This document shows positions 1 through 64,000 of a stretch of DNA of 64,000 nucleotides, one piece after another. Source of the stretch: an uncultured Actinomycetes bacterium. GTDB taxonomy: Bacteria; Actinomycetota; Thermoleophilia; Solirubrobacterales; 70-9. The position numbers and the translations under genes were made by a program. Under the pieces are notes generated by a model. The model worked only from the letters and a program-made list of their open reading frames with translations. It was not told where the DNA came from and did not search any database. The stretch's first letter is position 1; every line of letters starts with the position of its first letter. The DNA lies in the NCBI GenBank assembly GCA_937907435.1, contig CALCIA010000137.1:39212-103211 (forward strand), in the 5' to 3' direction.

Positions 1-699
1 GTGCTCTACGGGCCGCGCCGCCTCGGCGAGGTCCTGCAATGGCCGGGGATGGTGGGCGCGGCGGTCGGGCTCGTGCTCGGGCTCGGGCTGCTGCGACGCC
101 GGGCGACGATCGGCGCCGTCGGGGTGATCCTGGCGCTCGGCGCCTTCGCCCTGCTGGCGAGCGCAGGCCTCGCGATCATCCCGCGCTACACGATGCTCGC
201 CGCCGCGCTCCTGGCGATCTTCGCCGCGCTCGCGCTGCTGGGCTGGCGCCTCGTGCCCCAGGGCGACCCGTGGCGCCGACGCTGGCAGGTCGTCGCGGTG
301 GCGATCGCCCTCCTCTTCGCCGCCTGGCTCCCGGCCCAGTATGAGCTCGACGCCCGCGTGGCGACCGACCTCGCCGACCAAGGCCGGATCGAGGGCGACC
401 TGCACCGCCTGGCCGACTCCGGAGCCTTCGACCGCGCCTGCGGCCCGATCTCGGTGCCGAACCACCGGGCGGTCCCTCGTCTCGCGCTCGCCCTCGATGA
501 GCGCCCGTCGGAGGTCGTCAGCTCGAGCGAGCAGGAAGCGAGCGCGAGCGGGCTCTTCCTCGCCCCGGCGAGCCCGTTCGTGATCCATAACTTCGTCCTC
601 GACCCGAACGATCCGAGCCGCTTCTACAGCGTCGTCCCGGCCGGGTTCGAGCCGGTGGCGTCCAACCGATCCTGGCGTCTCTACCGAGACTGCGGATGA
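1..699 (+). CDS. C-terminal part of a polytopic membrane protein (family not recognised), truncated by window edge
   Basis: ORF open from position 1. Several hydrophobic helices (GLVLGLGLL, ILALGAFALLASAGLAII, AAALLAIFAALALLGW, VAVAIALLFAAWL) precede a soluble tail. Its stop overlaps the next start (ATGA at 696). Confidence 0.5.
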   Translation: MLYGPRRLGEVLQWPGMVGAAVGLVLGLGLLRRRATIGAVGVILALGAFALLASAGLAIIPRYTMLAAALLAIFAALALLGWRLVPQGDPWRRRWQVVAVAIALLFAAWLPAQYELDARVATDLADQGRIEGDLHRLADSGAFDRACGPISVPNHRAVPRLALALDERPSEVVSSSEQEASASGLFLAPASPFVIHNFVLDPNDPSRFYSVVPAGFEPVASNRSWRLYRDCG

Positions 700-974
700 C
701 CGAGGATCGGCGGGATCGGGAGAGCCGGGCGCGCAGCGAGGCGTCGGGCCGGGAGATGAACGAGATGGCGTTGATCTCGCTCGCCCTCTCGATCTTCTGG
801 GTCTTCGGCTTCGGCTCGGTGGCCGCGATCTGGCTCGGCCGCAAGGCGTTGCGCGAGATCGACGCCTCGGAAGGGAAGGAAAGCGGCCGGGCGATGGCCT
901 GGACGGCGATCGGGGCCTCGGCGTTCGGCCTCACCGGCACCGCGATGGTCGCCGCCGTCTGGGTCGCGTCCTGA
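696..974 (+). CDS. small DUF4190-like membrane protein
   Basis: 92-aa ORF. Two hydrophobic segments flank a short charged loop (ALISLALSIFWVFGFGSVAAIWLGRKALREID...GRAMAWTAIGASAFGL), a pattern typical of DUF4190. Translationally coupled to the upstream ORF; exact start uncertain. Confidence 0.5.
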   Translation: MTEDRRDRESRARSEASGREMNEMALISLALSIFWVFGFGSVAAIWLGRKALREIDASEGKESGRAMAWTAIGASAFGLTGTAMVAAVWVAS

Positions 975-1814
975 CTAGCCCGCGGAGCCTTCCCACTGCG
1001 TGAGGTAGGGAACGGGGTCGACCGCTTCGCCACCCAACCATGCCTCGCCGATCCAATACTCGAAGTGAAGGTGGCAGCCCTGCGCGTTGCCGGTGTCGCC
1101 GACGGTGCCGACCTGCGTCCCGACCGCGACCGGGGTGCCAACCTTCAGGGGCGAGGGGGCGCTCATGTGCATGTAGATGAGGTCGGCGTCCACGCCTCCG
1201 GCGTCGATGACCAGGTAGTTGCCGGCCCGCGGTTCGTATTTGACCGACTCGACCGTGCCGGTGAGCGCGGCGACGAGGGGGGTGCCACAGGCGGCGCCGA
1301 TGTCGGCACCGCCATGTTCGCGTGCCCCGCCGAAGCCCTCCCAGAGTTCGTGCTTGCCGGCGATCGGATAGGCCGAGCCGGACGCGGGCGTCGAGGAGGG
1401 CGAGGGCGCGCCCGGCAGGATGAAGAGCTTGTGGGGAGAGGGCGCCGACTGATGTCCTGACTGGTCGATCACGTAGGGCCGCCCGGCGACCGCGCCTTCG
1501 GGGACCACCGCGGTCGCGGCCCGTTCGGTGCGCTGCACCGGTTCGACCTGGATCGGGCCCTTGCTGCCGCGGAAGACCACCTCGCGAACCTCTTCGAGGT
1601 CGAGTCCGCGCACCCTGACGGTCGAGCCTGGGCGGACCTTGTGGACGGCGACGCATTGCCTGACGCAGGTGACGTCTGCCAGTGCCACCGAACCGCCGGC
1701 GCCGATGCCGCCGGGCGCGACGGCGGCCTCCGCGTTTCCGGCGCACGAAAGCAGCAGGCCGAGGACGAGCAGCGCGAGCCCGAGCCGGGCATCAACTGAT
1801 CTGTGATGGGACAA
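975..1814 (-). CDS. secreted M23 family metallopeptidase
   Basis: C-terminal M23 signature (GGADIGAACGTPL...GNYLVID...VGDTGNAQGCHLHFEY). Lipoprotein-like signal (LALLVLGLLLSCAG). I prefer the TTG start at 1814, 7 nt after the GAAGAGAGG SD that follows the riboswitch; the track ORF extends to 2000 across the riboswitch. Confidence 0.85.
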   Translation of the reverse strand: MSHHRSVDARLGLALLVLGLLLSCAGNAEAAVAPGGIGAGGSVALADVTCVRQCVAVHKVRPGSTVRVRGLDLEEVREVVFRGSKGPIQVEPVQRTERAATAVVPEGAVAGRPYVIDQSGHQSAPSPHKLFILPGAPSPSSTPASGSAYPIAGKHELWEGFGGAREHGGADIGAACGTPLVAALTGTVESVKYEPRAGNYLVIDAGGVDADLIYMHMSAPSPLKVGTPVAVGTQVGTVGDTGNAQGCHLHFEYWIGEAWLGGEAVDPVPYLTQWEGSAG

Positions 1815-1819
1815 GACGG

Positions 1820-1960
1820 GACCTCTCTTCCGAGCGCCTGCGGGGTTAGCTGGCGGGCTCGCGCTGAAGAGTCGCGCTACGGATCTGTCGATCCGATTCG
1901 CCCCTGGGCCTCGATGCCCTTCGGGTCCCCCGCTCCGAGGCGCGTAGCGCCCGGGATTAG
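1820..1960 (-). promoter_or_regulatory. c-di-AMP (ydaO/yuaA-type) riboswitch, copy 1
   Basis: The minus-strand RNA contains the hallmark blocks GGAGCGGGGGACCC ... GGGGCGAAUC ... GAGCCCGCCAGCUAACCCCGCAGGCG ... GGAAGAGAGG. It lies directly upstream of an M23 hydrolase. A TATACT -10-like box sits at 1978-1983 (minus). Confidence 0.8.
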
Positions 1961-2003
1961 GCAGGTTGTGCGCGAGGAGTATAGGGACGCCCCCGGGCAT
2001 CGG

Positions 2004-3170
2004 CTAGAGGTAGGGGAGAGGATCCTGTGGGGCTCCGGCCGACCTCACCTCGAAGTGCAGGTGGGCGCCGAAGGAGTTGCCGGTGTTGCCGACCAGGCCG
2101 ATCACCTGTCCCTGGGAGACGCGCTGCCCGGATGAGACCTCGAAAGCCGATTGGTGGGCGTAGCAGGTGGTCAGGCCGACGGCGTCATGTTCGACGCAGG
2201 TGTAGTTGCCGTAGCCGCCACTTTCGGACTCGCCCTGCTGGAGCACCACGGTCCCGTCGGCGGCGGCCCAGATCGGCGTGCCTTCGGCGGCGCCGACGTC
2301 GATGCCCTCGTGCTGGCGACCCCAGCGGTAGCCGAAGCCGGAAGTGAGCATTCCTTCGACGGGCCAGACGAAGGTCCCGGTGGCACCGCTCGGGGCGGTG
2401 GGGTGGGACGAGGCCGCCGCGGCGAGGCGAGCTTCGATCTCCGCCTGCAGCGACGACACGTCGCCCTCGAGGACGCTCTCGCGATCCTCCAGCCCCGACA
2501 GCGCCTTCCGGCGATCGGCGATCGCCACCGCGAGGGAGTCCTCCCGCTCGGCGCGTCTGATCCGGGTCACCCGGAGGGTGTCCCGACGTGCCGCGATCGA
2601 GTCGACCGCGGCGGCGATCCCGTCACGTAGCCGAGCCCGCCTGGTGACCGTGTCGCGGGCGTCGTCGCGCAGGTCGCGGACCCGGGTGACCAGCGCCTCG
2701 TCGTACCGCCGGATTCGTTCCACGTATTCGCCGACGCTCATGGCTTCCCCGAGGTCGTGGGCGGCGAGGACCATCGAGGTGATGTCGGGCGTGCCTTCCT
2801 CGTAGATCGCGACGACGCGCTCACGCAGCGTCTCCAACGCCCGGCGCAGCCGCACCTGGGTGAGCCCGAGGTGGTCGACCGCGCGCTCGAGCCCTTCCCG
2901 CGCCGCGCTCAGCTCCTCCCGCCTGGCGGCGAGGGTGCTCGCCGCGGCGCGCTCGCGCGCCCGCGCCTCACGAGCCTTCCGACGCAGGTCCTCGATCGTC
3001 GCGCCCATGCGACGGAGATCGCCCGTGAGGATGCCCTCCCGGTCGCGAACTTCGCCGAGGCGGGTCTTCGTGCGTTCGAGCTCGGTCTCCGGATCCGCGG
3101 TGGCGACTGCTACGCCGCAGAGAGCACCGAGGAGCATGGTGAGGAGCAGGGCGCCGAGGGTCTTCGTCAT
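2004..3170 (-). CDS. coiled-coil M23 family peptidoglycan metalloendopeptidase (EnvC-like architecture)
   Basis: 388 aa. Signal peptide, then a long Arg/Glu/Leu-rich coiled coil, then a C-terminal M23 domain (WPVEG..SGFGYRWGRQHEGIDVGA...GNYTCVEH...GNTGNSFGAHLHFEV). Confidence 0.9.
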   Translation of the reverse strand: MTKTLGALLLTMLLGALCGVAVATADPETELERTKTRLGEVRDREGILTGDLRRMGATIEDLRRKAREARARERAAASTLAARREELSAAREGLERAVDHLGLTQVRLRRALETLRERVVAIYEEGTPDITSMVLAAHDLGEAMSVGEYVERIRRYDEALVTRVRDLRDDARDTVTRRARLRDGIAAAVDSIAARRDTLRVTRIRRAEREDSLAVAIADRRKALSGLEDRESVLEGDVSSLQAEIEARLAAAASSHPTAPSGATGTFVWPVEGMLTSGFGYRWGRQHEGIDVGAAEGTPIWAAADGTVVLQQGESESGGYGNYTCVEHDAVGLTTCYAHQSAFEVSSGQRVSQGQVIGLVGNTGNSFGAHLHFEVRSAGAPQDPLPYL

Positions 3171-3263
3171 CCGGAGGCCGAAGCTAGCTGCGGGATATGA
3201 GGACCGGGCCCGCCTGGAGAAGATGAATCCACACGCCCAACCAAAATCTGCAAAGATTCACAC

Positions 3264-3279
3264 ATGCATAGTTGTGCAT
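3264..3279. promoter_or_regulatory. AT-rich inverted repeat ATGCA-N6-TGCAT in the CDF promoter region
   Basis: ATGCAtagttgTGCAT is followed by TATATAAG, inside one of the few AT-rich patches of the window, about 25 nt upstream of the CDF start codon. Confidence 0.3.
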
Positions 3280-3307
3280 ATATAAGACGGACGACGCGGG
3301 CGCCTCG

Positions 3308-4210
3308 ATGAGCGAGGGTCATTCCCACATCGACGCCGTCTCCGCCGCCGGGCGGCATCGCCGGCCGCTGACGATCGCCCTCGTCATAACCGCCGCCTAC
3401 ATGGTGGTCGAGGCGCTCGCAGGGATCCTGACCGGATCCCTCGCGCTGCTGTCGGACGCGGGGCACATGCTCACCGACGTCGTCGGGCTCGGCTTGGCGC
3501 TGGCCGCGATCCAGTTCGCGAGCAGCTCGCGCGATCGCTCGAACACCTACGGCCTCTACCGCCTCGAGGTCCTGGCGAGCCTCGCGAACGCCTTCCTTCT
3601 CTTCGGCGTCGCGATCTACGTCCTCTACGAGGCGGTGCAGCGGTTCTCCGACCCGCCGGCGATCGCCGGGCCCCCGATGCTGATCGTCGCCGCGGTCGGG
3701 CTCGGCGTGAACCTCGTCTCCTTCCAGCTCCTCCGCGCCGGAGCGGCGGAGAGCCTGAACGTCAAAGGTGCCTTCCTCGAGGTGATGGCCGACGCGCTCG
3801 GATCGGCGGGCGTCCTCCTGGCGGGTGCCATCGTCCTCACGACCGGCTGGCCCTACGCCGACGCGATCATCGGTGCCGGGATCGGCCTCTTCATCCTGCC
3901 GCGCACCTGGCGCCTCGGGCGAGCCGCCCTGCGGATCCTGCTGGAGAGCGCGCCGTCACACATCGACGTCGAGAAGGTCGAAGACGAGCTCCTCACCCTC
4001 GAAGGCGTCGCCGCCGTCCACGACCTCCACGTCTGGACGCTCACCTCCGGGGTCGATGCCGCGAGCGGCCACCTCGTCCTGGGGCCGGCCGCCGACCTCG
4101 GCGAGGTGCTGGGGCGCGCGACGCGCCTGTTGGAAGACGAATTCGGCATCACCCATCCGACCCTCCAGTGCGAGCCGCCCGCGCACGAGGAGAAGAAGGC
4201 GGCGGTGTAG
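3308..4210 (+). CDS. cation diffusion facilitator (CzcD/ZitB-like) divalent metal exporter
   Basis: His-rich N-terminus (SEGHSHID), TM signature SLALLSDAGHMLTDV, six TM helices and a C-terminal cytoplasmic domain (VHDLHVWTLTSG). Start moved to the second ATG (MSEGHSH). Confidence 0.9.
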   Translation: MSEGHSHIDAVSAAGRHRRPLTIALVITAAYMVVEALAGILTGSLALLSDAGHMLTDVVGLGLALAAIQFASSSRDRSNTYGLYRLEVLASLANAFLLFGVAIYVLYEAVQRFSDPPAIAGPPMLIVAAVGLGVNLVSFQLLRAGAAESLNVKGAFLEVMADALGSAGVLLAGAIVLTTGWPYADAIIGAGIGLFILPRTWRLGRAALRILLESAPSHIDVEKVEDELLTLEGVAAVHDLHVWTLTSGVDAASGHLVLGPAADLGEVLGRATRLLEDEFGITHPTLQCEPPAHEEKKAAV

Positions 4211-4812
4211 ATGACCGGGATGGAGCGGCTACACTCGAATTTCTTGCGCCTGCGATCCTGGCTCTTCACCGGCAGTAGGACGCGATCGGCATCGCTGATC
4301 GCGCTGGGGGCGTTCGTCATCCACCAGCTCCGTTTCCTGGCCGTCGGCCTGGGCGTCGGCGACCGGAGTTGGGACCTCTCCACGATCCTCGGCCACGTGG
4401 CCCCGCTGGTCGCCGGCCTGCTGCTCGCCGGGCTGAGCGCCCGGCTCGTCCGCTCCCGATTCCGTGGCGGGGCCGCCGGCTCCGCGCCGGCTCCTACGCA
4501 CTCGGCATCGTCGCCGTCTTCTCATGTCAGCAGTTGATGGAGGGGGTACTGCTCGCAGGCCACGCCGGCGGGATCGCGTCGATCTTCTCCTCCGGTGGCT
4601 GGGCCGCGTTGCCGCTGGCGATCATCTTCGGCGTCATCGCGGCGCTGGTCGACCGCGGGATCGAGGAGGTCGAGACCTGGCTCGCCGAGCGCGACACCCC
4701 CGGATCCTCACCCGCCCCGGTCGATGATCGCCAGGTCGCCGACCACCTCCCGCGCCGCCTCGCCCCGCTCGCATCCGGTCTGGCCGTCAGGCCGCCGCCC
4801 GTCTTCGCCTAG
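4211..4812 (+). pseudogene. membrane protein split over two reading frames (frameshift about 4460-4489)
   Basis: Frame of 4211 is membrane-protein-like up to ...LSARLVRSRF. Frame of 4369 becomes protein-like from GSYALGIVAVFSCQQLMEGVLLAGHAGG... to the stop at 4812. Junction lies near a GGGG run. ATG follows directly after the CDF stop. Confidence 0.4.
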
Positions 4813-4904
4813 TCCAAGACGACCCTGACGTGGCCGGACTCCCCCGGCCCCGACGACCGCGTGGACGGACACGTCGCGCGGAGATCCGAGCGAAGGCGGT
4901 AGCG

Positions 4905-5573
4905 ATGCAAGTGAACGGAACCTTGACCGGCGCCCTCGGTGGGCGCCTGGACGCGGCCACGCGATTTCGACTCCTGTCGTGGCTCGGCGCAGGTGCCCTC
5001 TCCATCGGGGCGATCGGCCTCTTCATCGCCGGCGCGGTGGGCGATTCGGTCTCCCTGCTGATGCTCGGCGTCGACGCGGCGATCGTCGGTTTCGCGAACC
5101 TGATCCTGCTCGTCCTCAGCGTGTTCAGGGGGCCGCCGATTCCGCATCAACTAGCCGGCGGACGACAGGCTCTCGTGGTGCAGTTCTTCGCGCTCGCGGG
5201 TCTCGCGCTGATCGACTCGGTCTATGCCTTCCTCGCCGACCGACATGCCGAACCGGGCGTCCTCGGCATCGGGGTCCTGGTCCTGGTCGTTCTCGTGTCG
5301 ATCGGCCTCGCAGTCGAGACGGCGCGCATCGGCAACCAGCTCAAGTCGACCGCCGTACGCAGGCAGGGGGCGGACCTGCTGCTGACCGGCGTGCTCGGGG
5401 CGGTCGTCCTCGTCGCGGTCATCGCGCTCGCGATCACCGAACTCTGGGTGCTCGACCAGCTCGCGGGCGTGTTGGTCGGAGCGGTCGCCCTGGTCCAGGC
5501 GATCGAGTGCGGCCGCGGCGGCGGTTGGGGCGTATGGCGAGGAGATGACCTTCGACGGGGGAGTGCGTCGTGA
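4905..5573 (+). CDS. polytopic membrane protein (unknown; weak resemblance to a CDF transmembrane domain)
   Basis: About 6 hydrophobic helices. Start chosen at ATG 4905 behind GAAGGCGG. Same-strand operon with the CDF gene. Confidence 0.5.
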   Translation: MQVNGTLTGALGGRLDAATRFRLLSWLGAGALSIGAIGLFIAGAVGDSVSLLMLGVDAAIVGFANLILLVLSVFRGPPIPHQLAGGRQALVVQFFALAGLALIDSVYAFLADRHAEPGVLGIGVLVLVVLVSIGLAVETARIGNQLKSTAVRRQGADLLLTGVLGAVVLVAVIALAITELWVLDQLAGVLVGAVALVQAIECGRGGGWGVWRGDDLRRGSAS

Positions 5574-6013
5574 ACGTCGTGGTCGCGATCCTGTTCATCG
5601 CCTGGGCGGTCGTCGCGCTCGCCATCGGGGTCCGGGGTCGACCGTGGATGCTCTCCGCGTGGACCGTCCTCGGGCTCGTCCCGGTCCTGGTCGCCGCCGA
5701 GGAAGGCGCCTGGCAGCTGGGGGAATGGAGCCGCGACGTCAGTCCGTTGCCTGTGTTCGGCGCGGCCGTCCTGGTCACCGTCGCCCTGGAGCGCTGGCTG
5801 CCGCCGGCAATTCCGGCGGCAGCGGGGTCACGGCGGCATCGGTCGGTGGCCGTTTGGGTCCGCGCCGCCGCGGTCGTCTGGGGAGTCGCGCTCGGTCTCC
5901 TCGGGGACTCCGGCCTCGCCTTGGCGCTCTCCGCCGCGATCGCGCTCGTGGTCGCGGGCGCCGGACTGCCGGGGCCCGATCCCCGCTTCGGACTTCATCC
6001 CACCAACGAGTGA
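5570..6013 (+). CDS. hypothetical membrane protein
   Basis: GTG start overlaps the upstream stop (GTGA). 147 aa with 4 predicted TM helices. Confidence 0.45.
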   Translation: MNVVVAILFIAWAVVALAIGVRGRPWMLSAWTVLGLVPVLVAAEEGAWQLGEWSRDVSPLPVFGAAVLVTVALERWLPPAIPAAAGSRRHRSVAVWVRAAAVVWGVALGLLGDSGLALALSAAIALVVAGAGLPGPDPRFGLHPTNE

Positions 6014-6025
6014 AAGGACACATCC

Positions 6026-6331
6026 ATGAGTACACAGACCCAGGAGCAACTCCTCTGCCCGAAGTGCCGTGGCGCGATGCGCACCTACGAGCGCAACGGC
6101 ATCACGATCGACCAGTGCGAAGAGTGTCGCGGGATCTTTCTCGACCGCGGCGAGCTCGAGCAGCTGATCGGAGCCGAGAGCTCCTATCTCGGTGCCGACC
6201 CCGAGACCCGAGGATCATTCTCCGACTACGTTCGCGGGGGAAAGGGTGGCCACCAGGGCGGTGGCCACGGCGGCAACGGCAAGCACGGCGGCAAGCGCCG
6301 ACGCGGCTTCTTCGGCGAGCTGTTCGATTGA
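6026..6331 (+). CDS. TFIIB-type zinc-ribbon protein (zf-TFIIB family)
   Basis: CPKCRGAM...DQCEECRGIFLDRGELEQL zinc ribbon plus a Gly/His-rich tail ending KRRRGFFGELFD, typical of this family. Confidence 0.85.
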   Translation: MSTQTQEQLLCPKCRGAMRTYERNGITIDQCEECRGIFLDRGELEQLIGAESSYLGADPETRGSFSDYVRGGKGGHQGGGHGGNGKHGGKRRRGFFGELFD

Positions 6332-6353
6332 CACGAAGCGAGATCGGCCCGGG

Positions 6354-6388
6354 CCGGATGGCGGGCGATTCCGTCGCCCTCCATCCGG
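6354..6388. terminator. GC-rich hairpin between convergent genes
   Basis: CCGGATGGCGGGCGAttccGTCGCCCTCCATCCGG lies between the zinc-ribbon gene (+) and mntH (-). No U-tract. Confidence 0.45.
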
Positions 6389-6400
6389 CATGATCGGCGA

Positions 6401-7693
6401 TCATCCGCCGAAGAACGTCTGGTAGAGCAGGAAGCCGTTCAGCGAGACGATCACGGCGGCGAAGATCGAGGCGAGGATCGTGGTCGCCCGATGGTTGACG
6501 AAGGCGCCCATCACGTTTCCTCGGGCGGTGAGGAGGACCAACGGGATCAAGGCGAAGGGGATGCCGAAGGAGAGGACGACCTGGCTGATGACCAATGCCC
6601 GGGTCGGGTCGATGTCCAGCCCCAGGATGGCGAGCGCCGGGACCATCGTCACCGAGCGCCGCAGGAATAGCGGGATCGAGCGGCGGATGAAGCCTTCCAT
6701 GACGATCTGCCCGGCGAAGGTTCCGACGCTCGAGGCGGCGACGCCGGACGCCAGGAGGGCGAGCGCGAAGGCGACGGCCGAGGTCGGCCCGACCACCTGT
6801 TCGAGGCCGGTATAGGCGCCCTCGATCGTGTCGATGCCGGTGCCTGAGAGCACCGTCGCCATCACCGCGAGCATCGAGATGTTGATCACGCCGGCGATCC
6901 CCATCGCGATCCCGACGTCGACGCGCTGGAAGCGGATCAACTCGCGGCGCTCGTCATCGTCGCGCGGTCGGATCCGACCCTGGGTCAACGCCGAATGCAG
7001 ATAGATCACGTGCGGCATCACCGTCGCACCGATGATCCCGACGGCGAGGAGGAGGCTGTCGGAGCCTTCCAGCCGGGGGACGAAGCCGCCGACCACGCCC
7101 CCGGCGTCCGGCCCGATGCGCAGCGTCTCGTAGAGGAACCCGATCAGGATGATGCCGAGCAGGCCGACGATCGCCGTCTCGAAGCGTCGGTGGCCGCGGG
7201 CGTGGAGGGCGAGGAGGCCGAAGGCGACGGCACCCGAGATCAGTCCCGCGACGAACAGCGGGACGCCGAAGAGCAGGTTGAGGGCTATCGCGGCGCCGAC
7301 CATCTCGGCCAGGTCGGTCGACATCGCCATCACCTCGGCCTGGGCCCAGAGTCCCCAGGAGACCGGCCTCGGGAACTGCTCGCGGCAGAGTTCGGGGAGG
7401 TTGCGATCCGTCGCGATCCCCACCTTCGCCGACAGATACTGGATCAGCATCGCCATCAGGTTCGCCGCCAGCACCGCCCACAGCAGGAGGTAGCCGTATT
7501 CGGCGCCGCCGGCGACATTGGTGGCGAAGTTGCCGGGGTCGACGTAGGCGATCGCGGCGACGAAGGCGGCGCCGAGGAGGGTCAGGGTGTAGCGGAGTCG
7601 CCCCCGCGATCGGATGCCCTCGAGCTCGGTCGCGGAGGGGGCGGCGATCACGCCCTCGGCCGCGAGCGTCGAGGGAGGAGGCTGTCTGTTCAT
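6401..7693 (-). CDS. mntH: Nramp family divalent metal (Mn2+/Fe2+) transporter
   Basis: DPGNFATNVAGGAEYGYLLLW...LIQYLSAKVGIAT...MPHVIYLHSAL are Nramp consensus motifs, with about 11 TM helices. Start set at ATG 7693 (MNRQPPP); the N-terminal extension in the track looks non-coding. Confidence 0.9.
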   Translation of the reverse strand: MNRQPPPSTLAAEGVIAAPSATELEGIRSRGRLRYTLTLLGAAFVAAIAYVDPGNFATNVAGGAEYGYLLLWAVLAANLMAMLIQYLSAKVGIATDRNLPELCREQFPRPVSWGLWAQAEVMAMSTDLAEMVGAAIALNLLFGVPLFVAGLISGAVAFGLLALHARGHRRFETAIVGLLGIILIGFLYETLRIGPDAGGVVGGFVPRLEGSDSLLLAVGIIGATVMPHVIYLHSALTQGRIRPRDDDERRELIRFQRVDVGIAMGIAGVINISMLAVMATVLSGTGIDTIEGAYTGLEQVVGPTSAVAFALALLASGVAASSVGTFAGQIVMEGFIRRSIPLFLRRSVTMVPALAILGLDIDPTRALVISQVVLSFGIPFALIPLVLLTARGNVMGAFVNHRATTILASIFAAVIVSLNGFLLYQTFFGG

Positions 7694-7731
7694 GGCCGCG
7701 TGCGTTCTCGCAACAACATCTGCATGCTCGT

Positions 7732-7737
7732 TAGAAT
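7732..7737 (+). promoter_or_regulatory. -10-like hexamer TAGAAT, 6 nt upstream of the ArsR start codon (leaderless arrangement)
   Basis: TAGAATgacacgATG. No SD fits between the hexamer and the ATG. Confidence 0.35.
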
Positions 7738-7743
7738 GACACG

Positions 7744-8103
7744 ATGCCCGACGATAGGTGTGACCTACTCTGCCTCGACCTTCCGCTCGCCGAGGAACTG
7801 CGCCGGAGCAGGCTCGACCTTGCCGCGGCCGAGCTCTCGGCCGCACGCGCAGCCGCCTTCGCCGACCCCACGCGGGTGATGATCGCCGCCTCCCTCCGCG
7901 ATGGCGGCGAGCTCTGCGTCTGCGACCTGGCCTGGATCTCCGGGCGCGCCGAGAGCCTGGTCTCCCATCATCTACGCAGGATGCGTGCCGACAGCCTGGT
8001 GAGCTCGCGGCGCGAGGGGAAGATGGTCTTCTACTCGCTGACCGAGGTCGGCCTGGACCTGCTCGCCGCCGTCCTTGCGAGCGGTGAGGCGGCGGTCCGA
8101 TGA
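7744..8103 (+). CDS. ArsR/SmtB family metalloregulator, CadC-like (alpha3N Cys set)
   Basis: wHTH (DPTRVMIAASL...LVSHHLRRM). Cys6/Cys10 near the N-terminus plus ELCVCDL (Cys58/Cys60). Overlaps the ATPase start (ATGA). Confidence 0.85.
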   Translation: MPDDRCDLLCLDLPLAEELRRSRLDLAAAELSAARAAAFADPTRVMIAASLRDGGELCVCDLAWISGRAESLVSHHLRRMRADSLVSSRREGKMVFYSLTEVGLDLLAAVLASGEAAVR

Positions 8104-10157
8104 GCGACGCCTGCTGCGCACCGTCCGCGCCTACCGAGGCCGTTTCGGGCGAGCCGCCGAAGCGACTTCACGAGGTTCGCGAGATCCGGCTCGCGGTCGT
8201 CGCGGGAACCGCCCTGGCCGTGGGTCTGATCCTCGACGTGGCCGCCGCCTCGAGGGCGCTCCAGGTCGCCCTGTTTGCCGTCGCCATCCTCGCCGGCGGT
8301 CTCACCTTCGTCCCCGAGGCGGCGCGCAACCTCCCGCGGGGACGGCTCGGTGTGGGGACCCTGATGGCGATCGCCGCGGTCGGCGCCGTGATCCTCGGCG
8401 AGTGGGCCGAGGCGGCGACGCTCTGCTTCCTCTTCTCGATCTCCGAGGCGCTCGAGAGCTATGCGCTGACCAGGACGCGCCGCGGCCTGCGGGCACTGCT
8501 CGACCTGGTCCCGGCGCGCGCCACCGTGCTCCGCGACGGGACCGAGACGCAGGTCGACCCCGCCGGGCTGCGGGTGGGCGACCGCCTGATCGTGCGACCA
8601 GGGGAGAGCGTCGCGACCGACGGGATCATCACGGTCGGCCACTCGGCGCTCGACTTCTCGGCGATCACCGGCGAGTCGGTGCCCGTCGAAAGAGGCCCCG
8701 GCGAGGAGGTCTTCGCCGCCGCGATCAACGGCGGCGGCGCGCTCGAGGTCGAGGTCACCGCCCCGACCGCCGACAACTCGCTGGCGCGGATCGTCCGCAT
8801 CGTCGAGGAGGCCCAGGAGCGCAAGGGCCAGAGCCAGCGCCTGGCAGAGCGGATCGCCCGGCCGCTGGTGCCGGGGGTCCTCGTCGTCGCCCTGGCGATC
8901 GCCGTCATCGGCAGCCTGCTCGGCGACCCGACCACCTGGATCGGTCGCGCACTCGTCGTCCTCGTCGCCGCCGCCCCCTGCGCCTTCGCGATCTCGGTGC
9001 CGGTCACCGTCGTCGCGGCGATCGGTGCCGCGACCCGCTCCGGCGTCCTGATCAAGGGCGGTGCCGCGCTCGAGGCGCTGGCGGGGATCCGGGCGGTCGC
9101 GCTCGACAAGACCGGCACGTTGACGCGCAACCGCCCCGAGGTGATCGAGACGGTGAGCGCGGGCGAGGTCGAGCCGGGGGAGCTGCTCCGGTTGGCGGCG
9201 GCGCTCGAGCGACGCAGCGAGCACCCACTCGCGCAGGCGATCATCGCCGCCGCGGGCCCCGGACCCGCAGCCGACGACATCCAGGCCCATGCCGGCAGCG
9301 GGCTCGAGGGCCGGTTCGACGGGCGCCGGCTGCGGCTGGGGCGGCCCGGCTTCGTCGACGCGGAAGCGCTCGCGCAACGCGTCGCCGAACTACAGACCGC
9401 GGGCGCCACCGTGGTCCTTCTCGCCGACGGCGGCGACACGCTCGGCGCGATCGCGGTCCGTGACGAGCTGCGTCCCGAGGCGCTCGAAGCAGTCGGTGCC
9501 CTCCACGCGCTCGGGATGCGCACCGCGATGCTGACCGGGGACAACGAGCGGACCGCGGCAGCGCTCGCCGGCGAGGTCGGCATCGACTCCGTCTACGCCG
9601 ACCTGATGCCGACCGACAAGGTGGCCGCGGTCGAGCGCCTCCAGGACGATGCGCCGACGGCGATGGTCGGCGACGGGATCAACGATGCCCCGGCCCTGGC
9701 GAGCGCCGACGTCGGCGTCGCGATGGGGGCGATGGGCACCGATGTCGCGATCGAGGCCGCCGACGTCGCCCTGATGGGCGACGACTTGCGCATCCTCCCC
9801 GACACCCTGCTCCACGCTCGTCGTGCCGGCCGGGTGATGAGGCAGAACCTCTTCCTCTCCGGCGGCATCCTCCTCACCCTGATCCCGCTCGCCGCGGCCG
9901 GCGTCCTCGGTCTCGCCGCGGTGGTGGCGATCCATGAGCTGGCGGAGGTCGTCGTGATCGCCAACGGCGTCCGCGCCGGTCGCCGAAAGGCGTTCGTTCA
10001 ACATCCGGCGCTCGCGGCGGTTCCCGCACCCGCCTCTACGCCTGCGGTCAAGCCCCCCGCCCCGATCGAGCTACCGTTGCTGTTCGGCGGCGGAGGTATC
10101 GCGGCAGAGCGCGAGGACGACTGCTGCGGTGACGGCGACTGTTGCACCGACGAGTGA
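8100..10157 (+). CDS. heavy-metal translocating P1B-type ATPase (Cd/Zn/Co/Pb class, APC motif)
   Basis: TGES, DKTGTLT, GDGINDAPAL. TM motif AAAPCAFAISVP. No HMA domain, but an N-terminal CC pair and a C-terminal CCGDGDCC cluster. Confidence 0.92.
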   Translation: MSDACCAPSAPTEAVSGEPPKRLHEVREIRLAVVAGTALAVGLILDVAAASRALQVALFAVAILAGGLTFVPEAARNLPRGRLGVGTLMAIAAVGAVILGEWAEAATLCFLFSISEALESYALTRTRRGLRALLDLVPARATVLRDGTETQVDPAGLRVGDRLIVRPGESVATDGIITVGHSALDFSAITGESVPVERGPGEEVFAAAINGGGALEVEVTAPTADNSLARIVRIVEEAQERKGQSQRLAERIARPLVPGVLVVALAIAVIGSLLGDPTTWIGRALVVLVAAAPCAFAISVPVTVVAAIGAATRSGVLIKGGAALEALAGIRAVALDKTGTLTRNRPEVIETVSAGEVEPGELLRLAAALERRSEHPLAQAIIAAAGPGPAADDIQAHAGSGLEGRFDGRRLRLGRPGFVDAEALAQRVAELQTAGATVVLLADGGDTLGAIAVRDELRPEALEAVGALHALGMRTAMLTGDNERTAAALAGEVGIDSVYADLMPTDKVAAVERLQDDAPTAMVGDGINDAPALASADVGVAMGAMGTDVAIEAADVALMGDDLRILPDTLLHARRAGRVMRQNLFLSGGILLTLIPLAAAGVLGLAAVVAIHELAEVVVIANGVRAGRRKAFVQHPALAAVPAPASTPAVKPPAPIELPLLFGGGGIAAEREDDCCGDGDCCTDE

Positions 10158-10549
10158 GTGGCGGCGGCGCACGCGCGTCCAGTTCTACTTAGGAGTGGTA
10201 TTGCGTTCCGTCTGCTCCGGCTCGTAGCTCCGCAGATGGCCCGCCCTGACTCCTCGAGTTTCAAGTCGCGCTTTGTCGACGAGCACACCTGCCGCCGTTA
10301 CCACTGCGGCACCTCCGCGCGGGAGAGCGCCCGATCTCATTTGGAGCTGGAACGAATCGGTCGTCGACCATGGCCGAACGCCTTCCTGTTCAGACGCCCC
10401 TAGCTGATCCGGCGCTGCGACGCGGTCCCTCACCGGCCAACACGGTCGCCGCGGCCCACGGGGTCACCTGCCGACCCCAGCGACCGGGGAGGCACTTGAA
10501 AGTGAACTAGGCGGATTCGAGCCGCCCAGCTCCTGAGCAGCGAGCCGCC

Positions 10550-10594
10550 GGTGGGCGGATCGGACCCGGTCGACAAGGGCCCGATCCGCCCACC
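10550..10594. terminator. 14-bp perfect-stem hairpin 3' of the DUF305 gene
   Basis: GGTGGGCGGATCGG-N17-CCGATCCGCCCACC, 22 nt beyond the DUF305 stop. No U-tract. Confidence 0.35.
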
Positions 10595-10615
10595 CGTGAG
10601 GGCCGGCCTGAGCTG

Positions 10616-11320
10616 CTACGCGGCTTCGGAGCCCGGAACGCCGCCGGCGGGAGAGGGCGAGCCGTACCACCCTTCGCGCCATTCGTTCATCTCTTCGATC
10701 TCCATCGTCTGAGCGGCGATGATCCCCTTGGCGAGTTCCTTCAGCTGCCCGTTTTCGCCGTCGGCTAGCTCGGCCTGGGCCATCAGGATCGCCCCTTGGT
10801 GGTGGGGGATCATCATGTCGATGAAAGCGCGATCGAACGGCTTTGCTCCTTCGAGACTCGACATGTCCATCGACATCCCCATCGAGCCCATCGGGATGCC
10901 GAGCACCTTGGCGTCTTCGCTCATGCTCGGGCCTTCTTCACCGCCGTGTTCCATCTCGGACATCCCTTCTTCGGACATCCCTTCCATGCTTTCGCCTTCG
11001 GATCCTCCGAGAGCGCCGATTTCTTCTGCGATCGGTTCCATCTCTTCGATCTCGCTGCTCTGCGTCTTGATGATGTCGTCCGCGAGCTGAGTGATCTGGG
11101 GGTGCTGACCCTCGGCCTGGGCCATTTCGGCCATCTCGACGGCCATTTCGTGGTGGGGGATCATCTCGGCGACGAAGGCCTGGTCGACCGTTCCGCCCGA
11201 GCCTCCTGAGCTGCTCGTGCTCGACGAGCTGCTGCCCCCGCCACAGGCGCTGAGCACCACGGTCAGGCCCAGCAGCGCGATCAACGCGACCAGGGTTATC
11301 GGCTTGTATCGAAACTTCAT
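10616..11320 (-). CDS. DUF305 lipoprotein with Met-rich insert
   Basis: Lipobox LSACGG. Two DUF305 repeats (FVAEMIPHHEMAVEMA; FIDMMIPHHQGAILMA). Central Met/Glu-rich segment GESMEGMSEEGMSEMEHGG...MGSMGMSMDMS. Confidence 0.85.
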   Translation of the reverse strand: MKFRYKPITLVALIALLGLTVVLSACGGGSSSSSTSSSGGSGGTVDQAFVAEMIPHHEMAVEMAEMAQAEGQHPQITQLADDIIKTQSSEIEEMEPIAEEIGALGGSEGESMEGMSEEGMSEMEHGGEEGPSMSEDAKVLGIPMGSMGMSMDMSSLEGAKPFDRAFIDMMIPHHQGAILMAQAELADGENGQLKELAKGIIAAQTMEIEEMNEWREGWYGSPSPAGGVPGSEAA

Positions 11321-11401
11321 CTGAGTCTCCTTTCGAGATTCCGTTCTGATAGGCGCCGGCAGGCGCCACCGAGCGGCGGAAAGCCGCTCGGGAACGGAAA
11401 C

Positions 11402-11761
11402 TCAGAGCCTCAGGACCTCCGAGATCGTCGGTCCCGCGCGGGACCGCGCCTCGAGCGCGGAGGCCGATACCAAACGAGCATTTAAGGAGCCAAGGTCGCG
11501 GTAGGGTCGGAGCCGCCGCTCCGCCCCGACCTCGGGGCAGATCGCAAGGCCGGCGGCGATGATGCCGGCGCAGACCATCGCGGCACCCATGGCCACCGCT
11601 GCGGCGCGGTCGTGGCCATGGTCCATCGGCATTGTCGAGCCATGATCCATCGGCATGATGCCGTGGTGGAGGGCCACCAGTAGCCCGAGGCAGACGATCA
11701 CGGCGGCCACCGTCCGGCTTGGACGGTAGGTCAATCTCTGTCTCAGGGAAAGTAGGCTCAA
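11402..11761 (-). CDS. small 2-TM His/Met-rich membrane protein (paralog 1 of 3)
   Basis: TM1 (AAVIVCLGLLVAL), then HHGIMPMDHGSTMPMDHGHD, then TM2 with Cys (AAMVCAGIIAAGLAIC). C-terminus ...SRAGPTISEVLRL is shared with the paralogs at 20294 and 25376. TTG start uncertain. Confidence 0.6.
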   Translation of the reverse strand: MSLLSLRQRLTYRPSRTVAAVIVCLGLLVALHHGIMPMDHGSTMPMDHGHDRAAAVAMGAAMVCAGIIAAGLAICPEVGAERRLRPYRDLGSLNARLVSASALEARSRAGPTISEVLRL

Positions 11762-12018
11762 TTGGGCGATCGGCTCGGTTGAAAACGGCAGATGGTCCTA
11801 TCTATAACTACGCTCCGGCCGGGCTCGCAGATCAGTGCCGGCTCACGGGTGGTCGGCGGACAAGCTCGGCGCCGAAACTGAAAGCTCTGCGAGACATCCT
11901 AGGTAAAGGTGCTGCACGCGAGGGGCGTGACTCCACGCCTGTTCCGCTGCCCGCAACTACTGAATGTCCCTCATTAGGTCCACGATCAGCGGTGGATCAG
12001 GGCGGCAGGCCGACAAAT

Positions 12019-12540
12019 CTATGGAGTCTCGAGTCCCGCGATGGTGACGGTGACGAGTCGTCCGACGGCGGCCCTTGATTTGAGCGCGCCGGAGGCGGCG
12101 AGCGCGTTGAGGCAGTAGGCCGCCGGCTCGTCAGGACCGACGTCGGTCGGGATCGCTCCGCTCTTGGCGGTCTCGGTGATCAGGTCACGAAAGGGCTCCT
12201 GGAGTTCACGTCCGGGGCCGGCAAGGCACGCGCCTCGGTGCGGTAGCGCGGTCAGGTCGGTGCCGTGGTCTTGGCGCCCGACCTCGTGGCGAATGAGGGC
12301 ATAGGCGCCGAGTACCGCCTTAGGCCGTCGAATGGGGTGGCGGTCTGCTCTCGGAGGGCAAGAAGCTGATCGAGGTGGGCGGCGACCTGGCGCTCGTGGC
12401 AGGCGAGGAGGATCGCCTCCACGTCGGCGACCCTGCGGGCGAGGCGTCTACCGAGGAGGAGTGACCCGCGCGGGAGTCTGTGTCGGTCTCCCACTGAGCA
12501 GCGCCCCCCGCGCCCGAAGAAAGGTGGACGGAGCGGCAAG
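12019..12540 (-). pseudogene. TetR-family regulator remnant (C-terminal ligand domain only, frameshifted)
   Basis: My translation of the minus strand gives ...AYALIRHEVGRQ...DLITETAKSGAIPTDVGPDEPAAYCLNALAASGALKSRAAVGRLVTVTIAGLETP*. This is a typical TetR C-terminus. The upstream part sits in another frame (track ORF 12252..12539). The HTH region is missing. Confidence 0.35.
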
Positions 12541-12558
12541 GCTCTCCTCGAGCCGGTT

Positions 12559-12858
12559 CTAGCCTCGCCGCATCAGCCGGCCGACGGCGGCCATCAACTC
12601 CTGCGTTTTTTCCGCCTGGTCGTCCTTGGCGGCGCCGATCACGCAGTGCTGAGCGTGATCATCGAGCAGTCCCAGCGCGACCTTGTCGAGGGCGGCCTGG
12701 ACGGCCGAGATCTGGGTGAGGACGTCGATGCAATAGCGCTCCTCCTCGACCATCCCCTCGATTCCACGGACCTGGCCCTCGATGCGACGGAGCCGTTTCA
12801 GCAGGTCGTCCTTGGTGGCGGAATATCCACGTGCCTCTGAAGTGCGGGAAGGGGTCAT
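12559..12858 (-). CDS. csoR: CsoR family copper-sensing repressor
   Basis: LLKRLRRIEGQVRGIEGMVEEERYCIDVLTQISAVQAAL...HAQHCV (C-H-C ligand set). Start set at ATG 12858 (MTPSRTS). Confidence 0.9.
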   Translation of the reverse strand: MTPSRTSEARGYSATKDDLLKRLRRIEGQVRGIEGMVEEERYCIDVLTQISAVQAALDKVALGLLDDHAQHCVIGAAKDDQAEKTQELMAAVGRLMRRG

Positions 12859-12872
12859 GGACGAATCATAGC

Positions 12873-12920
12873 TACCCCTGGGGGGTATACTCCCAAGACA
12901 CCCATACCCCCTAGGCGTAT
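12873..12920. promoter_or_regulatory. two CsoR-type GC-rich pseudopalindromic boxes in the csoR/copZ divergent region
   Basis: Box 1 TACCCCTGGGGGGTA (12873-12887). Box 2 ATACCCCCTAGGCGTAT (12904-12920). GAGGAG SD, then copZ ATG at 12937. Confidence 0.65.
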
Positions 12921-12936
12921 ACCAGAGGAGATTCCG

Positions 12937-13185
12937 ATGACCGACGACAGCACGAAGACCTATTCCGTCGAGGGGATGACCTGCGGGCACTGCGAGAGCT
13001 CGGTTCGCGAGGAGGTCGAGGAGTTGACGGGGGTGGAGTCCGCCCGGGTGGATCGCAGCACCGGGCTTCTGACCGTGCGCGGGGAGGGGATCGACGATGC
13101 GGCGGTCCGGGCAGCGGTGCAGGCGGCAGGCTACGCCGTCGCCGAAGCGACCGCTCCTACCGCCGGGGAGGCTGCGCGCCTATGA
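12937..13185 (+). CDS. copZ: HMA-domain copper chaperone
   Basis: 82 aa, [11 protein letters not shown] CxxC metal-binding motif. Overlaps the copA start (ATGA). Confidence 0.9.
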
Positions 13186-15497
13186 CGACGCATCTCGAGT
13201 TGCCCGTCGAGGGCATGACCTGCGCCTCCTGCGCCAACCGCATCGAGCGCAAATTGAACCGGCTCGAGGGTGTCGAGGCCACCGTCAACTACGCGACCGA
13301 GCGGGCGGCCGTGGAGTTCGATCCCGCCCGCGTTGTCCCCGCCGAACTTGTGCAGACGATCGAGGCTGCCGGTTACCGGGCGGCGGTTCCCGCCATGGCC
13401 GACGAAGGCGGCACGGCGGCGACGGCGTCAGGCGAGGCCGAGGATCCGACGGGGCCGTTGCGCCGCCGCCTGATCGGCGCCACGGCGCTGTCGGTTCCGC
13501 TCCTCCTGATCTCGATGATCCAGCCGCTCCAATTCGAAAACTGGCAGTGGCTGGCGCTGCAACTGGCGACCCCGGTGGTGTTGTGGGCCGGCTGGCCGTT
13601 CCACCGCGCCGCCTGGCAGAACCTGCGGCACGGCACCGCGACTATGGACACCCTCATCTCGGTCGGCACGCTGGCCGCCTGGGGCTGGTCGGTGGTCGCC
13701 CTGTTCTTCCTCGGGGCGGGGATGCCCGGGATGCGGATGGGCTTCGAAGTCGCCCTCAATCGCGATGCGGCGACCGACCACATCTACCTTGAGGCCGCCG
13801 CGGTGGTCACGACGCTGGTGCTCGCCGGTCGTTACTTCGAGGCACGCGCCAAGCGGCGTGCCGGCGCCGCCCTGCGAGCCCTGCTCGAGCTCGGCGCGAA
13901 GGACGTCGCCCTGCTCGATCCGGACGGCTCGGAGCGACGGGTCCCGATCGCCCAATTACAGAGCGGTGACCGATTCGTCGTGCGGCCCGGTGAGAAGGTC
14001 GCCACCGACGGGACCGTCGAGGACGGCGCCTCGGCCGTCGACGAGTCGTTGCTCACCGGCGAGTCCGTCCCGGTCGAGAAGCAGCCGGGCGACAAGGTCG
14101 TCGGCGCCTCGGTGAACGTGGGTGGCCGGCTCGTCGTGCGCGCCGAGAAGGTCGGCGCCGATACCGCCCTGGCGCAGATCGCCAGGCTGGTCCAGGATGC
14201 CCAGACCGGCAAGGCCCCCGTCCAGCGTCTGGCCGACCGCATCTCGGGCATCTTCGTGCCGATCATCCTCGCCCTCGCCCTGGCGACCCTTGGGTTCTGG
14301 TTGCTGACCGGGGCGAGCGCGGCGTTCGCCTTCAGTGCCGCCGTGTCGGTGCTGATCATCGCCTGTCCCTGCGCGCTCGGCCTCGCCACCCCCACGGCGC
14401 TCCTGGTCGGCACCGGTCGGGGGGCGCAGCTCGGGCTGCTGATCAAGGGCCCGGAGGTGCTCGAGTCGACGCGCAGGGTCGACACCATCGTCCTCGACAA
14501 GACCGGCACGGTGACCACGGGGCGGATGACGCTGCGAGGGATCGCGACCGACGGGGTCGCCGAGGACGAGGCACTGCGACTGGTCGGCGCCCTCGAGGCG
14601 GCCTCCGAGCACCCGGTCGCGGAGGCGATCTCGAAGGCTGCCGAGACCCGCCTCGGACGGTTGCCGGCGCCGCAGAGCTTCGGCAATCGCGAGGGCCTGG
14701 GGGTCGAGGGCGTGGTCGAGGGGCAAGAGCTCGTCGTAGGCAGGCCGTCGCTGTTGGCCGATCGAGGGATGCGGTTGACCGCCGAGCTCGAGCGCGCCCG
14801 CGGATCCGCCGAGGCGGGTGGCCAGACCGCGATCGTCGCGGCCTGGGGCGGACGACCGCGGGCCGTCTTCGCCGTGGCCGACACCCCGAAGCCGACGAGC
14901 GCGGAGGCCGTCGCCCGCCTCCGGACGCTCGGATTGAGGCCGATCCTGCTGACCGGGGACAACGAGACCACGGCCCGCTCGGTCGCGGCCGAGGTCGGGA
15001 TCGACGATGTGATCGCCGAGGTCCTGCCGGCCGACAAGGCAGACGTGGTCCGTCGGCTCCAGTCGGAGGGGCGGGTCGTCGCGATGGTCGGCGACGGCGT
15101 CAACGATGCTCCGGCACTCGCGCAGGCCGACCTCGGCCAGGCGATCGGCACGGGGACCGATGTCGCGATCGAGGCCTCGGATCTCACCATCGTCTCCGGC
15201 GACCTCCGTGGTGCCGCCGAGGCGATCCGTCTATCGCGCCGGACCCTGCGCACGATCAGAGGCAACCTCTTCTGGGCATTTGCCTACAACGTCGTGCTCG
15301 TCCCCGTGGCCATGCTCGGCTTCCTCAATCCCTTGTTCGCCGGCGCGGCGATGGCGTTCTCGAGCGTCTTCGTCGTCTCCAACTCGCTGCGCCTCAGGCG
15401 CTTCCGCGAGCTGCCGGGCGGGCCTTCGGGCGACCACGGCTCCGTGCCGGTGGCGTCCGTGCGGAGCGCGCCCGGGACGCCCGAAGGCGTCGCGTAG
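13182..15497 (+). CDS. copA: copper-exporting P1B-1 type ATPase
   Basis: N-terminal [46 protein letters not shown]. Confidence 0.95.
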
Positions 15498-15534
15498 GCT
15501 GTCGAATCGCTATCGCCCGCCCTCTCGATTGGTC

Positions 15535-15999
15535 CTACGTGTCGCCGGAGCTTCTGGGTCGCTTTCGCTCGGATCGAGGAGTGCTTTCACGGCGTGTCAC
15601 CTCGGGCCCAGCCGGTTCGACCTGACGCTTCTGACGATCGGCATCGGACACGCAGGCGCGGATACAGGTCAACAGCTCCTCGAAGACGAACGGCTTGGTC
15701 ATGTAGTCGGTGGCTCCGAGCTCGTCCGCTTCGACCCGGTCGGATTCATAGGGCCTCGCGGTCACCACGATCACCGGCAACGTCGGCTTCACACGCCGGA
15801 TCGCAGCCAGCACCTCGATCCCGTCGCGGCCGGGCAACATGCGGTCGAGGACGACAAGGTCGGTAGGAGAGGACAGCGCCAACCGCTCGGCGGTGGGGCC
15901 GTCGGCCGCGACGGTCACGCCGTAACCCTCCCCTTCGAGCCCTCGGGACAGAAAGTCCGCGATCCCTGGCTCATCCTCCGCGACCAAGATCTGCACCAT
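15535..15999 (-). CDS. stand-alone response-regulator receiver (REC) domain protein
   Basis: ILVAEDEP...DLVVLDRMLPGRDG...VIVVTA...KPF. The C-terminus is a charged tail with no DNA-binding domain. Confidence 0.85.
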   Translation of the reverse strand: MVQILVAEDEPGIADFLSRGLEGEGYGVTVAADGPTAERLALSSPTDLVVLDRMLPGRDGIEVLAAIRRVKPTLPVIVVTARPYESDRVEADELGATDYMTKPFVFEELLTCIRACVSDADRQKRQVEPAGPEVTRRESTPRSERKRPRSSGDT

Positions 16000-16025
16000 C
16001 CCAACACTACGTCAAATCGGCAATA

Positions 16026-16046
16026 ACTACGACATCACGTAGGAGT
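16026..16046. promoter_or_regulatory. palindromic operator site S1
   Basis: ACTACGACatcacGTAGGAGT. 27 nt upstream of the REC start, in the divergent region shared with the DUF1360 gene. Confidence 0.5.
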
Positions 16047-16145
16047 AGCATCGACGTCGTCGGTCATGCCTTCGTGGGACTGGTGTCCAGCGACCGATAG
16101 GCCTGGACGTCGAGGGACCTGGAAACACGATCTAGGAGGACACCA

Positions 16146-16673
16146 ATGCCGGATGGAGACGAGATGTCGCGGCCAGGCGAGTCGACCGCGGCGAGCCGCA
16201 CTGCCGACTACGCGGCGCTCGAGGCCGTATTCGGCGTCGGCATGGTCGGGCTCATCGCGTTGACTTCTCGCCGTGAGCGGGACGGGGGTCATCCGATCTC
16301 GACTGAAGAGCTTGTCCTGCTGGCCATGTCGACGTTCACTCTCGCGGACGTCTTGGCCAAAGAGAGGATCTCGACCTGGCTCCGTGAGCCTTTCGTCGAG
16401 GAGGGAACGGATCACAAGCCCGTTCGCCCCGAGGGCAGCGGGATGCGCTACGCGATCGGTGAGCTCCTCACCTGTACGCGGTGCGTAGGAGCCTGGAGCG
16501 CGATGGGCCTGGTCGCCCTTCGGACCGCCTCGCCGACGGCCGGGCGGGCCACGATGCGTGTCTTGGCATTGGCCGGCGTCAACGATTTCCTGCAGAGCGC
16601 CTTTCGTCTTCTGGCCGAGCGCACGAATCGGGCGGCGGTAGAAACGGAAGCCGCTCGCCGTGCCCTTCCTTAG
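16146..16673 (+). CDS. DUF1360-like membrane protein
   Basis: Hydrophobic helices plus [18 protein letters not shown] (CxxC-x-W motif typical of DUF1360). Confidence 0.6.
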
Positions 16674-19087
16674 GGTCCCGACGAGGAGTCTGCGCCCGCC
16701 GTCTCGGTAACCGCCGGGAGCCGCGCCCGCTTCAGGAGCAGGGCGTTGACGGCGACGATGAAGCTCGACCCCGACATCGACAGTGCCGCAATCTCCGGGC
16801 GTAGCTCGAGCCCCAGCCAGGGTTGGAACACCCCCGCCGCGATCGGCAGGGCGACCGAGTTGTAGCCGATCGCCCAGCCAAGGTTCTGGTGCATTTTCCG
16901 CAGCGTCGCGCGGCCGATCGCCAGCGCGACCGGGACGTCGAGCGGGTCGGACCGCATCAGGACGACATCGGCGGTCTCGATCGCGACGTCGGTGCCGGCG
17001 CCGATAGCGATCCCGAGGTCGGCCTGGGCCAGGGCGGGGGCGTCGTTGACGCCGTCGCCGACCATCGCCACCTTGCGGCCGCCCTGCTGCAGCTCGCTCA
17101 CCTGCGCGGCCTTGTCGCCCGGCAGCACCTCGGCGATCACCGTGTCGATCCCGAGGCCGTCGGCTATCCGCCTCGCCGTCGCCTCGTTGTCGCCGGTCAA
17201 CATCACGACCTGGACGCCGGCCTCGTGCAGTGCGGCGACCGCGGCGGCGGAGGTCTCGCGAGGTGCGTCGGCGATCCCGATCACCGCCGCACCGCGGCCG
17301 TCGATGCCGACGAGCACGGCGGTCCGACCATCGGCAGCCATTTCGTCGCGGCGCCCGGCGAGGGAGCCGAGGTCGATCCCACGCTGCTCCATCAGCCGGC
17401 GGTTGCCGACCGCGACCGAGCGTCCTTCCACGGTGGCGAGAGCTCCATGGCCGGGCACGTTCTCGAACCCGCGGGGCTCGGCGCCGTCGGCACCCGCAGC
17501 CTCGGCGCGGCGCACGATCGCCGCCGCCAGGGGGTGCTCGGAGGAGCGCTCGACCGCTGCGACGATCCGCAGCAGCTCGGCTTCCCGGAAGCCGTCGCCG
17601 ACGACTACGTCGGTGACCTCGGGTTCGCCCTTGGTGAGCGTCCCGGTCTTGTCCATCACGACGGTGTCGATCCGGGCCGACGTTTCGAGCGCGATCGCGT
17701 TCTTGAAGAGGACGCCGCGTTTGGCGCCGAGGCCGGAGCCGACCATGATCGCCGTCGGCGTCGCCAGTCCGAGCGCGTCGGGGCAGGTGATGACCACCAC
17801 GGTGATCGCGAAGAGGATCGCGGTCGAGGTCGGTTCGGAGCTGAAGATCGCCCAGGCGGCGAAGGTGGCGGCGCCGCCGATCAGGGCGACGAGCACCAGC
17901 CAGAAGGCGGCGCGGTCGGCGAGCTTCTGCCCGGGAGCCTTCGAGTTCTGCGCCTCCTGGACGAGCTTGACGATCTGCGCCAGCGCCGAGTCGGCGCCGA
18001 CCTTGGTCGCCCGCACCCGCAGCGTCCCGTTGGCGTTGATCGTCGCGCCGATCACCTCCGAGCCCACCCCCTTGTGGACGGGCAGGCTCTCCCCGGTCAC
18101 CATCGACTCGTCGACCTCACTCTCGCCGTCGGTGACGACGCCGTCGACGGCGATCTTCGACCCGGGTCTCACCACCAGCAGGTCGCCCACGGCCACCTGC
18201 TCGGTCGGGATCTCGACCTGCTCGCCGTCGCGGAGCACCAGCGCCTTCGAGGGCGCCAGGTCGAGCAGGGTGCGGATCGCGTCGTTGGCGCCGCCGCGGG
18301 CACGCATCTCGAACCAGTGGCCGAGCAGGACGAAGGCGGCGAGGACGCTGGCCGCCTCGTAGAAGACGTCGCCGCCGCCGGTGAGGGTGACGCCGACCGA
18401 GTAGAGCCAGCCGGCCCCGACCCCCACCGCGACCAAGACCATCATGTCCAGGGTGCGCGCGCGTAGCGCCCGCAGCGCGCCGACAAAGAAGATCGAGCAC
18501 GAGTAGAAGATCACCGGCAGGCTGAGGATCAGCGTGAAGACGTCCTCGCGCAGGCCGAACGGCGGCGCGACGTGGAAGCCGAAGACGTCGGCGCCGATCT
18601 TCGACCACAACAGGATCGGCACCGAGAATACGGCGGCGACCAGGAAGCGGTTGCGCATGTCGGCGACCATCGAGGCCATCGACATCTCGCCGTGACCGCC
18701 GTGGCCCATGACCTCGTCGGGCGTGCCCCGCATCTGACCCTCCGGCTCTTGCCGCTCGGCCGGGGCGTGCACGTGCCCAGGCACCATCGCCGCGGCCAGA
18801 GGCGCAGGCGGATCGGGCTCCATCAGCGGATCGCAGACGTGCTCGGGCACCGACTGGCCTGCGCAGTGGTAGCCGCACTCGACGATCCAGTCGCGCAACT
18901 CCTCGACCGAGGCCTGCCCGGGGTCGTAGGTGACCGTGGCGGTCTGGGCGACCGGATTGGCCTCGACCTCGAGGACCCCCGGCCGTCGCCCGACCGCCGA
19001 CTCGACCACCGTCTTCTCCGAGGCTCGCAGCATGCCGCTCGCCTCGAGCACGACGGTCTCGGTCCCGCCGTCGGTCGGCGGACTCAT
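16670..19087 (-). CDS. CopB-like (P1B-3-like) heavy-metal P-type ATPase with CPD motif
   Basis: Degenerate HMA without CxxC ([10 protein letters not shown]). His/Met-rich stretch [38 protein letters not shown] (codon GAC verified on the DNA), [17 protein letters not shown]. Start set at ATG 19087. Confidence 0.9.
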
Positions 19088-19224
19088 GTAACGGCTCCAC
19101 GATCCACGCGGCTCACGTCCCCGAGCATCGCAGCCGTTTCGCTTCGCGGCATCGCCCCATGGTCCCGAGGCCGTCCCCATGGGAGGCTTGCGGCGGCGTG
19201 GCCCATGGACGAGACAAAAGCTCC

Positions 19225-19245
19225 ATAACTACATTATGTAGGAGC
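19225..19245. promoter_or_regulatory. palindromic operator site S2
   Basis: ATAACTACattatGTAGGAGC. 17 nt are identical to S16. On the minus strand CATAAT forms a -10-like box and an ATG lies 2 nt after the GTAG half. Confidence 0.7.
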
Positions 19246-19293
19246 ACGGGGCGCCGACCACCCTGGCGCCCCGTGCTAGTGGTCACTCGTCCG

Positions 19294-20181
19294 CTATTCC
19301 ACTTCGACGGTGAAGGGCGCGGTATGGACTGCGCCTTCGGCCCTGAACTGCAGGAAGAGGCGGTAGGTCCCGGCGGTCGGGAACTCCGCGTCGAAGGTGA
19401 TCGTCCCCGCCCGTCGGTCGTCGGCGACTGGGTGGATGTGGGAGTAGGCGAGGTCCGGCTTCCGCAGGGCGACGAGGTGCCCATAGGTACCGAGGTATGG
19501 CTGCAGGTCGGTCACCGGCCTACCCGAGCGCATCACCGCGAACGTCAACTGCTCCTCGCGGTCGGACTGAAGCGCACCGTGGGCGGACATCACCGAGTAG
19601 CCGTCGACGCTCGACATCGAGCTCGGCGCCGGCAACGGCACCCGCTTCACCTTGCCCGGCACCGTGATGTCGACACCGAGGGGATAGCGCTTGCCCCCGG
19701 TCGTGAAGTCGGCGATCACGCGGTAGCGGCCCGGCTGCGCGAGCGTGACGGGGACGACGAAGTCGCCGTCTGGCTTCAACACCGGATGAAGGTGCTGATA
19801 GCCGGTGAAGTCGTCACGGACGACGATCAGGTGCATCAATTTGGTCTGGTCGCGTTCGAAGCTGGTGACCGGCTTGGCTTCCTCGTCCAGCACCCGCAGG
19901 GTCCAGGTCTCCGGTTGCCCTGCCGCCGGGGTCGTCGCGTCGAGCTCCAGTCTTAGCCCGTCGGCGCTTGCCCTGGTGCCGTCGGCACCGGGTGCAAGCG
20001 GCGCCATGCCCTGCATCTGCATCCCCGTCATCGACTTTTGGCCCTGCATCGCTTCTCCGGGTGCCATCGACATGCCACCCATCGCCGATCCACCCGATGC
20101 GCTCCTGAGCGACGACACGAGCAGTACCGCGATGACCAGCGCGGCACCCGCGGCGACGAGAGCGATCTTTTTAAAGTTCAT
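19294..20181 (-). CDS. secreted Met-rich protein with two Ig-like (FixH/YtkA-like) putative metal-binding domains
   Basis: Signal anchor, then a Met-rich linker (GGSAMGGMSMAPGEAMQGQKSMTGMQMQGM). Two repeats follow, each with MHLIVVRDDFTGYQHLHP / GHLVALRKPDLAYSHIHP. GGAGG SD before ATG 20181. Confidence 0.75.
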   Translation of the reverse strand: MNFKKIALVAAGAALVIAVLLVSSLRSASGGSAMGGMSMAPGEAMQGQKSMTGMQMQGMAPLAPGADGTRASADGLRLELDATTPAAGQPETWTLRVLDEEAKPVTSFERDQTKLMHLIVVRDDFTGYQHLHPVLKPDGDFVVPVTLAQPGRYRVIADFTTGGKRYPLGVDITVPGKVKRVPLPAPSSMSSVDGYSVMSAHGALQSDREEQLTFAVMRSGRPVTDLQPYLGTYGHLVALRKPDLAYSHIHPVADDRRAGTITFDAEFPTAGTYRLFLQFRAEGAVHTAPFTVEVE

Positions 20182-20293
20182 CAGTACCTCCATCTATCGC
20201 GTTCGGCACGCCCGCACCTCGATACGGGCGCTCTTCGCCGGCCGGTGAGGGCGGCGGGACTGCGCGCGGCTCGACCGAGCCGCGCGGAAGCGA

Positions 20294-20590
20294 TCAACGT
20301 CTGAGGACGACCATGCCGGGACGGGGGCCGGCGCGTGCCGGGACGGACGCGACGGGAAGGGTGAGAGCGGAGAGGATCGGGCGCACGTACCGGGCGAAAA
20401 GGGGTCGCGGCCTCGCCCTGGCGGCCAGGACCGCGAAGCCCGCGGCACCGCCGAGCACGGCGAGGCATATCGCGGCCATTCCCATCCCGTGCCCGTCTTC
20501 GGGCATGCCGTGGTGAACGAGCGTGACGCCACCGAGGAAGACGAGCACCAGGAGCAGCGCCAGTCGGCTTCTACTGCCGCGCGAGCTCAC
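20294..20590 (-). CDS. small 2-TM His/Met-rich membrane protein (paralog 2 of 3)
   Basis: LALLLVLVFLGGVTLVHHGMPEDGHGMGMAAICLAVLGGAAGFAVL...ARAGPRPGMVVLRR. GTG at 20590 lies one base after the upstream stop. Confidence 0.6.
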   Translation of the reverse strand: MSSRGSRSRLALLLVLVFLGGVTLVHHGMPEDGHGMGMAAICLAVLGGAAGFAVLAARARPRPLFARYVRPILSALTLPVASVPARAGPRPGMVVLRR

Positions 20591-20591
20591 G

Positions 20592-21122
20592 TCAGGCCGC
20601 TGAGTCGGGAGAGACCGGGATGGCGCAGGCACGTCGCGCGCCACGCAGGCGGACGAACAGCGCGGCGCCGGCCATCATCAGCCCCGCCGCGCCGAGGAAG
20701 GGCTGCATCGGGGCAAAGTAGTTGAAGGCGCCGGAGACGCCGAGCAGCGCGACCACGAGCTTGTTGCAGACCGGACAGCCGACGGCGAGCAGGCCGAGGA
20801 ATCCGCTGCCGGCGCTCGCGGCCGCGATCCGGTCGCGGGTCTCACGCGGCAGCACGTAGGTAGCCAGCAGGATCCCGGTCATGATGCTGCTACCGACCCA
20901 GAAGAAATAGTTGCCGGTTTCGGCGGGGATCATCCGCACGAACCAGGGATTGGGGACGATGTCGGTCGGGATCCCGAGCGCAAGCGCGACCAGGGCGATG
21001 CCGAGGATGGCGGTGATCAGAAAGCGTGGGCCCAGCAGCGAGAACAGCGTGGGCCGCTCATCGAATGGTTCCGTGGGTGTGGTGAAGGCTTCCATCGTGC
21101 GGGAAAGCGGGTCTGTGACCAC
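20592..21122 (-). CDS. 4-TM membrane protein with intramembrane CPVC motif
   Basis: 176 aa with hydrophobic helices. GLLAVGCPVCNKLVVALLGVSG. Start ambiguous (GTG 21122 or ATG 21095). Confidence 0.6.
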   Translation of the reverse strand: MVTDPLSRTMEAFTTPTEPFDERPTLFSLLGPRFLITAILGIALVALALGIPTDIVPNPWFVRMIPAETGNYFFWVGSSIMTGILLATYVLPRETRDRIAAASAGSGFLGLLAVGCPVCNKLVVALLGVSGAFNYFAPMQPFLGAAGLMMAGAALFVRLRGARRACAIPVSPDSAA

Positions 21123-21142
21123 ATCCTACAGACCGTAGGAAG
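21122..21142. promoter_or_regulatory. palindromic operator site S3
   Basis: CATCCTACagaccGTAGGAAG (perfect TCCTAC-N5-GTAGGA). Abuts the start of the CPVC membrane protein gene. Confidence 0.7.
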
Positions 21143-21171
21143 CTGGTGGAGGCGAGCCGCTCGCCTGGCCG

Positions 21172-22134
21172 TCAGCCCTGGCAGGAGTGCGAGCCGCCCG
21201 CCGCAGCGACCGAGGCGACCCCGTCCCGGGCAAGGGCCGGGGTCGCGGCCGCCGTCAGGACGACCAGCGCGACAAGGCTGACGACGAGGGCACGGCCTGA
21301 GAGCTCCACCCAGGCCCGGGGGCGGGCTTTGGTGCGGTCGAGCAGGAAGCGCAGCCGCGCAGCCGTTCCGACCCCGGCAAGGCCGGCAAGCGCCGGACTG
21401 GTCGGCGGTTGGCCTGCGGCGGCTTTGCAGATCGCGCTCGCCAGGGCGACCGGATCGCCGACCCGGCCCACCGCGTACTCGTCGGCGTCGCGCTCGAGGC
21501 AGAACCGGAGCCTTCCGAGCGCGTCGTTGCTGCCGGGAAGCACCCGCGCCAGGGCGAAGGCCACGCTTCCCGCCAAGGCCAGGTAGGGGTGTCGGTGGGC
21601 GATGTGGCCGCGCTCGTGCTCGAGCCCGGCCGCCAGCTCCCCTTCGTCGAGCTTCGCCAGGGCACCGGTGGAGACGATGATCCTGGCGTCGCGGATGCCG
21701 GCGGCGGCGACGACGACATCGGGGCCGCCGATGATCAGGCTCTGGCGGGGTCCCTCGCCGAGGCAGTTGCGGTGAAGCCAACGACGCACGGTGCGGGCGG
21801 TGCGCCAGACGGCGAACACGGCCCAGATCAGCGAGAGGCCGAGGACGAGACCTGGGAGCAGGGTGGCAGCGTCCCCGAGCCGATGGCCCGAGAAGCCCAG
21901 GTGGGTCGCGAAGAAGGGGAGGACCGCGTGGATGCACCAGTGGGTGGTGAGTTGGAAGAGCTGGGTCGCCGGAAGGTAGAGGACGAGGACCAGGGCGCCG
22001 ACGACGACAAGAAGGGCGCGCAGGACGAGCACCGATAACCAGATCGCGGCACCCGTCAGCGGCGTGAGCGCGTCGCGGGGAAGAAGATAGGGAACGGCCG
22101 TCCCGAGCAGGAGCAGGCCGGCGAGGACGATCAT
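21172..22134 (-). CDS. M56 family (BlaR1/MecR1-like) membrane metalloprotease, no sensor domain (pair 1)
   Basis: N-terminal TM helices, HERGHIAHRHP (HExxH), 320 aa with no penicillin-binding domain. Start overlaps the BlaI-like stop (ATGA). Confidence 0.85.
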   Translation of the reverse strand: MIVLAGLLLLGTAVPYLLPRDALTPLTGAAIWLSVLVLRALLVVVGALVLVLYLPATQLFQLTTHWCIHAVLPFFATHLGFSGHRLGDAATLLPGLVLGLSLIWAVFAVWRTARTVRRWLHRNCLGEGPRQSLIIGGPDVVVAAAGIRDARIIVSTGALAKLDEGELAAGLEHERGHIAHRHPYLALAGSVAFALARVLPGSNDALGRLRFCLERDADEYAVGRVGDPVALASAICKAAAGQPPTSPALAGLAGVGTAARLRFLLDRTKARPRAWVELSGRALVVSLVALVVLTAAATPALARDGVASVAAAGGSHSCQG

Positions 22135-22535
22135 CTCGACTTCTTGCCGCCGCGCCTCGCCGCCACCTCGCGGGCGAGCGCCTCGATCTCGTCGAGCTCA
22201 CCCGGGTCCATGTCACCGACGAGGTGGGCCAGCGCCGTACGGCGGGCGCCGTCGGAGGCCGACGCCAAGGTCTCCTGCACCGAGCGCGAGTAGTAGTCGC
22301 CCTCGCTGACCTTCGTCGCGTAGAAGATCGCCTTGCCCTGGCGCTGGCGGACCAGCAGGCCACGCTCGGCAAGGCGGTTGAGCACGGTCTGCACGGTCGT
22401 ATAGGCGCCGCGTTGGCGGTCGGGAAGCTCGTTGCGGACATCGTCGACGCTGGCCGCCCGACCGAGCCGCCAGAGCGCCCTCATCACCTCGATCTGCAAC
22501 TCGCCCTGTAGCTGGACTGCGGTTTCGCGGGCCAT
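22131..22535 (-). CDS. BlaI/MecI/CopY family winged-helix repressor (pair 1)
   Basis: LQIEVMRALWRLGRAASVDDVRNEL...AYTTVQTVLNRLAERGLLVRQRQGKAIFYATKV. Start set at ATG 22535. Confidence 0.85.
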   Translation of the reverse strand: MARETAVQLQGELQIEVMRALWRLGRAASVDDVRNELPDRQRGAYTTVQTVLNRLAERGLLVRQRQGKAIFYATKVSEGDYYSRSVQETLASASDGARRTALAHLVGDMDPGELDEIEALAREVAARRGGKKSR

Positions 22536-22541
22536 CGTCAG

Positions 22542-22562
22542 AAGCCTACATGGCGTCGGGAC
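22542..22562. promoter_or_regulatory. palindromic operator site S4 (autoregulatory position)
   Basis: AAGCCTACatggcGTCGGGAC. On the minus strand it reads GTAGGCTTctgacgATG, i.e. TAGGCT -10-like box 7 nt before the BlaI-like start. Confidence 0.5.
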
Positions 22563-22639
22563 GCCTTCCTCCTGACGCCATGTCGTCGGCCGCAACACAG
22601 GTTGCAGGTGTCAGCCGCGGAACCCGTCACCCAAGGTAG

Positions 22640-22660
22640 GTTCCTACAGTGTGTAGGGAT
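22640..22660. promoter_or_regulatory. palindromic operator site S5
   Basis: GTTCCTACagtgtGTAGGGAT. 66 nt upstream of the M23/cyclase operon. Confidence 0.7.
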
Positions 22661-22725
22661 TGAGCCACCGGGTGTGCCGTTGTCGTCCGGGCAGCGGCAT
22701 ACCCGGTGGCTTGATCGTCCCTCCG

Positions 22726-23943
22726 ATGCCGCCCGAAAACGACAGACGAACGCCGGCCCTGGCGGCGATCGCGTTCGCCCTCCTGCTCGGCGGCGCGGTG
22801 ATCGTCTCGGCAATCGCCTATTCGCCTGTCGCCAGCGCGACCACCCGGTCCCGGCTCGAAAGCGCGCAGGCCAAGCTCGAAAAGACCGAAGAACGCGAAG
22901 GGGTCCTGACCACCACCCTGTCCCGCTTCGACGACCGGATCGCGGGCCTGGAACGACGGACCGCGGCGTTGCGCGGACGCGAGGCGGCGGTCGGTGAAGA
23001 GCTCGCGGCAAGACAGGCGGAACTGGAAGGCGCCGAAGCCGCCGTCGGACAGGCAAGGCACCACCTCGAGGTGGTGCGCGGCCGGCTGAAGCGGGCGCTG
23101 ATCGTCCTGCGGGACCGGCTCGTGGCGATCTATGAGAACGGGAGCCCGGACATCGTCAGCATCCTGGTCTCCTCCGGCGACATGTCGGAACTGGCCGCCA
23201 CGAGCGAATACGTCTCCCGGATCCAGAGCGCCGACGAAGCGGTCGTCGACCGCGTCCGCTCGCTGCGTGATCAGGCGAGCCGCACGACGCTGCGGCTGGA
23301 GGGCGCAGCGACACAGATCGAAGCCGCGCGCGACCAGATCGCCGCGCGTGAGCACGAACTTGCCCAGGCGCGGGCATCCGTCGAGGCCCGTCAAGGGGAA
23401 CTGGTCGCCACCCGCGCCGACCGTCAGAGCACGCTCGATCAGGTGGAAGTCGAGGCCGACCACTTCGGCGCCAACGTGCGGGCGCTGCAACAGAAGATCG
23501 CCGAAGAAATCACCCAGGCATCCTCGTCGGTGCCATTGCCCGCGGGACCGGCGGCGGGCGGGATCAGCTCCAGCGGCCTGATCTGGCCGGTGGAAGGGGT
23601 GATCACCTCCGGGTTCGGGCCGCGCTGGGGCAGCTTCCACCCCGGCATCGACATCGGGGTGCCGGAAGGGACGCCGATCAAGGCCGCGGCGTCGGGCACG
23701 GTCGTCCTCCTGCAATCGGAGGCCGAAAGCGGCGGCTACGGCAACTACACCTGTATCGACCACGGCGGGGGGCTCTCGACCTGCTACGCCCACCAGACGG
23801 AATTCGCGACCTCGCTGGGCGCAAGCGTGAGCCAGGGTGAAGTGATCGGATATGTCGGCAACACCGGCTTCAGCACCGGCCCACACCTTCATTTCGAGGT
23901 CCGCGTCGAAGGCGAACCGCAAGACCCGCTCGGCTACCTCTAG
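22726..23943 (+). CDS. coiled-coil M23 family peptidoglycan metalloendopeptidase (paralog of 2004..3170)
   Basis: Signal anchor, coiled coil, WPVEGVITSGFGPRWGSFHPGIDIG...GNYTCIDH...GNTGFSTGPHLHFEV. Start set at ATG 22726. Confidence 0.9.
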   Translation: MPPENDRRTPALAAIAFALLLGGAVIVSAIAYSPVASATTRSRLESAQAKLEKTEEREGVLTTTLSRFDDRIAGLERRTAALRGREAAVGEELAARQAELEGAEAAVGQARHHLEVVRGRLKRALIVLRDRLVAIYENGSPDIVSILVSSGDMSELAATSEYVSRIQSADEAVVDRVRSLRDQASRTTLRLEGAATQIEAARDQIAAREHELAQARASVEARQGELVATRADRQSTLDQVEVEADHFGANVRALQQKIAEEITQASSSVPLPAGPAAGGISSSGLIWPVEGVITSGFGPRWGSFHPGIDIGVPEGTPIKAAASGTVVLLQSEAESGGYGNYTCIDHGGGLSTCYAHQTEFATSLGASVSQGEVIGYVGNTGFSTGPHLHFEVRVEGEPQDPLGYL

Positions 23944-23948
23944 TCACC

Positions 23949-24623
23949 GTGACCGATCAAACGTTCATCTTCGCCGACATGTCGGGCTTCGCGGCGTTGA
24001 CCGAGGCGCACGGGGACGAGGCGGCGGCCGACCTGGCCGCCGACTTCTCCGCCGCGGTACGGCCGCGGCTGGAAAGGCGCGAGGCCGAGGAGGTGAAGAG
24101 CATCGGCGATGCACTGATGATCCGCGGCGAGGACGCGGGCGAATCGATCGGCCTCGGCCTGGAAATCGTCCACGAGGTCGGCGGCCAGCACCGTTTCCCG
24201 ACGATCCGAGTCGGTATGCATACCGGGCCCGCGACCGAGCGAGAGGGCGATTGGTTCGGCTCCACCGTCAATCTTGCCGCGCGGATCGCCGGGGAGGCCG
24301 CCGGTGGCGAGGTGCTGGTATCGGAGTCCACGCGCTCGGCCCTGGCGCGCCCGGAGCGGTTCAACTTCCGCGAGCGCGGGCGTGTCCATCTACGGAACAT
24401 CTCCGAGCCGGCCCTGCTGTTCTCGGTGCTACGGCGGGGTCTGCTGGCGACCGGCGATCTGCCCCTCGATCCGGTCTGCCGCATGGCCATCGATCCGGAG
24501 GGCTCGGCCGGCTCGCTCGAGCACCGCGGCACGGCTTACATCTTCTGTTCGCTCGCCTGCGCGGAGCGCTTCGCCGCCGACCCCGAGCTCTTCGCCGGTA
24601 GGCCCGGCGCCGAGCACGGCTGA
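23949..24623 (+). CDS. class III adenylate/guanylate cyclase domain fused to a C-terminal YHS (TRASH-type) metal-binding domain
   Basis: FIFADMSGFAALTE, KSIGDALM, VGMHTGPA, TVNLAARI (cyclase motifs). Then DPVCRMAID...GTAYIFCSLACAERFAADPELF (YHS). Confidence 0.85.
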   Translation: MTDQTFIFADMSGFAALTEAHGDEAAADLAADFSAAVRPRLERREAEEVKSIGDALMIRGEDAGESIGLGLEIVHEVGGQHRFPTIRVGMHTGPATEREGDWFGSTVNLAARIAGEAAGGEVLVSESTRSALARPERFNFRERGRVHLRNISEPALLFSVLRRGLLATGDLPLDPVCRMAIDPEGSAGSLEHRGTAYIFCSLACAERFAADPELFAGRPGAEHG

Positions 24624-24647
24624 GCCCACGTCTCGGCTTCGAGAGTC

Positions 24648-24679
24648 GTGGCCGGCCCCGATTGGGCGAGGCCGGCCAC
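24648..24679. terminator. 10-bp-stem hairpin between convergent genes
   Basis: GTGGCCGGCC-N12-GGCCGGCCAC between the cyclase-YHS gene (+) and DUF305 gene (-). Confidence 0.4.
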
Positions 24680-24686
24680 GCGCGGG

Positions 24687-25298
24687 TCAACCCTTCGGGA
24701 CGCCACCCGCCGGCGACGGCGCGCCGTACCACTCGGTGCGCCACGTGTTCATCTCGCGGATCTCCTTCGCCTGGGCGCGGACGATCCCCCTGGCGAGGCT
24801 CCGCAACTGCCCGTCGGCGCCGCGCTTCAGCTCGACACGGGCCATCCGGATCGCCCCCTGATGATGGGGGATCATCATGTCGATGAACTCTCGGTCGAAG
24901 GGTTTCGCGCCGTCGAGGTCGCCCATTTCCATATCCATGCCGGCCTGCTTCATCGTCAGGCCGAGGGTGTCGAGGCCTTCCATCATCGCCATGTGATCGC
25001 CGGTGCTGACGGGCTTCACGCCGAGGCTCCTGGCGATCTTCTTCAGCTGGACGATCTCTTCAGACTGTGCTTTGACGATCGCCCTCGCGGTCGACTTGAT
25101 CTGGCCGTGTTCGGCCTGATCGATCGCCATCCGGGCCATTTCGATGGCCATCTCGTGGTGCATCGGCATCTCGCTCACGAATGCCTTGTCGGTCGCATTG
25201 GCGGCGGGGGCGGCGGAAGCGCTAGTGGCTCCGAGGCCGGCCAGGACGGCCAGGGCCAGGACGGCCGCGAGCAGGGCCCGTCTCTTGATCTGCTTCAT
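24687..25298 (-). CDS. DUF305 secreted protein (copy 2)
   Basis: Signal peptide. FVSEMPMHHEMAIEMA and FIDMMIPHHQGAIRMA repeats. Tail WYGAPSPAGGVPKG resembles that of copy 1. Confidence 0.85.
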   Translation of the reverse strand: MKQIKRRALLAAVLALAVLAGLGATSASAAPAANATDKAFVSEMPMHHEMAIEMARMAIDQAEHGQIKSTARAIVKAQSEEIVQLKKIARSLGVKPVSTGDHMAMMEGLDTLGLTMKQAGMDMEMGDLDGAKPFDREFIDMMIPHHQGAIRMARVELKRGADGQLRSLARGIVRAQAKEIREMNTWRTEWYGAPSPAGGVPKG

Positions 25299-25375
25299 CG
25301 GTGGATCTCCTTTGTCTTGAGTCGGTGCAGGCGAGTGCTACCCCGGTCAGGCCGGGGTAGCCGTGACGCCGTCGA

Positions 25376-25774
25376 TCAAGTTCGGAGAACCGAGAGCCGT
25401 AGGTAGAGGGGTCCCGCTCTCGCGCGAGGACTCGGCGAGGGCGGGACCCTGGGCAGCCGCCGCGGGGCACGCGACAGCGAGGGTCGAGGCCGGCCCGGCC
25501 GGTGTGTCCGCGGACGGGCGACGAGGAGGGCGACACCGCCGATGACGGCAAGGCAGATGCTCCCTGCCATGCCGTCCATTCCCTTGGGCTCGACGTGGTG
25601 CGTGACGATCAGGCCGCCGAGTGCGAGCACGGCCAGCAGCAGAAGAAGGCGCCGGCGCGTACCGCGCGGCGCCGCGCGTAGCCGTAGGACCACGCCTGCA
25701 TCGCCGGCCGTCGGGGAGTGGTGCGCCTGGCCTTGCATCCTCCATATAGATAGCAACGTCGCACCTCCGGTCAT
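25376..25774 (-). CDS. small 2-TM His-rich membrane protein (paralog 3 of 3)
   Basis: LLLLLAVLALGGLIVTHHVEPKGMDGMAGSICLAVIGGVALLV...ARAGPLYLRLSVLRT. Start ambiguous (ATG 25774 or 25738). Confidence 0.55.
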   Translation of the reverse strand: MTGGATLLSIWRMQGQAHHSPTAGDAGVVLRLRAAPRGTRRRLLLLLAVLALGGLIVTHHVEPKGMDGMAGSICLAVIGGVALLVARPRTHRPGRPRPSLSRAPRRLPRVPPSPSPRARAGPLYLRLSVLRT

Positions 25775-25794
25775 ATCCTACGTCGCGTAGGATG
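25774..25794. promoter_or_regulatory. palindromic operator site S6
   Basis: TATCCTACgtcgcGTAGGATG (perfect TCCTAC-N5-GTAGGA) in a 25-nt divergent gap. TAGGAT lies 6 nt before GTG 25800. Confidence 0.7.
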
Positions 25795-25799
25795 CGCGG

Positions 25800-27311
25800 G
25801 TGAGTTCGCGGGTCGAGACCACCACCGACATCCGGTTCCTGGCGATCGTCGTCTTCGTCGTCGGCGCTGCCAGTCTCGGCACCGAGATCGCCGCGGCGCG
25901 GCTCCTCGCCCCTTACTTCGGTGCCTCGACGATCGTCTGGGCCAACATCATCGGCGTCGTCCTCGTGGCCCTTGCGGTCGGTTACTGGCTCGGCGGCCGC
26001 TTCGCCGACCGCCATCCGAGTCTGCGAGGGCTCTGCGCGATCGTGATGCTCGCCGCCGTCCTGCTGGCGTTCGTCCCCTTCGCCGCCCGGCCGTTCCTCG
26101 GCGTCTCGATCGACGCGCTGGCGTCGATCGAAGCGGGAGCATTCCTCGGCTCGCTGCTCGGGGTGCTCGTGCTCGTCTCGGTGCCCGTGATGCTGCTCGG
26201 GGCCGCCGCGCCCTACGCGCTGCGGCTGGCGGTCACCGACGTGGAGCGCTCAGGTGAGGTCGCGGGCCGCCTCTACGCGATCTCGACCGGAGGCTCGCTG
26301 GTCGGGACGATGCTGGCCGCGCTCTTCCTTATCCCCTTCGCCGGGACGCAGCGGACCTTCCTCACCTTCGCCGTGGCACTCGGTGTCGTCGGCAGCCTCG
26401 GGCTCGGCCCTCGTTTCCTGGTCGTCCCCGCCCTACTCGGCGCGCTGACGCTCCTGACGGTGGGCGCGATCAAGGGCGCCGGGGACGGGCACGTCCTCTT
26501 CGAAACCGAGACCCCCTACCAGTACGCCCGCGTGGTCGAACACGCCGGCGGCGAACGGGTGCTCGAACTGAACGAGGGGCAGGCGGTCCATTCCGTCTAT
26601 GAGCCCGGCAGCTACCTCACCGGCAACTACTGGGACGGCTTCCTGGTCCTGCCGTTCGCCGCGTCGGGCCCGCCTCCCCGTCGGGTGCTGATGCTCGGCA
26701 GCGCCGCGGGGACCGTGGCGCGGGCATACGGCCACTTCTTCCCCGGGACCTGGTTCGACGCGGTCGAGATCGACGGCGAATTGACGACGATCGGCCGCCG
26801 CTACTTCGACCTGAGGAACCCGCGGATGCAGACCTACACCGAAGACGCCCGGCCTTTCCTCGCCACCGACGACCGTCGCTACGACGTGATCATGGTCGAC
26901 GCCTACCGCCAGCCCTACGTGCCGTTCTACCTGGTCACCCGCGAATTCTTCGGGCGGGTGCGCGAACACCTCGCCGTCGGGGGGAGCGTGATCGTGAACG
27001 TCGGCCATCCCGAAGGCAACGATGACCTCGAGCGCGTCGTCGGGCGGACGATGGCCGCGGTCTTCCCGGTCGTCCGGCGCGACCCGATCGAGCCGCTGAA
27101 CACGCTGCTGACCGCAAGCGTGGGCCCGGTCTCCGCCGCGAGCCTGCGCGACGCCCGGGGGTCGCTGCCGCCGGAACTTCGACGGCTCGGCAACGAAGTC
27201 GCCGGCGAGATCGGACCGCGTCTGCCGGGCGGCGAAATCTACACCGACGACCGGGCGCCGGTGGAATGGCTGGTCGACCTCTCGATCCTCGGTTACGCGA
27301 ATGAAAAGTGA
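25800..27311 (+). CDS. fused polytopic membrane domain / spermidine synthase-like (SpeE fold) protein
   Basis: N-terminal about 7 TM helices. C-terminal LMLGSAAGTVARAY...AVEIDGELT...VIMVDAYRQPYVPFYLVTREFF aminopropyltransferase-like domain. Confidence 0.85.
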   Translation: MSSRVETTTDIRFLAIVVFVVGAASLGTEIAAARLLAPYFGASTIVWANIIGVVLVALAVGYWLGGRFADRHPSLRGLCAIVMLAAVLLAFVPFAARPFLGVSIDALASIEAGAFLGSLLGVLVLVSVPVMLLGAAAPYALRLAVTDVERSGEVAGRLYAISTGGSLVGTMLAALFLIPFAGTQRTFLTFAVALGVVGSLGLGPRFLVVPALLGALTLLTVGAIKGAGDGHVLFETETPYQYARVVEHAGGERVLELNEGQAVHSVYEPGSYLTGNYWDGFLVLPFAASGPPPRRVLMLGSAAGTVARAYGHFFPGTWFDAVEIDGELTTIGRRYFDLRNPRMQTYTEDARPFLATDDRRYDVIMVDAYRQPYVPFYLVTREFFGRVREHLAVGGSVIVNVGHPEGNDDLERVVGRTMAAVFPVVRRDPIEPLNTLLTASVGPVSAASLRDARGSLPPELRRLGNEVAGEIGPRLPGGEIYTDDRAPVEWLVDLSILGYANEK

Positions 27312-27338
27312 CCTGAACCCCGAGGAGGGCCGCCGCCG

Positions 27339-28193
27339 ATGACCGCCTCGATCCCCAGCCCGAGCTCGAGTGGGCTCGCGGTCGGGCCCTTCGAAATCCA
27401 CGTCTACGGGCTGATGTACGCGATCGCGGTGGTCGCGGCGGTGCTGATCACGGTGCGCCGCTGGGAGGCCCAGGGCGGCTCGCGCGAGACCGTCTACGAC
27501 TGCGCCATCTGGGGCTTCCCGGCGGGTCTGATCGGCGGCCGCCTCTATTTCGACATCACCAGCTTCTCCGAAATGCCCCACACCTGGTGGGGTCCGTTCG
27601 CCGTCTGGGACGGCGGCCTGGGGATCTGGGGCGGGATCGCCCTCGGTACGGCAGTCGGCATCTGGCGGCTGCGCCGGGCAGGCGTCTCCGTTCCCGAGTT
27701 CATGGACGCGGCGGCGCCGGCGCTGCTGGTCGCCCAGGCGATCGGCCGGATCGGCAACTACTTCAACCAGGAGCTCTTCGGCGGGCCCACCAGCCTGCCG
27801 TGGGGCCTGGAGATCTCGGCCGCGCACCGGCCTGACGGCTACGCCGCCTACTCGACCTTTCAGCCAACCTTCCTCTACGAGTTGATCTGGAACCTCTGCC
27901 TAGCCGGCTTCCTGGTCTGGCTCGGACACCACCGCAGGATCCGCCCGCCCGGCCTCTTCGCTCTCTACGTCACCGGCTACTCGGCCTTCCGGATCTTCGA
28001 GGAGTCGCTGCGGGTCGATCCCGCCCACCACTTCCTCGGCCTGCGCCTCAACTTCTTCGTCGCCTGCATCCTCACGGTCGCCGGCGCCGTCTGGTTCATC
28101 GCCAGCCAACGGCGGGGACCGAAGTCGGCGGGCGAGGCGCCGGGGGAGCCGCGGCCGGCCCGAGATGTCGCTGTCCCTCGATCGGATCAGTAG
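27339..28193 (+). CDS. lgt: prolipoprotein diacylglyceryl transferase
   Basis: YGLMYAIAV..., GGRLYF, GGLGIWGGI, QAIGRIGNYFNQELFGGPT...PWGLEI, FQPTFLYE. GAGGAGGG SD. Confidence 0.9.
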   Translation: MTASIPSPSSSGLAVGPFEIHVYGLMYAIAVVAAVLITVRRWEAQGGSRETVYDCAIWGFPAGLIGGRLYFDITSFSEMPHTWWGPFAVWDGGLGIWGGIALGTAVGIWRLRRAGVSVPEFMDAAAPALLVAQAIGRIGNYFNQELFGGPTSLPWGLEISAAHRPDGYAAYSTFQPTFLYELIWNLCLAGFLVWLGHHRRIRPPGLFALYVTGYSAFRIFEESLRVDPAHHFLGLRLNFFVACILTVAGAVWFIASQRRGPKSAGEAPGEPRPARDVAVPRSDQ

Positions 28194-28314
28194 TCGCGCT
28201 TCTGCTCGGTCGGGCGGCGGACGAAGGGGTAGTGCGGTGTTGCGGTCGGGGCGGTAGCTGGTGCCGGTGAAGGTCTTGTCCCAGTGGCGTAGTAATCGCG
28301 CCTGTAGCTGACTC

Positions 28315-29091
28315 TCAGATCGCGCCCTCCAGCGCGAACAGGGCAATAAAGCCGACGAAGAACATCGCCGTCAGAAGCGGCGTCTCGGGGCCCTCGTGAG
28401 CCTCAACCAGCAGCTCCTCGGTGACCAGGTAGAGCAGCGCGGCGGCGCCGAAGGCGAGCACACCGGCGAGCAAGTCGGCGGAAGCGCCGGCAAGCAGCGC
28501 CGCGCCCCCGATCGCCCCCACGGCGACGCTGAGCGAGAGCAGGGAAGGAATCGCCGCCGCCCGGAATCGCGGCTCACCTGCCTTGGTCAGGCCGGCCGAC
28601 ATCGCCAGGGCCAGGAACAGCACCTCGAGCGTCAGCGCGATCGTGAGCACCCGGCCCTGGCTGGCGCCCAGGGTTACGCCGATGCCGACGAGCAAGCCGT
28701 CGATCAGGAGGTCGATGCCGATGGCGACAAGTAAGGCGATCGGCAGCGTCGGCCCTGCCTTCGCCGTTCGCTCGGCTCGTTCGGCGAACCTGCGAAGCAC
28801 GAGCAACACGATCACGCCGATCGAGAACCCGGCGACTACCGGCACCAGGGACTGATCGCGAATGTCGGGAAGAACCTCTCCCGCGACGGCCGCAAAGACG
28901 ACCCCCGCGGCGAAATGCTGGATCGCGCCGGTGGTCTTGGCCCCGGGCGGCCGCCAGGCCGCGAGGGTCGCCCCGATCACGGCAGCGGCGACCGGAAAGA
29001 GGACGAGCAGCGAAGCCTTGGCGACGACTCCGTCGCCCACGGGAGCGGACGACCTCCTACGCCGAGCTGCGCCGCAGGAGGCGCAGGGCAT
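28315..29091 (-). CDS. ZIP family divalent metal transporter (ZupT-like)
   Basis: HFAAGVVFAAVAGEVLPD, GVTLGAS, LEVLFLALAMSAGL, LYLVTEELLVEAHEG. Start uncertain (ATG 29091 or GTG 29040). Confidence 0.8.
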   Translation of the reverse strand: MPCASCGAARRRRSSAPVGDGVVAKASLLVLFPVAAAVIGATLAAWRPPGAKTTGAIQHFAAGVVFAAVAGEVLPDIRDQSLVPVVAGFSIGVIVLLVLRRFAERAERTAKAGPTLPIALLVAIGIDLLIDGLLVGIGVTLGASQGRVLTIALTLEVLFLALAMSAGLTKAGEPRFRAAAIPSLLSLSVAVGAIGGAALLAGASADLLAGVLAFGAAALLYLVTEELLVEAHEGPETPLLTAMFFVGFIALFALEGAI

Positions 29092-29418
29092 CGAGGGTGA
29101 CGAGGAGGGTCATGCCCATGTCGGCCGTCGAGCATCGTCTTCGAGCTCTGCGCGGTGAAGAAGTCGTTGCGGTCGACGACGACCTTCGGCCAGACCTCGA
29201 GCACGCCGCTGGTGCCGTGCAACGCCGGAGACCTTGGCCGGCATGCCCTGCAGCACGCCGCTGTCGATCAGCGCGGTGCGGATCTGGTTGCGAAGCGCGC
29301 CCAGGTTCTGGCGCCCTCTCCCGGAGCCCCGCACTTTCACACGCCCTCCATGATCGCTGGCGTTCGTACCCCGTCGACCCCACACATCGGGTATCCGGCC
29401 ATCGCCGGGGGGCCGTGC

Positions 29419-30114
29419 CTAGGCCGCCGGATCGGCCGGCGTCGGCCCGTTGAACGGGAAGGCTTCTGGCGGCTCGCCGCCGTATTTGCCCCAGGTTTCC
29501 TTGCCGAAGTCACGGATCGCGTCCTCGGTGAGCAGCGTCGCCGAGTACATCGAGTCGTAGAGCCCCTTCAGCGCCAGTTGGTCTTTTTCGGGCAGGCTGG
29601 GCGAGTATTGGATCTCCATCCGGCCGTGCTCGAGCGAGTGGACGAAGTCGATTTCTTCGGGCATTTTCGAGTAGGCGCCGTCGGCCTGCTGGTAGGGAGG
29701 TTCGACATGGGGGCCGGAGGTCGGCGGATTCGTTTCGTAGGGTGGCGTCGGCGAGCCCGGTGCGATGTGTTCGCTCCCCTCGTCGGAGAGGCCGAGACGA
29801 AGGGTGCAGCCGGCCTGCCTGGCGGCGGTCTTCAGGTCGGTGGCCTTGACCGGTTGCGGCTCCGTGCCGCTGCGCCCGTCTGGCGGGACCCCGTTGGTCG
29901 AGCCCGATTCGACGTTGATATGCGATGGGCCGCTGGCGGCGCCACCGCCGCTGGACACCGCCACCACGACGATCACGGCGATGACCACGACCAACACTAC
30001 GCCCGCCACCGCGGAGCCGAGCACCACGCGTTTGCGTTCGGTTTTGCGCTGGCGCTCTTCTTTTTCCAGGCGGAGCTGGCGGAGTCGTTCTTTCTCTTCC
30101 CTGCGGGTCGCCAT
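29419..30114 (-). CDS. membrane-anchored DUF3105-like protein
   Basis: N-terminal MATRREEKERLRQLRLEKEE plus a TM anchor. YETNPPTSGPHV...VHSLEHGRMEIQY motifs. Confidence 0.7.
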   Translation of the reverse strand: MATRREEKERLRQLRLEKEERQRKTERKRVVLGSAVAGVVLVVVIAVIVVVAVSSGGGAASGPSHINVESGSTNGVPPDGRSGTEPQPVKATDLKTAARQAGCTLRLGLSDEGSEHIAPGSPTPPYETNPPTSGPHVEPPYQQADGAYSKMPEEIDFVHSLEHGRMEIQYSPSLPEKDQLALKGLYDSMYSATLLTEDAIRDFGKETWGKYGGEPPEAFPFNGPTPADPAA

Positions 30115-30134
30115 ATGCTACGCGGCATAGTACT
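30114..30134. promoter_or_regulatory. palindromic operator site S7 (subclass B)
   Basis: TATGCTACgcggcATAGTACT. Touches the DUF3105 start codon. Minus strand reads AGTACTATgccgcGTAGCATATG. Confidence 0.55.
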
Positions 30135-30194
30135 CAAGACGGTCGTACTATTGCGTGCAGGAGGAGGAACGCGCTGCGGGAGGGCACGCGCGCT

Positions 30195-30831
30195 TTATTC
30201 GGGCTTGCGCGCCGCCACCCGCTCGACGATCCCCCACTTCGAGCGCTCCGGCTCGGTGACCTCGAAGCCGGCGGCGCCCAGGTACCCCAGCGTCTTGCGG
30301 GTCAGGTGATCGGCCGCGAAGCGGACGCTCAGCGGCTCCATGAGGCGCTCCGCCACGCGCACGGCCCGCACCGGGCTGCGGACGTGCTCGAGCACCGCGA
30401 AGAGCCCGCCCGTGCATAGGACGCGGAAGACCTCGCGGGCCGCGGCGCCCGGGTCGGGGATCGTGCAGAAGGCGAGGGTGCAGAGGACGCTGTCGAAGCT
30501 CGCGTCGGGAAAGTCGAGCGCCTGGGCGTCACCCACGCGGAGGTCCGCCTCGCGGCCGAGCTCCTGCTTCGGGATCGCCAGCATCTCGGGGCTCAGCTCG
30601 ATCCCGGTCAAGGTGACGTCGGCGCGATGGAGCGGCAGGTTTCGCCCGGTGCCGAGCGCGATCTCCAGCACCTAGCCCTCGGGTCGCGAGCAGGCCCACT
30701 CGCGCCCGCCCGCGAAGAGCACCCGATCGAAAAGGGCCATCTGGCGGTCGTAGCGCGGCCGCCTCCTTGTCCTGGAGGGCGCGGACGCGCTCGGTCTCCT
30801 TGCGTGTGGCGTCTGGGATCGGTTCAGCCAT
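30195..30831 (-). pseudogene. class I SAM-dependent methyltransferase with one frameshift and one in-frame TAG
   Basis: N-terminus MAEPIPDATRKETERVRALQDKEAA is in one frame. RYDRQMALFDRVLFAGGREWACSRPEG is in the next frame. TAG at 30672-30674 sits directly before VLEIALGTGRNLP... (SAM motif). Confidence 0.55.
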
Positions 30832-31780
30832 CGGCCCAGGCGCGCCGCCGCCGCAGCGCATGGCCGGAGAGGAGCAGTGCGGCTATCGCGAGGGTCGCAG
30901 GACCGCAGATCATCAGCCCGGCACAGGCCGCGGCGAGCAGCAGAGGCACCTGCAGGTTCGGATCGAGGATGCCGTGCCAGATCGAGAAGCTCGCCGCCAC
31001 CAGCGCCGCGAGCGCGAGCAGGCTGCGCGCCAACGGCGAGCTCGGGAGCCGCCAGCGTGTCACCTCGGGATCGCCCATCAGGTGATCGATGCGTTCGGGG
31101 GCCAGGCCGACGACCACAGCCGGCCGCCCCGAGGACTCCGAGAACTTGAGAAGGGCGGCGGCGAGCGGGGCGCGGCTGCCGCTCGCCGCCACCGCCGCCT
31201 CGTCGGCCGCAAGCTCGCCGAGCGCGGCATAGCGCTCGCTGCTGCGGCGCAGGATCGGGATGAAGAAGAGCGCGTCGGCAAGGGTGCGCGCCGCGAGCAG
31301 GCGCAGGGGGTCGCGGCGGCGCGCGTGGTGGGACTCGTGGAAGAGGACGGCGCGCAGCTCGGCCGGCTCGAGTTGCTCAACCGCACCTTGGCTCAGGTAG
31401 ACCTGGGGGCGCAGGTAGCCGGCGCAGAAGGCGCGCGGCTCGGAAGAGTCGATCAGCCGGCAGCCGACCCCCTCGATGTCGACCGACTCGGCGCTCGGCC
31501 GCTGGGCGATCAGGTAGCGTCGGCTGGCGCGAAGCTGGCGGCGAAGCGAGCGCGTTCCGAGGCCGAGGGCCGCAAGCGCCAGCACCGCGATCGAGAGCCC
31601 GAGCAGCGAGGCGGGTCCGCCGGCACCCAGCCAGTTTTCGCAGGCCGCCGAGATCGCCTGCGAGCTCGGGACGGCGAGGCTCTGCCTGGTGACGATCAGC
31701 GTCGCGGCGGCGGCGAGGAGGACCGCCGCCAGCGTCGCAAGCACCAAATGCAGGAGGTAGAGCCGCCCGGCGCCCCGCAT
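30824..31780 (-). CDS. M56 family (BlaR1-like) membrane metalloprotease, no sensor domain (pair 2)
   Basis: TM helices, LFHESHHARRRDP (HExxH), about 318 aa. ATG 31780 shares one base with the BlaI-like stop. Confidence 0.8.
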   Translation of the reverse strand: MRGAGRLYLLHLVLATLAAVLLAAAATLIVTRQSLAVPSSQAISAACENWLGAGGPASLLGLSIAVLALAALGLGTRSLRRQLRASRRYLIAQRPSAESVDIEGVGCRLIDSSEPRAFCAGYLRPQVYLSQGAVEQLEPAELRAVLFHESHHARRRDPLRLLAARTLADALFFIPILRRSSERYAALGELAADEAAVAASGSRAPLAAALLKFSESSGRPAVVVGLAPERIDHLMGDPEVTRWRLPSSPLARSLLALAALVAASFSIWHGILDPNLQVPLLLAAACAGLMICGPATLAIAALLLSGHALRRRRAWADG

Positions 31781-32169
31781 CAAGAACCTTTGGCGAGTTT
31801 TCGCAGCGCGGCACGGCGCTTGGGGTCGACGCTTCCGAGCTGACGGGCGAAGTGGGCGAGGGCGAGGTCGCCGTAGTCGGCGACCAACTCGTCGACCCTG
31901 CTCTGCGCGCGGGCCTCGAGGTACTCGTCACGGCTCATCGTCGGACGATAGAAGTGGGTCTTGCCTCGCTTCCGCCGCCGCAGGAATCCCTTTTTCTCAA
32001 GCCTCGCCATGATCGTCATGATCGTCGTGTAGGCGCGCTGCTTGCGGCCCGAGTTGAGCGTCTCCAGCACCTCACGCACGGTCGTCTCTTCGCGCTCCCA
32101 GACCTCCTCCATGACCTCCGACTCGAGTTCATGCAGCGGGGGTGGTCCTGGGCTTTGTCCTGTGGCCAT
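31780..32169 (-). CDS. BlaI/MecI/CopY family winged-helix repressor (pair 2)
   Basis: LESEVMEEVWEREETTVREVLETLNSGRKQRAYTTIMTIMARLEKKGFLRRRKRGKTHFYRPTM. Confidence 0.85.
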   Translation of the reverse strand: MATGQSPGPPPLHELESEVMEEVWEREETTVREVLETLNSGRKQRAYTTIMTIMARLEKKGFLRRRKRGKTHFYRPTMSRDEYLEARAQSRVDELVADYGDLALAHFARQLGSVDPKRRAALRKLAKGS

Positions 32170-32196
32170 TGCCGAAGTCTACTAAGCTGACAGCCA

Positions 32197-32217
32197 TCTA
32201 CTATGCTGCGTAGCACT
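32197..32217. promoter_or_regulatory. palindromic operator site S8 (subclass B)
   Basis: TCTACTATgctgcGTAGCACT in the divergent region between BlaI-like pair 2 and the 32229 gene. A TCTACTA direct repeat lies 20 nt upstream. Confidence 0.55.
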
Positions 32218-32228
32218 TTGAGGGGACG

Positions 32229-32876
32229 ATGACGAGCCGTACGGAAGAGAAGGAACGCCTTCGCGAGGCGCGCCTCGAGCGCCAACAGGCCGCCGAAGGA
32301 AGTGGGCGGAGACGGCTGTGGGCTTATGGGCTCGCGGCTGTCCTCGCGGTCCTCGTGATCGCCGGGTTCGTCGTGGCGATCGTCGGGGGCAGCGGTGGCG
32401 GCTCGAGCTCGGCCGACGTCGGCGGCGCCTTCGGCACGCACTACGAAGGCCTGGGCGAACGCGAGGCGGCCGCCAACGTCCCGACGATGATGGACACGAT
32501 GAGCAGCTCCTACCACGTCCATCCTCACATCGCCATCTACGTGGATGGCAGGCAGATCGCCGTGCCGCCGGACATCGGCATCGACCCGAGCCGACCGTCG
32601 ATGGAAATGGCCGGCCTCCACACCCACGACCCGAGCGGCACGATCCACGACGAGGGGATGCCGGGTTCCCGCCTCGGCCAGTTCTTCGCGGTCTGGGGCG
32701 TGCCGTTCTCGAATGGGCAGCTCGGCCCCTACAGATCCGATGGGCCGAAGACGGTCAGGATGTGGGTGGACGGCAGACCGTCGAACGCATTCGGGAACCT
32801 CCACCTCCAGGACGCCCAGCAGATCGTCGTCGCCTTCGGGACCCCGGCGCAGGTCCCGGCCGACGTGACGGGCTAG
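32229..32876 (+). CDS. membrane-anchored extracytoplasmic His-rich protein (unknown family)
   Basis: N-terminus MTSRTEEKERLREARLERQQ plus a TM anchor, paralogous to the DUF3105 N-terminus. YHVHPHIAIYVDG...GLHTHDPSGTIHDEG...FFAVWGV. Confidence 0.7.
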   Translation: MTSRTEEKERLREARLERQQAAEGSGRRRLWAYGLAAVLAVLVIAGFVVAIVGGSGGGSSSADVGGAFGTHYEGLGEREAAANVPTMMDTMSSSYHVHPHIAIYVDGRQIAVPPDIGIDPSRPSMEMAGLHTHDPSGTIHDEGMPGSRLGQFFAVWGVPFSNGQLGPYRSDGPKTVRMWVDGRPSNAFGNLHLQDAQQIVVAFGTPAQVPADVTG

Positions 32877-32878
32877 GG

Positions 32879-33568
32879 ATGGGGCGCCGGCCTCGGATCA
32901 GGCCTCGCCTGGTCCTCGCGGTCGGGCTGCTTGCTGCCGTGGCCGCCGTGCTCGTGCTGAACCTGACGGCTGCCGGCTCACGGAAGAGCGCCGGCGAAGG
33001 GCGCGTGCAGGCGATGACGCCGGTCGCCGATCCCTTCGCCGAACTCTCCGGCTCCCACAGCAACCGCTGCGACCTGGCGGCCACCGAACTCCGGCAGATG
33101 CCGATGGGCGAGCGCCTGCAGGGATCGTGCTGCTTCCCGATGGACCGCGCTCGCTACGACCAGCAGCTCCGCGGCCTGCGGGCCTACCGGCGGAGCGGGG
33201 TGGTCCCGAGCGACCCCTACGACATCTCCGTCCGCCTCGCCAGGCGGCTGTTGGACTACCGCAAGATCGCGCTGGGCGGGCGGGAGGCTGCCATCTACAC
33301 GCGGGCGACCAACCTCTCCAGCCTCGGTGGCCCCTGCTGTTGTCCCTGCTGGCGCTGGCAGGCCTTCAAGGGCCAGGCCAGGTTCCTGATCGCCCGACGC
33401 CACTTCTCCCCTGCCGAGGTGGCGAAGGTCTGGGGGTTGGAGGAGGGCGTGGAGGTCCGGCGAGGGCCTGAGGGTCCGGTCAGGATCAGGAGCCACCGCG
33501 CGGGGGCACGATCCGCGTCGGCCGGTTGTAGGCGAAGTAGCGCTGGGTCGAGTAGTGACCTTGGGTGA
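32879..33568 (+). CDS. secreted Cys-rich protein (CCFPMD ... CCCPCWRW motifs)
   Basis: Signal anchor MGRRPRIRPRLVLAVGLLAAVAAVLVL. Cys clusters. The 3' end overlaps the convergent CopC/CopD gene by about 80 nt, so the true C-terminus is uncertain. Confidence 0.55.
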   Translation: MGRRPRIRPRLVLAVGLLAAVAAVLVLNLTAAGSRKSAGEGRVQAMTPVADPFAELSGSHSNRCDLAATELRQMPMGERLQGSCCFPMDRARYDQQLRGLRAYRRSGVVPSDPYDISVRLARRLLDYRKIALGGREAAIYTRATNLSSLGGPCCCPCWRWQAFKGQARFLIARRHFSPAEVAKVWGLEEGVEVRRGPEGPVRIRSHRAGARSASAGCRRSSAGSSSDLG

Positions 33569-35747
33569 TCAGGCGACTCTCGGTGGCGCGCATCGAGCCC
33601 AGGTCGATGGTGAAGCGCCACCAGGCGGGCGTTCCCTGGTCATAGAGCGCGAGCTCGGCGACCCGCCGGCCGTTCTCGCGGTGGTAGCCGAGCAGGCGCA
33701 CTGCCTGGGCGTAGGGCGTCCAGCGAAACCAGGATCCCGTCGTGAACGCGGGCCCGCCGCCGGCGTAGCGAGTGCGGACCCAGCGCGTCCTGGGGGTGAC
33801 CGGACCCTGCCCCTGGGCTTCCCAGGAAAAGGGGCCGACGGTGATCGAGCGCGCCCCGAGGTCGGTCCGGAACGCGTAGCGGTCAGGAGCTTGGAGCCGA
33901 TAGTGGGAGACGGCGAGGCTCCCGGGTCCGCTCGTCACCCGTTCGTACTGGCGCACGCTCCGCAGTCGGTTCATCGCAGCCTGGGCCTGGCCCAGCAACT
34001 GCCGCGCGCGCTTGTCAGCCCCTCTCCCCGCCTGCCAACGGACCGGTAGCCGGGCCGTGTACAGGTTGCCCTCCTCGGTCACCGACACGGCGATCGTCCG
34101 GGGGCGCCCGGAAAGGCGGAAGCTCCAGCATCCCGGCCCGCAGCCCCTCAACTCGGCCCCGGCGAGGATCGGTTTCCCCGGCGGTGGCTTGAGTTCGGTG
34201 TCGAAGAGGCGCAACGTGCCCTCGAGGCCCGCGGGTCCCTGTCGCACCCATGCGGCGACGATCGAGGAGCCGGCCGCCTCGGCCACGGCCAGCTGGTCCG
34301 CCCTCAGCTTCGGAAGCGGACAGGACGGCCGGCAGGGTGAGGCGAGCGCCGCCGCTCCCTCGGCGCCGCTCAACTGTCGCGGCGGCAGCGGATAGGCGAC
34401 CAGGAGGGCGGCGACGATGAGCACGACCGCCCCGATCGCGGGCTCACCGCGAAGGAGGCGCCAGTGGAGTCTCTCCTGCCCGGGATCGGGGTGGGGGTCG
34501 GCGGCCAGGAGGCGGGGACGGAGGCGGAGGGCGTGGAGGTAGCTGAACACCGCGATCGACCCGACCAGGCCCATCTTCACCGCCAGGGTCCGCCCGTAGG
34601 CGGTCTGCCACAGGGCCTGGGGGCTCCCGAGCTCGATCAGGGCGCTGGTCAGCCCGCTGGCGACGACGACCAGGAAGGCCGGGAGGGCGACGCGCCCGAA
34701 CGGACGCAGGACCCCTCGCATCACCGCGCCGCGCAATTCCTCGCTGCCGCGCATCGCCGGACGGGCCCAGGTGACCACGATCTGGGCGATGCCGCCGATC
34801 CAGACCGCGGCGGCGAGCAGATGGACCCAGTCGGCCGATACCGCGAGGGCCCGTGGGTCGGCGGAGTTCGCGTGCCCGCTGAAGGCGATCGCGGCGAAGG
34901 CAGCGGCGCAGGCGAGCGCTGCCGACCGCGGCATCCGGGCGGCAAGGAGGGCGGCCAGCGCCAGGGCCACCGCGGTCGCGACGCGGCCGAGGCCGGCGGT
35001 GTTGGTCAGCAGGTAGTCGTTTAGGCCGGTGGGGTCGAGCCCCCCGGCGGCGTCGGCCGCTTCGGCGACCGCGACCGCGGCGCCCGTGGCCGCGGCCAGC
35101 CAGCCCGCGCTGATGGTCCGCCGCCAGATCGCGGTGACGGTCGAGTCGGGGTTCTCCCCGGCCGCGTCGAGCGCCAGGCGCAGCTCGCCCGGCGGCAGCA
35201 GCCAACGCGCCCGGCCCTCGCGGCCCGAGAGCGCGGCGGCGTTGAGGAGGCCGCCCGCGAAGAAGAGCAGGGCGCCGTAGAAGATCGCCCGCAGGGCGAT
35301 GCGGAGCCATCCGTCCCGGGCCAGCGGATCCTGCTCGACGACGTGCGCACCCCCGACGGCGGCGGCGCGGACGCCGAAGCTGAACGAGCCCTCGAGTGGG
35401 TGGCCATCGTCGGTGGAGACACTGAACCAGTCGACGCGGTAGGCCGCGGTCGGCAGCGCGGCGGCCGGTTGCAGGACCAGGTCGCGGCTCGGTCCGGCGA
35501 GGGTCTTCGCGGCGATCTTCCTGCCGGTCCTCAGGTCGGTGATCGTCGCCTTGCTCAGACTTCGGTTCAGCCCCTCGGTGAACTCGAGCCTGATCTCCCT
35601 CGGGCTGTCCTCGACCCGCCGGCCGGGCGCGGGCGTCGACTCGAGGAAGGCGGCGTGGGCGGCCGCCGGCGCGGCCTCGAGCGCCATCGCGACCAGCGCC
35701 AGAAGGAGAGTCGCCAGGATGAGCGGGGCGCGGGAGGACAGCTTCAT
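33486..35747 (-). CDS. CopC-CopD fusion copper resistance protein with extra C-terminal periplasmic domain (YcnJ-like architecture)
   Basis: Signal peptide, then mature HAAFLESTPAPG...YRVDWFSVSTDDGHPLEGSFSFGV (CopC). About 8 TM helices follow (CopD), then an approximately 280-aa soluble C-terminal region. Confidence 0.9.
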   Translation of the reverse strand: MKLSSRAPLILATLLLALVAMALEAAPAAAHAAFLESTPAPGRRVEDSPREIRLEFTEGLNRSLSKATITDLRTGRKIAAKTLAGPSRDLVLQPAAALPTAAYRVDWFSVSTDDGHPLEGSFSFGVRAAAVGGAHVVEQDPLARDGWLRIALRAIFYGALLFFAGGLLNAAALSGREGRARWLLPPGELRLALDAAGENPDSTVTAIWRRTISAGWLAAATGAAVAVAEAADAAGGLDPTGLNDYLLTNTAGLGRVATAVALALAALLAARMPRSAALACAAAFAAIAFSGHANSADPRALAVSADWVHLLAAAVWIGGIAQIVVTWARPAMRGSEELRGAVMRGVLRPFGRVALPAFLVVVASGLTSALIELGSPQALWQTAYGRTLAVKMGLVGSIAVFSYLHALRLRPRLLAADPHPDPGQERLHWRLLRGEPAIGAVVLIVAALLVAYPLPPRQLSGAEGAAALASPCRPSCPLPKLRADQLAVAEAAGSSIVAAWVRQGPAGLEGTLRLFDTELKPPPGKPILAGAELRGCGPGCWSFRLSGRPRTIAVSVTEEGNLYTARLPVRWQAGRGADKRARQLLGQAQAAMNRLRSVRQYERVTSGPGSLAVSHYRLQAPDRYAFRTDLGARSITVGPFSWEAQGQGPVTPRTRWVRTRYAGGGPAFTTGSWFRWTPYAQAVRLLGYHRENGRRVAELALYDQGTPAWWRFTIDLGSMRATESRLITQGHYSTQRYFAYNRPTRIVPPRGGS

Positions 35748-35767
35748 CTCCTATGGATTGTCGTAGA
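35747..35767. promoter_or_regulatory. palindromic operator site S9 (degenerate)
   Basis: TCTCCTATggattGTCGTAGA in the 32-nt divergent gap between copCD and the 35780 gene. Two core deviations. Confidence 0.4.
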
Positions 35768-35779
35768 TTGAAGGGTGGA

Positions 35780-36264
35780 ATGACGCGAGGGATGCCGCTG
35801 TGGCTTCGCTGGTTGCTGACGGTGGCCGGCTTCGGAGCGGCCGCGGTCGTGCTGATCATCGTGGTGGGAGGTTCGGGCAACTCCTCCGACGGGAACGCGG
35901 CCGCACTCCTGAGGGCCGGCGAACGGGTGCGAAGGGGAGTCCTCCACGATCAGGCGCCGCATTCCTCGAAGCTGCATGCCGGCGTCCCTCCGGCAGTCGG
36001 CCTCGAACGGGCGATAGCCGCCGACGTGCGTGGCCGCGTCCGGCGCCACGAACTCGCCGGTCCGACCCGGGGCGTGAGCTGCATGGCGGTCGATCCCGGC
36101 AAGGAAGCCGGCGCCCCTACCGATGCACGGCACGGGCCGGCGCCGTCCGATATCCATTCTTCGCCATCGCCGACCTGCGGACCCGGCGCCTCACCTGGTG
36201 CAGGTTCGATCAGATTCCCGCGGCGGAGGGGGCGGTGCCGCTCAGCCCCAGGTGCAAGCGCTGA
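35780..36264 (+). pseudogene. small secreted protein split over two frames
   Basis: Frame 1: MTRGMPLWLRWLLTVAGFGAAAVVLIIV...GVSCMAVDPGKEAGAP. Frame 3 continues protein-like: YRCTARAGAVRYPFFAIADLRTRRLTWCRFDQIP...* (stop 36262-36264). Junction near a CCCC run at about 36115. Confidence 0.35.
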
Positions 36265-36483
36265 TCACCGGGTCGAGGTCGGCGTCTTCTGCGCCAGCTC
36301 GCCGATCCGGTCGGTCAGCTCCGCCTGCCGTCGCCGCAAGGACTCGAGCTCATCTGCGCCTCTGGTCTCGGTTCTCCGACCGGGGAGGCAGCCTCGGCGT
36401 CCGCGACAGGCGTTCCACCACATCAGCGCCGGGCAGACCGATGCCGCCGCGACGACGGCCAGGATGAAGAGGGCCGTCGTCAC
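36265..36483 (-). CDS. small TM + coiled-coil protein with CPALMWWNAC motif
   Basis: GTG 36483 overlaps the upstream stop (GTGA). VTTALFILAVVAAASVCPALMWWNACRGRRGC...LESLRRRQAELTDRIGEL. Confidence 0.4.
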   Translation of the reverse strand: MTTALFILAVVAAASVCPALMWWNACRGRRGCLPGRRTETRGADELESLRRRQAELTDRIGELAQKTPTSTR

Positions 36484-36719
36484 AGTCGCCCGACCGGCTC
36501 GCGGTCGGCCTGGTCCTCTCCGCGCTCGCGCTCCAGGCGCTCCACCTCGGCGGACAGGCGCCGCTGCTCCTCGCGCAGTTCGGCGACGGAGGACTCGTCG
36601 GTGCCCTCGTCCTTCTTGCCGCCCATCATGCCCTTGCCCATGAAGAACATCATCAGGCCCATGCCGATCGGACAGGCCAAGAGCGCCAGCGGGGTCAGTA
36701 TCGGGGCAATGCTCGCCAT
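36480..36719 (-). CDS. small Met-rich TM + coiled-coil protein (DUF2933-like flavour)
   Basis: LALLACPIGMGLMMFFMGKGMMGGKKD...VAELREEQRRLSAEVERLERE. GAAGGAGAAAGC SD before the ATG. Confidence 0.55.
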   Translation of the reverse strand: MASIAPILTPLALLACPIGMGLMMFFMGKGMMGGKKDEGTDESSVAELREEQRRLSAEVERLERERGEDQADREPVGRL

Positions 36720-36751
36720 GCTTTCTCCTTCGCGGCGGTGAACGACTCCTT

Positions 36752-36772
36752 CGTACGACTAAGTGTAGTAGA
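36752..36772. promoter_or_regulatory. palindromic operator site S10
   Basis: CGTACGACtaagtGTAGTAGA, about 35-55 nt upstream of the 36719 start. Confidence 0.45.
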
Positions 36773-37041
36773 TAGAGCCGGCCCGGGCAATGGCTGGGAG
36801 GCAAGCCGACAGTCCGTCCGAGATCCGCGACCACCTCGAACCGAGTGTTGTCGGCCGGCGCGACGTCGCCATGCCGATTCGGTCGGGAGCGAAGCGCATG
36901 GGCCGTGCCGCCTCCGGCTGGACGCTCCAGAAGAAGGTCGAGTGCCCGTCCTTTCGTCCGGTCGTGCCTACGGATGAGCGTAGGCACAAGCGCGTCGGGG
37001 GCGCCTGTTCAGCACATCCTGGGCGCTGCTACGCGCCTGCT

Positions 37042-37779
37042 CTAGACCGACTGGAAAAAGTTGAGGCCGAAGCGACCGAGGAGGTGCTGTGCCTCGATAT
37101 TGAGCCGAAACAGCTCACCGCTGATCACCAGAACCCCGGTCGTCAACAGAAGCACGCCGGCGCCCACCTGGATAGCGGTGTAATGGCGCTTGATGAAGCC
37201 GAGGCTCCCTTGCGCCGCGTCGAAGGCGATCGCGGAGAGCAGGAACGGCACCGCCAGCCCGGCCGAGTAGACGGTGAGCAGGAGGGCGGCCTCCCCGGTC
37301 GACTGGCCCGCCGCGGCCAGGCCCAGGATTGCCCCCAGCGTCGGACCGACGCAGGGCGTCCAGGCCAGGGCAAAGGCAGCGCCAACCGTCACCGGCCCGC
37401 CACGACCGGCGCGTTCGGATAGCCAGTTCGGGCGCCAGTCGCGGTTGAGCCGCACGACGAAGACCGAACCGATCATCAGCAAACCCATCGCGATGATCGC
37501 CAGACCGCCGACTCGTTCCAGGGTCGGCTTATTGGTGAACAGGAAGGCGCCGAGCGCGGTGGCGCTCAACCCGAGGAGGACGAAGATGCTCGAAAAGCTG
37601 AGGACGAAGAGGAGGCTGCGGCCCAGGACCTGAGGATCGAAGCGGCGATCGCGTTGGCCTCCGCCGGGGGCGCCGGTGACCGTTGCCAGATAGCCGGGTA
37701 CCAGAGGCAAGCAGCAGGGAGAGACGAAGGACACGAAGCCGGCGGCGAAGGCGAGACCGAGGCCAGGGCCACCGATCAT
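37042..37779 (-). CDS. ccdA: cytochrome c biogenesis thiol:disulfide transporter CcdA (DsbD family)
   Basis: FVSFVSPCCLPLVPGYL and WTPCVGPTLGAIL motifs. 6 TM helices. Confidence 0.9.
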   Translation of the reverse strand: MIGGPGLGLAFAAGFVSFVSPCCLPLVPGYLATVTGAPGGGQRDRRFDPQVLGRSLLFVLSFSSIFVLLGLSATALGAFLFTNKPTLERVGGLAIIAMGLLMIGSVFVVRLNRDWRPNWLSERAGRGGPVTVGAAFALAWTPCVGPTLGAILGLAAAGQSTGEAALLLTVYSAGLAVPFLLSAIAFDAAQGSLGFIKRHYTAIQVGAGVLLLTTGVLVISGELFRLNIEAQHLLGRFGLNFFQSV

Positions 37780-37819
37780 CGAAGCGCGGGTCGGGCCGAG
37801 GAATGGGGCTGGGACTTCA

Positions 37820-37840
37820 TCTTCTACACAGCATAGTAGC
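37820..37840. promoter_or_regulatory. palindromic operator site S11 (subclass B)
   Basis: TCTTCTACacagcATAGTAGC, about 40-60 nt upstream of the ccdA start. Minus strand reads GCTACTATgctgtGTAGAAG. Confidence 0.55.
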
Positions 37841-37998
37841 CAGGCACGGCACTCCGCCGCGGTACTGGGTTGGCATCTCCGGCACCCGGTGAGGAGTGGA
37901 CGTCGGAGGCGCCGAGGTGGGCTCGCGGACAGGCGGGAGGGGTGGAGGACCTCGCGTCTTCCGGCGTGGCTCCAGAAGCATCGTGTGCGCGTCTCGGA

Positions 37999-38622
37999 TC
38001 AGTAGCCGAGCGGGTGGCGTACGGCCAACTTCCCCGACACGACCGAGGCCGTGTCCGCGTACCAGCGCGGACCGGTGCCGTCGGCCGAGCCGGCGGTGTC
38101 CCAGCGCAGCCCGGCGATCACCGCGTAGGTGTGGCCGGCATTGGCGTAGACGGAGATCCACCTGCCGGCTTCAGGTTCGCCCCAGCTCATCAGGCCGGTC
38201 GAGTCGAGTGGCGAGGTGATCAGCCCGCCGCCCCGCAGGGCGTAGCTGACCGCACCCGAGCAGTCATAGCCAGTGTCCCACCATTTGCCGTGCCCGCCAC
38301 CCCAGACGTAGGGCTTGGTGCGGATCCGGTTCGCCCATTCGATCACCTTCTTCACGGCGGGAGGGGCGCTCGCCGGTGCGATCGCCATGCCTTCGACCAG
38401 CTTCGCCCTGGCTCCCGGCACGGTGGGGACGGGCGTCGTTCCCGGCACGGCGGCGACAGGCGGCGCTTCGGTCGAGGTTTCCGGCGCGCAGGGATCCTGG
38501 CCGGCCGAGACGCCACCGAACTGGTTGCAGGCGGCCGAGGCGCCGCCGGTGTTGATCAGTAAGGCGAGGAGGACGAGAGCCAGTGCCCCTCCCAGCCGAG
38601 TTCTCTTTGAAAGCAAGACCAT
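37999..38622 (-). CDS. secreted NlpC/P60 (C40) cell-wall peptidase
   Basis: Signal peptide. KPYVWGGGHGKWWDTGYDCSGAVSYAL catalytic Cys motif. ...AGHTYAVIAG. Confidence 0.85.
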   Translation of the reverse strand: MVLLSKRTRLGGALALVLLALLINTGGASAACNQFGGVSAGQDPCAPETSTEAPPVAAVPGTTPVPTVPGARAKLVEGMAIAPASAPPAVKKVIEWANRIRTKPYVWGGGHGKWWDTGYDCSGAVSYALRGGGLITSPLDSTGLMSWGEPEAGRWISVYANAGHTYAVIAGLRWDTAGSADGTGPRWYADTASVVSGKLAVRHPLGY

Positions 38623-38629
38623 CTCCTTC

Positions 38630-38765
38630 GTCGGCCTACGGAGTTAGCTGACGGGCTCGCGCTGAAAGAGATCGCGCTACGGACTCAAATGTCCGATTCG
38701 CCCCGCGGGGCCGATGTGGCCCCTGTGGTTCCCCCGTTCCGCGTCATTCAGGCGCGGATTCGGCA
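38630..38765 (-). promoter_or_regulatory. c-di-AMP (ydaO/yuaA-type) riboswitch, copy 2
   Basis: Minus-strand RNA: GCGGAACGGGGGAACC ... GGGGCGAAUC ... GAGCCCGUCAGCUAACUCCGUAGGCCGACGAAGGAGAUG. It is collinear with copy 1, and the SD/start of the NlpC/P60 gene lies in the 3' arm. Confidence 0.8.
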
Positions 38766-38792
38766 TAGCTTTGACGCGGCAATATACAGACT

Positions 38793-38813
38793 TGTACTAC
38801 GGCGTGTCGGACT
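38793..38813. promoter_or_regulatory. palindromic operator site S12 (variant)
   Basis: TGTACTACggcgtGTCGGACT, just upstream (minus sense) of riboswitch copy 2. Confidence 0.4.
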
Positions 38814-39156
38814 ATCCTCCAGGACGCAGTCGATCTGCCGACCTGGGCCATGACAGGTACCGCTGCCATTCGGGGTCAATCTCGTCGAGCTGCGAGGCCA
38901 GCCGGACCACCGCCTCGTCGCTCTCGAAGGCATCGTCGACGACGATCCGGAAGCGCTTGCCGACACCGTCGAGATCGCCTACCTCGTACCGATCGCTGAG
39001 CTCGGCGATGATCGCTCGACCCTGCGGATCCTCATCCAGGCGCTCGACGACGACTGCGGGGCCGGAGAACGACGGCTTGACCTCGAGGGCGGGTCTGGGT
39101 CGACGAACGTGCTGCGGTCTCGACGGATGCCGCCTTCGCAGCCAGTCGAAGTCCAT
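38812..39156 (-). CDS. hypothetical cytoplasmic protein
   Basis: 114-aa ORF with acidic, protein-like composition. ATG lies directly after the stop of the small upstream ORF (TAGATG). Confidence 0.45.
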   Translation of the reverse strand: MDFDWLRRRHPSRPQHVRRPRPALEVKPSFSGPAVVVERLDEDPQGRAIIAELSDRYEVGDLDGVGKRFRIVVDDAFESDEAVVRLASQLDEIDPEWQRYLSWPRSADRLRPGG

Positions 39157-39324
39157 CTAGGCGCCCCCCATCCAGACGCTTCCGAGCGCGAGCAGGATCA
39201 GGGTGGCCACGACGATCCCCAGGCTCGCGCCCGTCAGGTAGACGGAGCTGGGTGAATAGAGACAGGCGGAAGCAGACCGCCGGAGGATCGAAACCCGCTC
39301 CGCACTCTGGTCCATGTCGGGCAT
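39157..39324 (-). CDS. 55-aa single-TM protein (below ORF-track cutoff)
   Basis: My translation: MPDMDQSAERVSILRRSASACLYSPSSVYLTGASLGIVVATLILLALGSVWMGGA*. GGGAGGA SD 4 nt before the ATG. Confidence 0.35.
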   Translation of the reverse strand: MPDMDQSAERVSILRRSASACLYSPSSVYLTGASLGIVVATLILLALGSVWMGGA

Positions 39325-39358
39325 CGTCCTCCCTTTCGACGTCTAAGCCACCGGCCCT

Positions 39359-39379
39359 ACTCCTACAGGGTGTAGGATA
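39359..39379. promoter_or_regulatory. palindromic operator site S13
   Basis: ACTCCTACagggtGTAGGATA. TACAGT -10-like box, then ATG 39390 six nt later. Confidence 0.7.
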
Positions 39380-39389
39380 CAGTAGCGAA

Positions 39390-40076
39390 ATGCCCGTCCT
39401 CGCCGAGAAGAACTGGGACCGCTACGTGGCGCAGGCCGAGCTCGTCGCCAGGACCGACGGATTCCAGGCCATCCGCGACCGGATCCTCGAACGCGCCGAG
39501 ATCGAGAGCGGCGAGATCGTCGCCGACATCGGCGCCGGGACCGGCCTCCTGACCCTGCCCGCGGCGGAGGTCGCCGAGCGGGTCTGGGCGATCGACATCA
39601 GCCCCCAGATGTGCGGCTATCTGGCGACCAAGGCGCTGAGCGCCGAGCGGCACAACATCGAGCCGGTCGTCGCCTCGGCAGTGAGCCTGCCGCTGGTCAG
39701 CGGCTCGGTCGACGTGGTGATCAGCAACTACTGCCTGCACCACCTCGGCCACACCGAGAAGCTGGTCGCCCTGGCCGAGCTGCATCGCATCCTGCGCCCG
39801 GGCGGGAGGCTCGTACTTGGCGACATGATGTTCAAGGTTGCCCTGACCGACGACCGGGACCGGGCCGTGGTCAAGGCGAAGGTGAAGGTTCTGCTCGGCA
39901 GGGGCCCCGCCGGCGTCTGGCGGCTGATCCGCAACGCCGCGCGTCTGCTCACGGGCCGCTGGGAGAGGCCGGCCTCCGGCCAGTGGTGGTGCGAGGCGCT
40001 CGCCGAGGCCGGGTTCACCGAGATCGACCTCGAGCTCGCCGAGCACGAGGGCGGGATCGTCGAAGGCCGGCGATGA
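39390..40076 (+). CDS. class I SAM-dependent methyltransferase
   Basis: VADIGAGTGLLTL (motif I), VISNYCLHHL, LRPGGRLVLGD. Start reset to the ATG at 39390 behind site S13. Confidence 0.8.
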   Translation: MPVLAEKNWDRYVAQAELVARTDGFQAIRDRILERAEIESGEIVADIGAGTGLLTLPAAEVAERVWAIDISPQMCGYLATKALSAERHNIEPVVASAVSLPLVSGSVDVVISNYCLHHLGHTEKLVALAELHRILRPGGRLVLGDMMFKVALTDDRDRAVVKAKVKVLLGRGPAGVWRLIRNAARLLTGRWERPASGQWWCEALAEAGFTEIDLELAEHEGGIVEGRR

Positions 40077-41005
40077 GGAGGGAGCCGCAGGTGATTCGCC
40101 GTCGCCGTGCGGTCGCCGCGGTCAGCCTCCTGCTGGCCCTCGGTGGCGTGCTGACCTTCCTGCTTCTGCCCCGCCCCGGGACCGACGCGGCCACCGCCCG
40201 GGGCGGCGTCATCCTGAGCGTCCCTGGCGGCCGCAGTCTCAGCCTGACCGAGGCGGAGGCCCGCCGGATCGTCGCGGGAAGCCGTCCCCTGCCGGTCCCC
40301 TCCCAGCGGGTCGCGGTGCGAGGCGATGCCAGGATCACCTACCGTCTCGACCGACGGTCGGCGCGTCGCGAGCTCGCCGGGAGGCTGGCGTCCGACAGCG
40401 GAAGCGTGAGCGTCGTCGAGCGACCGGTCTCCGTGAGGATCCGGGCGCCGGTGGTCAAGCAGGTGTACCCGAACAACTGTGAGACCGCCGCCCTGCAGAT
40501 GCTGCTCGCAACCCGCGGCGTCGAGCAGACCCAGCGATCTCTGCAAAGCAAGCTCCGTCGCGACGGGCCCCTCGATCCGCGTACCGCCCCGGACGGCACG
40601 AAAGTCTGGGGAGATCCGAACCAGGGCTTCGTCGGCCGCGTCGAAGGCGGTGGCGTAGCCGGCGGCTTCGGCGTCTACGGGAAACCCCTGATCGCGCTCG
40701 CGGACCGCTGGGTCGAAGCGGTGAACCTCAGCGGCACCCAGCCTGCGGTGATCTACCGCCGACTCCTCTCTGGCCACGCCGTCCTGGCCTGGACCGCGCT
40801 GGCTGACGGCCCCTACGAAACCTGGCGCGGCCCGCGCGGCGAGCCGGTTACGGTGAACTGGGGCGAGCACACGGTGCTGCTGCGCGGACTGACCGGCGGT
40901 CGCCTGATCGTCAACGATCCCCTGACCGGGGAGCGGATGACCTGGACGAAGGCCGAATTCGAAGAAAAGTGGGCGCTGTTGGGACGCCGCGCGATCAGCG
41001 CCTGA
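40072..41005 (+). CDS. secreted C39-like (YvpB/BtrH-like) cysteine peptidase domain protein
   Basis: ATGA overlap with the upstream gene. Signal anchor. VKQVYPNNCETAALQMLLATRG (catalytic Cys context) ... GEHTVLLRG...VNDP. Confidence 0.7.
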
Positions 41006-41011
41006 GCCGGG

Positions 41012-42046
41012 ATGATGGGCCGAAGATCGCGAATCGTCGCCGTCGTGGTGATCGTGGTCGGGCTTGCCGCGGTGGCCGCGTACACCTACGACAGCTCGCA
41101 GAAGGGCAAGATCGCCGAGGGGGTGGCCGTGGCCGGCCTCGATGTCGGCGGCATGAGCACCGGCGAAGCCGAATCGGCGTTGCGTCGACAACTCCTCGCC
41201 CCGCGTCGGCATTCGCTCACGGTCACCTACCAGGGTCGGAGCTGGTCGCTGTCGGCTGGTCAGCTCAAGGTTCGCGTCGACGTGTCCCGCGCGGTGCGCC
41301 GGGCCGTCGCGGCGGGCCAGGGCGGTGGCCTGCCAGGCAGACTCGTCCGCGAGGTGACCGGCGGCGAAGTCGACGACTCGATCGCCGCCGACGTCGAATA
41401 CTCGCATCCGGCGATCAACGCCTTCGTCCGCCGGATCGCCGCCGACCTCGACCGCGAACCGGTCGACGCCTCGGTCGAGCCGGGCGCCGACTCACTCAAG
41501 ATCGTCGCAGCGAAGCCCGGCCGCAAGCTACGGGACAACCGGCTGACCTCCGAGCTCGAAAGGGCGGTGGAGAGAGGTGGGGGCGATGCCGTCGCCGCCG
41601 TCGTCCACGGGACCGCGCCGGAAGTGACGGCGGGGGAACTCGGCTCCCGGTATCCGTCCTATCTGACGTTGGACCGCGCCACCTTCACGCTACGTCTGTG
41701 GAAGGACCTGAAGCCGGCCGAGACCTTCACGGTCGCGGTCGGCCGCGAAGGGCTCGAAACGCCGGAAGGGCTCTACGCGATCGAGGTGATGGAAGAAAAC
41801 CCGGTCTGGCACGTGCCGGAATCCGCATGGGCCGGCGCCCTCGCCGGCAAGACGATCCAGCCCGGGCCGGCGGACCCGATCAAGGCCCGGTGGATGGGCT
41901 TCTACGAAGGTGCCGGAATCCATGGCACCGAAGAGGTCGAATCGCTCGGCAGCGCCGCATCCCACGGTTGCGTTCGCATGTCGATCGCTGACGTCAAGAG
42001 GCTCTACGACCAGGTGGAAGTCGGGACCCCGATCTACGTCGGCTAG
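41012..42046 (+). CDS. L,D-transpeptidase (YkuD domain) with N-terminal accessory domains
   Basis: C-terminal GIHGTEEVESLGSAASHGCVRMSIADVKRLY (SHGCxRM catalytic motif). Confidence 0.9.
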   Translation: MMGRRSRIVAVVVIVVGLAAVAAYTYDSSQKGKIAEGVAVAGLDVGGMSTGEAESALRRQLLAPRRHSLTVTYQGRSWSLSAGQLKVRVDVSRAVRRAVAAGQGGGLPGRLVREVTGGEVDDSIAADVEYSHPAINAFVRRIAADLDREPVDASVEPGADSLKIVAAKPGRKLRDNRLTSELERAVERGGGDAVAAVVHGTAPEVTAGELGSRYPSYLTLDRATFTLRLWKDLKPAETFTVAVGREGLETPEGLYAIEVMEENPVWHVPESAWAGALAGKTIQPGPADPIKARWMGFYEGAGIHGTEEVESLGSAASHGCVRMSIADVKRLYDQVEVGTPIYVG

Positions 42047-42078
42047 ACCGTCGTTTCCTCCAGCTCTCCCGGGGCCAA

Positions 42079-42099
42079 ACTCCTACGATTTGTAGTATC
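42079..42099. promoter_or_regulatory. palindromic operator site S14
   Basis: ACTCCTACgatttGTAGTATC. TAGTAT -10-like box 10 nt before ATG 42109. Confidence 0.7.
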
Positions 42100-42108
42100 G
42101 ATCCCGAG

Positions 42109-42798
42109 ATGTCTGACCGGGCAGCGCCACCCACGCCACCCACAGCTCCCGCAGGTCGTGCCGTCCGTGGTCGCCTGTCCCGGGGGGTCGCGATCGTCGT
42201 CGTCCTGCTGTTCGTCGCCCTCTTGGCCTACGGCCTGCTGAGCAAGGCGACCAACCGAAGCATCGACGAAAGCCTCGCGAAGGGAACGGCTCCGTCCGCT
42301 CCGGAATTCGAAGATGTCGTCCTCGATCGGGGCGAGCTGCCGAACGGGCTCGCCGGCGCCGTCGGACCCGCCCTGGCCGACGGCAAGCTCGGCCTGCGCG
42401 AGCTCCGCGGCATTCCGGTCGTTCTCAACTTCTGGGCCTCGTGGTGCATCCCTTGCCGCGAAGAGGCGCCGATCCTCCGGGCCGGCTGGAAGCGCTTCGG
42501 ACCGCAGGGCGTCCTCTTCCTCGGCCTCGACATGCAGGATCTCACGGGTGATGCCCGCGCCTTCATCGGGAGCTACCACCTCACCTACCCGACGATCCGC
42601 GAGCCGAGCAACGACACCGCCCGCAAATACGGTGTGACGGGGATCCCGGAGACCTACTTCATCAGCGCGCGAGGCCGGGTCGTCGCGCATGTGATCGGCG
42701 TCATCGACGAAGGCGAGCTCGACGAAGACGTCGCGGCGGCGCGAAGCGGCAAGGTCGTCGGCACCGGGGAAGGCGGAGAAATCCGCCCGCAGCGGTGA
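42109..42798 (+). CDS. TlpA/ResA-family membrane-anchored thiol-disulfide oxidoreductase
   Basis: VVLNFWASWCIPCREEAP (WCxxC), YPTIREP..., GIPETYFI. Confidence 0.9.
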   Translation: MSDRAAPPTPPTAPAGRAVRGRLSRGVAIVVVLLFVALLAYGLLSKATNRSIDESLAKGTAPSAPEFEDVVLDRGELPNGLAGAVGPALADGKLGLRELRGIPVVLNFWASWCIPCREEAPILRAGWKRFGPQGVLFLGLDMQDLTGDARAFIGSYHLTYPTIREPSNDTARKYGVTGIPETYFISARGRVVAHVIGVIDEGELDEDVAAARSGKVVGTGEGGEIRPQR

Positions 42799-42859
42799 GG
42801 GCACCTCAGGAAGGCGGGCACACCACCGTCCTACCTGGAGTCAATCGGCCGGATCGACG

Positions 42860-45005
42860 ATGAGTCCGAAACTGAGAGTCCACCTGAAGGCCCTGTTCCG
42901 CCGGCGGCAGCGGGCGGAAAAAAGCCCCCCGGGCCCGCGGCGGGGGGAGGGGCACACGCCGCTCCACGACGAGCCCGGGAGCCGTGGCTTCCGCCCCGAT
43001 GTCGAGGGCCTGCGGGCGATCGCGATCGTCGCCGTCCTCCTGAGTCACGCAGGCGTGCCCTTCCTGGCCGGCGGCTACGTCGGCGTCGACGTCTTCTTCG
43101 TCATCTCCGGCTTCCTCATCACCCGCCTGCTGCTAAAGCGAGATGGAGGAGCGGGGGACGGTCTCGCTGCGCGGCTTCTACGCCCGCCGCGCGAAGCGGC
43201 TGCTGCCGCTCTCGGCGGTGCTCCTGGCGACCGTCGGCGTGCTCTCGATCGTCATCTTCTCGCCGTTGCGGGCGACCGAAATCTCCGGCGACATCGTCGC
43301 CTCGGCGCTCTACGTCGCCAACTGGCACTTCGCCGCGCAGTCGGTCGACTACTTCGCCCAGGGGCTCGAACCGAGCCCGGTCCTCCACCTCTGGTCGCTG
43401 GCGATCGAGGAGCAGTTCTACCTCGTCTGGCCGGCGCTGATGCTGGCCGTCACCTGGTGGTTCCGGAGGCGCGGCCGCAAGGTGCGGCCGATCCTGATGG
43501 TGACCGTCGCCCTCGTCTTCGCCGCCTCGCTCGTCACCGGCATCCTGCTCACCGACGCGACCCCGGCGGCCGCCTATTTCTCGACCTTCGGTCGCGCCTG
43601 GGAGCTGGCGCTGGGGGCGCTGCTGGCGCTGCTCGGCGCGGTCAAGCTGCCACGCCACGGCGCGGCAGCGATCGGCTGGCTCGGGTTGGCGGCGATCGTC
43701 TACGCCTCGCTCGCCTTCACTGCGACGACCCCTTTCCCGGGCGTCGCCGCCCTGGTCCCGACCCTCGGCGCCGCGGCGCTGATCCTCGCCGGCTCCTCGG
43801 TCTACGCGCAGCGGGCGGGCGCCCCGGCCTGGCTGCTCTCGCTGGGGCCGGTCCGCCACGTCGGCCGCGTCTCCTACTCCTGGTACCTCTGGCACTGGCC
43901 GTTCCTGATCTTCGCCGCGGCGCTCTTCGGCCCGCTCTCGGTCGCCGCCGGGCTCTCGGTCGTCGCCGTCGCCTGGGTCCCCTCCTACGCCAGCCACCTG
44001 TTGATCGAGGATCCGGTGCGCCGCGCCGGCAGCCTGACTCGACTGCCGAACCGGGCGATCCTGCTCGGCGCCGCATGCACCGCGGTCGCCGTCTCCAGCG
44101 GCATCGCCGTCTCGAGCCTCCAGCCCTCCTTCCGCACCGCCGCGGCCGGCGATGTCACGGGAGCCGCCGCACTGCCCGAACAGCCGCAGCCACAGCAGAC
44201 CGCCTCGGCGGTGCGGCCGAACCCGCTGCGCGCCCGCGCCGACCGCTCGCGGGTATTCTACGACGGCTGCCTGGTCGGGATCACCGGCACCAACTCCAAT
44301 CGCTGTCTCTACGGTGACCCCCGCGGTGAACGGACCGTGATCCTCTTCGGCGACTCGCACGCGATGCAGTACTTCCCGCCGCTCCAAGCGATCGCCGAAG
44401 AGCACCGGTGGCGTCTGATCGCCCTGACCAAGGCCGAATGCACGCCGGGCGAGGTGAAGATCCGCAGCATGGTCGCCGACCGCGAGTACTCGCAGTGCGA
44501 CGTCTGGCGCGAGACCGCGTTGAAGCGGATCGAAGAAGGCGACGGTTCGGTGACGGTCGTGATGAGCGGCGACACGGCCTACACCGCCTACGGTGAAGAC
44601 GGCGAAGAACTCTCGGGTGCCGCCAACGCCAACGCATTGCAGAAGGGGTACGAAAAGACGCTGGAACGCATCCGGGCCGCCGGCCCGGACACCGTCGTCA
44701 TCCGCGATACCCCGGCCTCCTCGAGCGACGTCCCCAGCTGCGTATCCGAAAACCTCCAGCACCTGCAGTCCTGCGCCTTCAAGGAGCCGCAGGAATGGAG
44801 TCGCGAATTCGACAGGCGCGCCACCGCCGTGGTCCCCGGGGCCCACCTGATCGATCTCACCGCCGAGATCTGCCCGGGAGAGCTGTGCCGAGCGGTGATC
44901 GGCAACGCCCTCGTGTATCGCGACAAAAGCCACCTGACGGCGACCTTCGCGCGGACGCTCCTGCCCTGGATCGAATCCGGCCTCGCCGACGCCAGACCGG
45001 GCTGA
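42860..45005 (+). pseudogene. acyltransferase-3 (OafA/YrhL-like) with C-terminal SGNH domain, interrupted by a single frameshift near 43139-43142
   Basis: Frame 1 gives FRPDVEGLRAIAIVAVLLSHAGVPFLAGGYVGVDVFFVISGFLITRLLLKR. Frame 2 continues (E)MEERGTVSLRGFYARRAKRLLPLS... for 620 aa. A TAA in frame 2 sits at 43134. Confidence 0.7.
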
Positions 45006-45016
45006 AGCCGGGCACC

Positions 45017-45154
45017 TCAGGAGAGCGGGCCCACCGGCGCCAGCAGGATGGCCACCACGCCCACCAGGATCCCGACGACGCGGAAGGCCAATCGCCCCTC
45101 GGCGAAGAGCAGCGCTCCTGCGGCCAGCGCAGTGACGGCCAGAAGCCACCTCAT
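45017..45154 (-). CDS. possible 45-aa 2-TM peptide (below ORF-track cutoff)
   Basis: My translation: MRWLLAVTALAAGALLFAEGRLAFRVVGILVGVVAILLAPVGPLS*. GGAGG lies only 2 nt before the ATG. Confidence 0.25.
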   Translation of the reverse strand: MRWLLAVTALAAGALLFAEGRLAFRVVGILVGVVAILLAPVGPLS

Positions 45155-45265
45155 GGCCTCCAATCGCGACCCCCCTTTCACCCGAAGCGGGGAGGGCGGA
45201 CGCCGCGACGTCTCGGTTGTGGCAAGTTCATCGGCGGCGGGAGGGAGCTAACTCATCGAGGACAT

Positions 45266-45286
45266 ACTCCTACGTTGCGTAGGAGT
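45266..45286. promoter_or_regulatory. palindromic operator site S15 (best copy)
   Basis: ACTCCTACgttgcGTAGGAGT, extending to the perfect 10+5+10 palindrome ATACTCCTAC-N5-GTAGGAGTAT (45264-45288). TATAGT follows, then TTG 45303. Confidence 0.8.
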
Positions 45287-45302
45287 ATAGTTCCGGCTCC
45301 TC

Positions 45303-45728
45303 TTGAATCCCACTCGGAAGCGCAACTTTCGGCTCGCCGCCGCACTCGCCACCGCCGTTCTCCTCTCGGTGGCCCTCGCCTACACCAGCTTCAACGCGTC
45401 GGCTTCCGACGTCACGGCCGGACAGCTCCTGGCGATGGCCCGTCCGGGCCAGAGCTACGAGCTGGCCGGAACCGTGACCTCGGCGCACCGTGCCGGCGAC
45501 ACCCTCTTCTTCCGCATCCGCGATCCGAAGCGGGCCGCGGTCTCGGTCCCCGTCCGCTACGCCGGCTCGGTCCCCGACCCGTTCCGGGTCGGCCGCGCGG
45601 TGGTCGTCACGGTCCGCGAGGCGGGCCCGCGGTTCGTCGGCGAACCGAACACGCTGACCACCAAATGCCCCTCGAAGTTCAGGGCCGAAGGCGAACCCGA
45701 CGGGACCGGCCCCGTGCTCGGGCGATGA
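45303..45728 (+). CDS. ccmE: CcmE-like heme chaperone, Cys variant (CPSKF instead of HxxxY)
   Basis: N-terminal anchor. OB-fold-like core (YELAGTVTS...FFRIRD...VPVRYAGSVPDPFRVGRAVVVTV). C-terminal LTTKCPSKF. Confidence 0.8.
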   Translation: MNPTRKRNFRLAAALATAVLLSVALAYTSFNASASDVTAGQLLAMARPGQSYELAGTVTSAHRAGDTLFFRIRDPKRAAVSVPVRYAGSVPDPFRVGRAVVVTVREAGPRFVGEPNTLTTKCPSKFRAEGEPDGTGPVLGR

Positions 45729-45738
45729 GGCGCCGGGC

Positions 45739-47934
<2,196 letters not shown>

Positions 47935-47941
47935 GCAGGAG

Positions 47942-49159
47942 ATGTCGAAGCGCGGAAGGTCCGGGGTGCGCAAGAAGGGTGGGGCCGCGAGGCGGAAATC
48001 GAATCGCCCCAATCCGCCGAAGCCGACGACCACGCGCGCCGAGCGCCCGGCGGCGGGCACCAAGGCGGAGGACCGTGGCGGCTGGCGTCGGGAGGTCCTG
48101 GCCGAGGTCCTGCGGCCGACCTGCTGGTTCGATCCGGGAGAGGGGGAGGGCGCCCCTCGCTCGCTGACCATCTCCTTCACCGGAAGGCGGCTGGACGTCA
48201 AGGGCAAGCCGCGCGCGGGCGACAGATTCGTCCAGGCACAGATGGTGGAGGGCGTCGTCCCGGGCTCCGGTCCGGTCGCGGTGACCACCGAGGTCCGAGG
48301 GATGAATCCCGGCGAGTGGGAGGTCACCGCGGCACCATCCGCGAGGCTCTGCCGGAGCCGTCCGCTCCATGCTCTTGCGGCGGCGGAGGGATCCGGTCAC
48401 GTCTTGTGGCCGCGGAGAGTCCGGCCCCGTGCGGCCCGGACCGAGAGACTAGCCAGCCAGATACGCCCCTGGGCGCCGATCCCCGGGGTGCATCCGGTGA
48501 GCTGGGGGGTGCTGGTCGGCCTGGGCGTCCTCGTGGGCCTCGTCGTGCAGGGGCTCCTCCTCTCGCGTGCCGGAGAGGACATCGGTGCGGCGCTCTTCGT
48601 GTCGGCCGCGGCGGTCGTCGCCGGTTGTGCGGGCGCGAAGGCCTGGTACGTCGTCGTCCAGCACGGGCGGCGGTTCGACGGCTGGTGTGTCCAGGGCGCG
48701 ATCCTCGGAGGTGGGATCGCGGCCGGCATCGTTCTCCTGAGCGGGTCGGCGATCCACGCGGGCGCCTATCTCGATGCCACCGCCCCGGGGCTGATGCTCG
48801 GGATGGCCGTCGGCAGACCGGGCTGCTTCCTGGCGGGCTGCTGCTACGGCCGGCCCACCGCGTCCCGCTGGGGGATCTGGTCGTCGGACCGTTGTGTCGG
48901 GATCCGACGGGTGCCGACCCAGCTGATCGAAGCGGCGCTCTGCCTGGCGATCGGGTTGGTGGCGCTGGTCCTGGCGCTGGTCGAGGGTCTGGACGGCTCG
49001 GGGCTACTTCTGGCTGGAAGCCTGGCCGCGTTCGTCCTCGGCAGGCAGATGATCCTGCCCTACCGTGCGCAGCCGCGGCAGACCTCCTTCGGCCGGCCCG
49101 CGACCATCGTCCTGGCGGCGGTCACCTTGATCGCCTCGGTCGCGATCGGTCTGCGCTGA
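47942..49159 (+). CDS. Lgt-family (diacylglyceryl transferase-like) membrane protein with about 170-aa basic N-terminal extension
   Basis: C-terminal half has GRPGCFLAGCCYGRPT...WG...RRVPTQLIEAAL (Lgt-family variant motifs). The N-terminal half is basic and beta-rich with no match I recognise. Confidence 0.7.
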   Translation: MSKRGRSGVRKKGGAARRKSNRPNPPKPTTTRAERPAAGTKAEDRGGWRREVLAEVLRPTCWFDPGEGEGAPRSLTISFTGRRLDVKGKPRAGDRFVQAQMVEGVVPGSGPVAVTTEVRGMNPGEWEVTAAPSARLCRSRPLHALAAAEGSGHVLWPRRVRPRAARTERLASQIRPWAPIPGVHPVSWGVLVGLGVLVGLVVQGLLLSRAGEDIGAALFVSAAAVVAGCAGAKAWYVVVQHGRRFDGWCVQGAILGGGIAAGIVLLSGSAIHAGAYLDATAPGLMLGMAVGRPGCFLAGCCYGRPTASRWGIWSSDRCVGIRRVPTQLIEAALCLAIGLVALVLALVEGLDGSGLLLAGSLAAFVLGRQMILPYRAQPRQTSFGRPATIVLAAVTLIASVAIGLR

Positions 49160-49188
49160 GCTTCGCCGGGCCGCAGGCCGAATGGGGT

Positions 49189-49851
49189 CTATTTCGGCCG
49201 GGGCGCGGTGGCGACGTAGAAGGCCATCGTCCCGGTGGCCGTACGAAGCTGGTCCACCTGCTCCGCCCGCTGCAGCCCGGCGTCGGTGAAGATCGAAGGC
49301 AGGGCACCCTCCGCGTTCTCGCGGGTCAGCTCGAAGCCGTCGAGGCTGCGGACCGCGAGGAACGCGATCCGCATCAGCGCATCTTGAGGGGGACCCCAGT
49401 CGGCGACGAGGAGGCGCCCGCCTGGACGGAGGACGCGCGCGATCTCCGCCGCCGTCGCACGCTTGGCGGCAGGCTCCAGATGGTGGAAGAAGAGGGTCGA
49501 GAGGACGACGTCGAAGCGGCCGTCGTCGTAGGGCAGGTCGGTCGAATGGCCCTGGTCGAAGTCGACATGGGCGCCGGCCGAGGAAGCCTTCTGGCGCGCC
49601 CGTGCGAGTATCTCGGGATCGCCGTCGAGCCCGGTGACCTCGGCTCCCGGTTGGGCCCGTTCGGCCGCGATCGCCAGCGTGCCGGTCCCGCAGCCGAGGT
49701 CCAGTACGCGATCCTCGGCCTTCAACTCGGCGATCTCGAGCAGGCGCCGCTTGAAGGCGCCCTCCCGCGAGGTCAGGCGCACCACCGGGTCGTAGAGAGC
49801 GGTGAGGGCGCGATATCGGAGCGCCGGCACGTAGCGAGCGTCCTCACCCAT
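49189..49851 (-). CDS. class I SAM-dependent methyltransferase (UbiE/COQ5-like)
   Basis: VLDLGCGTGTLAIAAE, FDVVLSTLFFHHL, LRPGGRLLVADW. Confidence 0.85.
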   Translation of the reverse strand: MGEDARYVPALRYRALTALYDPVVRLTSREGAFKRRLLEIAELKAEDRVLDLGCGTGTLAIAAERAQPGAEVTGLDGDPEILARARQKASSAGAHVDFDQGHSTDLPYDDGRFDVVLSTLFFHHLEPAAKRATAAEIARVLRPGGRLLVADWGPPQDALMRIAFLAVRSLDGFELTRENAEGALPSIFTDAGLQRAEQVDQLRTATGTMAFYVATAPRPK

Positions 49852-50134
49852 GCGTGACCGACCGGGACGGCGGCTGGGGGTCCATCCGCGCGAGGATTTC
49901 GGCCGCTTCGCTGCGAAGAGTCGCGCGCCGGTGCAGGTAATCCTCCTCGGAGAGCTTTCCGGCAGCGTGGTCCAGTTCGGTGTCCCGCAGCTCGCGGTAC
50001 TTCGCCTCCTTGAGGGCCTCGAGCTCCTCGTGGCGGACGTCGGCCGGGTCGCCGGCGCCGCGACGGCGCCACAGCGGGGCCGCCACCAATGGTGCCACGA
50101 CGGCGACCAGGATCAGCGCGTAGGCGAACTCCAC
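49844..50134 (-). CDS. small membrane-anchored CcmI-N-terminal-like protein (leaderless GTG start)
   Basis: VEFAYALILVAVVAPLVAAPLWRRRG...EELEALKEAKYRELRDTELDHAAGKLSEEDYLHRRATLRSEAAEIL. GTG lies 2 nt after the GTAG half of S16. The track ORF extends upstream through the operator. Confidence 0.5.
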   Translation of the reverse strand: MEFAYALILVAVVAPLVAAPLWRRRGAGDPADVRHEELEALKEAKYRELRDTELDHAAGKLSEEDYLHRRATLRSEAAEILARMDPQPPSRSVTHG

Positions 50135-50153
50135 GACTACATTATGTAGGAGT
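50133..50153. promoter_or_regulatory. palindromic operator site S16
   Basis: ACGACTACattatGTAGGAGT. Minus strand reads CTCCTACATAATGTAGTCGTG (CATAAT -10-like box, GTG start 6 nt later). Confidence 0.7.
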
Positions 50154-50725
50154 TCTGGGCGCCGGCGGAACTCCTGCTCGCTCATGTCCCAGAAAAGTTG
50201 GATCCGCAGGCACACCGTCCGCCTCGGTCGGATGCCTCGAGGCAAAGGACCGGCTGTTGCCCCCTCGTCGCCGGTGACCGTGAAGTCGCTCGGGTCGATC
50301 GGTACGGTCCCGTCGCCTTCGCGAGGGTCAGGACGAGAGGCGGACTAGTCGAAGGCACGGGGACTCCGCCCCTCTCGGGCACGGTGGGACCAGCGGCCGT
50401 CGCCAGCAGCGTCCCGCCCCCGAGATGCACCGACACCGATTCGCCCTGGATCGTAAGCGCGGGCCTCGTCTCGCCGGCCGTGAGCACGCGGCCGACCGGG
50501 ACCTTCGCCCTCGGCAGCCAGCTCGGTAGACCGCCGCCCACCGGCGACGGCGGGTTGAGTTGGACGCCGTCCGGCAGCACGTCGATCGTCATCTGGGGCT
50601 TCGACGTCGAGATCGGTTGACGTGGAGTTCCCGCGCTTTAAGGGCTGCTGGCAACATCTGAGTCTGAATCGCGAAGGCCTCGGCGGCCGGGTTCGTCTCT
50701 ACATAAGGGTCCTTATCGGGCGTGG

Positions 50726-51007
50726 ATGCAAAGCGACCTGCGAGGCCGCTGCGTCGTGCGGTCCGTGACGCGACGACTTGTAGCGCGGACGGAGGTTTGC
50801 GAACATACGTTCGTGTCCTCGGACAAGGACAAGCTCGCGATCCTTGACGCTGCCATCGCCTGCCGGCCGGCGGCGCTGCGGGTCGAGGCGGAGGACGGCG
50901 ATGCCGTCGAGTGGCTGGCGAGGGCTGGACTGCTGATCAATGCCGGGGACGGGACCGTCACTCCCACCCGCGCCGCGGTCCACTACGACGAACTGGTCAG
51001 AGGATGA
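50726..51007 (+). CDS. hypothetical small protein
   Basis: 93-aa ORF, protein-like from DKLAILDAAIACRPAAL... Preceded by the palindrome ATAAGGgtCCTTAT (50703-50716). Confidence 0.4.
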   Translation: MQSDLRGRCVVRSVTRRLVARTEVCEHTFVSSDKDKLAILDAAIACRPAALRVEAEDGDAVEWLARAGLLINAGDGTVTPTRAAVHYDELVRG

Positions 51008-51210
51008 GCGGGATGCGCTGCGCCGGATGCGGTCATCTCCGCCAATATTTTCGACCCGTGGTGGTCGTGCGCGACGGTCTGGCGATAGTGGCTACCGAAG
51101 GGACCCCGGCCCGAGACGAGGTGGGTGTCCAGCGCTTCCACGAGCGTTGCTACGAGGCCGCCCGGAAAGCGGATCCTTCGCTGCCGGACATCGCTCGCTC
51201 AGACAGCTGA
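51004..51210 (+). CDS. hypothetical small CxxC protein
   Basis: ATGA overlap with the upstream ORF. MSGMRCAGCGHLRQYF...FHERCYEAARK. Confidence 0.4.
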   Translation: MSGMRCAGCGHLRQYFRPVVVVRDGLAIVATEGTPARDEVGVQRFHERCYEAARKADPSLPDIARSDS

Positions 51211-51470
51211 GTCCGTCGTCGAGGCGCGTTGCTGGCGCCCCTTCTCAGATGAGGTGCACGCCCTTCGTGTTGGAGCGTCCACCGGTCGACTACTTAACTC
51301 GGGCTTTCTCAATCGTTCTTACCGAGCTAAGTGGTTTGCGATCTCCCATATGTGGGAATTCATTGAACGTTTAGGCGGCGTGGGAAGCCGTTTTGTCGGG
51401 AGGGACGTTGGCAAGACTGGGATTGTTAAGAGGGGGGGCCACTTTTCGGCCTCGCGGCTCTGTAGAGGTG

Positions 51471-52943
51471 ATGGACTCTCCCACTCACCCGGCTGGTCTC
51501 GGGCGGCGCCCGCATCTGCTCGAGGATTTCGGGCCTGGTCGCCAGCGCGGCCAGATGCTCCGAAGGCAACTGGCCGAGCGCTTTCCGGATCGATCACCCG
51601 ACGAGGTCGAGGACGCGGTGCAGGCGGCATGCCAGAAGTTCCTCGCCGACTCCGACGCCGTCGGATTTACCGAGCCGCCGCGAATCTATGCTTGGCTGCG
51701 GACCGCCGCCTACCGAGAGATGGTCCACGAGCTGGAAGGACAGACGCGGATGACGGCGGCGGATCCGAACGGTTCGTTGCTGGAGACAGAGGCCTCCGAT
51801 GAGCCGGGTCCGGTCGCCGACCTGATGGAGATCGAGAAGCAGGCAGAGCTCAAGATCCTTGTGGAACAGGTGTCCTCGACGCTCTCGGACTCGCGGCGCC
51901 AGGTCTTCGTTCTCTGGGCCGCCGGACGAAGGCGTCCGGAAATCGCGGAACAGCTCGGGATCAGCGACCGCGCCGTGAAGAAGGCCCTCGAAGAGGTGAT
52001 GCGAAACGCCCGAGAGGTATTGACCCGCCAGACCGGCGGCGGTTGCGCGGAGGGTGAGTCGTTGGTGTTGCGGTTGACCTGCGGACTGGCGGCGGCGGGC
52101 GAGGCGGTGCGCGCTCGTCTTCATCTTCAGCATTGCGGCCGGTGCTCGGCCTTCTCGGAGGAGCTCGCGGCGTGGAAAGACAAGGTGCCGGCGGTTCTGC
52201 CTCCCGTCGCGGTCGAAGTCGCACACCCAGGGCTCTTGGGACGCGTGGTGGGTCGCGTCGGTGAAGCGGTCGGCTCAGCGAGGCGCCACGTCCTCGGCGG
52301 AGGCGCCCAGATAAAGCAGCAGGCGACCTTGGCGACCTACGGTCGGGCCCCGGATCCCACGCCCTTCATCGGGACGCGTCCCGGCACGGTGGCGGCGGTC
52401 GTCGCCGGCTGCCTCGCGATCGGCGGCGGCGCGGCCACCATCTGCTCCCAGCCAGGTGTCGACCCCATCGGGGCGGCGGCGGACCTCTTCTCCGGCACCT
52501 CCGAAGAAACCGCGAAAGAACCGAGCCCGCCGAAGGCCGAAGAACCCGCCGTTCCCCCGCCGGCCGAAGAACCCGCCGAAGAGCCCGTGGTCGCACCTGT
52601 CTACGGGACGGAAGAAGCGGCGGAATCGGAACCATCTAAGTCGACCCCTTCGGAAGCCCAGCCGCACGAAGGATCGTCGTCGAAGGAACACGAAGCGACC
52701 GCGGTCGAACCCGCCGTGAGCGAACCGGAAGAAGTGGCCGTCGAAGAAGCGACTCCGCCGCCGCCCGAACAGAGCTTCGAAGCAGCCTCGCCGGAGTACC
52801 CGGCGGTCGAATCCTCCTCGCCCTCGACCTCGTCTTCCTCGTCGTCTCCGTCCACGTCCTCTTCCGGATCGGAATCGTCGTCCTCCGCGGCCGAACCCGC
52901 CGCGGTGCCGAAGAACGAAGCAACCCAATTTGGAGGTCCCTGA
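51471..52943 (+). CDS. sigma-70 family (ECF-like) sigma factor fused to a ZAS-type anti-sigma motif, a TM helix and a Pro/Glu/Ser-rich extracytoplasmic tail
   Basis: Region 2-like (IYAWLRTAAYREMVHEL). Region 4 HTH (RRQVFVLWAAGRRRPEIAEQLGISDRAVKKALEEV). HLQHCGRCS (H-x3-C-x2-C). TM GTVAAVVAGCLAIGGGAATI. Then an acidic PE/S-rich tail. Start set at ATG 51471 behind AGAGGTG. Confidence 0.75.
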   Translation: MDSPTHPAGLGRRPHLLEDFGPGRQRGQMLRRQLAERFPDRSPDEVEDAVQAACQKFLADSDAVGFTEPPRIYAWLRTAAYREMVHELEGQTRMTAADPNGSLLETEASDEPGPVADLMEIEKQAELKILVEQVSSTLSDSRRQVFVLWAAGRRRPEIAEQLGISDRAVKKALEEVMRNAREVLTRQTGGGCAEGESLVLRLTCGLAAAGEAVRARLHLQHCGRCSAFSEELAAWKDKVPAVLPPVAVEVAHPGLLGRVVGRVGEAVGSARRHVLGGGAQIKQQATLATYGRAPDPTPFIGTRPGTVAAVVAGCLAIGGGAATICSQPGVDPIGAAADLFSGTSEETAKEPSPPKAEEPAVPPPAEEPAEEPVVAPVYGTEEAAESEPSKSTPSEAQPHEGSSSKEHEATAVEPAVSEPEEVAVEEATPPPPEQSFEAASPEYPAVESSSPSTSSSSSSPSTSSSGSESSSSAAEPAAVPKNEATQFGGP

Positions 52944-52945
52944 AG

Positions 52946-55228
52946 ATGCAGTCCCCCAGCACCCGGGTCCGTGGCCGCAAGCTCGCGGCGGCGCTCGCCG
53001 TCATCCTCGTCGCGCTCGTCTCGGGCGCCTTCGCAGCGATCTCGCCTTCGTCGGCTCTGGCAGGAGAATTCACCATCTCCTCCTGCCAGGCGAACGGCGA
53101 ATTCTCCTCCGGCGCGTTCGAAAACTTCGCCACCAGAGGGATGAAGTGGCGGCGCGCCTGCAATCCACTCGGGCCAGGCCTCCGTGGCCTCGTCACCGCG
53201 AACGTCCCCCGGGAAGGGCACGTGGCGAAGGGCTCACAATCCGCCTTCGTCCTCGAAGCCCCGCCGGAAACGACCTTCTCGAACCTGAAGTGGTCGGGCG
53301 AGGCCCATCGGCGTGACTGCCGGTATGCGTTGCAGCTCTACGCGATCCGGCCCGACGGTAGCTCTGACCCGATCCGCGATGTCATGGCGAACAAGAAGTG
53401 CCCGAAGAGCGCGAAGGCTGCGCAAGGTGCGAGCTGGCCGCGCCCGACCCTTTACGAACTGGGAGGGGCGACCAAGTTGGTACAGCGCGTCGTGTGCATG
53501 GGCGCCCCGACGGTCGAATACTGCTCGGGCAAGGGCCAGAACTACCTCGAGACCTTCACCTCCGAAGCGACGGTGGTCGACGAAACCGCGCCGTCGGTAT
53601 CGGTGAGCGGCGGCGGAGGATTCCTCGCTGGCGAATGGACGGCCGGGACCCAGAGCATCGGTTACGAAGCCTCCGACAACACTGGGGTGAAGCTCGTTCA
53701 AGTGATCGCCGACGGAGGCACGCGTGGGGAATCCGGGAGTCAGTGCGATTACACCCAACGCATCCCCTGCCCGAGCGGGTCGGGTTCGATCAACCTCGAC
53801 ACGACGAAGCTCGGAGAAGGGACCCAGCAGATCGACTTGAAGGCGACCGACGCCGCGGGCAACCAGGCCGAATCGAGCCCGACGACGGTGCGGATTGACA
53901 ACACGCCCCCCGGCGCCGTCCCGGTCGCCGTGGAAGGCGGGGAAGCCTGGCGGAACCATGATGCCTTCGCCGTCGCCTGGGCGAACCCCGACGAAGGAGA
54001 CCGCGCACCGATCGTCGCGGCGCACTGGCGGATCTGCCGGGTGGGGACCCAGGAATGCCAGACCGGCACCACCAACGGTCCCTCCGTTGCGGCGATCGGC
54101 GGACTCGCCGTCCCCGGTCCCGGCGAATGGGAAATCCAGATGTGGCGCCAGGACGCGGCCGGGAACACCCAATCGCAGAACGCCTCGGTGCCGGCCCGGT
54201 TGCGGTTCGATCCCGAACCGCCAGAAGTCGGATTCGAGCCGATCGCGGCCCAGGATCCGACGCGCATCGCGGTCCACCTCGCCGACAAGCTCTCCGGCGT
54301 CGAAGGCGGCGAAATGGAGATGAGCCGGGTCGGATCGGGCGTGTGGCAGCCGCTTTCGAGCACCCTCGAAGGCGACGAACTAGTCACCCGCATCGACGAC
54401 GCGAGCCTGCCGGCGGGCGAATACCAGCTGCGGGCCACCGCCAGCGACCGGGCGGGGAACCAGGCAAGCTCCGAAAGCCGGGTCGACGGCCAGCCGATGA
54501 AAATCAACCTGCCGCTGCGGGTGCCGACGACGGTCGACGCCGCCGTCCTCACTCACCACATAGTGGAAAAGGTCGTCCACCGCCACGGAAAGCGGCACGT
54601 CAAGAAGCACGAAGTAAGCGAAACCGGTTCGCAGGCGACGGTGGAATTCGGCTCGAAGGCGGAATTTTCTGGACACCTTCTCGACAAGTCCGGGAACCCG
54701 ATTGCCGGCGCTTCGGTCGCGGTCTGGCAGGCCATCCCGGAACAGCAGGGCGAAACCCAGGTCGCGACTCTCACGACCGGCTCCGACGGCGGCTTCAGCT
54801 ACGGAGTCACCCCGGAATCGTCGCGGCACCTGCGCTTCGTCTACTCGGGTACGCCGACCAGCCTGCCCGCCGAAGGGAGTGCGGAAGTCCTCGTCCACTC
54901 CGCCAGCACGATCAAGGTCGCGCCGACCCACGTCCTGAACGGCGGCTCGGTCATCTTCAGCGGCGACGTGGAGGGGAGGCCACTCCCGGCCGCGGGAAAG
55001 CTGGTCGAGCTACAGGTCCGCCTCACGCATGAATGGTCGACCTTCCGCACGATCCGAACCGATCCCGAAGGCCGCTGGAGCATCGAATATCCCTTCAAAC
55101 GCACGTGCGGCAAGGAGGAATACAAGTTCCGGGCGAGGCTCCCCGGCGAGGGCGGGTTCCCGCTCGAGCCTGGCCAGAGCCACGTGATCGACGTCATCGT
55201 GAGAGGTAGACCATGTCCGACGGCCTGA
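52946..55228 (+). CDS. large secreted multi-Ig-like-domain protein (unknown function)
   Basis: Signal peptide (AAISPSSALA). Repeated beta-rich modules with D.TAPSVSVSGG / DNTPPGAV / DPEPPEV junctions. Coupled to the sigma gene (TGAagATG). Confidence 0.8.
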   Translation: MQSPSTRVRGRKLAAALAVILVALVSGAFAAISPSSALAGEFTISSCQANGEFSSGAFENFATRGMKWRRACNPLGPGLRGLVTANVPREGHVAKGSQSAFVLEAPPETTFSNLKWSGEAHRRDCRYALQLYAIRPDGSSDPIRDVMANKKCPKSAKAAQGASWPRPTLYELGGATKLVQRVVCMGAPTVEYCSGKGQNYLETFTSEATVVDETAPSVSVSGGGGFLAGEWTAGTQSIGYEASDNTGVKLVQVIADGGTRGESGSQCDYTQRIPCPSGSGSINLDTTKLGEGTQQIDLKATDAAGNQAESSPTTVRIDNTPPGAVPVAVEGGEAWRNHDAFAVAWANPDEGDRAPIVAAHWRICRVGTQECQTGTTNGPSVAAIGGLAVPGPGEWEIQMWRQDAAGNTQSQNASVPARLRFDPEPPEVGFEPIAAQDPTRIAVHLADKLSGVEGGEMEMSRVGSGVWQPLSSTLEGDELVTRIDDASLPAGEYQLRATASDRAGNQASSESRVDGQPMKINLPLRVPTTVDAAVLTHHIVEKVVHRHGKRHVKKHEVSETGSQATVEFGSKAEFSGHLLDKSGNPIAGASVAVWQAIPEQQGETQVATLTTGSDGGFSYGVTPESSRHLRFVYSGTPTSLPAEGSAEVLVHSASTIKVAPTHVLNGGSVIFSGDVEGRPLPAAGKLVELQVRLTHEWSTFRTIRTDPEGRWSIEYPFKRTCGKEEYKFRARLPGEGGFPLEPGQSHVIDVIVRGRPCPTA

Positions 55229-55254
55229 AACCAAGCAGAAGAAGGAGATCGACG

Positions 55255-55857
55255 ATGAAGGCTCGACTACGCCCGCACCTCTCCTACGCGAATGTGATGG
55301 CGACGATCGCGGTGTTCGTCGCGATCGGTGGCACCTCCTACGCCGCGACGAAGCTGTCGGGGAAGGATCTGCGGGCTCACTCATTGACCGCCCGGAACTT
55401 CCACAAGAACTCGGTGACGGGCGCCGCCGTCAGGGAGAGCACCTTGGCGAAGGTCCCGCAGGCCGTTGACGCGGATCACCTCGACGGCGCGACGGCAGAA
55501 ACGTTCCTCGTCCGCTGCCCTGAAGGAACTTTGCCGGCCGACGACACGTGCATCGAAATCTCGGCGCGCCCTCCACTTTCTTTCAGCAGTGCGTTACACG
55601 AATGTGCGAACACGGAAAATCAATCTGGGCCGGGTAGGCGCCTGCCGACCTACGACGAGCTCGCAGCCGCGTTCACGCATTCCGGGATCACCCTCTCCGA
55701 CGGAGGCGAGCTCACGAGTCAGGTCTATCCGTCGACCTCACGGCCAGGTCAGGTCGAAGCGCTCCTGGTGACCACGCCGACCGGCGGCGTCGCCTTGACC
55801 CCGGACAACGCCGTCGATCCGCATTCCTATCGCTGTGCCGTAGACCCGAGGAACTGA
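55255..55857 (+). CDS. membrane-anchored hypothetical protein
   Basis: GAAGGAG SD. MKARLRPHLSYANVMATIAVFVAIGGTSYAA anchor, Cys-containing C-terminal domain. Confidence 0.6.
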   Translation: MKARLRPHLSYANVMATIAVFVAIGGTSYAATKLSGKDLRAHSLTARNFHKNSVTGAAVRESTLAKVPQAVDADHLDGATAETFLVRCPEGTLPADDTCIEISARPPLSFSSALHECANTENQSGPGRRLPTYDELAAAFTHSGITLSDGGELTSQVYPSTSRPGQVEALLVTTPTGGVALTPDNAVDPHSYRCAVDPRN

Positions 55858-55873
55858 ACAGAAGGAGTTCGAT

Positions 55874-56761
55874 ATGCGAAAACCGACCTTCGCGACCGGC
55901 GCCCGCCGAACGCGGACGATCAGGTCGACCGCCGCCCTGATTGGAGCGCTGCTCGTCTTCGGCAGCCTCGCGCCGCCGCTCGCCCTCGCCGAGCACGAAA
56001 GCGACACCGAAGGCGAAGGGACCTCCTCGCCGGGTTCCCTTCCGGGCCTCGAAATCGGGGTCGGCCACGAACTTGGTGGTGATGAAACCGCGCTGTCCGA
56101 AGAATCCGTCGGCCCGGAAGAATCCGAAATCGAAGAAGAAGCTCCGGCGCCTGAAGTCGAGGAAACCGAACTCGAAGGCGTCGAAATCACTCCGACCCCG
56201 GCGGCCGAAACGCCGCCCTCCCCGGAAGCCGAAGTCGTGGTCCCGGTGGAAGAAGTGCCGCCGCCGGTGACGGAGCCGCCGCCTGTCGAAGCGCCTAGCT
56301 ACGGGGTGGAAGCGTCTCCACCGACCTACGAACCCGCGCCGAGCTCACCGTCACCCATCGGCGAAGCGGTGGTCCAGAACGAAACGATCATCGGGCCAAC
56401 GCCGCATCCGCCGACGCTGGCCAAGAAGAGCACGCACCCGACCGCCTCGGCCTCACCCGAGGTCTTGGCCGTACCGGAACCTGCGCCCGCGGTCCCGGCT
56501 GCCCCGGAGCCTTCATCGTCACCGCCGGCCGTGATTCCGGCGGCGGCACCCGACCGCGCGGGCAGTCTCGCCGGCAGGAAGACCCACCTCGTCGCGGCGG
56601 GGGAGTGTCTGTGGACGATCGCGGCGGCGTACCTGCCGCCCGGGGCCTCGAACTCCGAGATCGCAGCCGTGGTCAATCGGCTCTGGCGGCTCAACGCCGG
56701 ACGGATCGGTACCGGCGATCCCGATTCGCTGCCGGTCGGTGTGAAGCTCCGCCTGGCCTAG
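55874..56761 (+). CDS. secreted Pro/Glu-rich protein with C-terminal LysM domain
   Basis: GAAGGAG SD, signal peptide, acidic PE-rich linker. HLVAAGECLWTIAAAYL...IAAVVNRLWRLN...LPVGVKLRL (LysM). Confidence 0.8.
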   Translation: MRKPTFATGARRTRTIRSTAALIGALLVFGSLAPPLALAEHESDTEGEGTSSPGSLPGLEIGVGHELGGDETALSEESVGPEESEIEEEAPAPEVEETELEGVEITPTPAAETPPSPEAEVVVPVEEVPPPVTEPPPVEAPSYGVEASPPTYEPAPSSPSPIGEAVVQNETIIGPTPHPPTLAKKSTHPTASASPEVLAVPEPAPAVPAAPEPSSSPPAVIPAAAPDRAGSLAGRKTHLVAAGECLWTIAAAYLPPGASNSEIAAVVNRLWRLNAGRIGTGDPDSLPVGVKLRLA

Positions 56762-56786
56762 CCCTCGAAAGGTAGGGTCGAGCCAA

Positions 56787-56821
56787 CGCGTGGGACCCGG
56801 CCGGGTCCCACGCGTTTTTTT
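56787..56821 (+). terminator. rho-independent terminator
   Basis: CGCGTGGGACCCggccGGGTCCCACGCG followed by TTTTTTT, 26 nt after the LysM gene stop. Confidence 0.85.
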
Positions 56822-56916
56822 GCGCGCACTTCTCGACCCAAAAGGTTCATAAAGTTCCTTTCGCGAAGTCAGGGGGCCACTTCGGCCTTTCGCGGCTCTG
56901 TCATTGCAGAGGAGCG

Positions 56917-57264
56917 ATGCCGGTCTCGACAAAAAATCAGACAGCCCCGGTCTTGCAGGACCCGGACGACGGTGCGGCCACCATCCGGAACGTCGACGAC
57001 CTCGCCGAGATGCTTCGGGTCCTTGCCGATCCCACCCGCATCCGCCTTATCGAGGCCCTAGAGCGCAACGGCCGCTCGACGGTGAGCGCGCTCGCCTCCC
57101 TGCTGCCGGTGAGTCAGCAGAGCGTCTCGCATCAGCTCGCCATCCTCCGCGGTGCCGGGATCGTGAGCCGCCGCCGAGAAGGCGTCTGGGTCCACTACGA
57201 GTTGCGCGACTGGACCGGACCGTGGGTCCTTCACCAACTCGCCGAAGGTCTCCAGACGAGCTAG
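56917..57264 (+). CDS. ArsR family transcriptional regulator (no obvious metal-ligand Cys)
   Basis: LRVLADPTRIRLIEALERNGRSTVSALASLLPVSQQSVSHQLAILRGAGIVSRRREG. Confidence 0.85.
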   Translation: MPVSTKNQTAPVLQDPDDGAATIRNVDDLAEMLRVLADPTRIRLIEALERNGRSTVSALASLLPVSQQSVSHQLAILRGAGIVSRRREGVWVHYELRDWTGPWVLHQLAEGLQTS

Positions 57265-57501
57265 GGCGTGGCCCGCATGCAGTGCCGGTGCGGGACCGCG
57301 ATGGATACCACCGATCTGCCTCTCTGGCGAGTTGTTTACTGGCGCACCCTGGACGCGAACCGTTCACCTTTGGTGGGCCTGCTCCGGCAAGAGACACAAA
57401 GGGTGATGAGTACGTTTGTGACCAGTTACTGACCTCACGCCTCTGTTCTCCCGACAGCCGTCACGAAGGCGGACACGGAGGACCAGGGAGGTGCGGGTCA
57501 G

Positions 57502-58362
57502 GTGTCATTTCCACGTTTTTCACGAGAGGCAGGAAAGGAGGTCGGGTCCCGTCCGCTGGGCGCTGCACTGCGCCCGGTCGGCCGGGTCGCCCTCTGGGCG
57601 GTCCTCGCGCTCCTGCTGATCCGGGGCGGGGCGGCGGTCCTCGAATCGCCCGAACGCGCCCCCGCGCAGCTCGGCCAAGGCGGCTCGGAAGGACCCGGAC
57701 AGGCGGCCGAAGCGCTCGGGGTCGGCTTCGCCCGGGCCTACCTCGAATCTCCCTCCCCGAAAGATCTTCGGGCCTATCTCGCCGAAGGCGCCCATGTCGG
57801 CGCCGGACACCGGCCCGGCGCCGGCGGCGAGGTGGCCCAGGCGGAGGTGATGAGGAGCGCCAAGGTCGGCAAGAGCCGCTGGGTCCTCACCGTCTCCTGC
57901 GATCTCCGCGACGCGCGCACCCTCGATCTGGCCGTCCCGATCGTCCGTCAGGAGGCGGGCGAGGTGGCGGCCCTGGGCGCGCCCTCCATAGTCGCGGTGC
58001 CGGCACCCGCCGGGGCCGACCCTGAGCGGCCCCGGCCGATCGCCGGAGCCGGTGCCGGCGCGATCGGCGAACTGGTCTCGAAGTTCATCCCGGCCTATGT
58101 CTCGGCCGGCAAGGCCTCGGACCTCTCCTACCTCGTCGCGCCCGGCTCGACGGTGGTGCCCCTCGGGGGCGGCCTCGAAGTCGCCTCGGTCGGGCACGCC
58201 GCCCAGCTCAACGGCTCCGAAGGGCCCGAACGCGACCTCGCCGTCGCCGCCAGCCTCCGGGACCCCGAGACCGGTGCGATCTATCCGTTGACCTATCGCC
58301 TGCTGGCGGTGGAGCGCGCCGGGCGCTGGTACGTCGCCGGCGTCGAGGGGGCGGTCGCATGA
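57502..58362 (+). CDS. TcpC-like conjugal transfer protein
   Basis: N-terminal TM anchor (VALWAVLALLLI). Two similar alpha/beta halves ending ...YRLLAVERAGRWYVAGV. Position is first in the T4SS cluster. Confidence 0.55.
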   Translation: MSFPRFSREAGKEVGSRPLGAALRPVGRVALWAVLALLLIRGGAAVLESPERAPAQLGQGGSEGPGQAAEALGVGFARAYLESPSPKDLRAYLAEGAHVGAGHRPGAGGEVAQAEVMRSAKVGKSRWVLTVSCDLRDARTLDLAVPIVRQEAGEVAALGAPSIVAVPAPAGADPERPRPIAGAGAGAIGELVSKFIPAYVSAGKASDLSYLVAPGSTVVPLGGGLEVASVGHAAQLNGSEGPERDLAVAASLRDPETGAIYPLTYRLLAVERAGRWYVAGVEGAVA

Positions 58363-58667
58363 GGCGCCTCGCACGCATCGCCCTCTCGGCGACGTTCGTC
58401 ATCGCGGCGACGCTGCTGGTGCCCGCCGGGGCGCTCGCGGCCGGGGGCAACTCGGTCGGCTCGAACCTGGCCGGCCTCCTGCGCGAATACGCCGGCGAGC
58501 TCTACACCGGGATCGTCGCGATCTTCGCGCTGTTCTTCCTCGTCAACCGGCGCTTCACCGAGTTGATGATGTTCTTCGTCGCGGCGATCGTCGTCGGCTG
58601 GTTCGTCTTCGCGCCCGGCCAGGTGGCCGACGCGGCGAAAGCCATCGCCCACCAGGTGCTGCCGTGA
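58359..58667 (+). CDS. small pilin-like (VirB2/PrgI-type) membrane protein
   Basis: ATGA overlap. Signal peptide ending ...AGALAAGG plus two hydrophobic helices. 102 aa. Confidence 0.5.
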   Translation: MRRLARIALSATFVIAATLLVPAGALAAGGNSVGSNLAGLLREYAGELYTGIVAIFALFFLVNRRFTELMMFFVAAIVVGWFVFAPGQVADAAKAIAHQVLP

Positions 58668-59368
58668 GCGACGGCCGCACCACCGGGGTCCGCTCCTACC
58701 AGCGGATCTTCTCCCCCGAGCGTCGGATCCACCAGGTGGAGGGCCGGCCGCTGCCGGTCCCCGGCGGGGTGCCGCTGCGATGGCTGGGCTGGATGCTCGG
58801 CTCGCTCGTCGCGGTCCTCGCCGTCGGCTCGGGTTCCCTCTTCGTCCCTGCGGCCACGGCGGTGGCGGCTGGAGCGGGCGGCCTCGCGATCGCAGACAGG
58901 ACCGCCGGGCTCCTCGCCGCCACCGCGGCAGCCGCAGGGACGTTCATCCTCGGGGTGCTCCTGGGGGCGCTCGACTGGCCATTCCGGCTGGTCGTCGTGC
59001 CGATGGCGGTGGCCACCGCCGCCACCCAGGCGACCCCGGACGGTCGTCGGCCGGAGCGCTTCGCCCTCTCATGGGTGGGCCTCCGGCTGGCGCCCGCGCG
59101 GCGCTCGCTGGGCCGTGGCCTGCCCCCCGCGGACGTGCGCCGCAGCTTCGGCCCCGCCATCTGGATCGCGCCCGACGCGAAGGGGCTCCGCCTCCGCCAC
59201 GCGCGCCTCACCGGGCCGGGCTCGGTCGGCTTCGTCGAGCCGGTGATCGTGAAGCGTCGTCGGGGCGGCAACCTCGCCGTCCGGGAACCGGGCCACTTCA
59301 GCCGGCGCTCGCGCCTGTGCCATCGGGTCGTGCTCAAGCCCGGGCAGACCCTGGAGGTCCGACCGTGA
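58664..59368 (+). CDS. TcpE/VirB3-like conjugal transfer membrane protein
   Basis: GTGA overlap. N-terminal SYQRIFSPERRIHQVEGRPLPVPGGVPLRWL followed by TM helices. Confidence 0.5.
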   Translation: MSDGRTTGVRSYQRIFSPERRIHQVEGRPLPVPGGVPLRWLGWMLGSLVAVLAVGSGSLFVPAATAVAAGAGGLAIADRTAGLLAATAAAAGTFILGVLLGALDWPFRLVVVPMAVATAATQATPDGRRPERFALSWVGLRLAPARRSLGRGLPPADVRRSFGPAIWIAPDAKGLRLRHARLTGPGSVGFVEPVIVKRRRGGNLAVREPGHFSRRSRLCHRVVLKPGQTLEVRP

Positions 59369-61938
59369 TCCGCTTCCCCCTGCGCTACGCGCGGGCCAAC
59401 GTCCTGATCGGGCCGGGCGGCGAGGCCGCCGGCCTCTACCGGGTCGAGTCGCGCTCCTATCCGTTCCTCTCGATCGCAGACAAGTGGGGCCTCCTGCACC
59501 GGCTCGAGCGGCTGATCGCCGTGGTCGGAGCGGACCTCTCGATCTACCGGATCGCCCGCCCATATCCGGCCGACCGCTACGCCGCCGAAGTGGCCTGGCT
59601 GGCCGACCGCGAGCACGCCGACCGCGCTCGTTGGCGAGGGTATCTGGAGGCCCAGCAGGAGCGGCTCGCCTCGCTCGACTCCCACCTTCCCGAGATCTAT
59701 CTGGCGATCTCCCTCACCGAGGGTCGCCGCGGCGGCGGTGCGCTGCGCTCGATCGGGCGGGCGCGCCGCCGGCTGGAGGATCTGGCAGGGGTCGGTGTGG
59801 CGAGTCCGATCTCGGGCGCCGAGCTGCGCTCGCTCGCCGAGGCCGAGCGCCGCGCCTTCGGCAGGGCGGCGTCGGTGGTCGAGCTGCGGCGAGCCGGCAC
59901 TGAGGACCTCCAGTGGCTCTTACGCCGCGCCGCCGTCCGCGGGCTCGGCGAGCCCGAGCTCGAACGCCAATGGCAACCCGACGCGCTGATCCTCGGCGAG
60001 GGCGAGGAGGTCCTATACGAGCCGCTTGAATCCGACCTCCGGGAGCCGGTCAACGCGCCGATGCGCGAGGACCCCGGCCGGGCGCCGTCCCTCGTGGTCG
60101 AGTCGGAGGCGGGCGACTCCCACCAGGCCTTTCTCTGCCTCGGCTCGCTGGCCGAGGAGGCGGAGTTCCCCGGCGCCGCGGAGATCCTTTTCGCGCCGCT
60201 CGAAGGGGCGGGGCCGGTCGACGCGGTGCTCCATGCCGATCTGGTCGGGAACCGCGAGGCCCTAGCCCAGGTGCGTCGCCGGGTGCTCGACGTCGAGCAC
60301 TCCTACAGGGAGCAACTCGCGGGCTCGCCGACCGGCCCCGGCGCGCTCGCCGAGGAGGACCGGGAGCTGGCGCGCGAGTACGAGGCGATCCTCTCCTCGG
60401 TGGCGCGGCCGCCGATGTTGCGGGCCTCGATCTCGTTGGCCGTAGGCGCCGCCGACGCCGACACCCTGGAGGCGCGGATAACGACGCTCCGCGAGAGCTA
60501 CGGCGAGGTGGTCCTGCACCGACCGCGGGGTCTCCAGCATGCGCTCTTTCTCGACCATCTGCCGCGGCCCGACGGCGGCGCGGTCTCTGACTACCGCCGC
60601 CAGATGACCACCGAGCAGGTGGCAGCGAGTGTTCCGATCGCGACCGCCGCGGTCGGCTCGCCGGGCGGCGTCTACCTCGGCTACGACCCGGTCGCCGGGC
60701 GCCCGGTCCGCTTCGACCCCACCGAGGCGCCGCGCGACTCGCGCCCCTCGGCCGTCCTCTTCTCGGGCACTCCCGGGTCGGGGAAGACGATCGCCGCCCA
60801 GGTGATCGCCCACGCCGGGCTCCTGCGAGGGAGCCTCGTGATCGATTTCGATCCGAAGCCCGACCACCGGCTCGCCGAGCTGTCCGGTCTGGCGGACGAG
60901 GAGGTCGAGGTCCTCGAGCTCTCCGCCGACCCGGTCCACCGCGGCAAACTCGATCCGCTGCGGATCGGGCTGCCCGAGCTGCGCGAGGAACTGGCGTCCT
61001 CCTATCTGCTGGAGCTGCTCCGCGATCCGCCGTCCTCCTGGGAGGTGGCGATCGACAGGGCGGTCCGCGACGCCGTGCGCGCCGACGAGCGAAGCCTGAG
61101 CCAAGTCGTCGCCCGGATGCGCGAGTCGGAGGCGCCGGGCGCGTCGGACGCCGCCGAGGCCCTCGAGGTGGTCGCCGACTTCGGCCTCGCCCGGCTCGGA
61201 TTCTCCCATCCGGACGGCGCCGAGGTAAAGCTCCTCGATGAGGACGCGGAGGGACGGCCGAGCCTGATCACGATCCGGATGCCGGGCCTGAACCTCCCCG
61301 ACCCGGGTACCGACCGCGCCGCCTACACCCGCAGCGAGAGGGTGTCGGTGGCGACGCTGGCGCTGGTCGCGGCGTCGACCCTGAAGCTGATCTCCGGGGA
61401 CCGCGACCGGCACAAGATCGTCCTGCTCGACGAGGGATGGGTGTTCTTCGCCTCCTCCCAGGGGCGGGCGCTGCTGAACAAACTGATCCGGCTCGGGCGG
61501 GGGTTCAACGCCACCGTCCTGCTGGCGACCCAGAAGGTCGAGGATCTCGGCGAGCTCGCCCAGCTCGTCGGCACCACCTTCCTCTTCGGCCAGGACTCAC
61601 CACGAGCCGCCGCCCGAGGACTCGAGGAGTTCGGCCTCGATCCGGAGGAGGGCGCGCTCGCCTCGCGCCTCACCGAATATCGGCGCGGCCGCGGCCTCCA
61701 GCGCGACCTCGACGGGCGTTGGGGAGAGGTGCAGGTCGACCCGGACCCGGATCTACTCGCCGAACTTGACACCACCCCCGGCCGGAGGTCCCCCCGGAGC
61801 CATGTCTCGGGCGGTCAGGCGGGACGGGCCCGTGGCGAGCACGCGCGAGGTGGACGACCCGCTCGCGGCCGCCCGCGACGCCGGGGCCACGTCGACGACC
61901 CCGGCGAGGGTCGTCCGCGAGAGGAGGCCGAGGCATGA
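59365..61938 (+). CDS. VirB4/TcpF-like conjugative T4SS ATPase
   Basis: GTGA overlap. Walker A GTPGSGKT, Walker B KIVLLDEGW, LLATQKVEDL. N-terminal PLRYARANVLIG...LYRVESRSYPFL. Confidence 0.85.
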   Translation: MIRFPLRYARANVLIGPGGEAAGLYRVESRSYPFLSIADKWGLLHRLERLIAVVGADLSIYRIARPYPADRYAAEVAWLADREHADRARWRGYLEAQQERLASLDSHLPEIYLAISLTEGRRGGGALRSIGRARRRLEDLAGVGVASPISGAELRSLAEAERRAFGRAASVVELRRAGTEDLQWLLRRAAVRGLGEPELERQWQPDALILGEGEEVLYEPLESDLREPVNAPMREDPGRAPSLVVESEAGDSHQAFLCLGSLAEEAEFPGAAEILFAPLEGAGPVDAVLHADLVGNREALAQVRRRVLDVEHSYREQLAGSPTGPGALAEEDRELAREYEAILSSVARPPMLRASISLAVGAADADTLEARITTLRESYGEVVLHRPRGLQHALFLDHLPRPDGGAVSDYRRQMTTEQVAASVPIATAAVGSPGGVYLGYDPVAGRPVRFDPTEAPRDSRPSAVLFSGTPGSGKTIAAQVIAHAGLLRGSLVIDFDPKPDHRLAELSGLADEEVEVLELSADPVHRGKLDPLRIGLPELREELASSYLLELLRDPPSSWEVAIDRAVRDAVRADERSLSQVVARMRESEAPGASDAAEALEVVADFGLARLGFSHPDGAEVKLLDEDAEGRPSLITIRMPGLNLPDPGTDRAAYTRSERVSVATLALVAASTLKLISGDRDRHKIVLLDEGWVFFASSQGRALLNKLIRLGRGFNATVLLATQKVEDLGELAQLVGTTFLFGQDSPRAAARGLEEFGLDPEEGALASRLTEYRRGRGLQRDLDGRWGEVQVDPDPDLLAELDTTPGRRSPRSHVSGGQAGRARGEHARGGRPARGRPRRRGHVDDPGEGRPREEAEA

Positions 61939-64000
61939 GGGCCCACGCCAGGATCCTCGGTCGCCGACGCCGGAGGATCATCCTCGCCATCGCCCTGGCA
62001 GCCGGGCTCTGTTTGGTGCCGGCGGTGGTCGCCCACGCCGACGTCTGGGCGAACGTAGGCCCCGGCCGCTCGCTGGCCGGGCTGAAGGGTGGCTGGACCC
62101 TCGGCGCCTACGAACTCGACGAGAACTTCTCGATGATCTCGGCCGGGGTCTTCTCCGGCGTCGACGTCTCGGGCTTCCTGCCGATGATCGCGTTCTTCTT
62201 CGCGAACATCATCTGGCTCGGGACCTCCTGGTTCGCGAACCTGCTGATCGAACTCTTCGGCTTCGCCTTCAGCCTCGATCTCGTCAACGGTTCGGGCGCG
62301 ACGGGCGGCGCCGGCGCGCTCGGACCGGTCTCGCGGGCGATCCAGACCATCTACACCACCGCCTTCGGCGGGCCCTGGATGGTGCTGGCCGTCTCCTTCC
62401 TGGCGCTCTGGGCGATGTGGAAGGCGCTCGTCCAACGCCGCTACGCGGAGACCGCCTCCCAGCTCGCGCTCTCCCTCATATATGTCTGCGCCGCCTTCTT
62501 CTTCGTCCTCCAGCCGGGGCAGACGATCGGCGCCGCCTCACACCTGACGAACGAGATGTCGGGGGCGTTCCTCTCGATCGCCAAGGACGGCGAGCCGACC
62601 AGCCAGGCCGAAGCCAAGGAAGCCGGCGGCGACCAGCTCTTCGGCCTCCTCGTCGCCCAGCCCTGGTCGGTGCTCGAGTTCGGCGGCCTCGAGCACTGCG
62701 TCAAGTCGGGATCGGCCGGGCAAGCCGACGAACCGGAATCGGTCTCGGTCGAGCCGATCGCGCCCTCGGCGGCACGGGGGCTCGAATCCGGGCAGACGGT
62801 GAGCTCCGACGGCAAGACCTGCGTCAACGACCTGAAGAAATACGGGCCGCACCTCCTGCGGATGCCGCCGGGCTCCAAGGAACGCAAGGAAGAGGTGGAA
62901 GCGCTCGAAGCCGGCGACACCTCCAAGCTGCCCGACTCCGACCCGGGCAAGAAGAACGGCTCCTATCAACTCGGGCCGCAGGACAAGCCCGCTGCCGCCT
63001 TGATGGAAAAGGGCGGCCAATACGAGCGCCTGCCGATCGCCTTCGCGATCCTCCTCGCCGAGCTGGGCGCCTTCTTCCTCCTCGGTGGGCTCTCCCTCGG
63101 GGTGATCGTCGCCCAGGTCGAGCTGCTCCTGCTCCTCGCCTTCAGCCCGGTCGCCCTGGTCGCCGCCGTCGTCCCCGGCCGCGGGCACCAGTTCTTCAAA
63201 GGCTGGCTGGCGAAGTTGGCGGGCCTCCTGCTGCGGAAGGCCGCCTACTCGCTGATCCTCGCGATCCTGCTGGCGGTCTGCGCGGCCATCTCGGCCGCCA
63301 CCTCGCAGCTCGGCTGGCTCTTCTCCTTCGGGCTGCAGTGCGCCTTCTTCTGGACCGTCTTCATCCGGCGCCGGTCGCTGACCGACGGATTGGTCGGCAC
63401 GGTGACCGGACCGGGGGCGCCGGGCCGGGACCGGGCCCTGAGCCTGCTGGCGCTCTACGCGGGCGCGCGGGTCGGGAGCCGGACCATCGTCCATCCGGCC
63501 GCGAGGACCGGACGAGGCGCTCGCCGAGGCATTGCCTGGGCGGGTGGCACCTTCTTCGGTCGGGGTCGAGGCTGGGAGGCCGACAGGCGCGAGCGGGTCG
63601 CCCCGGTGCGGACCCAAGGCGCACCGGTCGGCGGCAAGCGAGGGCACGTCGAGCTCGGTGGCCGAGATGGCGACACCGATCGCCGGGGCGGGCACCAGCA
63701 GGGGCTCCGGCGCGGATGGCGGCCGGAGCGGCGACCGGGAGACCGGGCGAAAGACCACGGTGAGGGTCGGCGCCGACCGGTCGACCGACCGGATCAGCCT
63801 CGGCCCAAGGACCGCGACCAAGACCGCCGACGCCCCGAGGCTGATGGTGAGCGCCGGTCACGGCGTGTGCCGCGGCGACGCGCCGCCGGCCGCGGAGGAT
63901 GGTGGCGAGGAGCCGGGCGTAGGGGTGGCCGTTCGGCGACCTCCGGCTTGGCGAAGCCGACGACCGCCGCTGAGCCGAGGCCAAGGCCCGACGCACGGTC
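61935..64000 (+). CDS. VirB6/TrbL-like polytopic T4SS membrane protein, 3' end beyond window (ORF not in supplied track)
   Basis: ATG overlaps the VirB4 stop (ATGA). My manual translation is open to position 64000. Signal-like N-terminus (ILAIALAAGLCLVPAVVAHA), at least 6 hydrophobic helices and a Cys-containing loop. The tail becomes Arg/Gly-rich after about 63400. Confidence 0.6.
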   Translation, partial: MRAHARILGRRRRRIILAIALAAGLCLVPAVVAHADVWANVGPGRSLAGLKGGWTLGAYELDENFSMISAGVFSGVDVSGFLPMIAFFFANIIWLGTSWFANLLIELFGFAFSLDLVNGSGATGGAGALGPVSRAIQTIYTTAFGGPWMVLAVSFLALWAMWKALVQRRYAETASQLALSLIYVCAAFFFVLQPGQTIGAASHLTNEMSGAFLSIAKDGEPTSQAEAKEAGGDQLFGLLVAQPWSVLEFGGLEHCVKSGSAGQADEPESVSVEPIAPSAARGLESGQTVSSDGKTCVNDLKKYGPHLLRMPPGSKERKEEVEALEAGDTSKLPDSDPGKKNGSYQLGPQDKPAAALMEKGGQYERLPIAFAILLAELGAFFLLGGLSLGVIVAQVELLLLLAFSPVALVAAVVPGRGHQFFKGWLAKLAGLLLRKAAYSLILAILLAVCAAISAATSQLGWLFSFGLQCAFFWTVFIRRRSLTDGLVGTVTGPGAPGRDRALSLLALYAGARVGSRTIVHPAARTGRGARRGIAWAGGTFFGRGRGWEADRRERVAPVRTQGAPVGGKRGHVELGGRDGDTDRRGGHQQGLRRGWRPERRPGDRAKDHGEGRRRPVDRPDQPRPKDRDQDRRRPEADGERRSRRVPRRRAAGRGGWWRGAGRRGGRSATSGLAKPTTAAEPRPRPDAR

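Follow-up and report, generated by a model that had tools for sequence, protein, structure and literature searches.

We propose that three small open reading frames (ORFs) of an uncultured actinobacterium are probably cis-acting leader genes, encoding putative arrest peptides that would sense copper or membrane insertion and control the adjacent copper-protein gene. By analogy, the class of leader that appears to explain them best is translation arrest, as in SecM, MifM, YwcI, CruR and the DUF6153 protein SLIV_16130, and the family to which they belong looks like a RAGP variant, apparently a new branch of this recently recognised kind of regulator. The window, the whole stretch of DNA analysed, comprises 64,000 nt of contig CALCIA010000137.1 (GCA_937907435.1, forward-strand positions 39,212-103,211) from an uncultured Actinomycetes bacterium (GTDB Thermoleophilia, Solirubrobacterales, 70-9).

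Three members of a large family

ORF A (11402..11761), ORF B (20294..20590) and ORF C (25376..25774) all lie on the minus strand. ORF A encodes a putative leader protein of 119 aa with two transmembrane helices (TM1 and TM2) and His, Met and Cys residues; ORF B encodes 98 aa, its start taken as in homologues, and ORF C either 132 aa from the ATG at 25774 or 120 aa from Met13 at 25738, the latter start being that of homologue P0026. A preliminary description of the window had regarded the three as paralogs sharing one architecture, and both points hold. An HMM built from homologues matches exactly these three ORFs in the 64 kb, with A scoring 76 bits and C 114 bits. ORFs B and C are also linked by BLASTP (E=1e-6, 42% identity), whereas A is weaker in pairwise comparison despite its profile score. 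Individual homologues include P0008, P0011 and P0033 for A, P0009 for C and, for B, the 97-98% identical P0001, which a Solirubrobacterales MAG lists as "hypothetical".

This is a genuine, large family of 686 clusters at 50% identity (E<=1e-3), nearly all of them full-length matches of about 105-115 aa. It belongs to the Actinomycetota, mainly Solirubrobacterales-like MAGs, and carried no prior annotation; a Pfam search with the family returned no match. The same order of elements recurs in about 200 homologues: a basic N-terminus, TM1 ending in HH, a Met/His loop, TM2 with its Cys (ICLAV), a basic/Pro-rich linker, ARAGP and a tail. The positive-inside rule places the HH/Met loop outside the cell. 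An AF2 model contains the two transmembrane helices, while the most conserved segment is a low-confidence coil and predicted to be unstructured.

The RAGP motif and its spacing

The ARAGP...VLR segment had been taken for a generic conserved tail, a description that does not stand: judged by its sequence, RAGP is the ribosome-arrest motif of SecM and YwcI, a feature unrecognised in that first reading. RAGP occurs in 178 of 202 family sequences and the remainder mostly carry RxxP variants (RASP, RGSP, RAAP, RGGP and others), with a RAPP or RGPP core absent from all 202. Outside the metal motif, the R and P of RxxP are the sole invariant residues in this set, and these are the residues experimentally critical for arrest, the Arg having been reported as irreplaceable in SecM (PMC12992588), while YwcI requires the Pro of its RAGP (PMC10987492). 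[quoted passage not shown] In the window, the RAGP codons, all on the minus strand, form the putative arrest site at 11429..11440 in A, where an 8-aa tail follows, at 20324..20335 in B, with a 9-aa tail ending in AGA CGT TGA, and at 25409..25420 in C, with the 10-aa tail LYLRLSVLRT. Across the family RAGP codons vary synonymously, which indicates selection on the peptide; the region around the motif shows only a weak C>G bias.

The distances around the motif are narrowly set. The tail after the Pro is 8-11 aa long in 175 of 180 sequences, the distance from Cys to Arg is 42-51 with a mode of 46, and 31-34 residues separate the end of TM2 from the Pro of RAGP. The linker sequence is not conserved, yet the Cys-to-Arg spacing is kept, and a fixed spacing across a variable linker would be the signature of a ruler rather than of a fold.

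The tail ends in VLR(R/L), with V at -4 in 186 of 189 sequences and R at -2 in 178 of 189. This conservation, together with synonymous changes, places the tail under protein-level selection, for which, over its 8-11 residues, a pure arrest model does not account. Selection at the nucleotide level is also evident at the ORF end, as the last Arg codons are the rare CGA/AGA in 12 of 22 cases against a background of 8% (p=2e-8), and CGT in 12 of 15 (p=2e-11). A test of complementarity between the tail and the Shine-Dalgarno (SD) sequence gave only p=0.02.

Linkage to copper-protein genes

Wherever enough downstream DNA is available, a family member is followed on its own strand by another gene, with a spacer of 67-118 nt between them, and in 27 of 32 HMM hits (a total that includes 4 without enough downstream DNA) the next gene is DUF305. 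The loci on which the statistics here are based lack phylogenetic independence. Order, strand and spacer length persist even where members are no more than about 30-40% identical. The association with DUF305 or Met-rich exported proteins, named beforehand as a check, is very strong. The other downstream genes are YtkA-like (module 2 of the window, L031 and L032) or a CcdA-like/redoxin operon (L004).

An exported metal-type protein does follow each of the three hairpins described below, as had been stated, all on the minus strand. Putative target 1 (10616..11320) is a lipoprotein of the DUF305/CopM family bearing a Met-rich insert (Pfam DUF305 E=2.7e-38; NCBIfam CopM; PDB CopM 5FEJ, E=2.6e-30), and the order TetR-small ORF-DUF305 of module 1 is syntenic in L033. 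Putative target 3 (24687..25298) is an exported protein of the same family (Pfam DUF305 E=3e-36; NCBIfam CopM) that also matches the solved CopM 5FEJ. Putative target 2 (19294..20193) is a Met-rich exported protein of a YtkA-like family, with a Met-rich N-terminus and two HxHP motifs; its own YtkA match is sub-threshold, but it has more than 2700 homologues, many of them with PF13115 YtkA, and in L031 a homologue is preceded by another member of the small-ORF family.

Module 2 has three further genes, likewise on the minus strand. It opens with a BlaI/CopY-like repressor (22131..22598; Pfam Penicillinase_R E=7e-24), which has no C-terminal Cys motif and matches CopY_TcrY below the cut-off; this gene order recurs in L006 and L032. 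A BlaR1-like M48 membrane metalloprotease without sensor domain (21172..22134; Pfam Peptidase_M48) comes next; in L001 and L006, proteins 53-54% identical to it lie next to family members. The 4-TM protein with an intramembrane CPVC (20592..21122; no Pfam match), already seen to precede the second copy, recurs in that position, as L001 has a 68% identical protein immediately before a family member and L032 another in the same place. Its stop codon (20592-20594) is one base from the start of ORF B (20590). In module 3, the palindrome ATCCTACG-N3-CGTAGGAT (25775..25793), directly upstream of C, is a candidate operator; the window has 3 occurrences of the pattern CCTACG-N-CGTAGG, where 0.04 would be expected.

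Structured spacers

A GC hairpin after each stop codon had been reported, and all three are present as written, with stems of 9 bp in A (11369-11391), 10 bp in B (20263-20286) and 10 bp in C (25337-25361). The whole window contains 12 perfect hairpins with a stem of at least 9 bp, and 3 of these begin within about 15 nt of the A, B and C stops, where by our own arithmetic about 0.02 would be expected by chance. The spacers, on the minus strand, are structured beyond these stems. That of module 1 (11321..11401; folding z = -6.5) holds a second hairpin at 11352-11367, and a basal stem adjoining the stop codon and SD encloses both; compared with L033, loops have changed and stems are kept, with one compensatory pair. 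The module 2 spacer (20194..20293; z = -2.2) has three hairpins, of which that at 20263-20286 is the first, and again differs from L032 in loops with stems kept, while the module 3 spacer (25299..25375; z = -3.5) differs from a 95%-identical locus, L007, in the loop only. Indeed, across related loci stems are conserved and loops variable, and measured against dinucleotide shuffles the spacers have a mean z of -2.4, with 12 of 19 below -2. Structure begins 0-10 nt past the stop codon. Sequestration of the SD is unsupported, its pairing probability being 0.57 against 0.60 in 63 control genes, and simulations of ribosome masking gave no significant effect.

Relation to known arrest peptides

The closest likeness is to DUF6153 (PF19650), a group of RAPP/RGPP-bearing proteins whose genes precede DUF305 genes in hundreds of genomes and whose dominant motif-to-C-terminus distance is -11 (PMC12992588). 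[quoted passage not shown] The earlier suggestion that the small proteins may be an uncharacterised actinobacterial DUF comes close, since hhalign aligns the family C-terminal module with a DUF6153 sample (81% probability, E=1.3e-5), whereas the Pfam DUF6153 model finds none of A, B and C and 2 of 139 members, at E>=0.009. Both are small actinobacterial proteins whose N-terminal hydrophobic segment ends in (M)H(H/G), with a middle rich in His, Met and Cys (some DUF6153 members having a VCLAVL-type second hydrophobic segment), an R-A/G-x-P core about 10 residues from the C-terminus and a common tail ending in L..LR[ILVR]. DUF6153 genes lie 77-124 nt upstream of a DUF305 gene (supplement coordinates), an upstream position shared by the family. 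The family differs in its RAGP core, of the SecM type, in consistently having two TM segments and one conserved Cys, located within TM2, in a Cys-to-Arg distance of about 46, compared with about 39 for four examples of DUF6153, and in its occurrence mainly in Solirubrobacterales-like MAGs. As its core is never RAPP or RGPP, the published RAPP/RGPP search could not find it.

CruR/DUF2946 of Bordetella pertussis (Bp2923) is likewise a copper-linked upstream ORF encoding an exported/TM protein with a metal-binding motif at a conserved distance from a C-terminal R-A-x-P arrest motif, followed by a long GC-rich spacer and heading varied copper-homeostasis operons. In CruR, C93 and R139 are 46 apart and this spacing matters for regulation (Roy et al., mBio 2022, PMC9426467). 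Unlike the family, CruR is proteobacterial, has CXXC and carries RAPP three residues from its end; no sequence or profile similarity was found beyond RAxP, and the Pfam DUF2946 model misses the family. It acts on a copper-uptake operon through Rho-dependent termination, which Cu relieves or enforces (PMC9426467), so that with copper-defence/copper-binding proteins as the family's targets, regulatory sign or wiring must differ.

SecM-secA (Escherichia coli) and YwcI-sacT (Bacillus subtilis) share the RAGP core itself, with no homology to the family outside the motif. YwcI, of 100 aa with RAGP at 88-91 and a 9-aa tail, has Gly90 in the P site when it stalls, and the SecM variants RGSP, RASP and RADP parallel those of the family, which resemble the SecM cluster list (PMC10987492). 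In SecM the stalled ribosome itself melts a stem hiding the secA SD, whereas here 9-11 codons plus 0-10 nt put the putative stall site too far from the hairpins, and masking of the SD is not demonstrable. MifM-yidC2 (B. subtilis) differs in having another arrest sequence, no metal motif and the insertase itself as target.

Model and alternatives

The following model for the family most reasonably fits these observations. TM1 would bring the translating ribosome to the membrane, and at R-A-G-P peptide-bond formation would halt while the P site holds Gly-tRNA and the A site Pro-tRNA. At this point the His-His/Met loop and the Cys-bearing TM2, whose end lies 31-34 residues from the Pro and whose Cys about 46 from the Arg, would be just out of the exit tunnel, and what becomes of this emerged segment would set the duration of the stall, the candidates being that its His/Met/Cys residues bind copper, that TM2 inserts into the membrane or that both occur. 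The putative stall site lies 9-11 codons before the stop, after which 0-10 nt lead to the base of a highly stable spacer structure. The fold of the spacer RNA may thus depend on whether the ribosome pauses at RAGP or continues to the stop, and on this fold the output of the downstream copper protein (DUF305/CopM, or YtkA-like in module 2). As to direction, we lean slightly towards release allowing the ribosome to open the stop-adjacent stem, turning the target on. A point against the model is that a ribosome held at RAG|P would stop short of the hairpins.

The small proteins might instead be stable 2-TM partners of the exported protein, serving as copper relay or acceptor at the membrane surface, as anchor or as sensor through the conserved cytoplasmic tail, with RAGP acting only as a Gly-Pro turn ahead of an amphipathic strand at the C-terminus. 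This role is compatible with that of a leader and agrees with the conservation of TM1, the HH/Met loop (predicted outside the cell) and the TM2 Cys, with the tight pairing with DUF305 and with protein-level selection beyond RAGP, which implies that a full-length product is made and that its C-terminus matters. We nonetheless consider it rather unlikely, as invariance beyond the metal motif is confined to the R and P of RxxP, disorder is predicted for the conserved C-terminus, the spacing is ruler-like rather than fold-like, and the same cassette precedes unrelated DUF305, YtkA-like and CcdA-like plus redoxin targets. Furthermore, SLIV_16130, the sole DUF6153-class protein upstream of copM studied experimentally, acts as an arrest peptide (PMC12992588), and a partner protein leaves both the structured 67-118 nt spacer and the rare stop-proximal codons unexplained. 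Of the membrane-partner roles put forward in the preliminary description, that of sensor is plausible, while a dedicated partner, relay or anchor is less likely than a cis-acting leader.

More improbable still is that small ORFs and downstream genes are independent transcription units, adjacent only through a shared copper regulon, the hairpins being factor-independent terminators, 3'-end stabilisers or DNA operators. Their position directly after stop codons is terminator-like and the downstream genes have good SD sequences of their own, but none of the three hairpins has a U-tract, and a consensus scan finds no terminator-like site at any. Hairpin sequences unrelated between loci argue against a common operator, the kept order, strand and spacer length against independence, and the basal stem links stop codon to SD-proximal region. 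Hairpin C does hold TACCCCGG-N5-CCGGGGTA, resembling a CsoR-type site, TACCCCTGGGGGGTA, at 12873-12887.

RAGP-containing small ORFs and the extent of their family

The three small ORFs, A (11402-11761), B (20294-20590) and C (25376-25774), all on the minus strand, are present as the preliminary description had them, and a profile of their homologues matches exactly these three in the 64-kb window. The proteins of the window have counterparts of 97-100% identity, annotated as hypothetical, in MAGs that carry the label Solirubrobacterales bacterium 70-9 or Actinomycetota bacterium. Queried alone in a word-indexed search, B returned close relatives only, a profile of A, B and C together returned about 60 proteins, and exhaustive HMM searching gave a family, here termed the RAGP family, of 686 clusters at 50% identity (E<=1e-3; 332 at E<=1e-10), with matches that are almost all full-length at about 105-115 aa. 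Pattern scans confirmed only 2 loci in genomes and 14 in metagenomes because the query is short. Neither Pfam nor NCBIfam assigns A, B or C to a family, the 50 and 139 members scanned carry no Pfam domain and only scattered sub-threshold TM-type matches, and all sources list the proteins as hypothetical.

Members share an Arg-rich N-terminus, a TM1 that terminates in (H/A)H and is followed by a short Met/His loop, a TM2 with a single conserved Cys (ICLAV), a variable Arg/Pro-rich linker and, finally, A-R-A-G-P with a short tail ending in L-x-V-(L/F)-R-(R/L). Hydropathy places hydrophobic segments in A, B and C, and AF2 models two TM helices, at 3-27 and 37-58 in B, together with a short third helix and an ARAGP tail in low-confidence coil (overall pLDDT 69). 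Cleavage of TM1 as a signal peptide, which would turn VAxHH into an ATCUN-like N-terminal x-H-H, is doubtful, as members of the AH subfamily do not keep the register consistently. In P0026, a homologue of C from the related MAG JST59, a frameshift after TM2 takes the sequence into another frame, with loss of RAGP and the tail; the assembly may be at fault here, or the leader gene may have been knocked out naturally.

The preliminary description lists (A/S)RAGP..VLR as a conserved C-terminus and overlooked the arrest motif in it. RAGP forms the core at which SecM arrests and is the stall motif of B. subtilis YwcI, a 100 aa protein that carries it at residues 88-91, ahead of a tail of 9 residues, and stalls with Gly in the P site (PMC10987492). 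Arrest at RAGP has been shown in ApdP, ApcA and SecM contexts, and proteomes are depleted of RAPP-like motifs (RAGP bias 0.25 in Actinomycetota) (PMC12992588). In the present family RAGP occurs in 178 of 202 sequences, R and P being invariant, and the other members mostly have RxxP variants like those of SecM relatives (RASP, RGSP and similar); codons for RAGP differ synonymously between members. The tail after Pro is 8-11 residues long in 175 of 180 RAGP-family sequences, and the distance from Cys to Arg is 42-51, with a mode of 46, across an unconserved linker. TM2 ends 31-34 residues from Pro, with TM1 further off, so that a ribosome at the putative stall site would have just let the metal motif and TM2 out of its exit tunnel. 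The family has all four in-silico properties by which Fujiwara et al. 2024 searched for arrest peptides (PMC10987492): a small ORF without known function that lies upstream of the regulated gene in its orientation, an N-terminal signal peptide or TM segment (here from AF2 and hydropathy), a conserved C-terminal sequence with an R-x-x-P core (RAGP, RAPP, RGPP, RGSP, RASP etc.), and a spacer of >30 residues between localisation signal and arrest site.

Relation to DUF6153 and CruR

Up to E<=10, Pfam DUF6153 (PF19650) matches none of the three ORF products; it matches 2 of 139 family members (best E=0.009) as against 32-116 bits for control DUF6153 proteins. The example DUF6153 proteins pass the Pfam threshold, which A, B and C fail to reach. 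Aligned by hhalign, the last 15 columns of the RAGP family pair with a DUF6153 sample at 81% probability (E=1.3e-5), and a second alignment gave 58%. Common to both are R-A/G-x-P, a tail of about 10 residues and a terminal L..LR[ILVR], and by eye the architecture of DUF6153 examples ('...AMHH...HVCLAVL...GRAPP...ILRV') resembles that of A, B and C, although the core is RAPP/RGPP in DUF6153 and RAGP in our family. Both occur directly upstream of DUF305 genes, DUF6153 in the published uORF tables. In the supplement of PMC12992588, 'DUF305 domain-containing protein' ranks among the major classes of gene downstream of small RAPP/RGPP ORFs, and the DUF305-linked RAPP ORFs comprise 654 SP, 32 SP+TM, 18 TM and 6 globular proteins. 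Those RAPP/RGPP ORFs upstream of DUF305 are annotated DUF6153 by NCBI, with a dominant motif-to-C-terminus distance of -11, and SLIV_16130 of S. lividans (118 aa, RAPP from R105, copM downstream) stalls both in vitro and in vivo, with beta-galactosidase at 16 units for the wild type and 127 for R105A (PMC12992588). None of the papers searched ties DUF305 to arrest in its main text. From these alignments and shared features we conclude that the family of A, B and C is best placed as a RAGP-type sister group of DUF6153. It is outside both the Pfam DUF6153 model and the published RAPP/RGPP census, and the window adds a large unannotated family invisible to published RAPP/RGPP searches.

[quoted passage not shown] Homology to CruR was rejected: hhalign gives a probability of 0.3%, no homology extends beyond RAxP, and Pfam DUF2946 (PF11162) matches 2 of 50 RAGP-family members at E=0.28. 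CruR has its RAPP three residues from the C-terminus, whereas the family of A, B and C pairs a single conserved Cys with RAGP and an 8-11 aa tail.

Linkage to DUF305 and other exported copper proteins

The exported metal proteins reported downstream of the small ORFs are two DUF305/CopM proteins and a Met-rich protein. The products of 10616-11320 (module 1) and 24687-25298 (module 3) score 131.8 and 125.2 bits against Pfam DUF305 (cut-off 27) and 120.7 and 110.4 bits against NCBIfam CopM (cut-off 90), the module 1 product matches the solved CopM structure PDB 5FEJ at E=2.6e-30, and both products are accordingly scored as members of the DUF305/CopM metallochaperone family. The Met-rich protein of module 2 (19294-20193) has two HxHP motifs and belongs to a large family in which the YtkA domain is frequent; a PDB sequence search gave no match to it.

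Each of the seven divergent members looked up with its neighbourhood has a DUF305 gene as its immediate downstream neighbour in the same orientation, at a distance of 67-104 nt, and over all fetched loci DUF305 is downstream in 27 of the 32 HMM matches, with insufficient downstream DNA in 4. B precedes a YtkA-like protein, as does a further member in locus L031, and another non-DUF305 case is the second copy in locus L004 (10682-11005, minus strand), followed at 8707-10554 by genes for a CcdA-like membrane protein of 303 aa that bears CC motifs, for a redoxin and for a glutaredoxin-like protein, an arrangement similar to the thioredoxin-type targets of the RAPP leader genes in PMC12992588. In locus L032 module 2 recurs with every gene in its place (BlaI, M48, 4-TM protein, small ORF, 118-nt spacer, Met-rich protein, ATPase), and L033 has the gene order of module 1 with an intact TetR gene upstream. 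Given the DUF305 linkage and the loci L031-L033, the co-occurrence with DUF305 or Met-rich proteins on which the preliminary description had staked its module holds in other genomes. The small-ORF cassette is portable between unrelated targets.

ORF ends and structured spacers

In the whole window only 12 perfect hairpins reach a stem length of >=9 bp, and three of these directly follow the stop codons of A, B and C, bearing out the hairpins reported behind each small ORF. Folding of 19 non-redundant loci showed the spacers to be more stable than dinucleotide shuffles (mean z -2.4; in the window, A -6.5, C -3.5 and B -2.2), with structure starting 0-10 nt past the stop codon. Hairpin sequences are unrelated between subfamilies, and among close relatives the stems are conserved and the loops differ, with wobble-preserving changes and one compensatory pair. 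In MFE and alifold structures a basal stem usually closes the spacer, pairing the last codons and stop with sequence just 5' of the SD; no Rfam family matched in the spacers.

The last two Arg codons of the ORF are strongly biased towards rare ones, namely CGA/AGA (12 of 22, p=2e-8) and CGT (12 of 15, p=2e-11). For Leu at -3 the codon is CTY in 15 of 18 (p=0.003), and among 24 distinct ORF ends listed, 23 stop with TGA. The nucleotide motif, ...CTY CGA CGT TGA TC, with examples at 20294-20305 and 25376-25387, is conserved among members about 40% identical in protein. These terminal codon biases imply that the ORF end is also under selection at the nucleotide level. Sequestration of the SD by the leader 3' end looked convincing in MFE pictures but did not hold up: SDs are paired with the probability seen for 63 control genes, and simulated masking of the mRNA as by a stalled or terminating ribosome produced no significant change. 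Cognate against non-cognate duplexes of leader end and SD gave only p=0.02 (mean z -1.1), no more than a hint of complementarity; a direct SD-masking switch is not supported. A Rho-site signature was likewise rejected, the C>G bias being weak between -90 and +30 relative to RAGP.

A proposed model for copper-linked arrest

From the motif, spacings, linkage, structured spacer and codon bias established here we infer stalling, a copper signal and an output for leaders of the A/B/C type, and we propose that the ORFs are probably leader genes for arrest peptides, which would couple expression of the exported copper protein encoded downstream to copper and/or to insertion of TM2. We lean, to a similar degree, towards placing A, B and C as a RAGP-type variant of the recently described RAPP-like arrest leader genes upstream of copper genes. 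To our knowledge, copper control through nascent-chain stalling has been demonstrated functionally only for CruR, on an uptake operon of Proteobacteria, and for actinobacterial leader genes upstream of copM/DUF305 we know of a demonstration of stalling alone and not of its effect. A ribosome at RAG|P covers about 3 codons past Pro, as footprint and toeprint geometry indicate, so that tail, stop codon and hairpins stay accessible; once at the stop codon, it would intrude into the spacer structure. In one wiring arrest would turn the target on, the stalled ribosome shielding the transcript from Rho while RNA polymerase is paused at the hairpins. CruR and TnaC are precedents for arrest-on wiring by Rho shielding. 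In the other, release would turn the target on, with the ribosome opening the stem at the stop codon and translation being coupled. The conserved tail and rare codons lead us to favour a role for ribosome transit through the ORF end. A specific and rather unlikely form of release-on control is a copper-gated arrest peptide with inverted wiring, in which the released ribosome, not the stalled one, switches on a copper-defence gene. Copper on the just-emerged His/Met/Cys segment, or blocked TM2 insertion, would alter the waiting time at RAGP, and the released ribosome would be slowed by the rare CGA/AGA-CGT codons on its way into the stop at the base of the structure by the SD. Were this so, the 8-11 codon tail, found also in DUF6153, would be a functional 'run-up' element, and we know of none in described arrest systems.

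The observations behind the preliminary description stand, and its interpretation stands in part: we favour an RAGP leader variant over its reading of the small proteins as membrane partners of the periplasmic metal proteins. That the products persist as stable membrane partners fits their two predicted TM helices and is compatible with a leader role, yet we consider it somewhat unlikely as the explanation of the modules. Still less probable, to the point of being doubtful, is that small ORFs and targets are independent units separated by terminators or operators. Terminator scanning and sequence inspection found no U-tract after the hairpins of A, B and C or those of homologous loci, and canonical intrinsic (Rho-independent) terminators were rejected since the U-tract is missing and all three hairpins are absent from the terminator scan. 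On the operator side, hairpin C (25339-25359) reads TACCCCGG-N5-CCGGGGTA, with CsoR-like half-sites at wider spacing, and therefore might also be a DNA operator before the second DUF305 gene.

If the leader reading is correct, expression of DUF305/CopM in Actinomycetota may be controlled after transcription start, and ORFs of the A/B/C type are better annotated as candidate regulatory leader genes than as hypothetical membrane proteins. The feature for which we know of no explanation, and in our view the most intriguing, is the conserved 8-11 codon tail, with its rare Arg codons at the end and a structured spacer next to it, which could reveal how a stall is converted into an output; three paralogous cassettes in one copper island with two kinds of target amount to a natural experiment.

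The surrounding copper island and its candidate operators

Around the modules, in a window of about 70% GC, lies a copper island with three P-type ATPases, CsoR, CopZ and the two DUF305 genes, as well as a BlaI-like repressor with an M48 BlaR1-like protease and an adenylate cyclase-YHS fusion. A perfect CsoR/RicR-type palindrome, TACCCCTGGGGGGTA, at 12873-12887 lies in the overlap of a CsoR-like gene (12559-12990, minus strand) and copZ-copA (12937-15497, plus strand) and is probably the CsoR operator of the copZA operon; 0.02 occurrences of this pattern would be expected in the window, and there are two. Palindromes of the form CCTACG-N3-6-CGTAGG occur three times against 0.04 expected, just upstream of small ORF C (25777-25791), near a DsbD_TM/CcdA-like gene (36967-36984; gene 37042-37779, minus strand) and directly upstream of ccmE-ccmF (45269-45283; genes 45303-47934, plus strand), and could be the operator of one regulator of copper and cytochrome c maturation genes. 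Upstream of A, at about 12060-12250 (minus strand), is an apparent C-terminal remnant of a TetR-family gene, which is intact in L033 (1653-2243), so that the transcriptional regulator of module 1 appears decayed.

A 4-TM protein with an intramembrane CP(V/I)C and without a Pfam family lies directly upstream of family members in three loci (window 20592-21122, minus strand; L001 5450-5953; L032 2496-2999), its stop abutting the small-ORF start in the window and L032. One P-type ATPase (16670-19180, minus strand) has a His/Met-rich N-terminal extension and TCPD in the ion-binding helix, a position at which CPC or CPH is usual in copper pumps. Two c-di-AMP riboswitches (Rfam RF00379), both full-length, are present at 1820-1973 and 38618-38775, both on the minus strand (73 and 77 bits). 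The fusion of an adenylate/guanylate cyclase domain to a YHS metal-binding domain (23949-24623, plus strand) is conserved beside the module in another genome (L001 4671-5333) and could provide a metal-responsive cyclic-nucleotide signal.

Follow-up and report, generated by a model that had tools for sequence, protein, structure and literature searches.

A repeated 21-bp palindrome as the predicted operator of two BlaI-type repressors in a copper and cell-envelope gene island of an uncultured soil actinobacterium

Introduction

The 64-kb stretch of metagenomic sequence analysed here, hereafter the window, comes from an uncultured soil actinobacterium (Thermoleophilia) and carries a 21-bp palindrome that an earlier note had reported at 16 sites, raising the question of whether a single regulatory system reads such a scattered element and, if so, which one. 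The palindrome is a genuine repeated element and not a product of chance, and would most likely be bound by two BlaI-type repressors that are related to each other. Each has a membrane protease as its partner, and between them the two repressors most likely control about 15 gene units for copper handling and the cell envelope. We regard this reading as a whole, comprising two paralogous BlaI repressors, their cognate M56/M48 proteases and the dyads as their operators, as probable.

The palindrome in the window

All 16 site sequences are exact at the positions previously reported (Table 1). The exact core CTAC-N5-GTAG occurs eight times, as had been counted, and the expectation from dinucleotide shuffles is 0.17, lower than the earlier figure of 0.5. 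The degenerate core C[TG]A[CT]-N5-[GA]T[AC]G, formerly given as the core of the motif, is by itself not enriched in the window (23 occurrences vs ~21 in Markov-1 simulations), and its chance estimate was wrong; the signal resides in the extended half-sites. When scored leave-one-out (LOO) on a symmetric matrix, 15 of the 16 sites reach 15.5-24.7 bits, above all other positions in the 64 kb (background maximum ~11.5 bits), S4 (22542) failing at 8.1 bits. Matrices derived from other genomes only place all 16 sites above every unlisted window position, where the maxima are 12.6 and 10.8. S4 is nevertheless marginal: it scores 15.1 on the other-genome class-1 matrix against the background maximum of 12.6, but an alignment of BlaI_1 upstream regions discloses conservation in relatives of its GTAGGCT half, a -10-like box, and not of the full dyad. 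A scan of the full 64 kb revealed no sites beyond the 16-50 kb interval and none at the CDF, ArsR-ATPase and CsoR/CopZ-CopA operons, confirming that the classical metal operons of the window lack the motif.

Table 1. Palindromic sites, neighbouring genes and regulatory features of the window (scores in bits; class-1 and class-2, scores on the respective class matrices)
Feature	Position	Strand	Description	Support
S1	16026..16046	.	dual-class, ACTACGAC / GTAGGAGT; REC-only gene 15535-15999 (-), start 26 nt off; DUF1360 16146 (+)	LOO 21.7; class-1 20.2, class-2 20.7; neighbours, Pfam
P1B copper ATPase gene	16670-19180	-	S2 44 nt upstream	NCBIfam ATPase-IB1_Cu
S2	19225..19245	.	dual-class	LOO 16.1; class-1 17.2, class-2 16.3
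CPVC membrane protein gene, 176 aa	20592-21122	-	start abutted by S3	
S3	21122..21142	.	class-1	LOO 17.6; class-1 24.3, class-2 14.1
M48_1	21172..22134	-	membrane zinc protease, 320 aa, partner of BlaI_1	Pfam M48
BlaI_1	22131..22535	-	BlaI/MecI/CopY-family winged-helix repressor, 134 aa	PF03965 84.9
S4	22542..22562	.	weak dyad resembling class 1; BlaI_1 start 6 nt downstream	
S5	22640..22660	.	class-1; predicted autoregulatory site of module 1, between divergent M23 22726-23943 (+) and BlaI_1-M48 22535-21172 (-)	class-1 23.7, class-2 9.5
S6	25774..25794	.	class-1	LOO 20.9; class-1 24.2, class-2 15.7
Fused MFS/spermidine-synthase-like gene	25800-27311	+	GTG start; downstream of S6; followed by Lgt 27339-28193	
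DUF3105 gene	29419-30114	-	S7 ends on its ATG	
S7	30114..30134	.	class-2, first of a 15-bp-register array	LOO 18.3; class-2 20.9
Pair of weaker dyads, overlapping, at 30129 and 30144	30129..30164	.	upstream of S7	6.5 and 10.8
M56_2	30824..31780	-	sensor-less BlaR1-type M56 zinc protease, 318 aa	PF05569 42
BlaI_2	31780..32169	-	BlaI-family repressor, 129 aa	PF03965 97
S8	32197..32217	.	class-2; predicted autoregulatory site of module 2, between divergent BlaI_2-M56 (-) and unk215-unk229 (+)	LOO 18.3; class-2 22.4, class-1 11.0
CopC-CopD fusion gene	33486-35747	-	S9 ends on its ATG	
S9	35747..35767	.	class-2-leaning	class-2 22.2, class-1 16.1
DUF2933 gene	36480-36719	-	S10 32 nt upstream	DUF2933 23.1
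S10	36752..36772	.	class-2, then AGGAG ribosome-binding site	class-2 22.1, class-1 5.1
CcdA/DsbD_TM gene	37042-37779	-	S11 40 nt upstream	Pfam
S11	37820..37840	.	class-2	class-2 23.5, class-1 11.4
NlpC/P60-like gene	37999-38616	-	leader is the c-di-AMP riboswitch	
c-di-AMP (ydaO-type) riboswitch	38618..38775	-		Rfam RF00379, 77.1 (gathering score 38)
S12	38793..38813	.	dual-class	class-1 16.2, class-2 16.0
S13	39359..39379	.	class-1; between unk52-unk114 (-) and MTase228-C39_2-Ldt operon 39390-42046 (+)	LOO 24.5; class-1 28.2, class-2 19.4; flanks, gene calls
S14	42079..42099	.	dual-class	class-1 20.2, class-2 21.3
TlpA/ResA-like thiol-disulfide oxidoreductase gene	42109-42798	+	S14 9 nt upstream	NCBIfam ResA 78
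S15	45266..45286	.	class-1, perfect palindrome	LOO 24.7; class-1 27.4, class-2 19.1
CcmE-CcmF/NrfE-Lgt-like operon	45303-49159	+	S15 16 nt upstream	
Weakly CcmI-like membrane protein gene, 96 aa	49844-50134	-	GTG start; abutted by S16; then MTase220	TIGR03142 23.3 (cut-off 29.3)
S16	50133..50153	.	dual-class	class-1 18.5, class-2 18.7

Placement relative to genes and promoters

About 15 transcription units have a dyad at the 5' end, as expected of the operator-like element first proposed, and a comparison with the genes called on this DNA upholds the statement that all 16 are intergenic or touch a gene boundary. From the dyad to the next start codon downstream it is -2 to 65 nt, close to the 0-60 nt originally given, except for S12 (176 nt), where the gap is filled by a c-di-AMP riboswitch, which adds a second control layer to this unit. 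The intergenic-versus-coding comparison proposed in the earlier note bears out this placement: among 141 independent sites, 6% lie deep in coding DNA vs 57.5% of random positions (p 3e-38), and 79% are followed by a gene start at no more than 150 nt vs 38.7% (p 1e-22). Two target assignments fared less well. In the window, the 200 nt around DUF305 (24687-25298) are free of sites and the gene is not a direct target, distant DUF305 homologues elsewhere having one in 4/4 cases; the 'ccmI-like' label is sub-threshold.

The suggestion of leaderless promoters, with no room for a Shine-Dalgarno sequence and occluded at the -10 element, applies to part of the sites, including (i) S6, S13 and S14, where a TAnnnT lies within the right half 6-11 nt before the start (TAGGAT 6 nt ahead of GTG in S6 and 11 nt ahead of ATG in S13), and (ii) CopCD and DUF3105, where the operator abuts the start codon. 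It does not extend to DUF2933, which in almost every one of 20 homologue loci examined has an unmistakable AGGAG leader, nor to S12, which has a separate TATATT -10 (38786-38781) downstream of the operator. With the riboswitch 5' end as the anchor, the operator spans about -38 to -18 of this promoter, which drives both the riboswitch and the NlpC/P60-like gene. A scan for consensus sigma-70 promoters found none.

The half-site might be read mainly as a promoter element, either the -10-like TAGGAT/TAGTAT or an alternative sigma factor motif, with the dyad symmetry being secondary. The right halves of S6, S13 and S14 suit this reading, as does a lone GTAGGCT box that three relatives conserve 7-12 nt ahead of the ATG of BlaI_1 and that is there not part of a full dyad (GCTAGGCT in L046); however, it is quite improbable, since both halves are kept with a fixed 5-bp spacer in >140 sites, the distance to the start codon spans -2 to about 100 nt, T occupies position 20 in only 22/206 class-2 half-sites, and S12 has its own -10.

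A structural repeat, either REP-like DNA or a hairpin in the RNA, with an 8-bp stem and a 5-nt loop, that affects transcript stability or termination, would account for the perfect 8+5+8 palindrome of S15 and for the location of S2, S7, S12 and S14 just past the stop codon of the upstream gene. Most of 131 sites, however, have only 4-6 of 8 Watson-Crick pairs, and the hairpin reading is disfavoured because a change in one half is not matched by a pairing change in its partner (compensated departures, 0/11 at position 3, 3/22 at position 6, 8/40 at position 2 and 10/35 at position 8). Conservation is thus of specific bases and not of pairing, and the sites follow gene starts instead of gene ends, making this explanation extremely improbable.

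Two repressors and two operator classes

The link originally drawn to both BlaI-like repressor genes stands, each having a dyad upstream of itself. Both proteins find their best PDB match, supporting the BlaI family assignment, in 2G9W (E 7e-11 for BlaI_1, 3e-13 for BlaI_2), and neither contains Cys; the database call for BlaI_2 (110 aa) is too short, its N-terminus being conserved in the alignment. The recognition helices, AYTTVQTVLNRL in BlaI_1 and AYTTIMTIMARL in BlaI_2, differ systematically between the paralogues (Q49/N53 vs M/A), Q49/N53 being invariant in 20 homologues.

Class matrices and the paralogue content of loci replace the single motif formerly described by two paralogue-specific classes, together with sites scoring on both: class 1, TCCTAC-N5-GTAGGA, goes with BlaI_1 (units of M23, Lgt, methyltransferase and CcmEF), and class 2, TACTAC-N5-GTAGTA, with BlaI_2 (CopCD, DUF2933, DUF3105 and CcdA). 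Position 4 carries the code, being C in 28/28 half-sites of BlaI_1 loci vs 16/216 of BlaI_2 loci (Fisher 9e-26). In a larger set, sites of BlaI_1-only loci are C/C in 24 cases, mixed in 4 and non-C in 0, and those of BlaI_2-only loci are non-C in 93, mixed in 14 and C/C in 1. The classes are not absolute, mixed half-sites amounting to ~13% even where a locus has a single paralogue, which makes cross-binding likely. S1, S2, S12, S14 and S16 score equally on both class matrices; these sites combine one half of each class, heading the REC, Cu-ATPase, NlpC/P60 riboswitch, TlpA and CcmI-like units, and could be bound by either repressor.

These equal scores and mixed half-sites, together with consensus sequences that differ at essentially one position per half, would also be compatible with one regulator, or both BlaI proteins interchangeably, acting on all 16 sites, the C/A at position 4 being tolerated noise. 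We consider this unlikely, given the almost perfect separation of position 4 by nearby paralogue, the lack of any non-C/non-C site among the 28 of BlaI_1-only loci, and recognition-helix residues that are invariant within and different between the paralogue families. Moreover, locus L020, encoding both paralogues, contains both operator classes in separate zones.

Conservation in other genomes

Where homologues of the BlaI-like repressors of the island occur, the motif occurs as well. Independent Thermoleophilia loci, selected by homology to BlaI_2 and by nothing else, yielded 116 matches in 554 kb vs 0.6 expected, and 32 exact cores vs 0.8. Furthermore, the genes of 5/5 Myxococcota/proteobacterial BlaI_2 homologues (38-44% identity) are preceded by TACTAT-N5-ATAGTA at 21-29 nt. 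No site lies directly upstream in 27/44 BlaI_2 homologues; at several of these loci the upstream sequence resembles coding DNA, and the gene may sit behind another one.

The motif is also kept at orthologous promoters, with variable spacers. A site accompanies 10/12 CopCD homologues, and at 6 loci, with identities as low as 50%, it abuts the start codon; sites likewise accompany 18/20 of DUF2933, 7/8 of unk215 and 3/4 of DUF3105. L005 retains sites orthologous to S7-S14, and the S7 geometry at DUF3105 recurs in L005, L006 and L007. The two weaker dyads of the S7 array, which have AGTACT/CGTACT hexamers in common, form with S7 an array with counterparts in L005 (11361/11376/11391), L007 having a second site at 18.7. 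Upstream of BlaI_1 homologues and beside a divergent M23 gene, counterparts of S5 occur in L044, L045, L046, L048 and L050, and in L044-L046 their distance to the start of BlaI_1 is also the same (93-106 nt). The units headed by class-1 sites in L048 are those headed by them in the window, including the SpmSyn-like-Lgt unit (as S6) and the CcmE-CcmF-Lgt-like operon (as S15).

All compared loci are also metal islands with several regulators, and co-occurrence alone thus leaves room for another co-occurring regulator, such as CsoR, an ArsR-type protein, the lone receiver domain or the sigma/HTH protein at 51393, with the BlaI genes as mere targets. The paralogue-specific code, by which a change of BlaI paralogue goes with a change of operator class, and the candidate autoregulatory sites of the distant Myxococcota homologues argue against it; in addition, neither the CsoR/CopZ-CopA unit nor the ArsR-ATPase unit of the window has a site, and the REC and sigma-like proteins have no homologues in related loci. 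This explanation is very improbable.

Protease partners and proposed mechanism

Both proteases preserve the catalytic HExxH and E...D residues as well as candidate sensor residues. In M48_1, whose gene overlaps that of BlaI_1 by 4 nt, HExxH, E214 and D218 are 100% conserved (6 sequences), and a conserved WC67xH69...H78...H84 loop is accompanied by a C-terminal C318; a second comparison gives 9/9 for H173, H177, C67, H78, H84, C236 and C318, and 8/9 for H69. M56_2 displays, across 29 sequences, a conserved HESHH motif and, according to the topology, conserved C47 in the outer loop and C286/M290 in the outer part of the last TM helix.

From these patterns we infer repressor binding, repression, proteolysis and the identity of the signal. 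Under the two-repressor reading, BlaI_1 would recognise the class-1 sites (M23/BlaI_1, CPVC membrane protein, SpmSyn-like-Lgt, MTase-C39-Ldt and CcmE-CcmF-Lgt-like) and BlaI_2 the class-2 sites (BlaI_2/unk215, DUF3105, CopCD, DUF2933 and CcdA), with each repressor presumably co-transcribed with a sensor-less membrane zinc protease, M56/M48 (BlaR1-like). Repressor dimers on or beside the core promoter or start codon would block initiation. The protease would perceive a signal, most likely an envelope copper or thiol/redox disturbance, acting on its conserved outward-facing Cys/His/Met residues, and would trigger cleavage of the cognate repressor, derepressing the units, the repressor-protease operon included. 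Since copper import under starvation is one role that CopC-CopD fusions can have (PMC13344008), the response could be to copper shortage and not excess; the signal for the dyad-controlled units could also be other than copper.

Comparison with known systems

The literature searched contains no described system with such a regulon, combining copper, cytochrome c maturation, thiol and wall functions. Both repressors differ from CopY, scoring 51.7 (BlaI_1) and 51.6 bits (BlaI_2) on the CopY_TcrY model, below its cut-off of 122. On the protease side, M48_1 and M56_2 differ from BlaR1 in lacking the penicillin-binding domain, keeping instead outward-facing Cys/His residues.

Dyad Sites in the Window

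The earlier note described a single 21-bp dyad repeated at 16 positions between 16026 and 50153 (S1 to S16, numbered along the plus strand), and all 16 strings were recovered exactly and in place. In the window, whose G+C content is 69.8%, the exact core CTAC-N5-GTAG was observed eight times vs 0.17 expected from dinucleotide-preserving shuffles; the looser core originally put forward, C[TG]A[CT]-N5-[GA]T[AC]G, shows no enrichment when taken alone (23 observed vs ~21 in Markov-1 simulations), and the signal therefore resides in the extended half-sites. Leave-one-out scoring with a symmetrised matrix placed 15 of the 16 sites at 15.5-24.7 bits, above all other positions of the 64 kb (background maximum ~11.5 bits), S4 being the one site not above background (8.1 bits), and the whole-window scan returned no position of comparable score outside 16-50 kb. 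With matrices built from other genomes only, each of the 16 sites scored higher, on one matrix or both, than any window position not on the list. Gene calls on the identical DNA place every site between genes or at a gene boundary, as first proposed. The observation is confirmed and strengthened.

A hairpin or REP-like repeat was considered as the origin of the symmetry and rejected: most of 131 sites carry just 4-6 of 8 complementary positions, and a departure in one half usually meets the consensus, not a compensating base, in the other (compensation in 0/11 cases at position 3, 3/22 at position 6, 8/40 at position 2, and 10/35 at position 8). In 687 kb of true loci, exact perfect-palindrome forms of 14-16 bases turn up once at most.

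Conservation of the Sites with the Repressors

The window encodes two repressors, BlaI_1 and BlaI_2, each paired with a membrane zinc protease (M48_1 and M56_2, respectively). Related loci, from Solirubrobacterales and Thermoleophilaceae MAGs, were gathered by protein homology, comprising 38 loci chosen by BlaI_2 homology alone and two by exact-protein look-up. Across 554 kb of these loci, the window-trained matrix yielded 116 hits at a threshold of at least 15 bits vs 0.6 simulated, and the exact core was found 32 times vs 0.8 expected. In the syntenic island L005, encoding a repressor 80% identical, sites occupy positions orthologous to S7-S14 with changed spacers. Anchoring by protein homology placed a site just upstream of (i) CopCD (10/12), (ii) DUF2933 (18/20), (iii) unk215, a window protein (7/8), (iv) DUF305 (4/4), (v) DUF3105 (3/4), and (vi) the repressor homologues (17/44), and the relatives add SCO1/SenC, cupredoxins, DsbD-type proteins, and BNR propellers as further targets. 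A gene start lies within 150 nt downstream of 79% of 141 independent sites vs 38.7% of random positions (p 1e-22); the motif is not equally common in coding DNA, with 6% of these sites lying deep inside it vs 57.5% of random positions (p 3e-38).

Relatives keep both S8, the site preceding BlaI_2, and S5, the site preceding BlaI_1, so that each repressor has the own-operon dyad operator that is the autoregulation trait of PF03965 repressors. Many BlaI_2 homologues (L015, L017, L020, L022, L025, L033) follow the end of a gene whose product has a SHOCT-like ...EEYYERE... tail, and an operator further up the operon may explain the missing site directly upstream of those homologues. In five of five Myxococcota/proteobacterial homologues (38-44% identity), TACTAT-N5-ATAGTA stands 21-29 nt upstream of the repressor's own gene, which ties the motif to the repressor family and not to the copper island.

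Two Operator Classes

The reading of a single motif was abandoned, position 4 of the half-site splitting according to the paralogue encoded nearby, and is replaced by two paralogue-specific classes together with shared sites: class 1, TCCTAC-N5-GTAGGA, goes with BlaI_1, and class 2, TACTAC-N5-GTAGTA, with BlaI_2. The 103 sites of BlaI_2-type loci give the consensus TCTACTAC-N5-GTAGTAGA, and 165 of their 206 half-sites have A at position 4; C occupies this position in 18/32 window half-sites, and loci gathered by BlaI_1 homology contain CCTAC...GTAGG-type sites only. With the sites called blind to position 4, C was found in 28/28 half-sites of BlaI_1 loci vs 16/216 of BlaI_2 loci (Fisher 9e-26). 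In the enlarged set, BlaI_1-only loci comprise 24 C/C, 4 mixed, and 0 non-C sites, and BlaI_2-only loci 1, 14, and 93, respectively; the window, encoding both repressors, has 5 C/C, 6 mixed, and 4 non-C sites, an enrichment of mixed sites (p 0.016). In L020, a related locus that also encodes both paralogues, each class occupies a zone of its own.

The sequence of the recognition helix changes along with the operator class: BlaI_1 homologues read AYTT[VI]QT[VI]LNRL, all 20 sequences having Q49 and N53, and BlaI_2 homologues read AYTTIMTIMARL. In L048, another related locus, class-1 sites head SpmSyn-like-Lgt, M23/BlaI_1, methyltransferase, and CcmE-CcmF-Lgt units, which are the units of the window.

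Gene Map of the Island

The DNA comes from an uncultured Thermoleophilia genome and matches the ENA metagenomic scaffold KANT15-1_SAMN05509838_METAG-scaffold_230; the gene map combines Pfam and NCBIfam scans with a gene caller's coordinates on that identical scaffold.

Features of the window, with the class of each operator site
Feature	Position	Strand	Remarks
Left flank			Two CDF genes, Nramp, ArsR-ATPase, a DUF305, CsoR/CopZ-CopA; no site at any
Second c-di-AMP riboswitch	1820-1973	-	73 bits; 5' end of ORF 975-2000 (-)
DUF305 gene	10616-11320	-	
Motif-bearing block	16-50 kb		Contains two repressor-protease pairs
BlaI_1	22131-22535	-	Pairs with M48/M56-like protease, 21172-22134
DUF305 gene	24687-25298	-	
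DUF3105	29419-30114		
BlaI_2	31780-32169	-	Pairs with M56 protease, 30824-31780
unk215	32229-32876		
229-aa Cys-rich protein	32879-33568	+	
CopC-CopD fusion	33486-35747	-	
c-di-AMP (ydaO-type) riboswitch	38618-38775	-	77 bits; leader of NlpC/P60-like gene, fills the 176-nt gap of S12
CcmE-like, CcmF/NrfE-like, Lgt-like fusion operon	45303-49159	+	Counterpart in L048, 15162-19052
TcpC-like and AAA_10 genes	57502-61938	+	AAA_10 conjugative-transfer ATPase-like; border the metal island
Right flank			Conjugative-element genes (TcpC-like, AAA_10)
Class 1 sites			S3, S4, S5, S6, S13, S15; matrices from other genomes only
Class 2 sites			S7-S11; matrices from other genomes only
Dual sites			S1, S2, S12, S14, S16; equal scores on both class matrices, from other genomes only

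An integrative conjugative element probably carries the metal island; in the related locus L044, integrases adjoin the BlaI_1 genes. A megablast search of 25 kb against plasmids found no close annotated relative, the ATPase alone being matched (~80%). The second riboswitch is situated away from the motif block.

DUF305, counted among the target operons in the earlier note, is a weak member here, neither DUF305 gene of the window having a site within 200 nt, though distant DUF305 homologues in four genomes have one. The operon of CcmE-like, CcmF/NrfE-like, and Lgt-like genes stands behind a class-1 operator in both genomes; its CcmF/NrfE-like protein scores 398 bits on TIGR00353. The CcmE-like and CcmF-like genes are System-I-type haem-handling parts, and the scanned window genes include no further Ccm component besides a weak CcmI-like ORF. 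The CopC-CopD fusion has a C-terminal extension of ~300 residues (455-753) outside all Pfam models, with two CxxxC pairs (C472/C476 and C536/C540). The 229-aa Cys-rich protein contains eight cysteines, including a CCCPC motif; its gene is co-transcribed with unk215 behind S8 and overlaps the convergent CopCD gene by ~80 nt at its 3' end. unk215 and DUF3105 begin alike, with M[TA][ST]R.EEKERLR..., after which come a single TM helix and an outer domain rich in His, and they look like paralogues; each stands behind a class-2 operator.

Repressors and Membrane Proteases

Both repressors pass the cut-off of PF03965 (Penicillinase_R), with scores of 84.9 and 97.0 bits vs 22.6. Their closest PDB relative is 2G9W (E 7e-11 for BlaI_1 and 3e-13 for BlaI_2), an entry titled only 'conserved hypothetical protein' that we take to be M. 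tuberculosis BlaI (Rv1846c), and other matches comprise BlaI, MecI, and CopR; the ALAHF / ALA[HQ]L stretch of the repressors aligns with 'LVHFVERV' of 2G9W. BlaI_1 and BlaI_2 contain no cysteine, nor does a family alignment of 21 sequences, and among BlaI_1 homologues a single non-conserved cysteine, outside any CxC motif, occurs in 1/20. Public calls give BlaI_2 as 110 aa, but the 19 N-terminal residues that this product lacks (MA...PPPLHELE) are conserved in homologues, and a start at 32169, giving 129 aa, is preferable.

Both proteases adjoin the repressor gene and are co-oriented with it, as in a BlaI/BlaR1-type module, with overlaps of 1-4 nt within the pairs. They preserve the HExxH and E...D elements: M56_2 (PF05569, 42 bits) displays H148, E149, H152, E189, and D193, 100% conserved in 29 sequences, and M48_1 conserves H173, E174, H177, E214, and D218. 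The proteases, of 318 and 320 aa, end after the fourth TM helix, and Pfam and NCBIfam scans detected no penicillin-binding (transpeptidase) sensor domain in either. The M56_2 type (29 sequences) shows 93-100% conservation of C47, in a predicted outer loop, and of C286 and M290, in the outer part of the last helix; the M48_1 type (9 sequences) has a (near-)invariant W-C67-x-H69...H78...H84 loop between helices 2 and 3, together with the C-terminal C318. From these conserved Cys, His, and Met residues, placed on the outer face by hydropathy and a positive-inside argument, we infer a sensor role.

Promoter Geometry

The first interpretation needs correction here, the geometry of the promoters being heterogeneous between units. 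In CopCD, the last base of the operator is the A of the ATG in 5/6 loci and lies just before the GTG in the sixth, an abutment that holds down to 50% protein identity. The operator of DUF3105 abuts the start likewise in four loci, three of which have another site 24-29 nt farther upstream. Upstream of DUF3105, overlapping dyads in a 15-bp register are found in the window (30114-30164), in L005 (11361-11411), and in L007, upstream of 12028; this tandem array, with shared AGTACT/CGTACT hexamers, is partly conserved. Leaderless or short-leader promoters overlapped at the -10 box were proposed for most sites: the proposal holds only for a subset of units, the right half of S6, S13, and S14 providing a TAnnnT 6-11 nt before the start. 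In DUF2933, by contrast, a clear AGGAG comes after an operator located 17-45 nt upstream. A consensus sigma-70 scan returned no promoters in 17 kb. Repression by occlusion is plausible.

At S12, a TATATT stands between operator and riboswitch, with 6 nt separating it from the former and 6 nt from the 5' end of the latter, so that the operator covers about -38 to -18; the NlpC/P60-like cell-wall hydrolase would then be under joint control by a repressor and a second messenger, c-di-AMP. S4 is a weak member: its dyad stands where it was described but is window-specific, relatives keeping the GTAGGCT half alone, a -10-like box that precedes the ATG of BlaI_1 by 7-12 nt.

Proposed Mechanism and Significance

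The first interpretation was essentially correct: the dyads are probable BlaI-type operators that join copper, thiol-redox, cytochrome-maturation-like, and cell-wall genes. The conserved regulon comprises CopCD, DUF2933, DUF305, SCO1, cupredoxin, CcdA/TlpA, and Cu-ATPases, a set suggestive of copper or envelope thiol stress. A tentative mechanism, which we regard as rather doubtful, is that the sensor-less M56/M48 proteases directly sense copper at the membrane (or the envelope thiol/redox state) and cleave the Cys-free BlaI proteins, the two modules being joined by operators. Sensing would involve the outer clusters C47 with C286/M290 in M56_2 and WCxH...H...H with C318 in M48_1, the cysteine-free repressor would be proteolysed in response, and class-specific and dual-class operators would wire the two modules so that copper trafficking is coordinated with cell-envelope remodelling. 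If true, this would represent a metal-sensing route distinct from CopY, CsoR, CueR, and CopRS.

The island provides (i) a concrete, testable candidate for what sensor-less BlaR proteases perceive; (ii) a natural specificity pair, in which a single base in each half-site varies jointly with one or two residues of the recognition helix; (iii) a compact system for studying how winged-helix paralogues are kept insulated from each other and where operator sharing is deliberate; (iv) a peptidoglycan hydrolase with putative combined control by a repressor and a c-di-AMP riboswitch; and (v) a first regulatory map of a metal island in Thermoleophilia, an abundant, almost uncultured soil lineage.

Comparison with Known Systems

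In the literature searched, no BlaIR-type system governing copper trafficking in Actinomycetota is described, nor are paired BlaIR modules with separate operator codes. DUF2933 is recurrent in copper-ATPase/cupredoxin clusters (PMC8478169), and YcnJ-type CopC-CopD fusions import copper for oxidase assembly (PMC13344008), so by analogy the class-2 regulon could serve copper supply as well as defence.

CopY/TcrY regulators (Enterococcus hirae CopY, Lactococcus lactis CopR) belong to the same superfamily and control copper genes, and the PDB matches of the repressors include 2K4B, the DNA-binding domain of L. lactis CopR. According to a 2024 review, CopY is confined to Firmicutes and senses Cu(I) directly via a C-terminal CxCx4CxC (PMC11672702). 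Neither window repressor has a C-terminal CxCx4CxC (or CxC) metal site, both score below the cut-off of the CopY/TcrY model TIGR02698 (51.6 and 51.7 bits vs 121.95), and no window promoter has the Firmicute cop box TACAnnTGTA, whose sole match (23746) lies inside the M23 coding region; with no cysteine, a sub-cut-off score, and no promoter cop box, the repressors are therefore not CopY-type metal sensors. Unlike CopY, they are paired with a protease.

The canonical BlaI/BlaR1 and MecI/MecR1 systems of Staphylococcus and Bacillus resemble the window modules in the operon of a repressor and an M56 zinc protease, in autoregulation via a dyad operator, and in the conserved HExxH and E...D elements. 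In contrast, the window proteases are devoid of the extracellular sensor domain of BlaR1/MecR1, there is no beta-lactamase or PBP2a target, and the operators are spaced TAC-N5-GTA, whereas those of canonical BlaI/MecI are spaced TACA-nn-TGTA.

The sensor-less systems C. difficile CenIR, M. abscessus BlaRI, and P. aeruginosa PvmSR share with the window the absence of a beta-lactam-binding domain. Most annotated BlaR-like proteases and most BlaIR-like systems are sensor-less, and their signals are not known (PMC13492132); the P. aeruginosa system affects virulence and metabolism (bioRxiv 10.64898/2026.08.03.742534). The CenIR regulon (PMC13492132) includes an L,D-transpeptidase as well as a peptidoglycan hydrolase, in parallel to the M23, NlpC/P60, and Ldt units of the window. 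In the available parts of the sources on CenIR, BlaRI, and PvmSR, these systems are not linked to copper trafficking, unlike the window, which comes from uncultured Thermoleophilia, and there is no mention of paired paralogous modules with separate codes or shared operators.

The operator of M. tuberculosis BlaI, reportedly described by Sala and colleagues in 2009, is TAC[GT]AC-N5-GT[AC]GTA, presumably the same as the class-2 core TACTAC-N5-GTAGTA. M. tuberculosis BlaI/BlaR (Rv1846c/Rv1845c) is actinobacterial, as here, and likewise has a partner protease without a penicillin-binding domain (bioRxiv 10.64898/2026.08.03.742534). Its regulon, as cited in the literature (PMC12565901, PMC8265638), concerns blaC, ATP-synthase-linked genes, and cell division, and not copper trafficking, unlike that of the window. 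Sequence identity is low between M. tuberculosis BlaI and the window repressors, and M. tuberculosis has one module, whereas the window has two that differ in operator code, together with dual-class sites.

Follow-up and report, generated by a model that had tools for sequence, protein, structure and literature searches.

Absence of the sensor domain is the norm among BlaIR-like systems (PMC13492132), and the cyanobacterial PetR/PetP system, in which PetP degrades PetR only when copper is present, is the closest working precedent for the two sensor-less repressor–protease pairs described here. Both pairs lie in a copper-resistance island from an uncultured soil actinobacterium of the Solirubrobacterales (Thermoleophilia), within a stretch of 64,000 nucleotides analysed as a whole and referred to below as the window. 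The reading we lean towards is that they form two separate BlaI/BlaR proteolytic switches of the PetR/PetP kind, most likely cued by copper. A literature search found no paper on either repressor/protease family. The two pairs consist of the following genes:

22131..22535, minus strand: repressor 1, a BlaI/MecI/CopY-family winged-helix protein of 134 residues with no cysteine (PF03965, 4.2e-24)
21172..22134, minus strand: protease 1, a BlaR1-type membrane Zn-metalloprotease of 320 residues with no sensor domain (HERGH; Pfam M48)
31780..32169, minus strand: repressor 2, a BlaI/MecI/CopY-family protein of 129 residues with no cysteine (PF03965, 1.1e-27)
30824..31780, minus strand: protease 2, an M56/M48 membrane Zn-metalloprotease of 318 residues with no sensor domain (HESHH; PF05569, 8.2e-11)

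The PF03965 matches and the codon overlaps (ATGA between repressor 1 and protease 1; TGATG in pair 2, with the protease 2 start over the repressor 2 stop) bear out the original prediction of two overlap-coupled, repressor-then-protease pairs, in which each repressor would be co-translated with its own membrane Zn-metalloprotease. The repressors are 33% identical in pairwise comparison. M. tuberculosis BlaI (2G9W) is the best solved relative of repressor 1 (E value of 2.8e-15) and is matched by repressor 2 with an E value of 2.2e-14; repressor 1 has 939 homologues at E≤1e-10. The N-terminal PPPLHELE of repressor 2 is kept in its homologues, which argues that the 129-residue start is right; public gene calls begin at a 110-residue start. 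A protease ORF of ~300–325 residues follows 75 of 80 repressor-1 homologues on the 3′ side, and all 40 of the repressor-2 homologues with a readable downstream ORF.

The HExxH motifs occupy residues 173–177 of protease 1 and 149–153 of protease 2, and domain searches found no transpeptidase or penicillin-binding-protein domain in either, in keeping with the predicted size of about 320 residues and lack of a sensor. The M56 label that had been given to both fits protease 2, which exceeds the cut-off of the Pfam M56 model (42 bits versus 31), and not protease 1, for which M48 is the sole Pfam model reached (28.6 bits). Alignment of the two families with hhalign (98.8% probability over 161 columns) indicates a common catalytic core. 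The AlphaFold (AF2) model of protease 1 (pLDDT 82, pTM 0.80), which is of low confidence in the outer loop (pLDDT ~55) and the C-terminal tail (below 50), finds its best PDB match in S. aureus BlaR1 (Foldseek probability 1.0, E ~1e-3, TM 0.42–0.51), entries 8EXQ, 8EXS, 8EXP and 8EXR ranking ahead of Ste24 and HtpX.

This fold and the repressor-then-protease order, kept with overlapping codons by almost every homologue in either family, make it improbable that the proteases are HtpX-like membrane quality-control enzymes merely co-transcribed with repressors that leave DNA without cleavage, released by a ligand or metal. Such a role would agree with HtpX being the sole match of both protease families in PDB sequence searches, with the restriction of protease 1 to the M48 model and with the absence from repressor 1 of the scissile-bond Phe of BlaI, whose cleavage falls at N101/F102, a site to which H106-F107 of repressor 2 aligns, whereas repressor 1 has H-L instead of H-F there. 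However, the repressors have no cysteine and few histidines, hence no obvious metal site, and all characterised BlaI–BlaR pairs compared act by proteolysis. Direct copper sensing of the CopY type is excluded for both repressors by their lack of any cysteine.

Two classes of inverted repeat are enriched in the window. Class A, CTAC-N5-GTAG, occurs in eight copies against 0.17 expected, all outside annotated genes and with a candidate start codon 2–48 bp downstream. Its putative operators, given without strand and together with the imperfect dyad S4, are:

19229..19241: N5 operator CTACATTATGTAG, preceding the gene for the CopB-like ATPase of CPD type (16670..19180, minus strand)
21126..21138: N5 operator S3, perfect, 3 bp upstream of an unknown 176-residue gene (20592..21122, minus strand)
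22546..22558: S4, imperfect dyad CTACATGGCGTCG with one arm GTCG, 5′ of repressor 1
22644..22656: N5 operator S5, perfect, in the intergenic region shared by the divergent repressor 1 and M23 peptidase genes
25778..25790: N5 operator upstream of a spermine-synthase-like gene and Lgt operon (25800..28193, plus strand)
39363..39375: N5 operator 14 bp upstream of a methyltransferase gene (39390..40076, plus strand)
42083..42095: N5 operator 13 bp upstream of a redoxin/TlpA-like gene (42109..42798, plus strand)
45270..45282: N5 operator in a 23-bp perfect palindrome TACTCCTACGTTGCGTAGGAGTA, upstream of a CcmE-CcmF-Lgt fusion (45303..49159, plus strand)
50137..50149: N5 operator preceding a methyltransferase gene (49189..50112, minus strand)

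Target families of the window dyads recur in other genomes. Conservation of N5 targets is widest for the M23 peptidase gene (3′ of N5 dyads in 17 loci), the methyltransferases (12 loci), homologues of the unknown 176-residue protein (12 loci) and a C39-like peptidase (11 loci), and the CPD-type ATPase gene has an N5 dyad on its 5′ side in eight other genomes. Among conserved N5 targets, many encode enzymes of the envelope or methyltransferases and not metal proteins. Class A dyads had been proposed to flank pair 1 at three positions, of which S3 and S5 stand as perfect copies. In aligned upstream regions S5 forms an invariant CCTAC..TGTAGG block across nine orthologues, at −102 to −125 in the close ones. 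At S4, besides the GTCG arm, the half TGTAGGCT (gene orientation) alone is conserved in orthologues, 8–10 nt before the repressor 1 ATG, and S4 looks like a half-site resembling a −10 element, not like a dyad. A promoter search could place no sigma-70-type promoter.

Class B, CTAC-N8-GTAG, comprises four perfect copies in the window, against 0.07 expected, and two near-perfect ones; exact matches to its 18-mer are found at 30116, 32198 and 37822 (0.06 expected). Its candidate operators, likewise without strand, are:

16027..16042: N8 operator CTACGACATCACGTAG, between a receiver-domain gene (15535..15999, minus strand) and a DUF1360 gene (16146..16673, plus strand)
30118..30133: N8 operator S7, one arm GTAC, 3 bp from the ATG of a DUF3105 gene (29419..30114, minus strand)
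32198..32213: N8 operator S8, CTACTATGCTGCGTAG, 28 bp from repressor 2 and 15 bp from a divergent unknown gene (32229..32876)
36753..36768: N8 operator GTACGACTAAGTGTAG, one arm mismatched, 33 bp upstream of a DUF2933 gene (36480..36719, minus strand)
36968..36983: N8 dyad CTACGGATGAGCGTAG, in the CcdA–DUF2933 gap
37824..37839: N8 operator S11, 44 bp upstream of a CcdA/DsbD-TM gene (37042..37779, minus strand)

The members at 16027, 36753 and 36968 add to the class B sites listed earlier, which had been placed solely before the DUF3105 gene, the 32229 gene and ccdA. The class is indeed distinct, not as a base-substitution subclass of class A but in its spacing (N8 versus N5) and flanks, the consensus being TCCTACR-N3-YGTAGGA for class A and CTACGA-N4-TCGTAG for class B. 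The S8 layout is repeated in an 88%-identical orthologue (L084), and the site orthologous to S7 lies 5′ of the DUF3105 gene in another locus (L087). Homologues of the divergent gene next to S8 (unk215) are found 3′ of N8 dyads in seven loci, and those of the DUF2933 gene in five.

Comparison of 160 related loci, mainly from Solirubrobacterales, shows that repressor family and operator class are almost exclusively linked. Of the unique upstream regions (−300 to +30) of the repressor-1 family, 27 of 78 have a pure N5 dyad and one an N8 dyad, whereas in the repressor-2 family 39 of 76 have a pure N8 dyad and none a pure N5 dyad, with seven ambiguous GTAGTAG cases; Fisher's test on the first, uncorrected counts gave p = 7e-13. 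Over whole loci the figures are 144 pure N5 versus 8 N8 for repressor 1, and 93 pure N8 versus 3 N5 for repressor 2. When all 4-mer dyads were counted without bias, CTAC-N5 and CTAC-N8 ranked first in their respective sets; no other spacing was enriched save N11, a result of overlapping CTACTAC arms. The perfect dyad is mostly absent upstream of homologues below 55% identity. The recognition helices, AYTTVQTVLNRL in repressor 1 and AYTTIMTIMARL in repressor 2, differ at positions that are fixed within each family. Since the link is nearly exclusive, comparative genomics supports the proposal of two paralogous repressors of diverged specificity with one operator class each, and the possession of its own operator by each family suggests that the two pairs are probably separate gene switches.

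Repressor 1 dimers would accordingly bind the TCCTACR-N3-YGTAGGA operators located at the starts of eight or more transcription units or slightly upstream of them: the CPD-type CopB-like Cu-ATPase, the 176-residue protein, its own operon and the M23 peptidase gene divergent from it, the spermine-synthase-like gene with Lgt, two methyltransferases, the TlpA-like redoxin and CcmE-CcmF. Repressor 2 dimers would bind the N8 operators of their own operon and the divergent 215-residue gene, DUF3105, DUF2933, CcdA and the receiver/DUF1360 pair. The dyad geometry fits known operators of the repressor family, those of CopY (TACA-N2-TGTA), PetR (GAC-N5-GTC) and a C. thermocellum BlaI (GTCTAT-N5-ATAGAC). 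That the dyads belong instead to another regulator, or that the assignment is shared, with one repressor on both spacings, or crossed, with repressor 1 on N8 and repressor 2 on N5, seems very improbable: the association also holds in loci with one repressor alone, both occurring together in just one of the 80 repressor-1 loci, the window has only two PF03965-like genes, and the CsoR encoded in it has different boxes of its own. Nevertheless, the CTAC/GTAG arms are common to both classes, GTAGTAG lets some sites fit both spacings (42083 among the window sites, and 29 from repressor-2 loci), and a second conserved element upstream of repressor 1, GCAAC-N4-GTTGC, has no known binder.

In the switches that we favour, an extracytoplasmic cue would lead each protease to cut its repressor in the cytoplasm and so derepress the regulon. 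The cue had been considered wholly open; PetR/PetP provides a copper precedent and the context here is one of copper, from which we infer that copper, or the thiol or envelope damage it causes, is the most likely signal. The island holds the CPD-type CopB-like ATPase, CopCD, DUF305 and CcdA; CopCD, DUF305 and YHS genes recur near related loci; and metal markers flank 35 of 64 loci for repressor 1 and 7 of 16 for repressor 2. The N5-associated ATPase carries CPD, YN(X)4P and MSGSS motifs in the window and in eight of nine other genomes, a subtype described among Cu-ATPases (PMC5552934). The protease 1 family conserves H65-W66-C67-x-H69, H78, G83-H84 and C318, and, by a topology from a simple hydropathy script, its His/Cys-rich TM2–TM3 loop stands at the position of EL1, the signalling loop of BlaR1. 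Together with the gene context and the cysteine-free repressors, this conserved outer loop argues for copper, or envelope stress caused by it, as the signal, which protease 1 may read through the loop and its C-terminal Cys. Protease 2, whose family conserves C48, C120 and C287, may do so through a conserved Cys pair.

With the same wiring, the cue could instead be another metal (Zn, Ag) or general damage to the cell envelope or to thiol-redox balance, an alternative that is possible but rather unlikely. The envelope-type N5 targets and the ~45% of repressor-1 loci (29 of 64) without a flanking metal marker would fit envelope stress, for which CenIR of C. difficile, with a regulon of a peptidoglycan hydrolase and an L,D-transpeptidase, is a precedent. 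A polysaccharide deacetylase-like protein and FliL are further N5 targets, and in the island Lgt is encoded twice, alongside an L,D-transpeptidase, an NlpC/P60-like protein, CcdA, a redoxin and CcmEF. However, nine genomes have a Cu-type ATPase among the direct N5 targets, the recurrent CopCD, DUF305 and YHS genes speak against a non-copper cue, the outer-face His/Cys clusters are typical metal ligands, and copper is the cue of the only sensor-less BlaR-like protease whose cue is known. Alongside the copper-cued switches, cytosolic Cu(I) would be dealt with separately by the canonical CsoR-CopZ-CopA module that is also present in the window.

Two operons of the same layout lie within an island of metal-related genes; in each, as the original prediction had it, the stop codon of a repressor gene overlaps the start of a gene for a membrane protein of ~320 residues with an HExxH motif:

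22131–22535, minus strand: repressor 1, 134 residues
21172–22134, minus strand: protease 1, 320 residues
31780–32169, minus strand: repressor 2, 129 residues
30824–31780, minus strand: protease 2, 318 residues

Both repressors match PF03965 (Penicillinase_R; 4.2e-24 and 85.5 bits for repressor 1, 1.1e-27 and 97 bits for repressor 2, cut-off 22.6 bits) over 111–113 of 115 model positions, and their PDB matches are BlaI, MecI and Rv1846c. Their sequences place them in the BlaI/MecI/CopY family, with a winged-helix domain and C-terminal dimerisation helices predicted by the family model. The two are 33% identical to each other. Each family comprises ~900–1,200 homologues, mostly from soil Solirubrobacterales, with a protease gene behind almost every one. 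Cultured bacteria with the system include Solirubrobacter soli DSM 22325, Svornostia abyssi J379 and Patulibacter brassicae (loci L082, L038 and L076). In public annotation, repressor 2 is 110 residues long and begins at an internal Met; the 129-residue start is the correct one, because its N-terminal PPPLHELE is conserved.

Cysteine is absent from both repressors and from every aligned homologue, a CopY-type CxCxxxxCxC (or CxC) motif for Cu(I)/Zn(II) binding was found at neither C terminus, and the TIGR02698 score of 52 bits is below the cut-off of 122. Lacking cysteine, the repressors are not direct sensors of the CopY type. Firmicutes CopY and CopR belong to the same family and repress a copper P1B-ATPase (PMC11672702, PMC7253601), and the CopY cop box, TACA-N2-TGTA, is of the same TAC/GTA type as the operators found here. 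However, CopY senses Cu(I) directly through its C-terminal cysteine motif and needs no protease (PMC11672702), whereas the present repressors are cysteine-free and linked to protease genes. BlaR1 cuts BlaI between N101 and F102 (PMC9834060); alignment sets an invariant H106-F107 in repressor 2 opposite this pair and opposite an HF of Rv1846c, keeping the x-F pattern, and the repressor 1 family has H/Q-L at the cleavage position.

The assignment of both membrane proteins to family M56 holds by Pfam for protease 2, which scores 42 bits on PF05569 (Peptidase_M56; cut-off 31 bits), and not for protease 1, which falls below that threshold and matches only PF01435 (M48; 28.6 bits), though BlaR1 is its nearest fold and NCBI names its homologues ‘M56 family metallopeptidase’. 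BLAST detects similarity between the two proteases only around HExxH; the family profiles align at 98.8% probability over 161 columns, and a profile combining both families retrieved family 1 sequences only. Against the PDB, the sequence profiles of both families matched nothing but an HtpX fragment. An AlphaFold model of protease 1 (pLDDT 82, pTM 0.80) has cryo-EM structures of S. aureus BlaR1 as its first-ranking Foldseek matches, before Ste24 and HtpX; BlaR1 is also among the Foldseek matches of the weak protease 2 model (pLDDT 69; built with distant sequences). Besides HExxH, acidic residues are conserved (E214, D216 and D218 in protease 1; E190 and D194 in protease 2), and hydropathy alone predicts transmembrane (TM) helices on either side of a positive-inside catalytic domain in both. 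Sequence and models thus point to a gluzincin site, HExxH...E, in a cytoplasmic domain set between TM helices, with a BlaR1 fold.

The proteases end 19 and 14 residues past the last predicted TM helix, and neither has a transpeptidase or β-lactamase match in Pfam. Consistent with the original prediction, the C-terminal extracellular penicillin-binding sensor domain (class D β-lactamase-like) is absent from both, as the β-lactam domain is from most BlaIR-like systems (PMC13492132). Outside the catalytic core, the best conserved part of protease 1 is the predicted TM2–TM3 loop, which carries H65, W66, C67, H69, H78, G83 and H84. The short tail past the final TM helix, the place of the sensor in BlaR1, holds a C318 that is almost invariant. 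This loop and tail are the low-confidence part of the AlphaFold model. In protease 2, the conserved cysteines C48 and C287 are predicted to lie outside the membrane, and they share columns with C67 and C318 in a joint alignment of 24 sequences. No covariation of C67 with C318 was seen, C318 being retained even where C67 is lost.

The dyad CTAC-N5-GTAG (class A) has eight copies in 64 kb where dinucleotide shuffling predicts 0.17, all of them outside annotated genes and with a candidate start codon 2–48 bp downstream. A scan of spacings from 0 to 13 showed enrichment of only one other, CTAC-N8-GTAG (class B), with four perfect copies against 0.07 expected and two more with a GTAC arm. Class B had been described as an 18-mer at three places, where it matches exactly, and as a distinct subclass confined to the DUF3105 gene, the gene at 32229 and ccdA. 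What sets it apart from class A is the spacing: a reading of class B as class A with one mismatch (CTAt-N5-GTAG) was rejected, since orthologous sites are CTAC-N8-GTAG with conserved inner GA/TC and lack the TC/GA flanks. Nor is class B confined to those genes, further N8 sites being found at:

36753: before the DUF2933 gene
36968: in the gap between the CcdA and DUF2933 genes
16027: between a receiver-domain gene and DUF1360

The N5 consensus, TCCTACR-N3-YGTAGGA, has conserved outer flanks; that of N8, CTACGAyGCrTCGTAG-like, has conserved inner bases and free flanks. The site at 22546 (S4), listed before among the class A dyads, is not a full dyad; it keeps only its TGTAGGCT half, 8–10 nt before the ATG, in nine aligned orthologous upstream regions, and this half looks like a TAnnnT −10 element. 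A sigma-70 consensus scan for promoters found none. The distribution of site-to-start-codon distances was set aside as evidence, as the start-picking rule biased it, and a TGAC-N4-GTCA ‘operator’ of distant repressor 1 homologues proved to be conserved N-terminal coding sequence. Between the N5 operator and the start of repressor 1 lies an inverted repeat, GCAAC-ACAG-GTTGC (22592–22605), whose TGCAA..TTGCG is invariant in the nine orthologous regions at a variable distance from the ATG; it could be a promoter element or be bound by another factor.

The association of each repressor family with one dyad was examined in 80 genomic loci with repressor 1 relatives and 80 metagenomic loci with repressor 2 relatives, taking unique regions from −300 to +30 as upstream regions and counting overlaps of the GTAGTAG type as ambiguous.

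Dyads in the two sets of loci
Set: pure N5; pure N8; ambiguous
Upstream of repressor 1 (78 regions): 27; 1; 0
Upstream of repressor 2 (76 regions): 0; 39; 7
Whole repressor 1 loci (1.27 Mb): 144; 8; 7
Whole repressor 2 loci (0.44 Mb): 3; 93; 29

Upstream regions thus divide 27:1 against 0:39 (N5:N8), with p = 7e-13 by Fisher's test on the first, uncorrected counts. Remaining spacings are at background, an N11 excess arising from overlapping CTACTAC arms, and most apparent N5 dyads of repressor 2 loci proved to be N8 sites with a GTAGTAG overlap. When all 4-mer inverted repeats with 2–11-base spacers were counted without bias, CTAC-N5 came first in the repressor 1 set (at least 55% identity) and CTAC-N8 first in the repressor 2 set. 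Only one of the 80 repressor 1 loci also has a repressor 2 gene, so the association does not stem from the genes travelling together. The recognition helix is fixed within each family and differs between them (AYTTVQTVLNRL versus AYTTIMTIMARL) at positions that we take, from MecI–DNA structures, to be the base-contacting residues of BlaI/MecI. The original proposal of two paralogous repressors with one operator class each is thereby strengthened, and the predicted assignment of repressor 1 to N5 and repressor 2 to N8 is very probably right. Clostridium thermocellum BlaI_0696 and BlaI_1845 are likewise BlaI paralogues in one genome, with BlaR1 partner(s) and autoregulation, each with its own motif by DAP-seq and EMSA, one of them inverted repeats 5 nt apart (PMC8457756). 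Unlike the present pair, they differ in half-site sequence rather than spacing, and their regulons comprise 1–3 operons.

Several repressor 2 loci show further arrangements. In distant ones (L163, 4459–5769; L147, 4486–5814; nine others) a gene for an M56-like protein of ~440 residues stands directly behind an N8 dyad, on the strand opposite to the repressor gene. In distant loci the dyad also abuts the repressor 2 ATG (ttgCTACACTnCGTCGTAGatg), which suggests leaderless transcripts. In L085–L092, with orthologues of 75–85% identity, the repressor gene does not come first; some (for example, L089) have a small DUF2933-like ORF before it, and some have a tandem pair of upstream N8 dyads separated by 13 nt (L087, at 5697 and 5726, is one example).

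The families found behind N5 dyads in other genomes are those found behind them in the window.

Genes that come after dyads (number of loci)
N5: repressor 1 itself, 22; M23 peptidase, 17; methyltransferases, 12; 176-residue protein, 12; C39-like peptidase, 11; P1B ATPase, 9; cyclase–YHS, 4; DUF305, 3
N8: repressor 2, 35; additional M56 genes, 11; 215-residue protein, 7; DUF2933, 5; DUF3105, 2

In the N5-preceded P1B ATPase of the window (16670–19180, minus strand), CPD replaces the CPC/CPH of the metal-binding helix and is accompanied by YN(X)4P (YNSVALP) and MSGSS, a combination described as a CopB-related Cu-ATPase subtype (PMC5552934). His and Met are abundant at its N terminus, and a degenerate HMA domain has lost CxxC. 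The CPD motif is common to eight of the nine N5-preceded ATPases of other genomes (loci L004, L006, L011, L013, L016, L035, L036 and L038). Metal genes flank 35 of 64 repressor 1 loci and 7 of 16 repressor 2 loci.

The window (70% G+C) shares its sequence exactly with a metagenomic scaffold (ENA ERZ28594559, KANT15-1 scaffold_230), and the nearest genomes are MAGs of Solirubrobacterales/Thermoleophilia; megablast of 21 kb against plasmids gave short Lgt matches only and found no annotated relative. In the island lie genes for three P1B ATPases, a pair of DUF305 proteins, a cyclase–YHS fusion and CopC–CopD; for DUF2933, DUF3105, CcdA/DsbD-TM and a TlpA-like redoxin; for CcmE–CcmF, two Lgt proteins and a ZIP transporter; and for an L,D-transpeptidase along with hydrolases of the M23, C39-like and NlpC/P60-like kinds. 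Methyltransferases, several in number, and a canonical copper module (12559–15497) complete it:

12559 to ~12860, minus strand: CsoR, with RIEGQxRG and C...H...C motifs
12873 and 12905: CsoR-type boxes TACCCCTGGGGGGTA and TACCCCCTAGGCGTA, in the divergent region
12937–13185: CopZ-like HMA protein, with MTCGHC
Ending at 15497: CopA, CPC-type

With the CsoR module beside both repressor pairs, the island has three separate regulatory systems. The cyclase–YHS fusion (23949–24623, plus strand), an adenylate/guanylate cyclase domain joined to a metal-binding YHS domain, could be a metal-responsive nucleotide cyclase. In 13 of 64 loci a homologue of it lies close to repressor 1, and in four loci one stands directly behind an N5 dyad.

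The wiring of both switches is well supported; their signal is a reasoned guess. In architecture, the pairs correspond to PetR/PetP of Synechocystis sp. PCC 6803, where a BlaI/CopY-family regulator, likewise free of the CopY cysteine motif, is encoded next to an M48/M56 membrane protease that has no β-lactam sensor domain. Sensor-less PetP degrades PetR only in the presence of copper, the PetR box is GAC-N5-GTC, and copper ligands were proposed in the PetP TM2–TM3 loop (bioRxiv 10.1101/2020.07.31.226407). Repressor 1 likewise has an N5 inverted repeat (TAC-N5-GTA) and a copper-related regulon, and the candidate ligands of protease 1 lie in the same loop, although they are His/Cys here and Met in PetP. 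The systems belong to different phyla and are compared by published description; PetRP controls four plastocyanin/cytochrome c6 switch genes, whereas the predicted regulon here spans copper resistance and envelope biogenesis in many operons. Here, too, two paralogous systems adjoin each other, the second with N8 spacing. From the cysteine-free repressors, the H-F of repressor 2, the protease linkage, the His/Cys loop, C48/C287 and the metal-gene flanks, we infer two parallel PetRP-like switches that would respond, on the outer side of the membrane, to copper or to the damage it directly causes, cytosolic Cu(I) being left to CsoR. Copper-dependent degradation of the repressors is the guess favoured by the Cu-ATPase target, by nearby CopCD, DUF305 and YHS, and by the His/Cys outer loop.

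Many conserved dyad-linked targets are nevertheless envelope enzymes rather than metal proteins, and a cue of envelope stress, as for Clostridioides difficile CenI/CenR, is a serious rival. CenIR is also a BlaIR-family pair without a sensor domain, and it controls a peptidoglycan hydrolase and an L,D-transpeptidase (PMC13492132), much as M23 and C39-like hydrolases are conserved N5 targets; unlike the present pairs, it is an essential Firmicute system without metal genes. These targets, the low-confidence loop and tail and the hydropathy-only topology keep this rival in play. For the copper reading, we tentatively go further, to a composite proposal that we hold somewhat doubtful: both pairs would be the first described case of actinobacterial copper sensing at the outer face through regulated proteolysis, with the His/Cys loop and C-terminal Cys in place of the penicillin-binding domain, channels split by spacing alone, and a response in two parts. 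The N5 part would cover efflux and wall remodelling (CPD-type CopB-like ATPase, M23 and C39 hydrolases, Lgt, CcmEF, redoxin), and the N8 part periplasmic copper and thiol handling (DUF2933, DUF3105 and CcdA, with CopCD nearby). On this proposal, Gram-positive bacteria would have an extra copper-sensing route beside CsoR, CopY, CueR and two-component systems.

The pairs also resemble S. aureus BlaI/BlaR1 and MecI/MecR1 (PMC9834060; PDB 8EXP–8EXT, 1SD4, 1OKR): the repressors align within one Pfam family, the protease 1 model is closest to the BlaR1 TM and zinc-metalloprotease domain, HExxH is followed by an acidic ligand, and dyads ahead of the pairs' own operons suggest autoregulation. In contrast to those systems, they have no β-lactamase or PBP2a target, their operators differ in half-site and spacing, and identity to BlaR1 is only 10–12%. 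The closest solved relative of both repressors is the actinobacterial M. tuberculosis BlaI (Rv1846c, 2G9W; E 2e-14 and 3e-15), whose partner BlaR (Rv1845c) was reportedly found by Sala and colleagues (2009) to be devoid of the sensor domain as well. However, M. tuberculosis BlaI is a single system, and its reported regulon (blaC, ATP synthase-linked and cell-division genes) is not metal-related.

Precedents exist for BlaI/BlaR pairs that lack the sensor, for BlaI paralogues that each have a motif of their own (C. thermocellum) and for a member that responds to copper (PetRP); a literature search found no description of these actinobacterial families, their operators or a copper-island link. 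As far as can be told, the separation of two paralogues by spacing (N5 versus N8), the multi-operon regulons, the CPD-type ATPase as target and the His/Cys loop as candidate minimal sensor are new. Sensor-less pairs are common in genomes, and a cue is known for one only (PetRP, copper). Two well-defined families, for each of which the operator is clear, the regulon can be reconstructed and residues are proposed as ligands, make directly testable what sensor-less BlaR proteases sense and how, and offer a natural case of paralogous repressors separated by half-site spacing. The picture of actinobacterial copper sensing now centres on cytosolic CsoR/RicR. Were copper the cue, that picture would change, and copper stress would be tied to lipoprotein, peptidoglycan and cytochrome c maturation genes.

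Two other features of the window deserve mention. A perfect 23-bp palindrome, TACTCCTACGTTGCGTAGGAGTA (45265–45287), stands ahead of the CcmE–CcmF operon (45303–49159), whose third protein (438 residues) has an Lgt domain in its C-terminal half; in an actinobacterium it is unusual for a copper island to contain parts of System I cytochrome c maturation while the other Ccm genes are missing. Two c-di-AMP (ydaO) riboswitches lie on the minus strand, at 38618–38775 (77 bits) and 1820–1973 (73 bits). The former leads an NlpC/P60-like gene (37999–38616), and just upstream of it lie an imperfect N5 dyad, CTACGGCGTGTCG (38797), and TACAGACTTGTA (38785).
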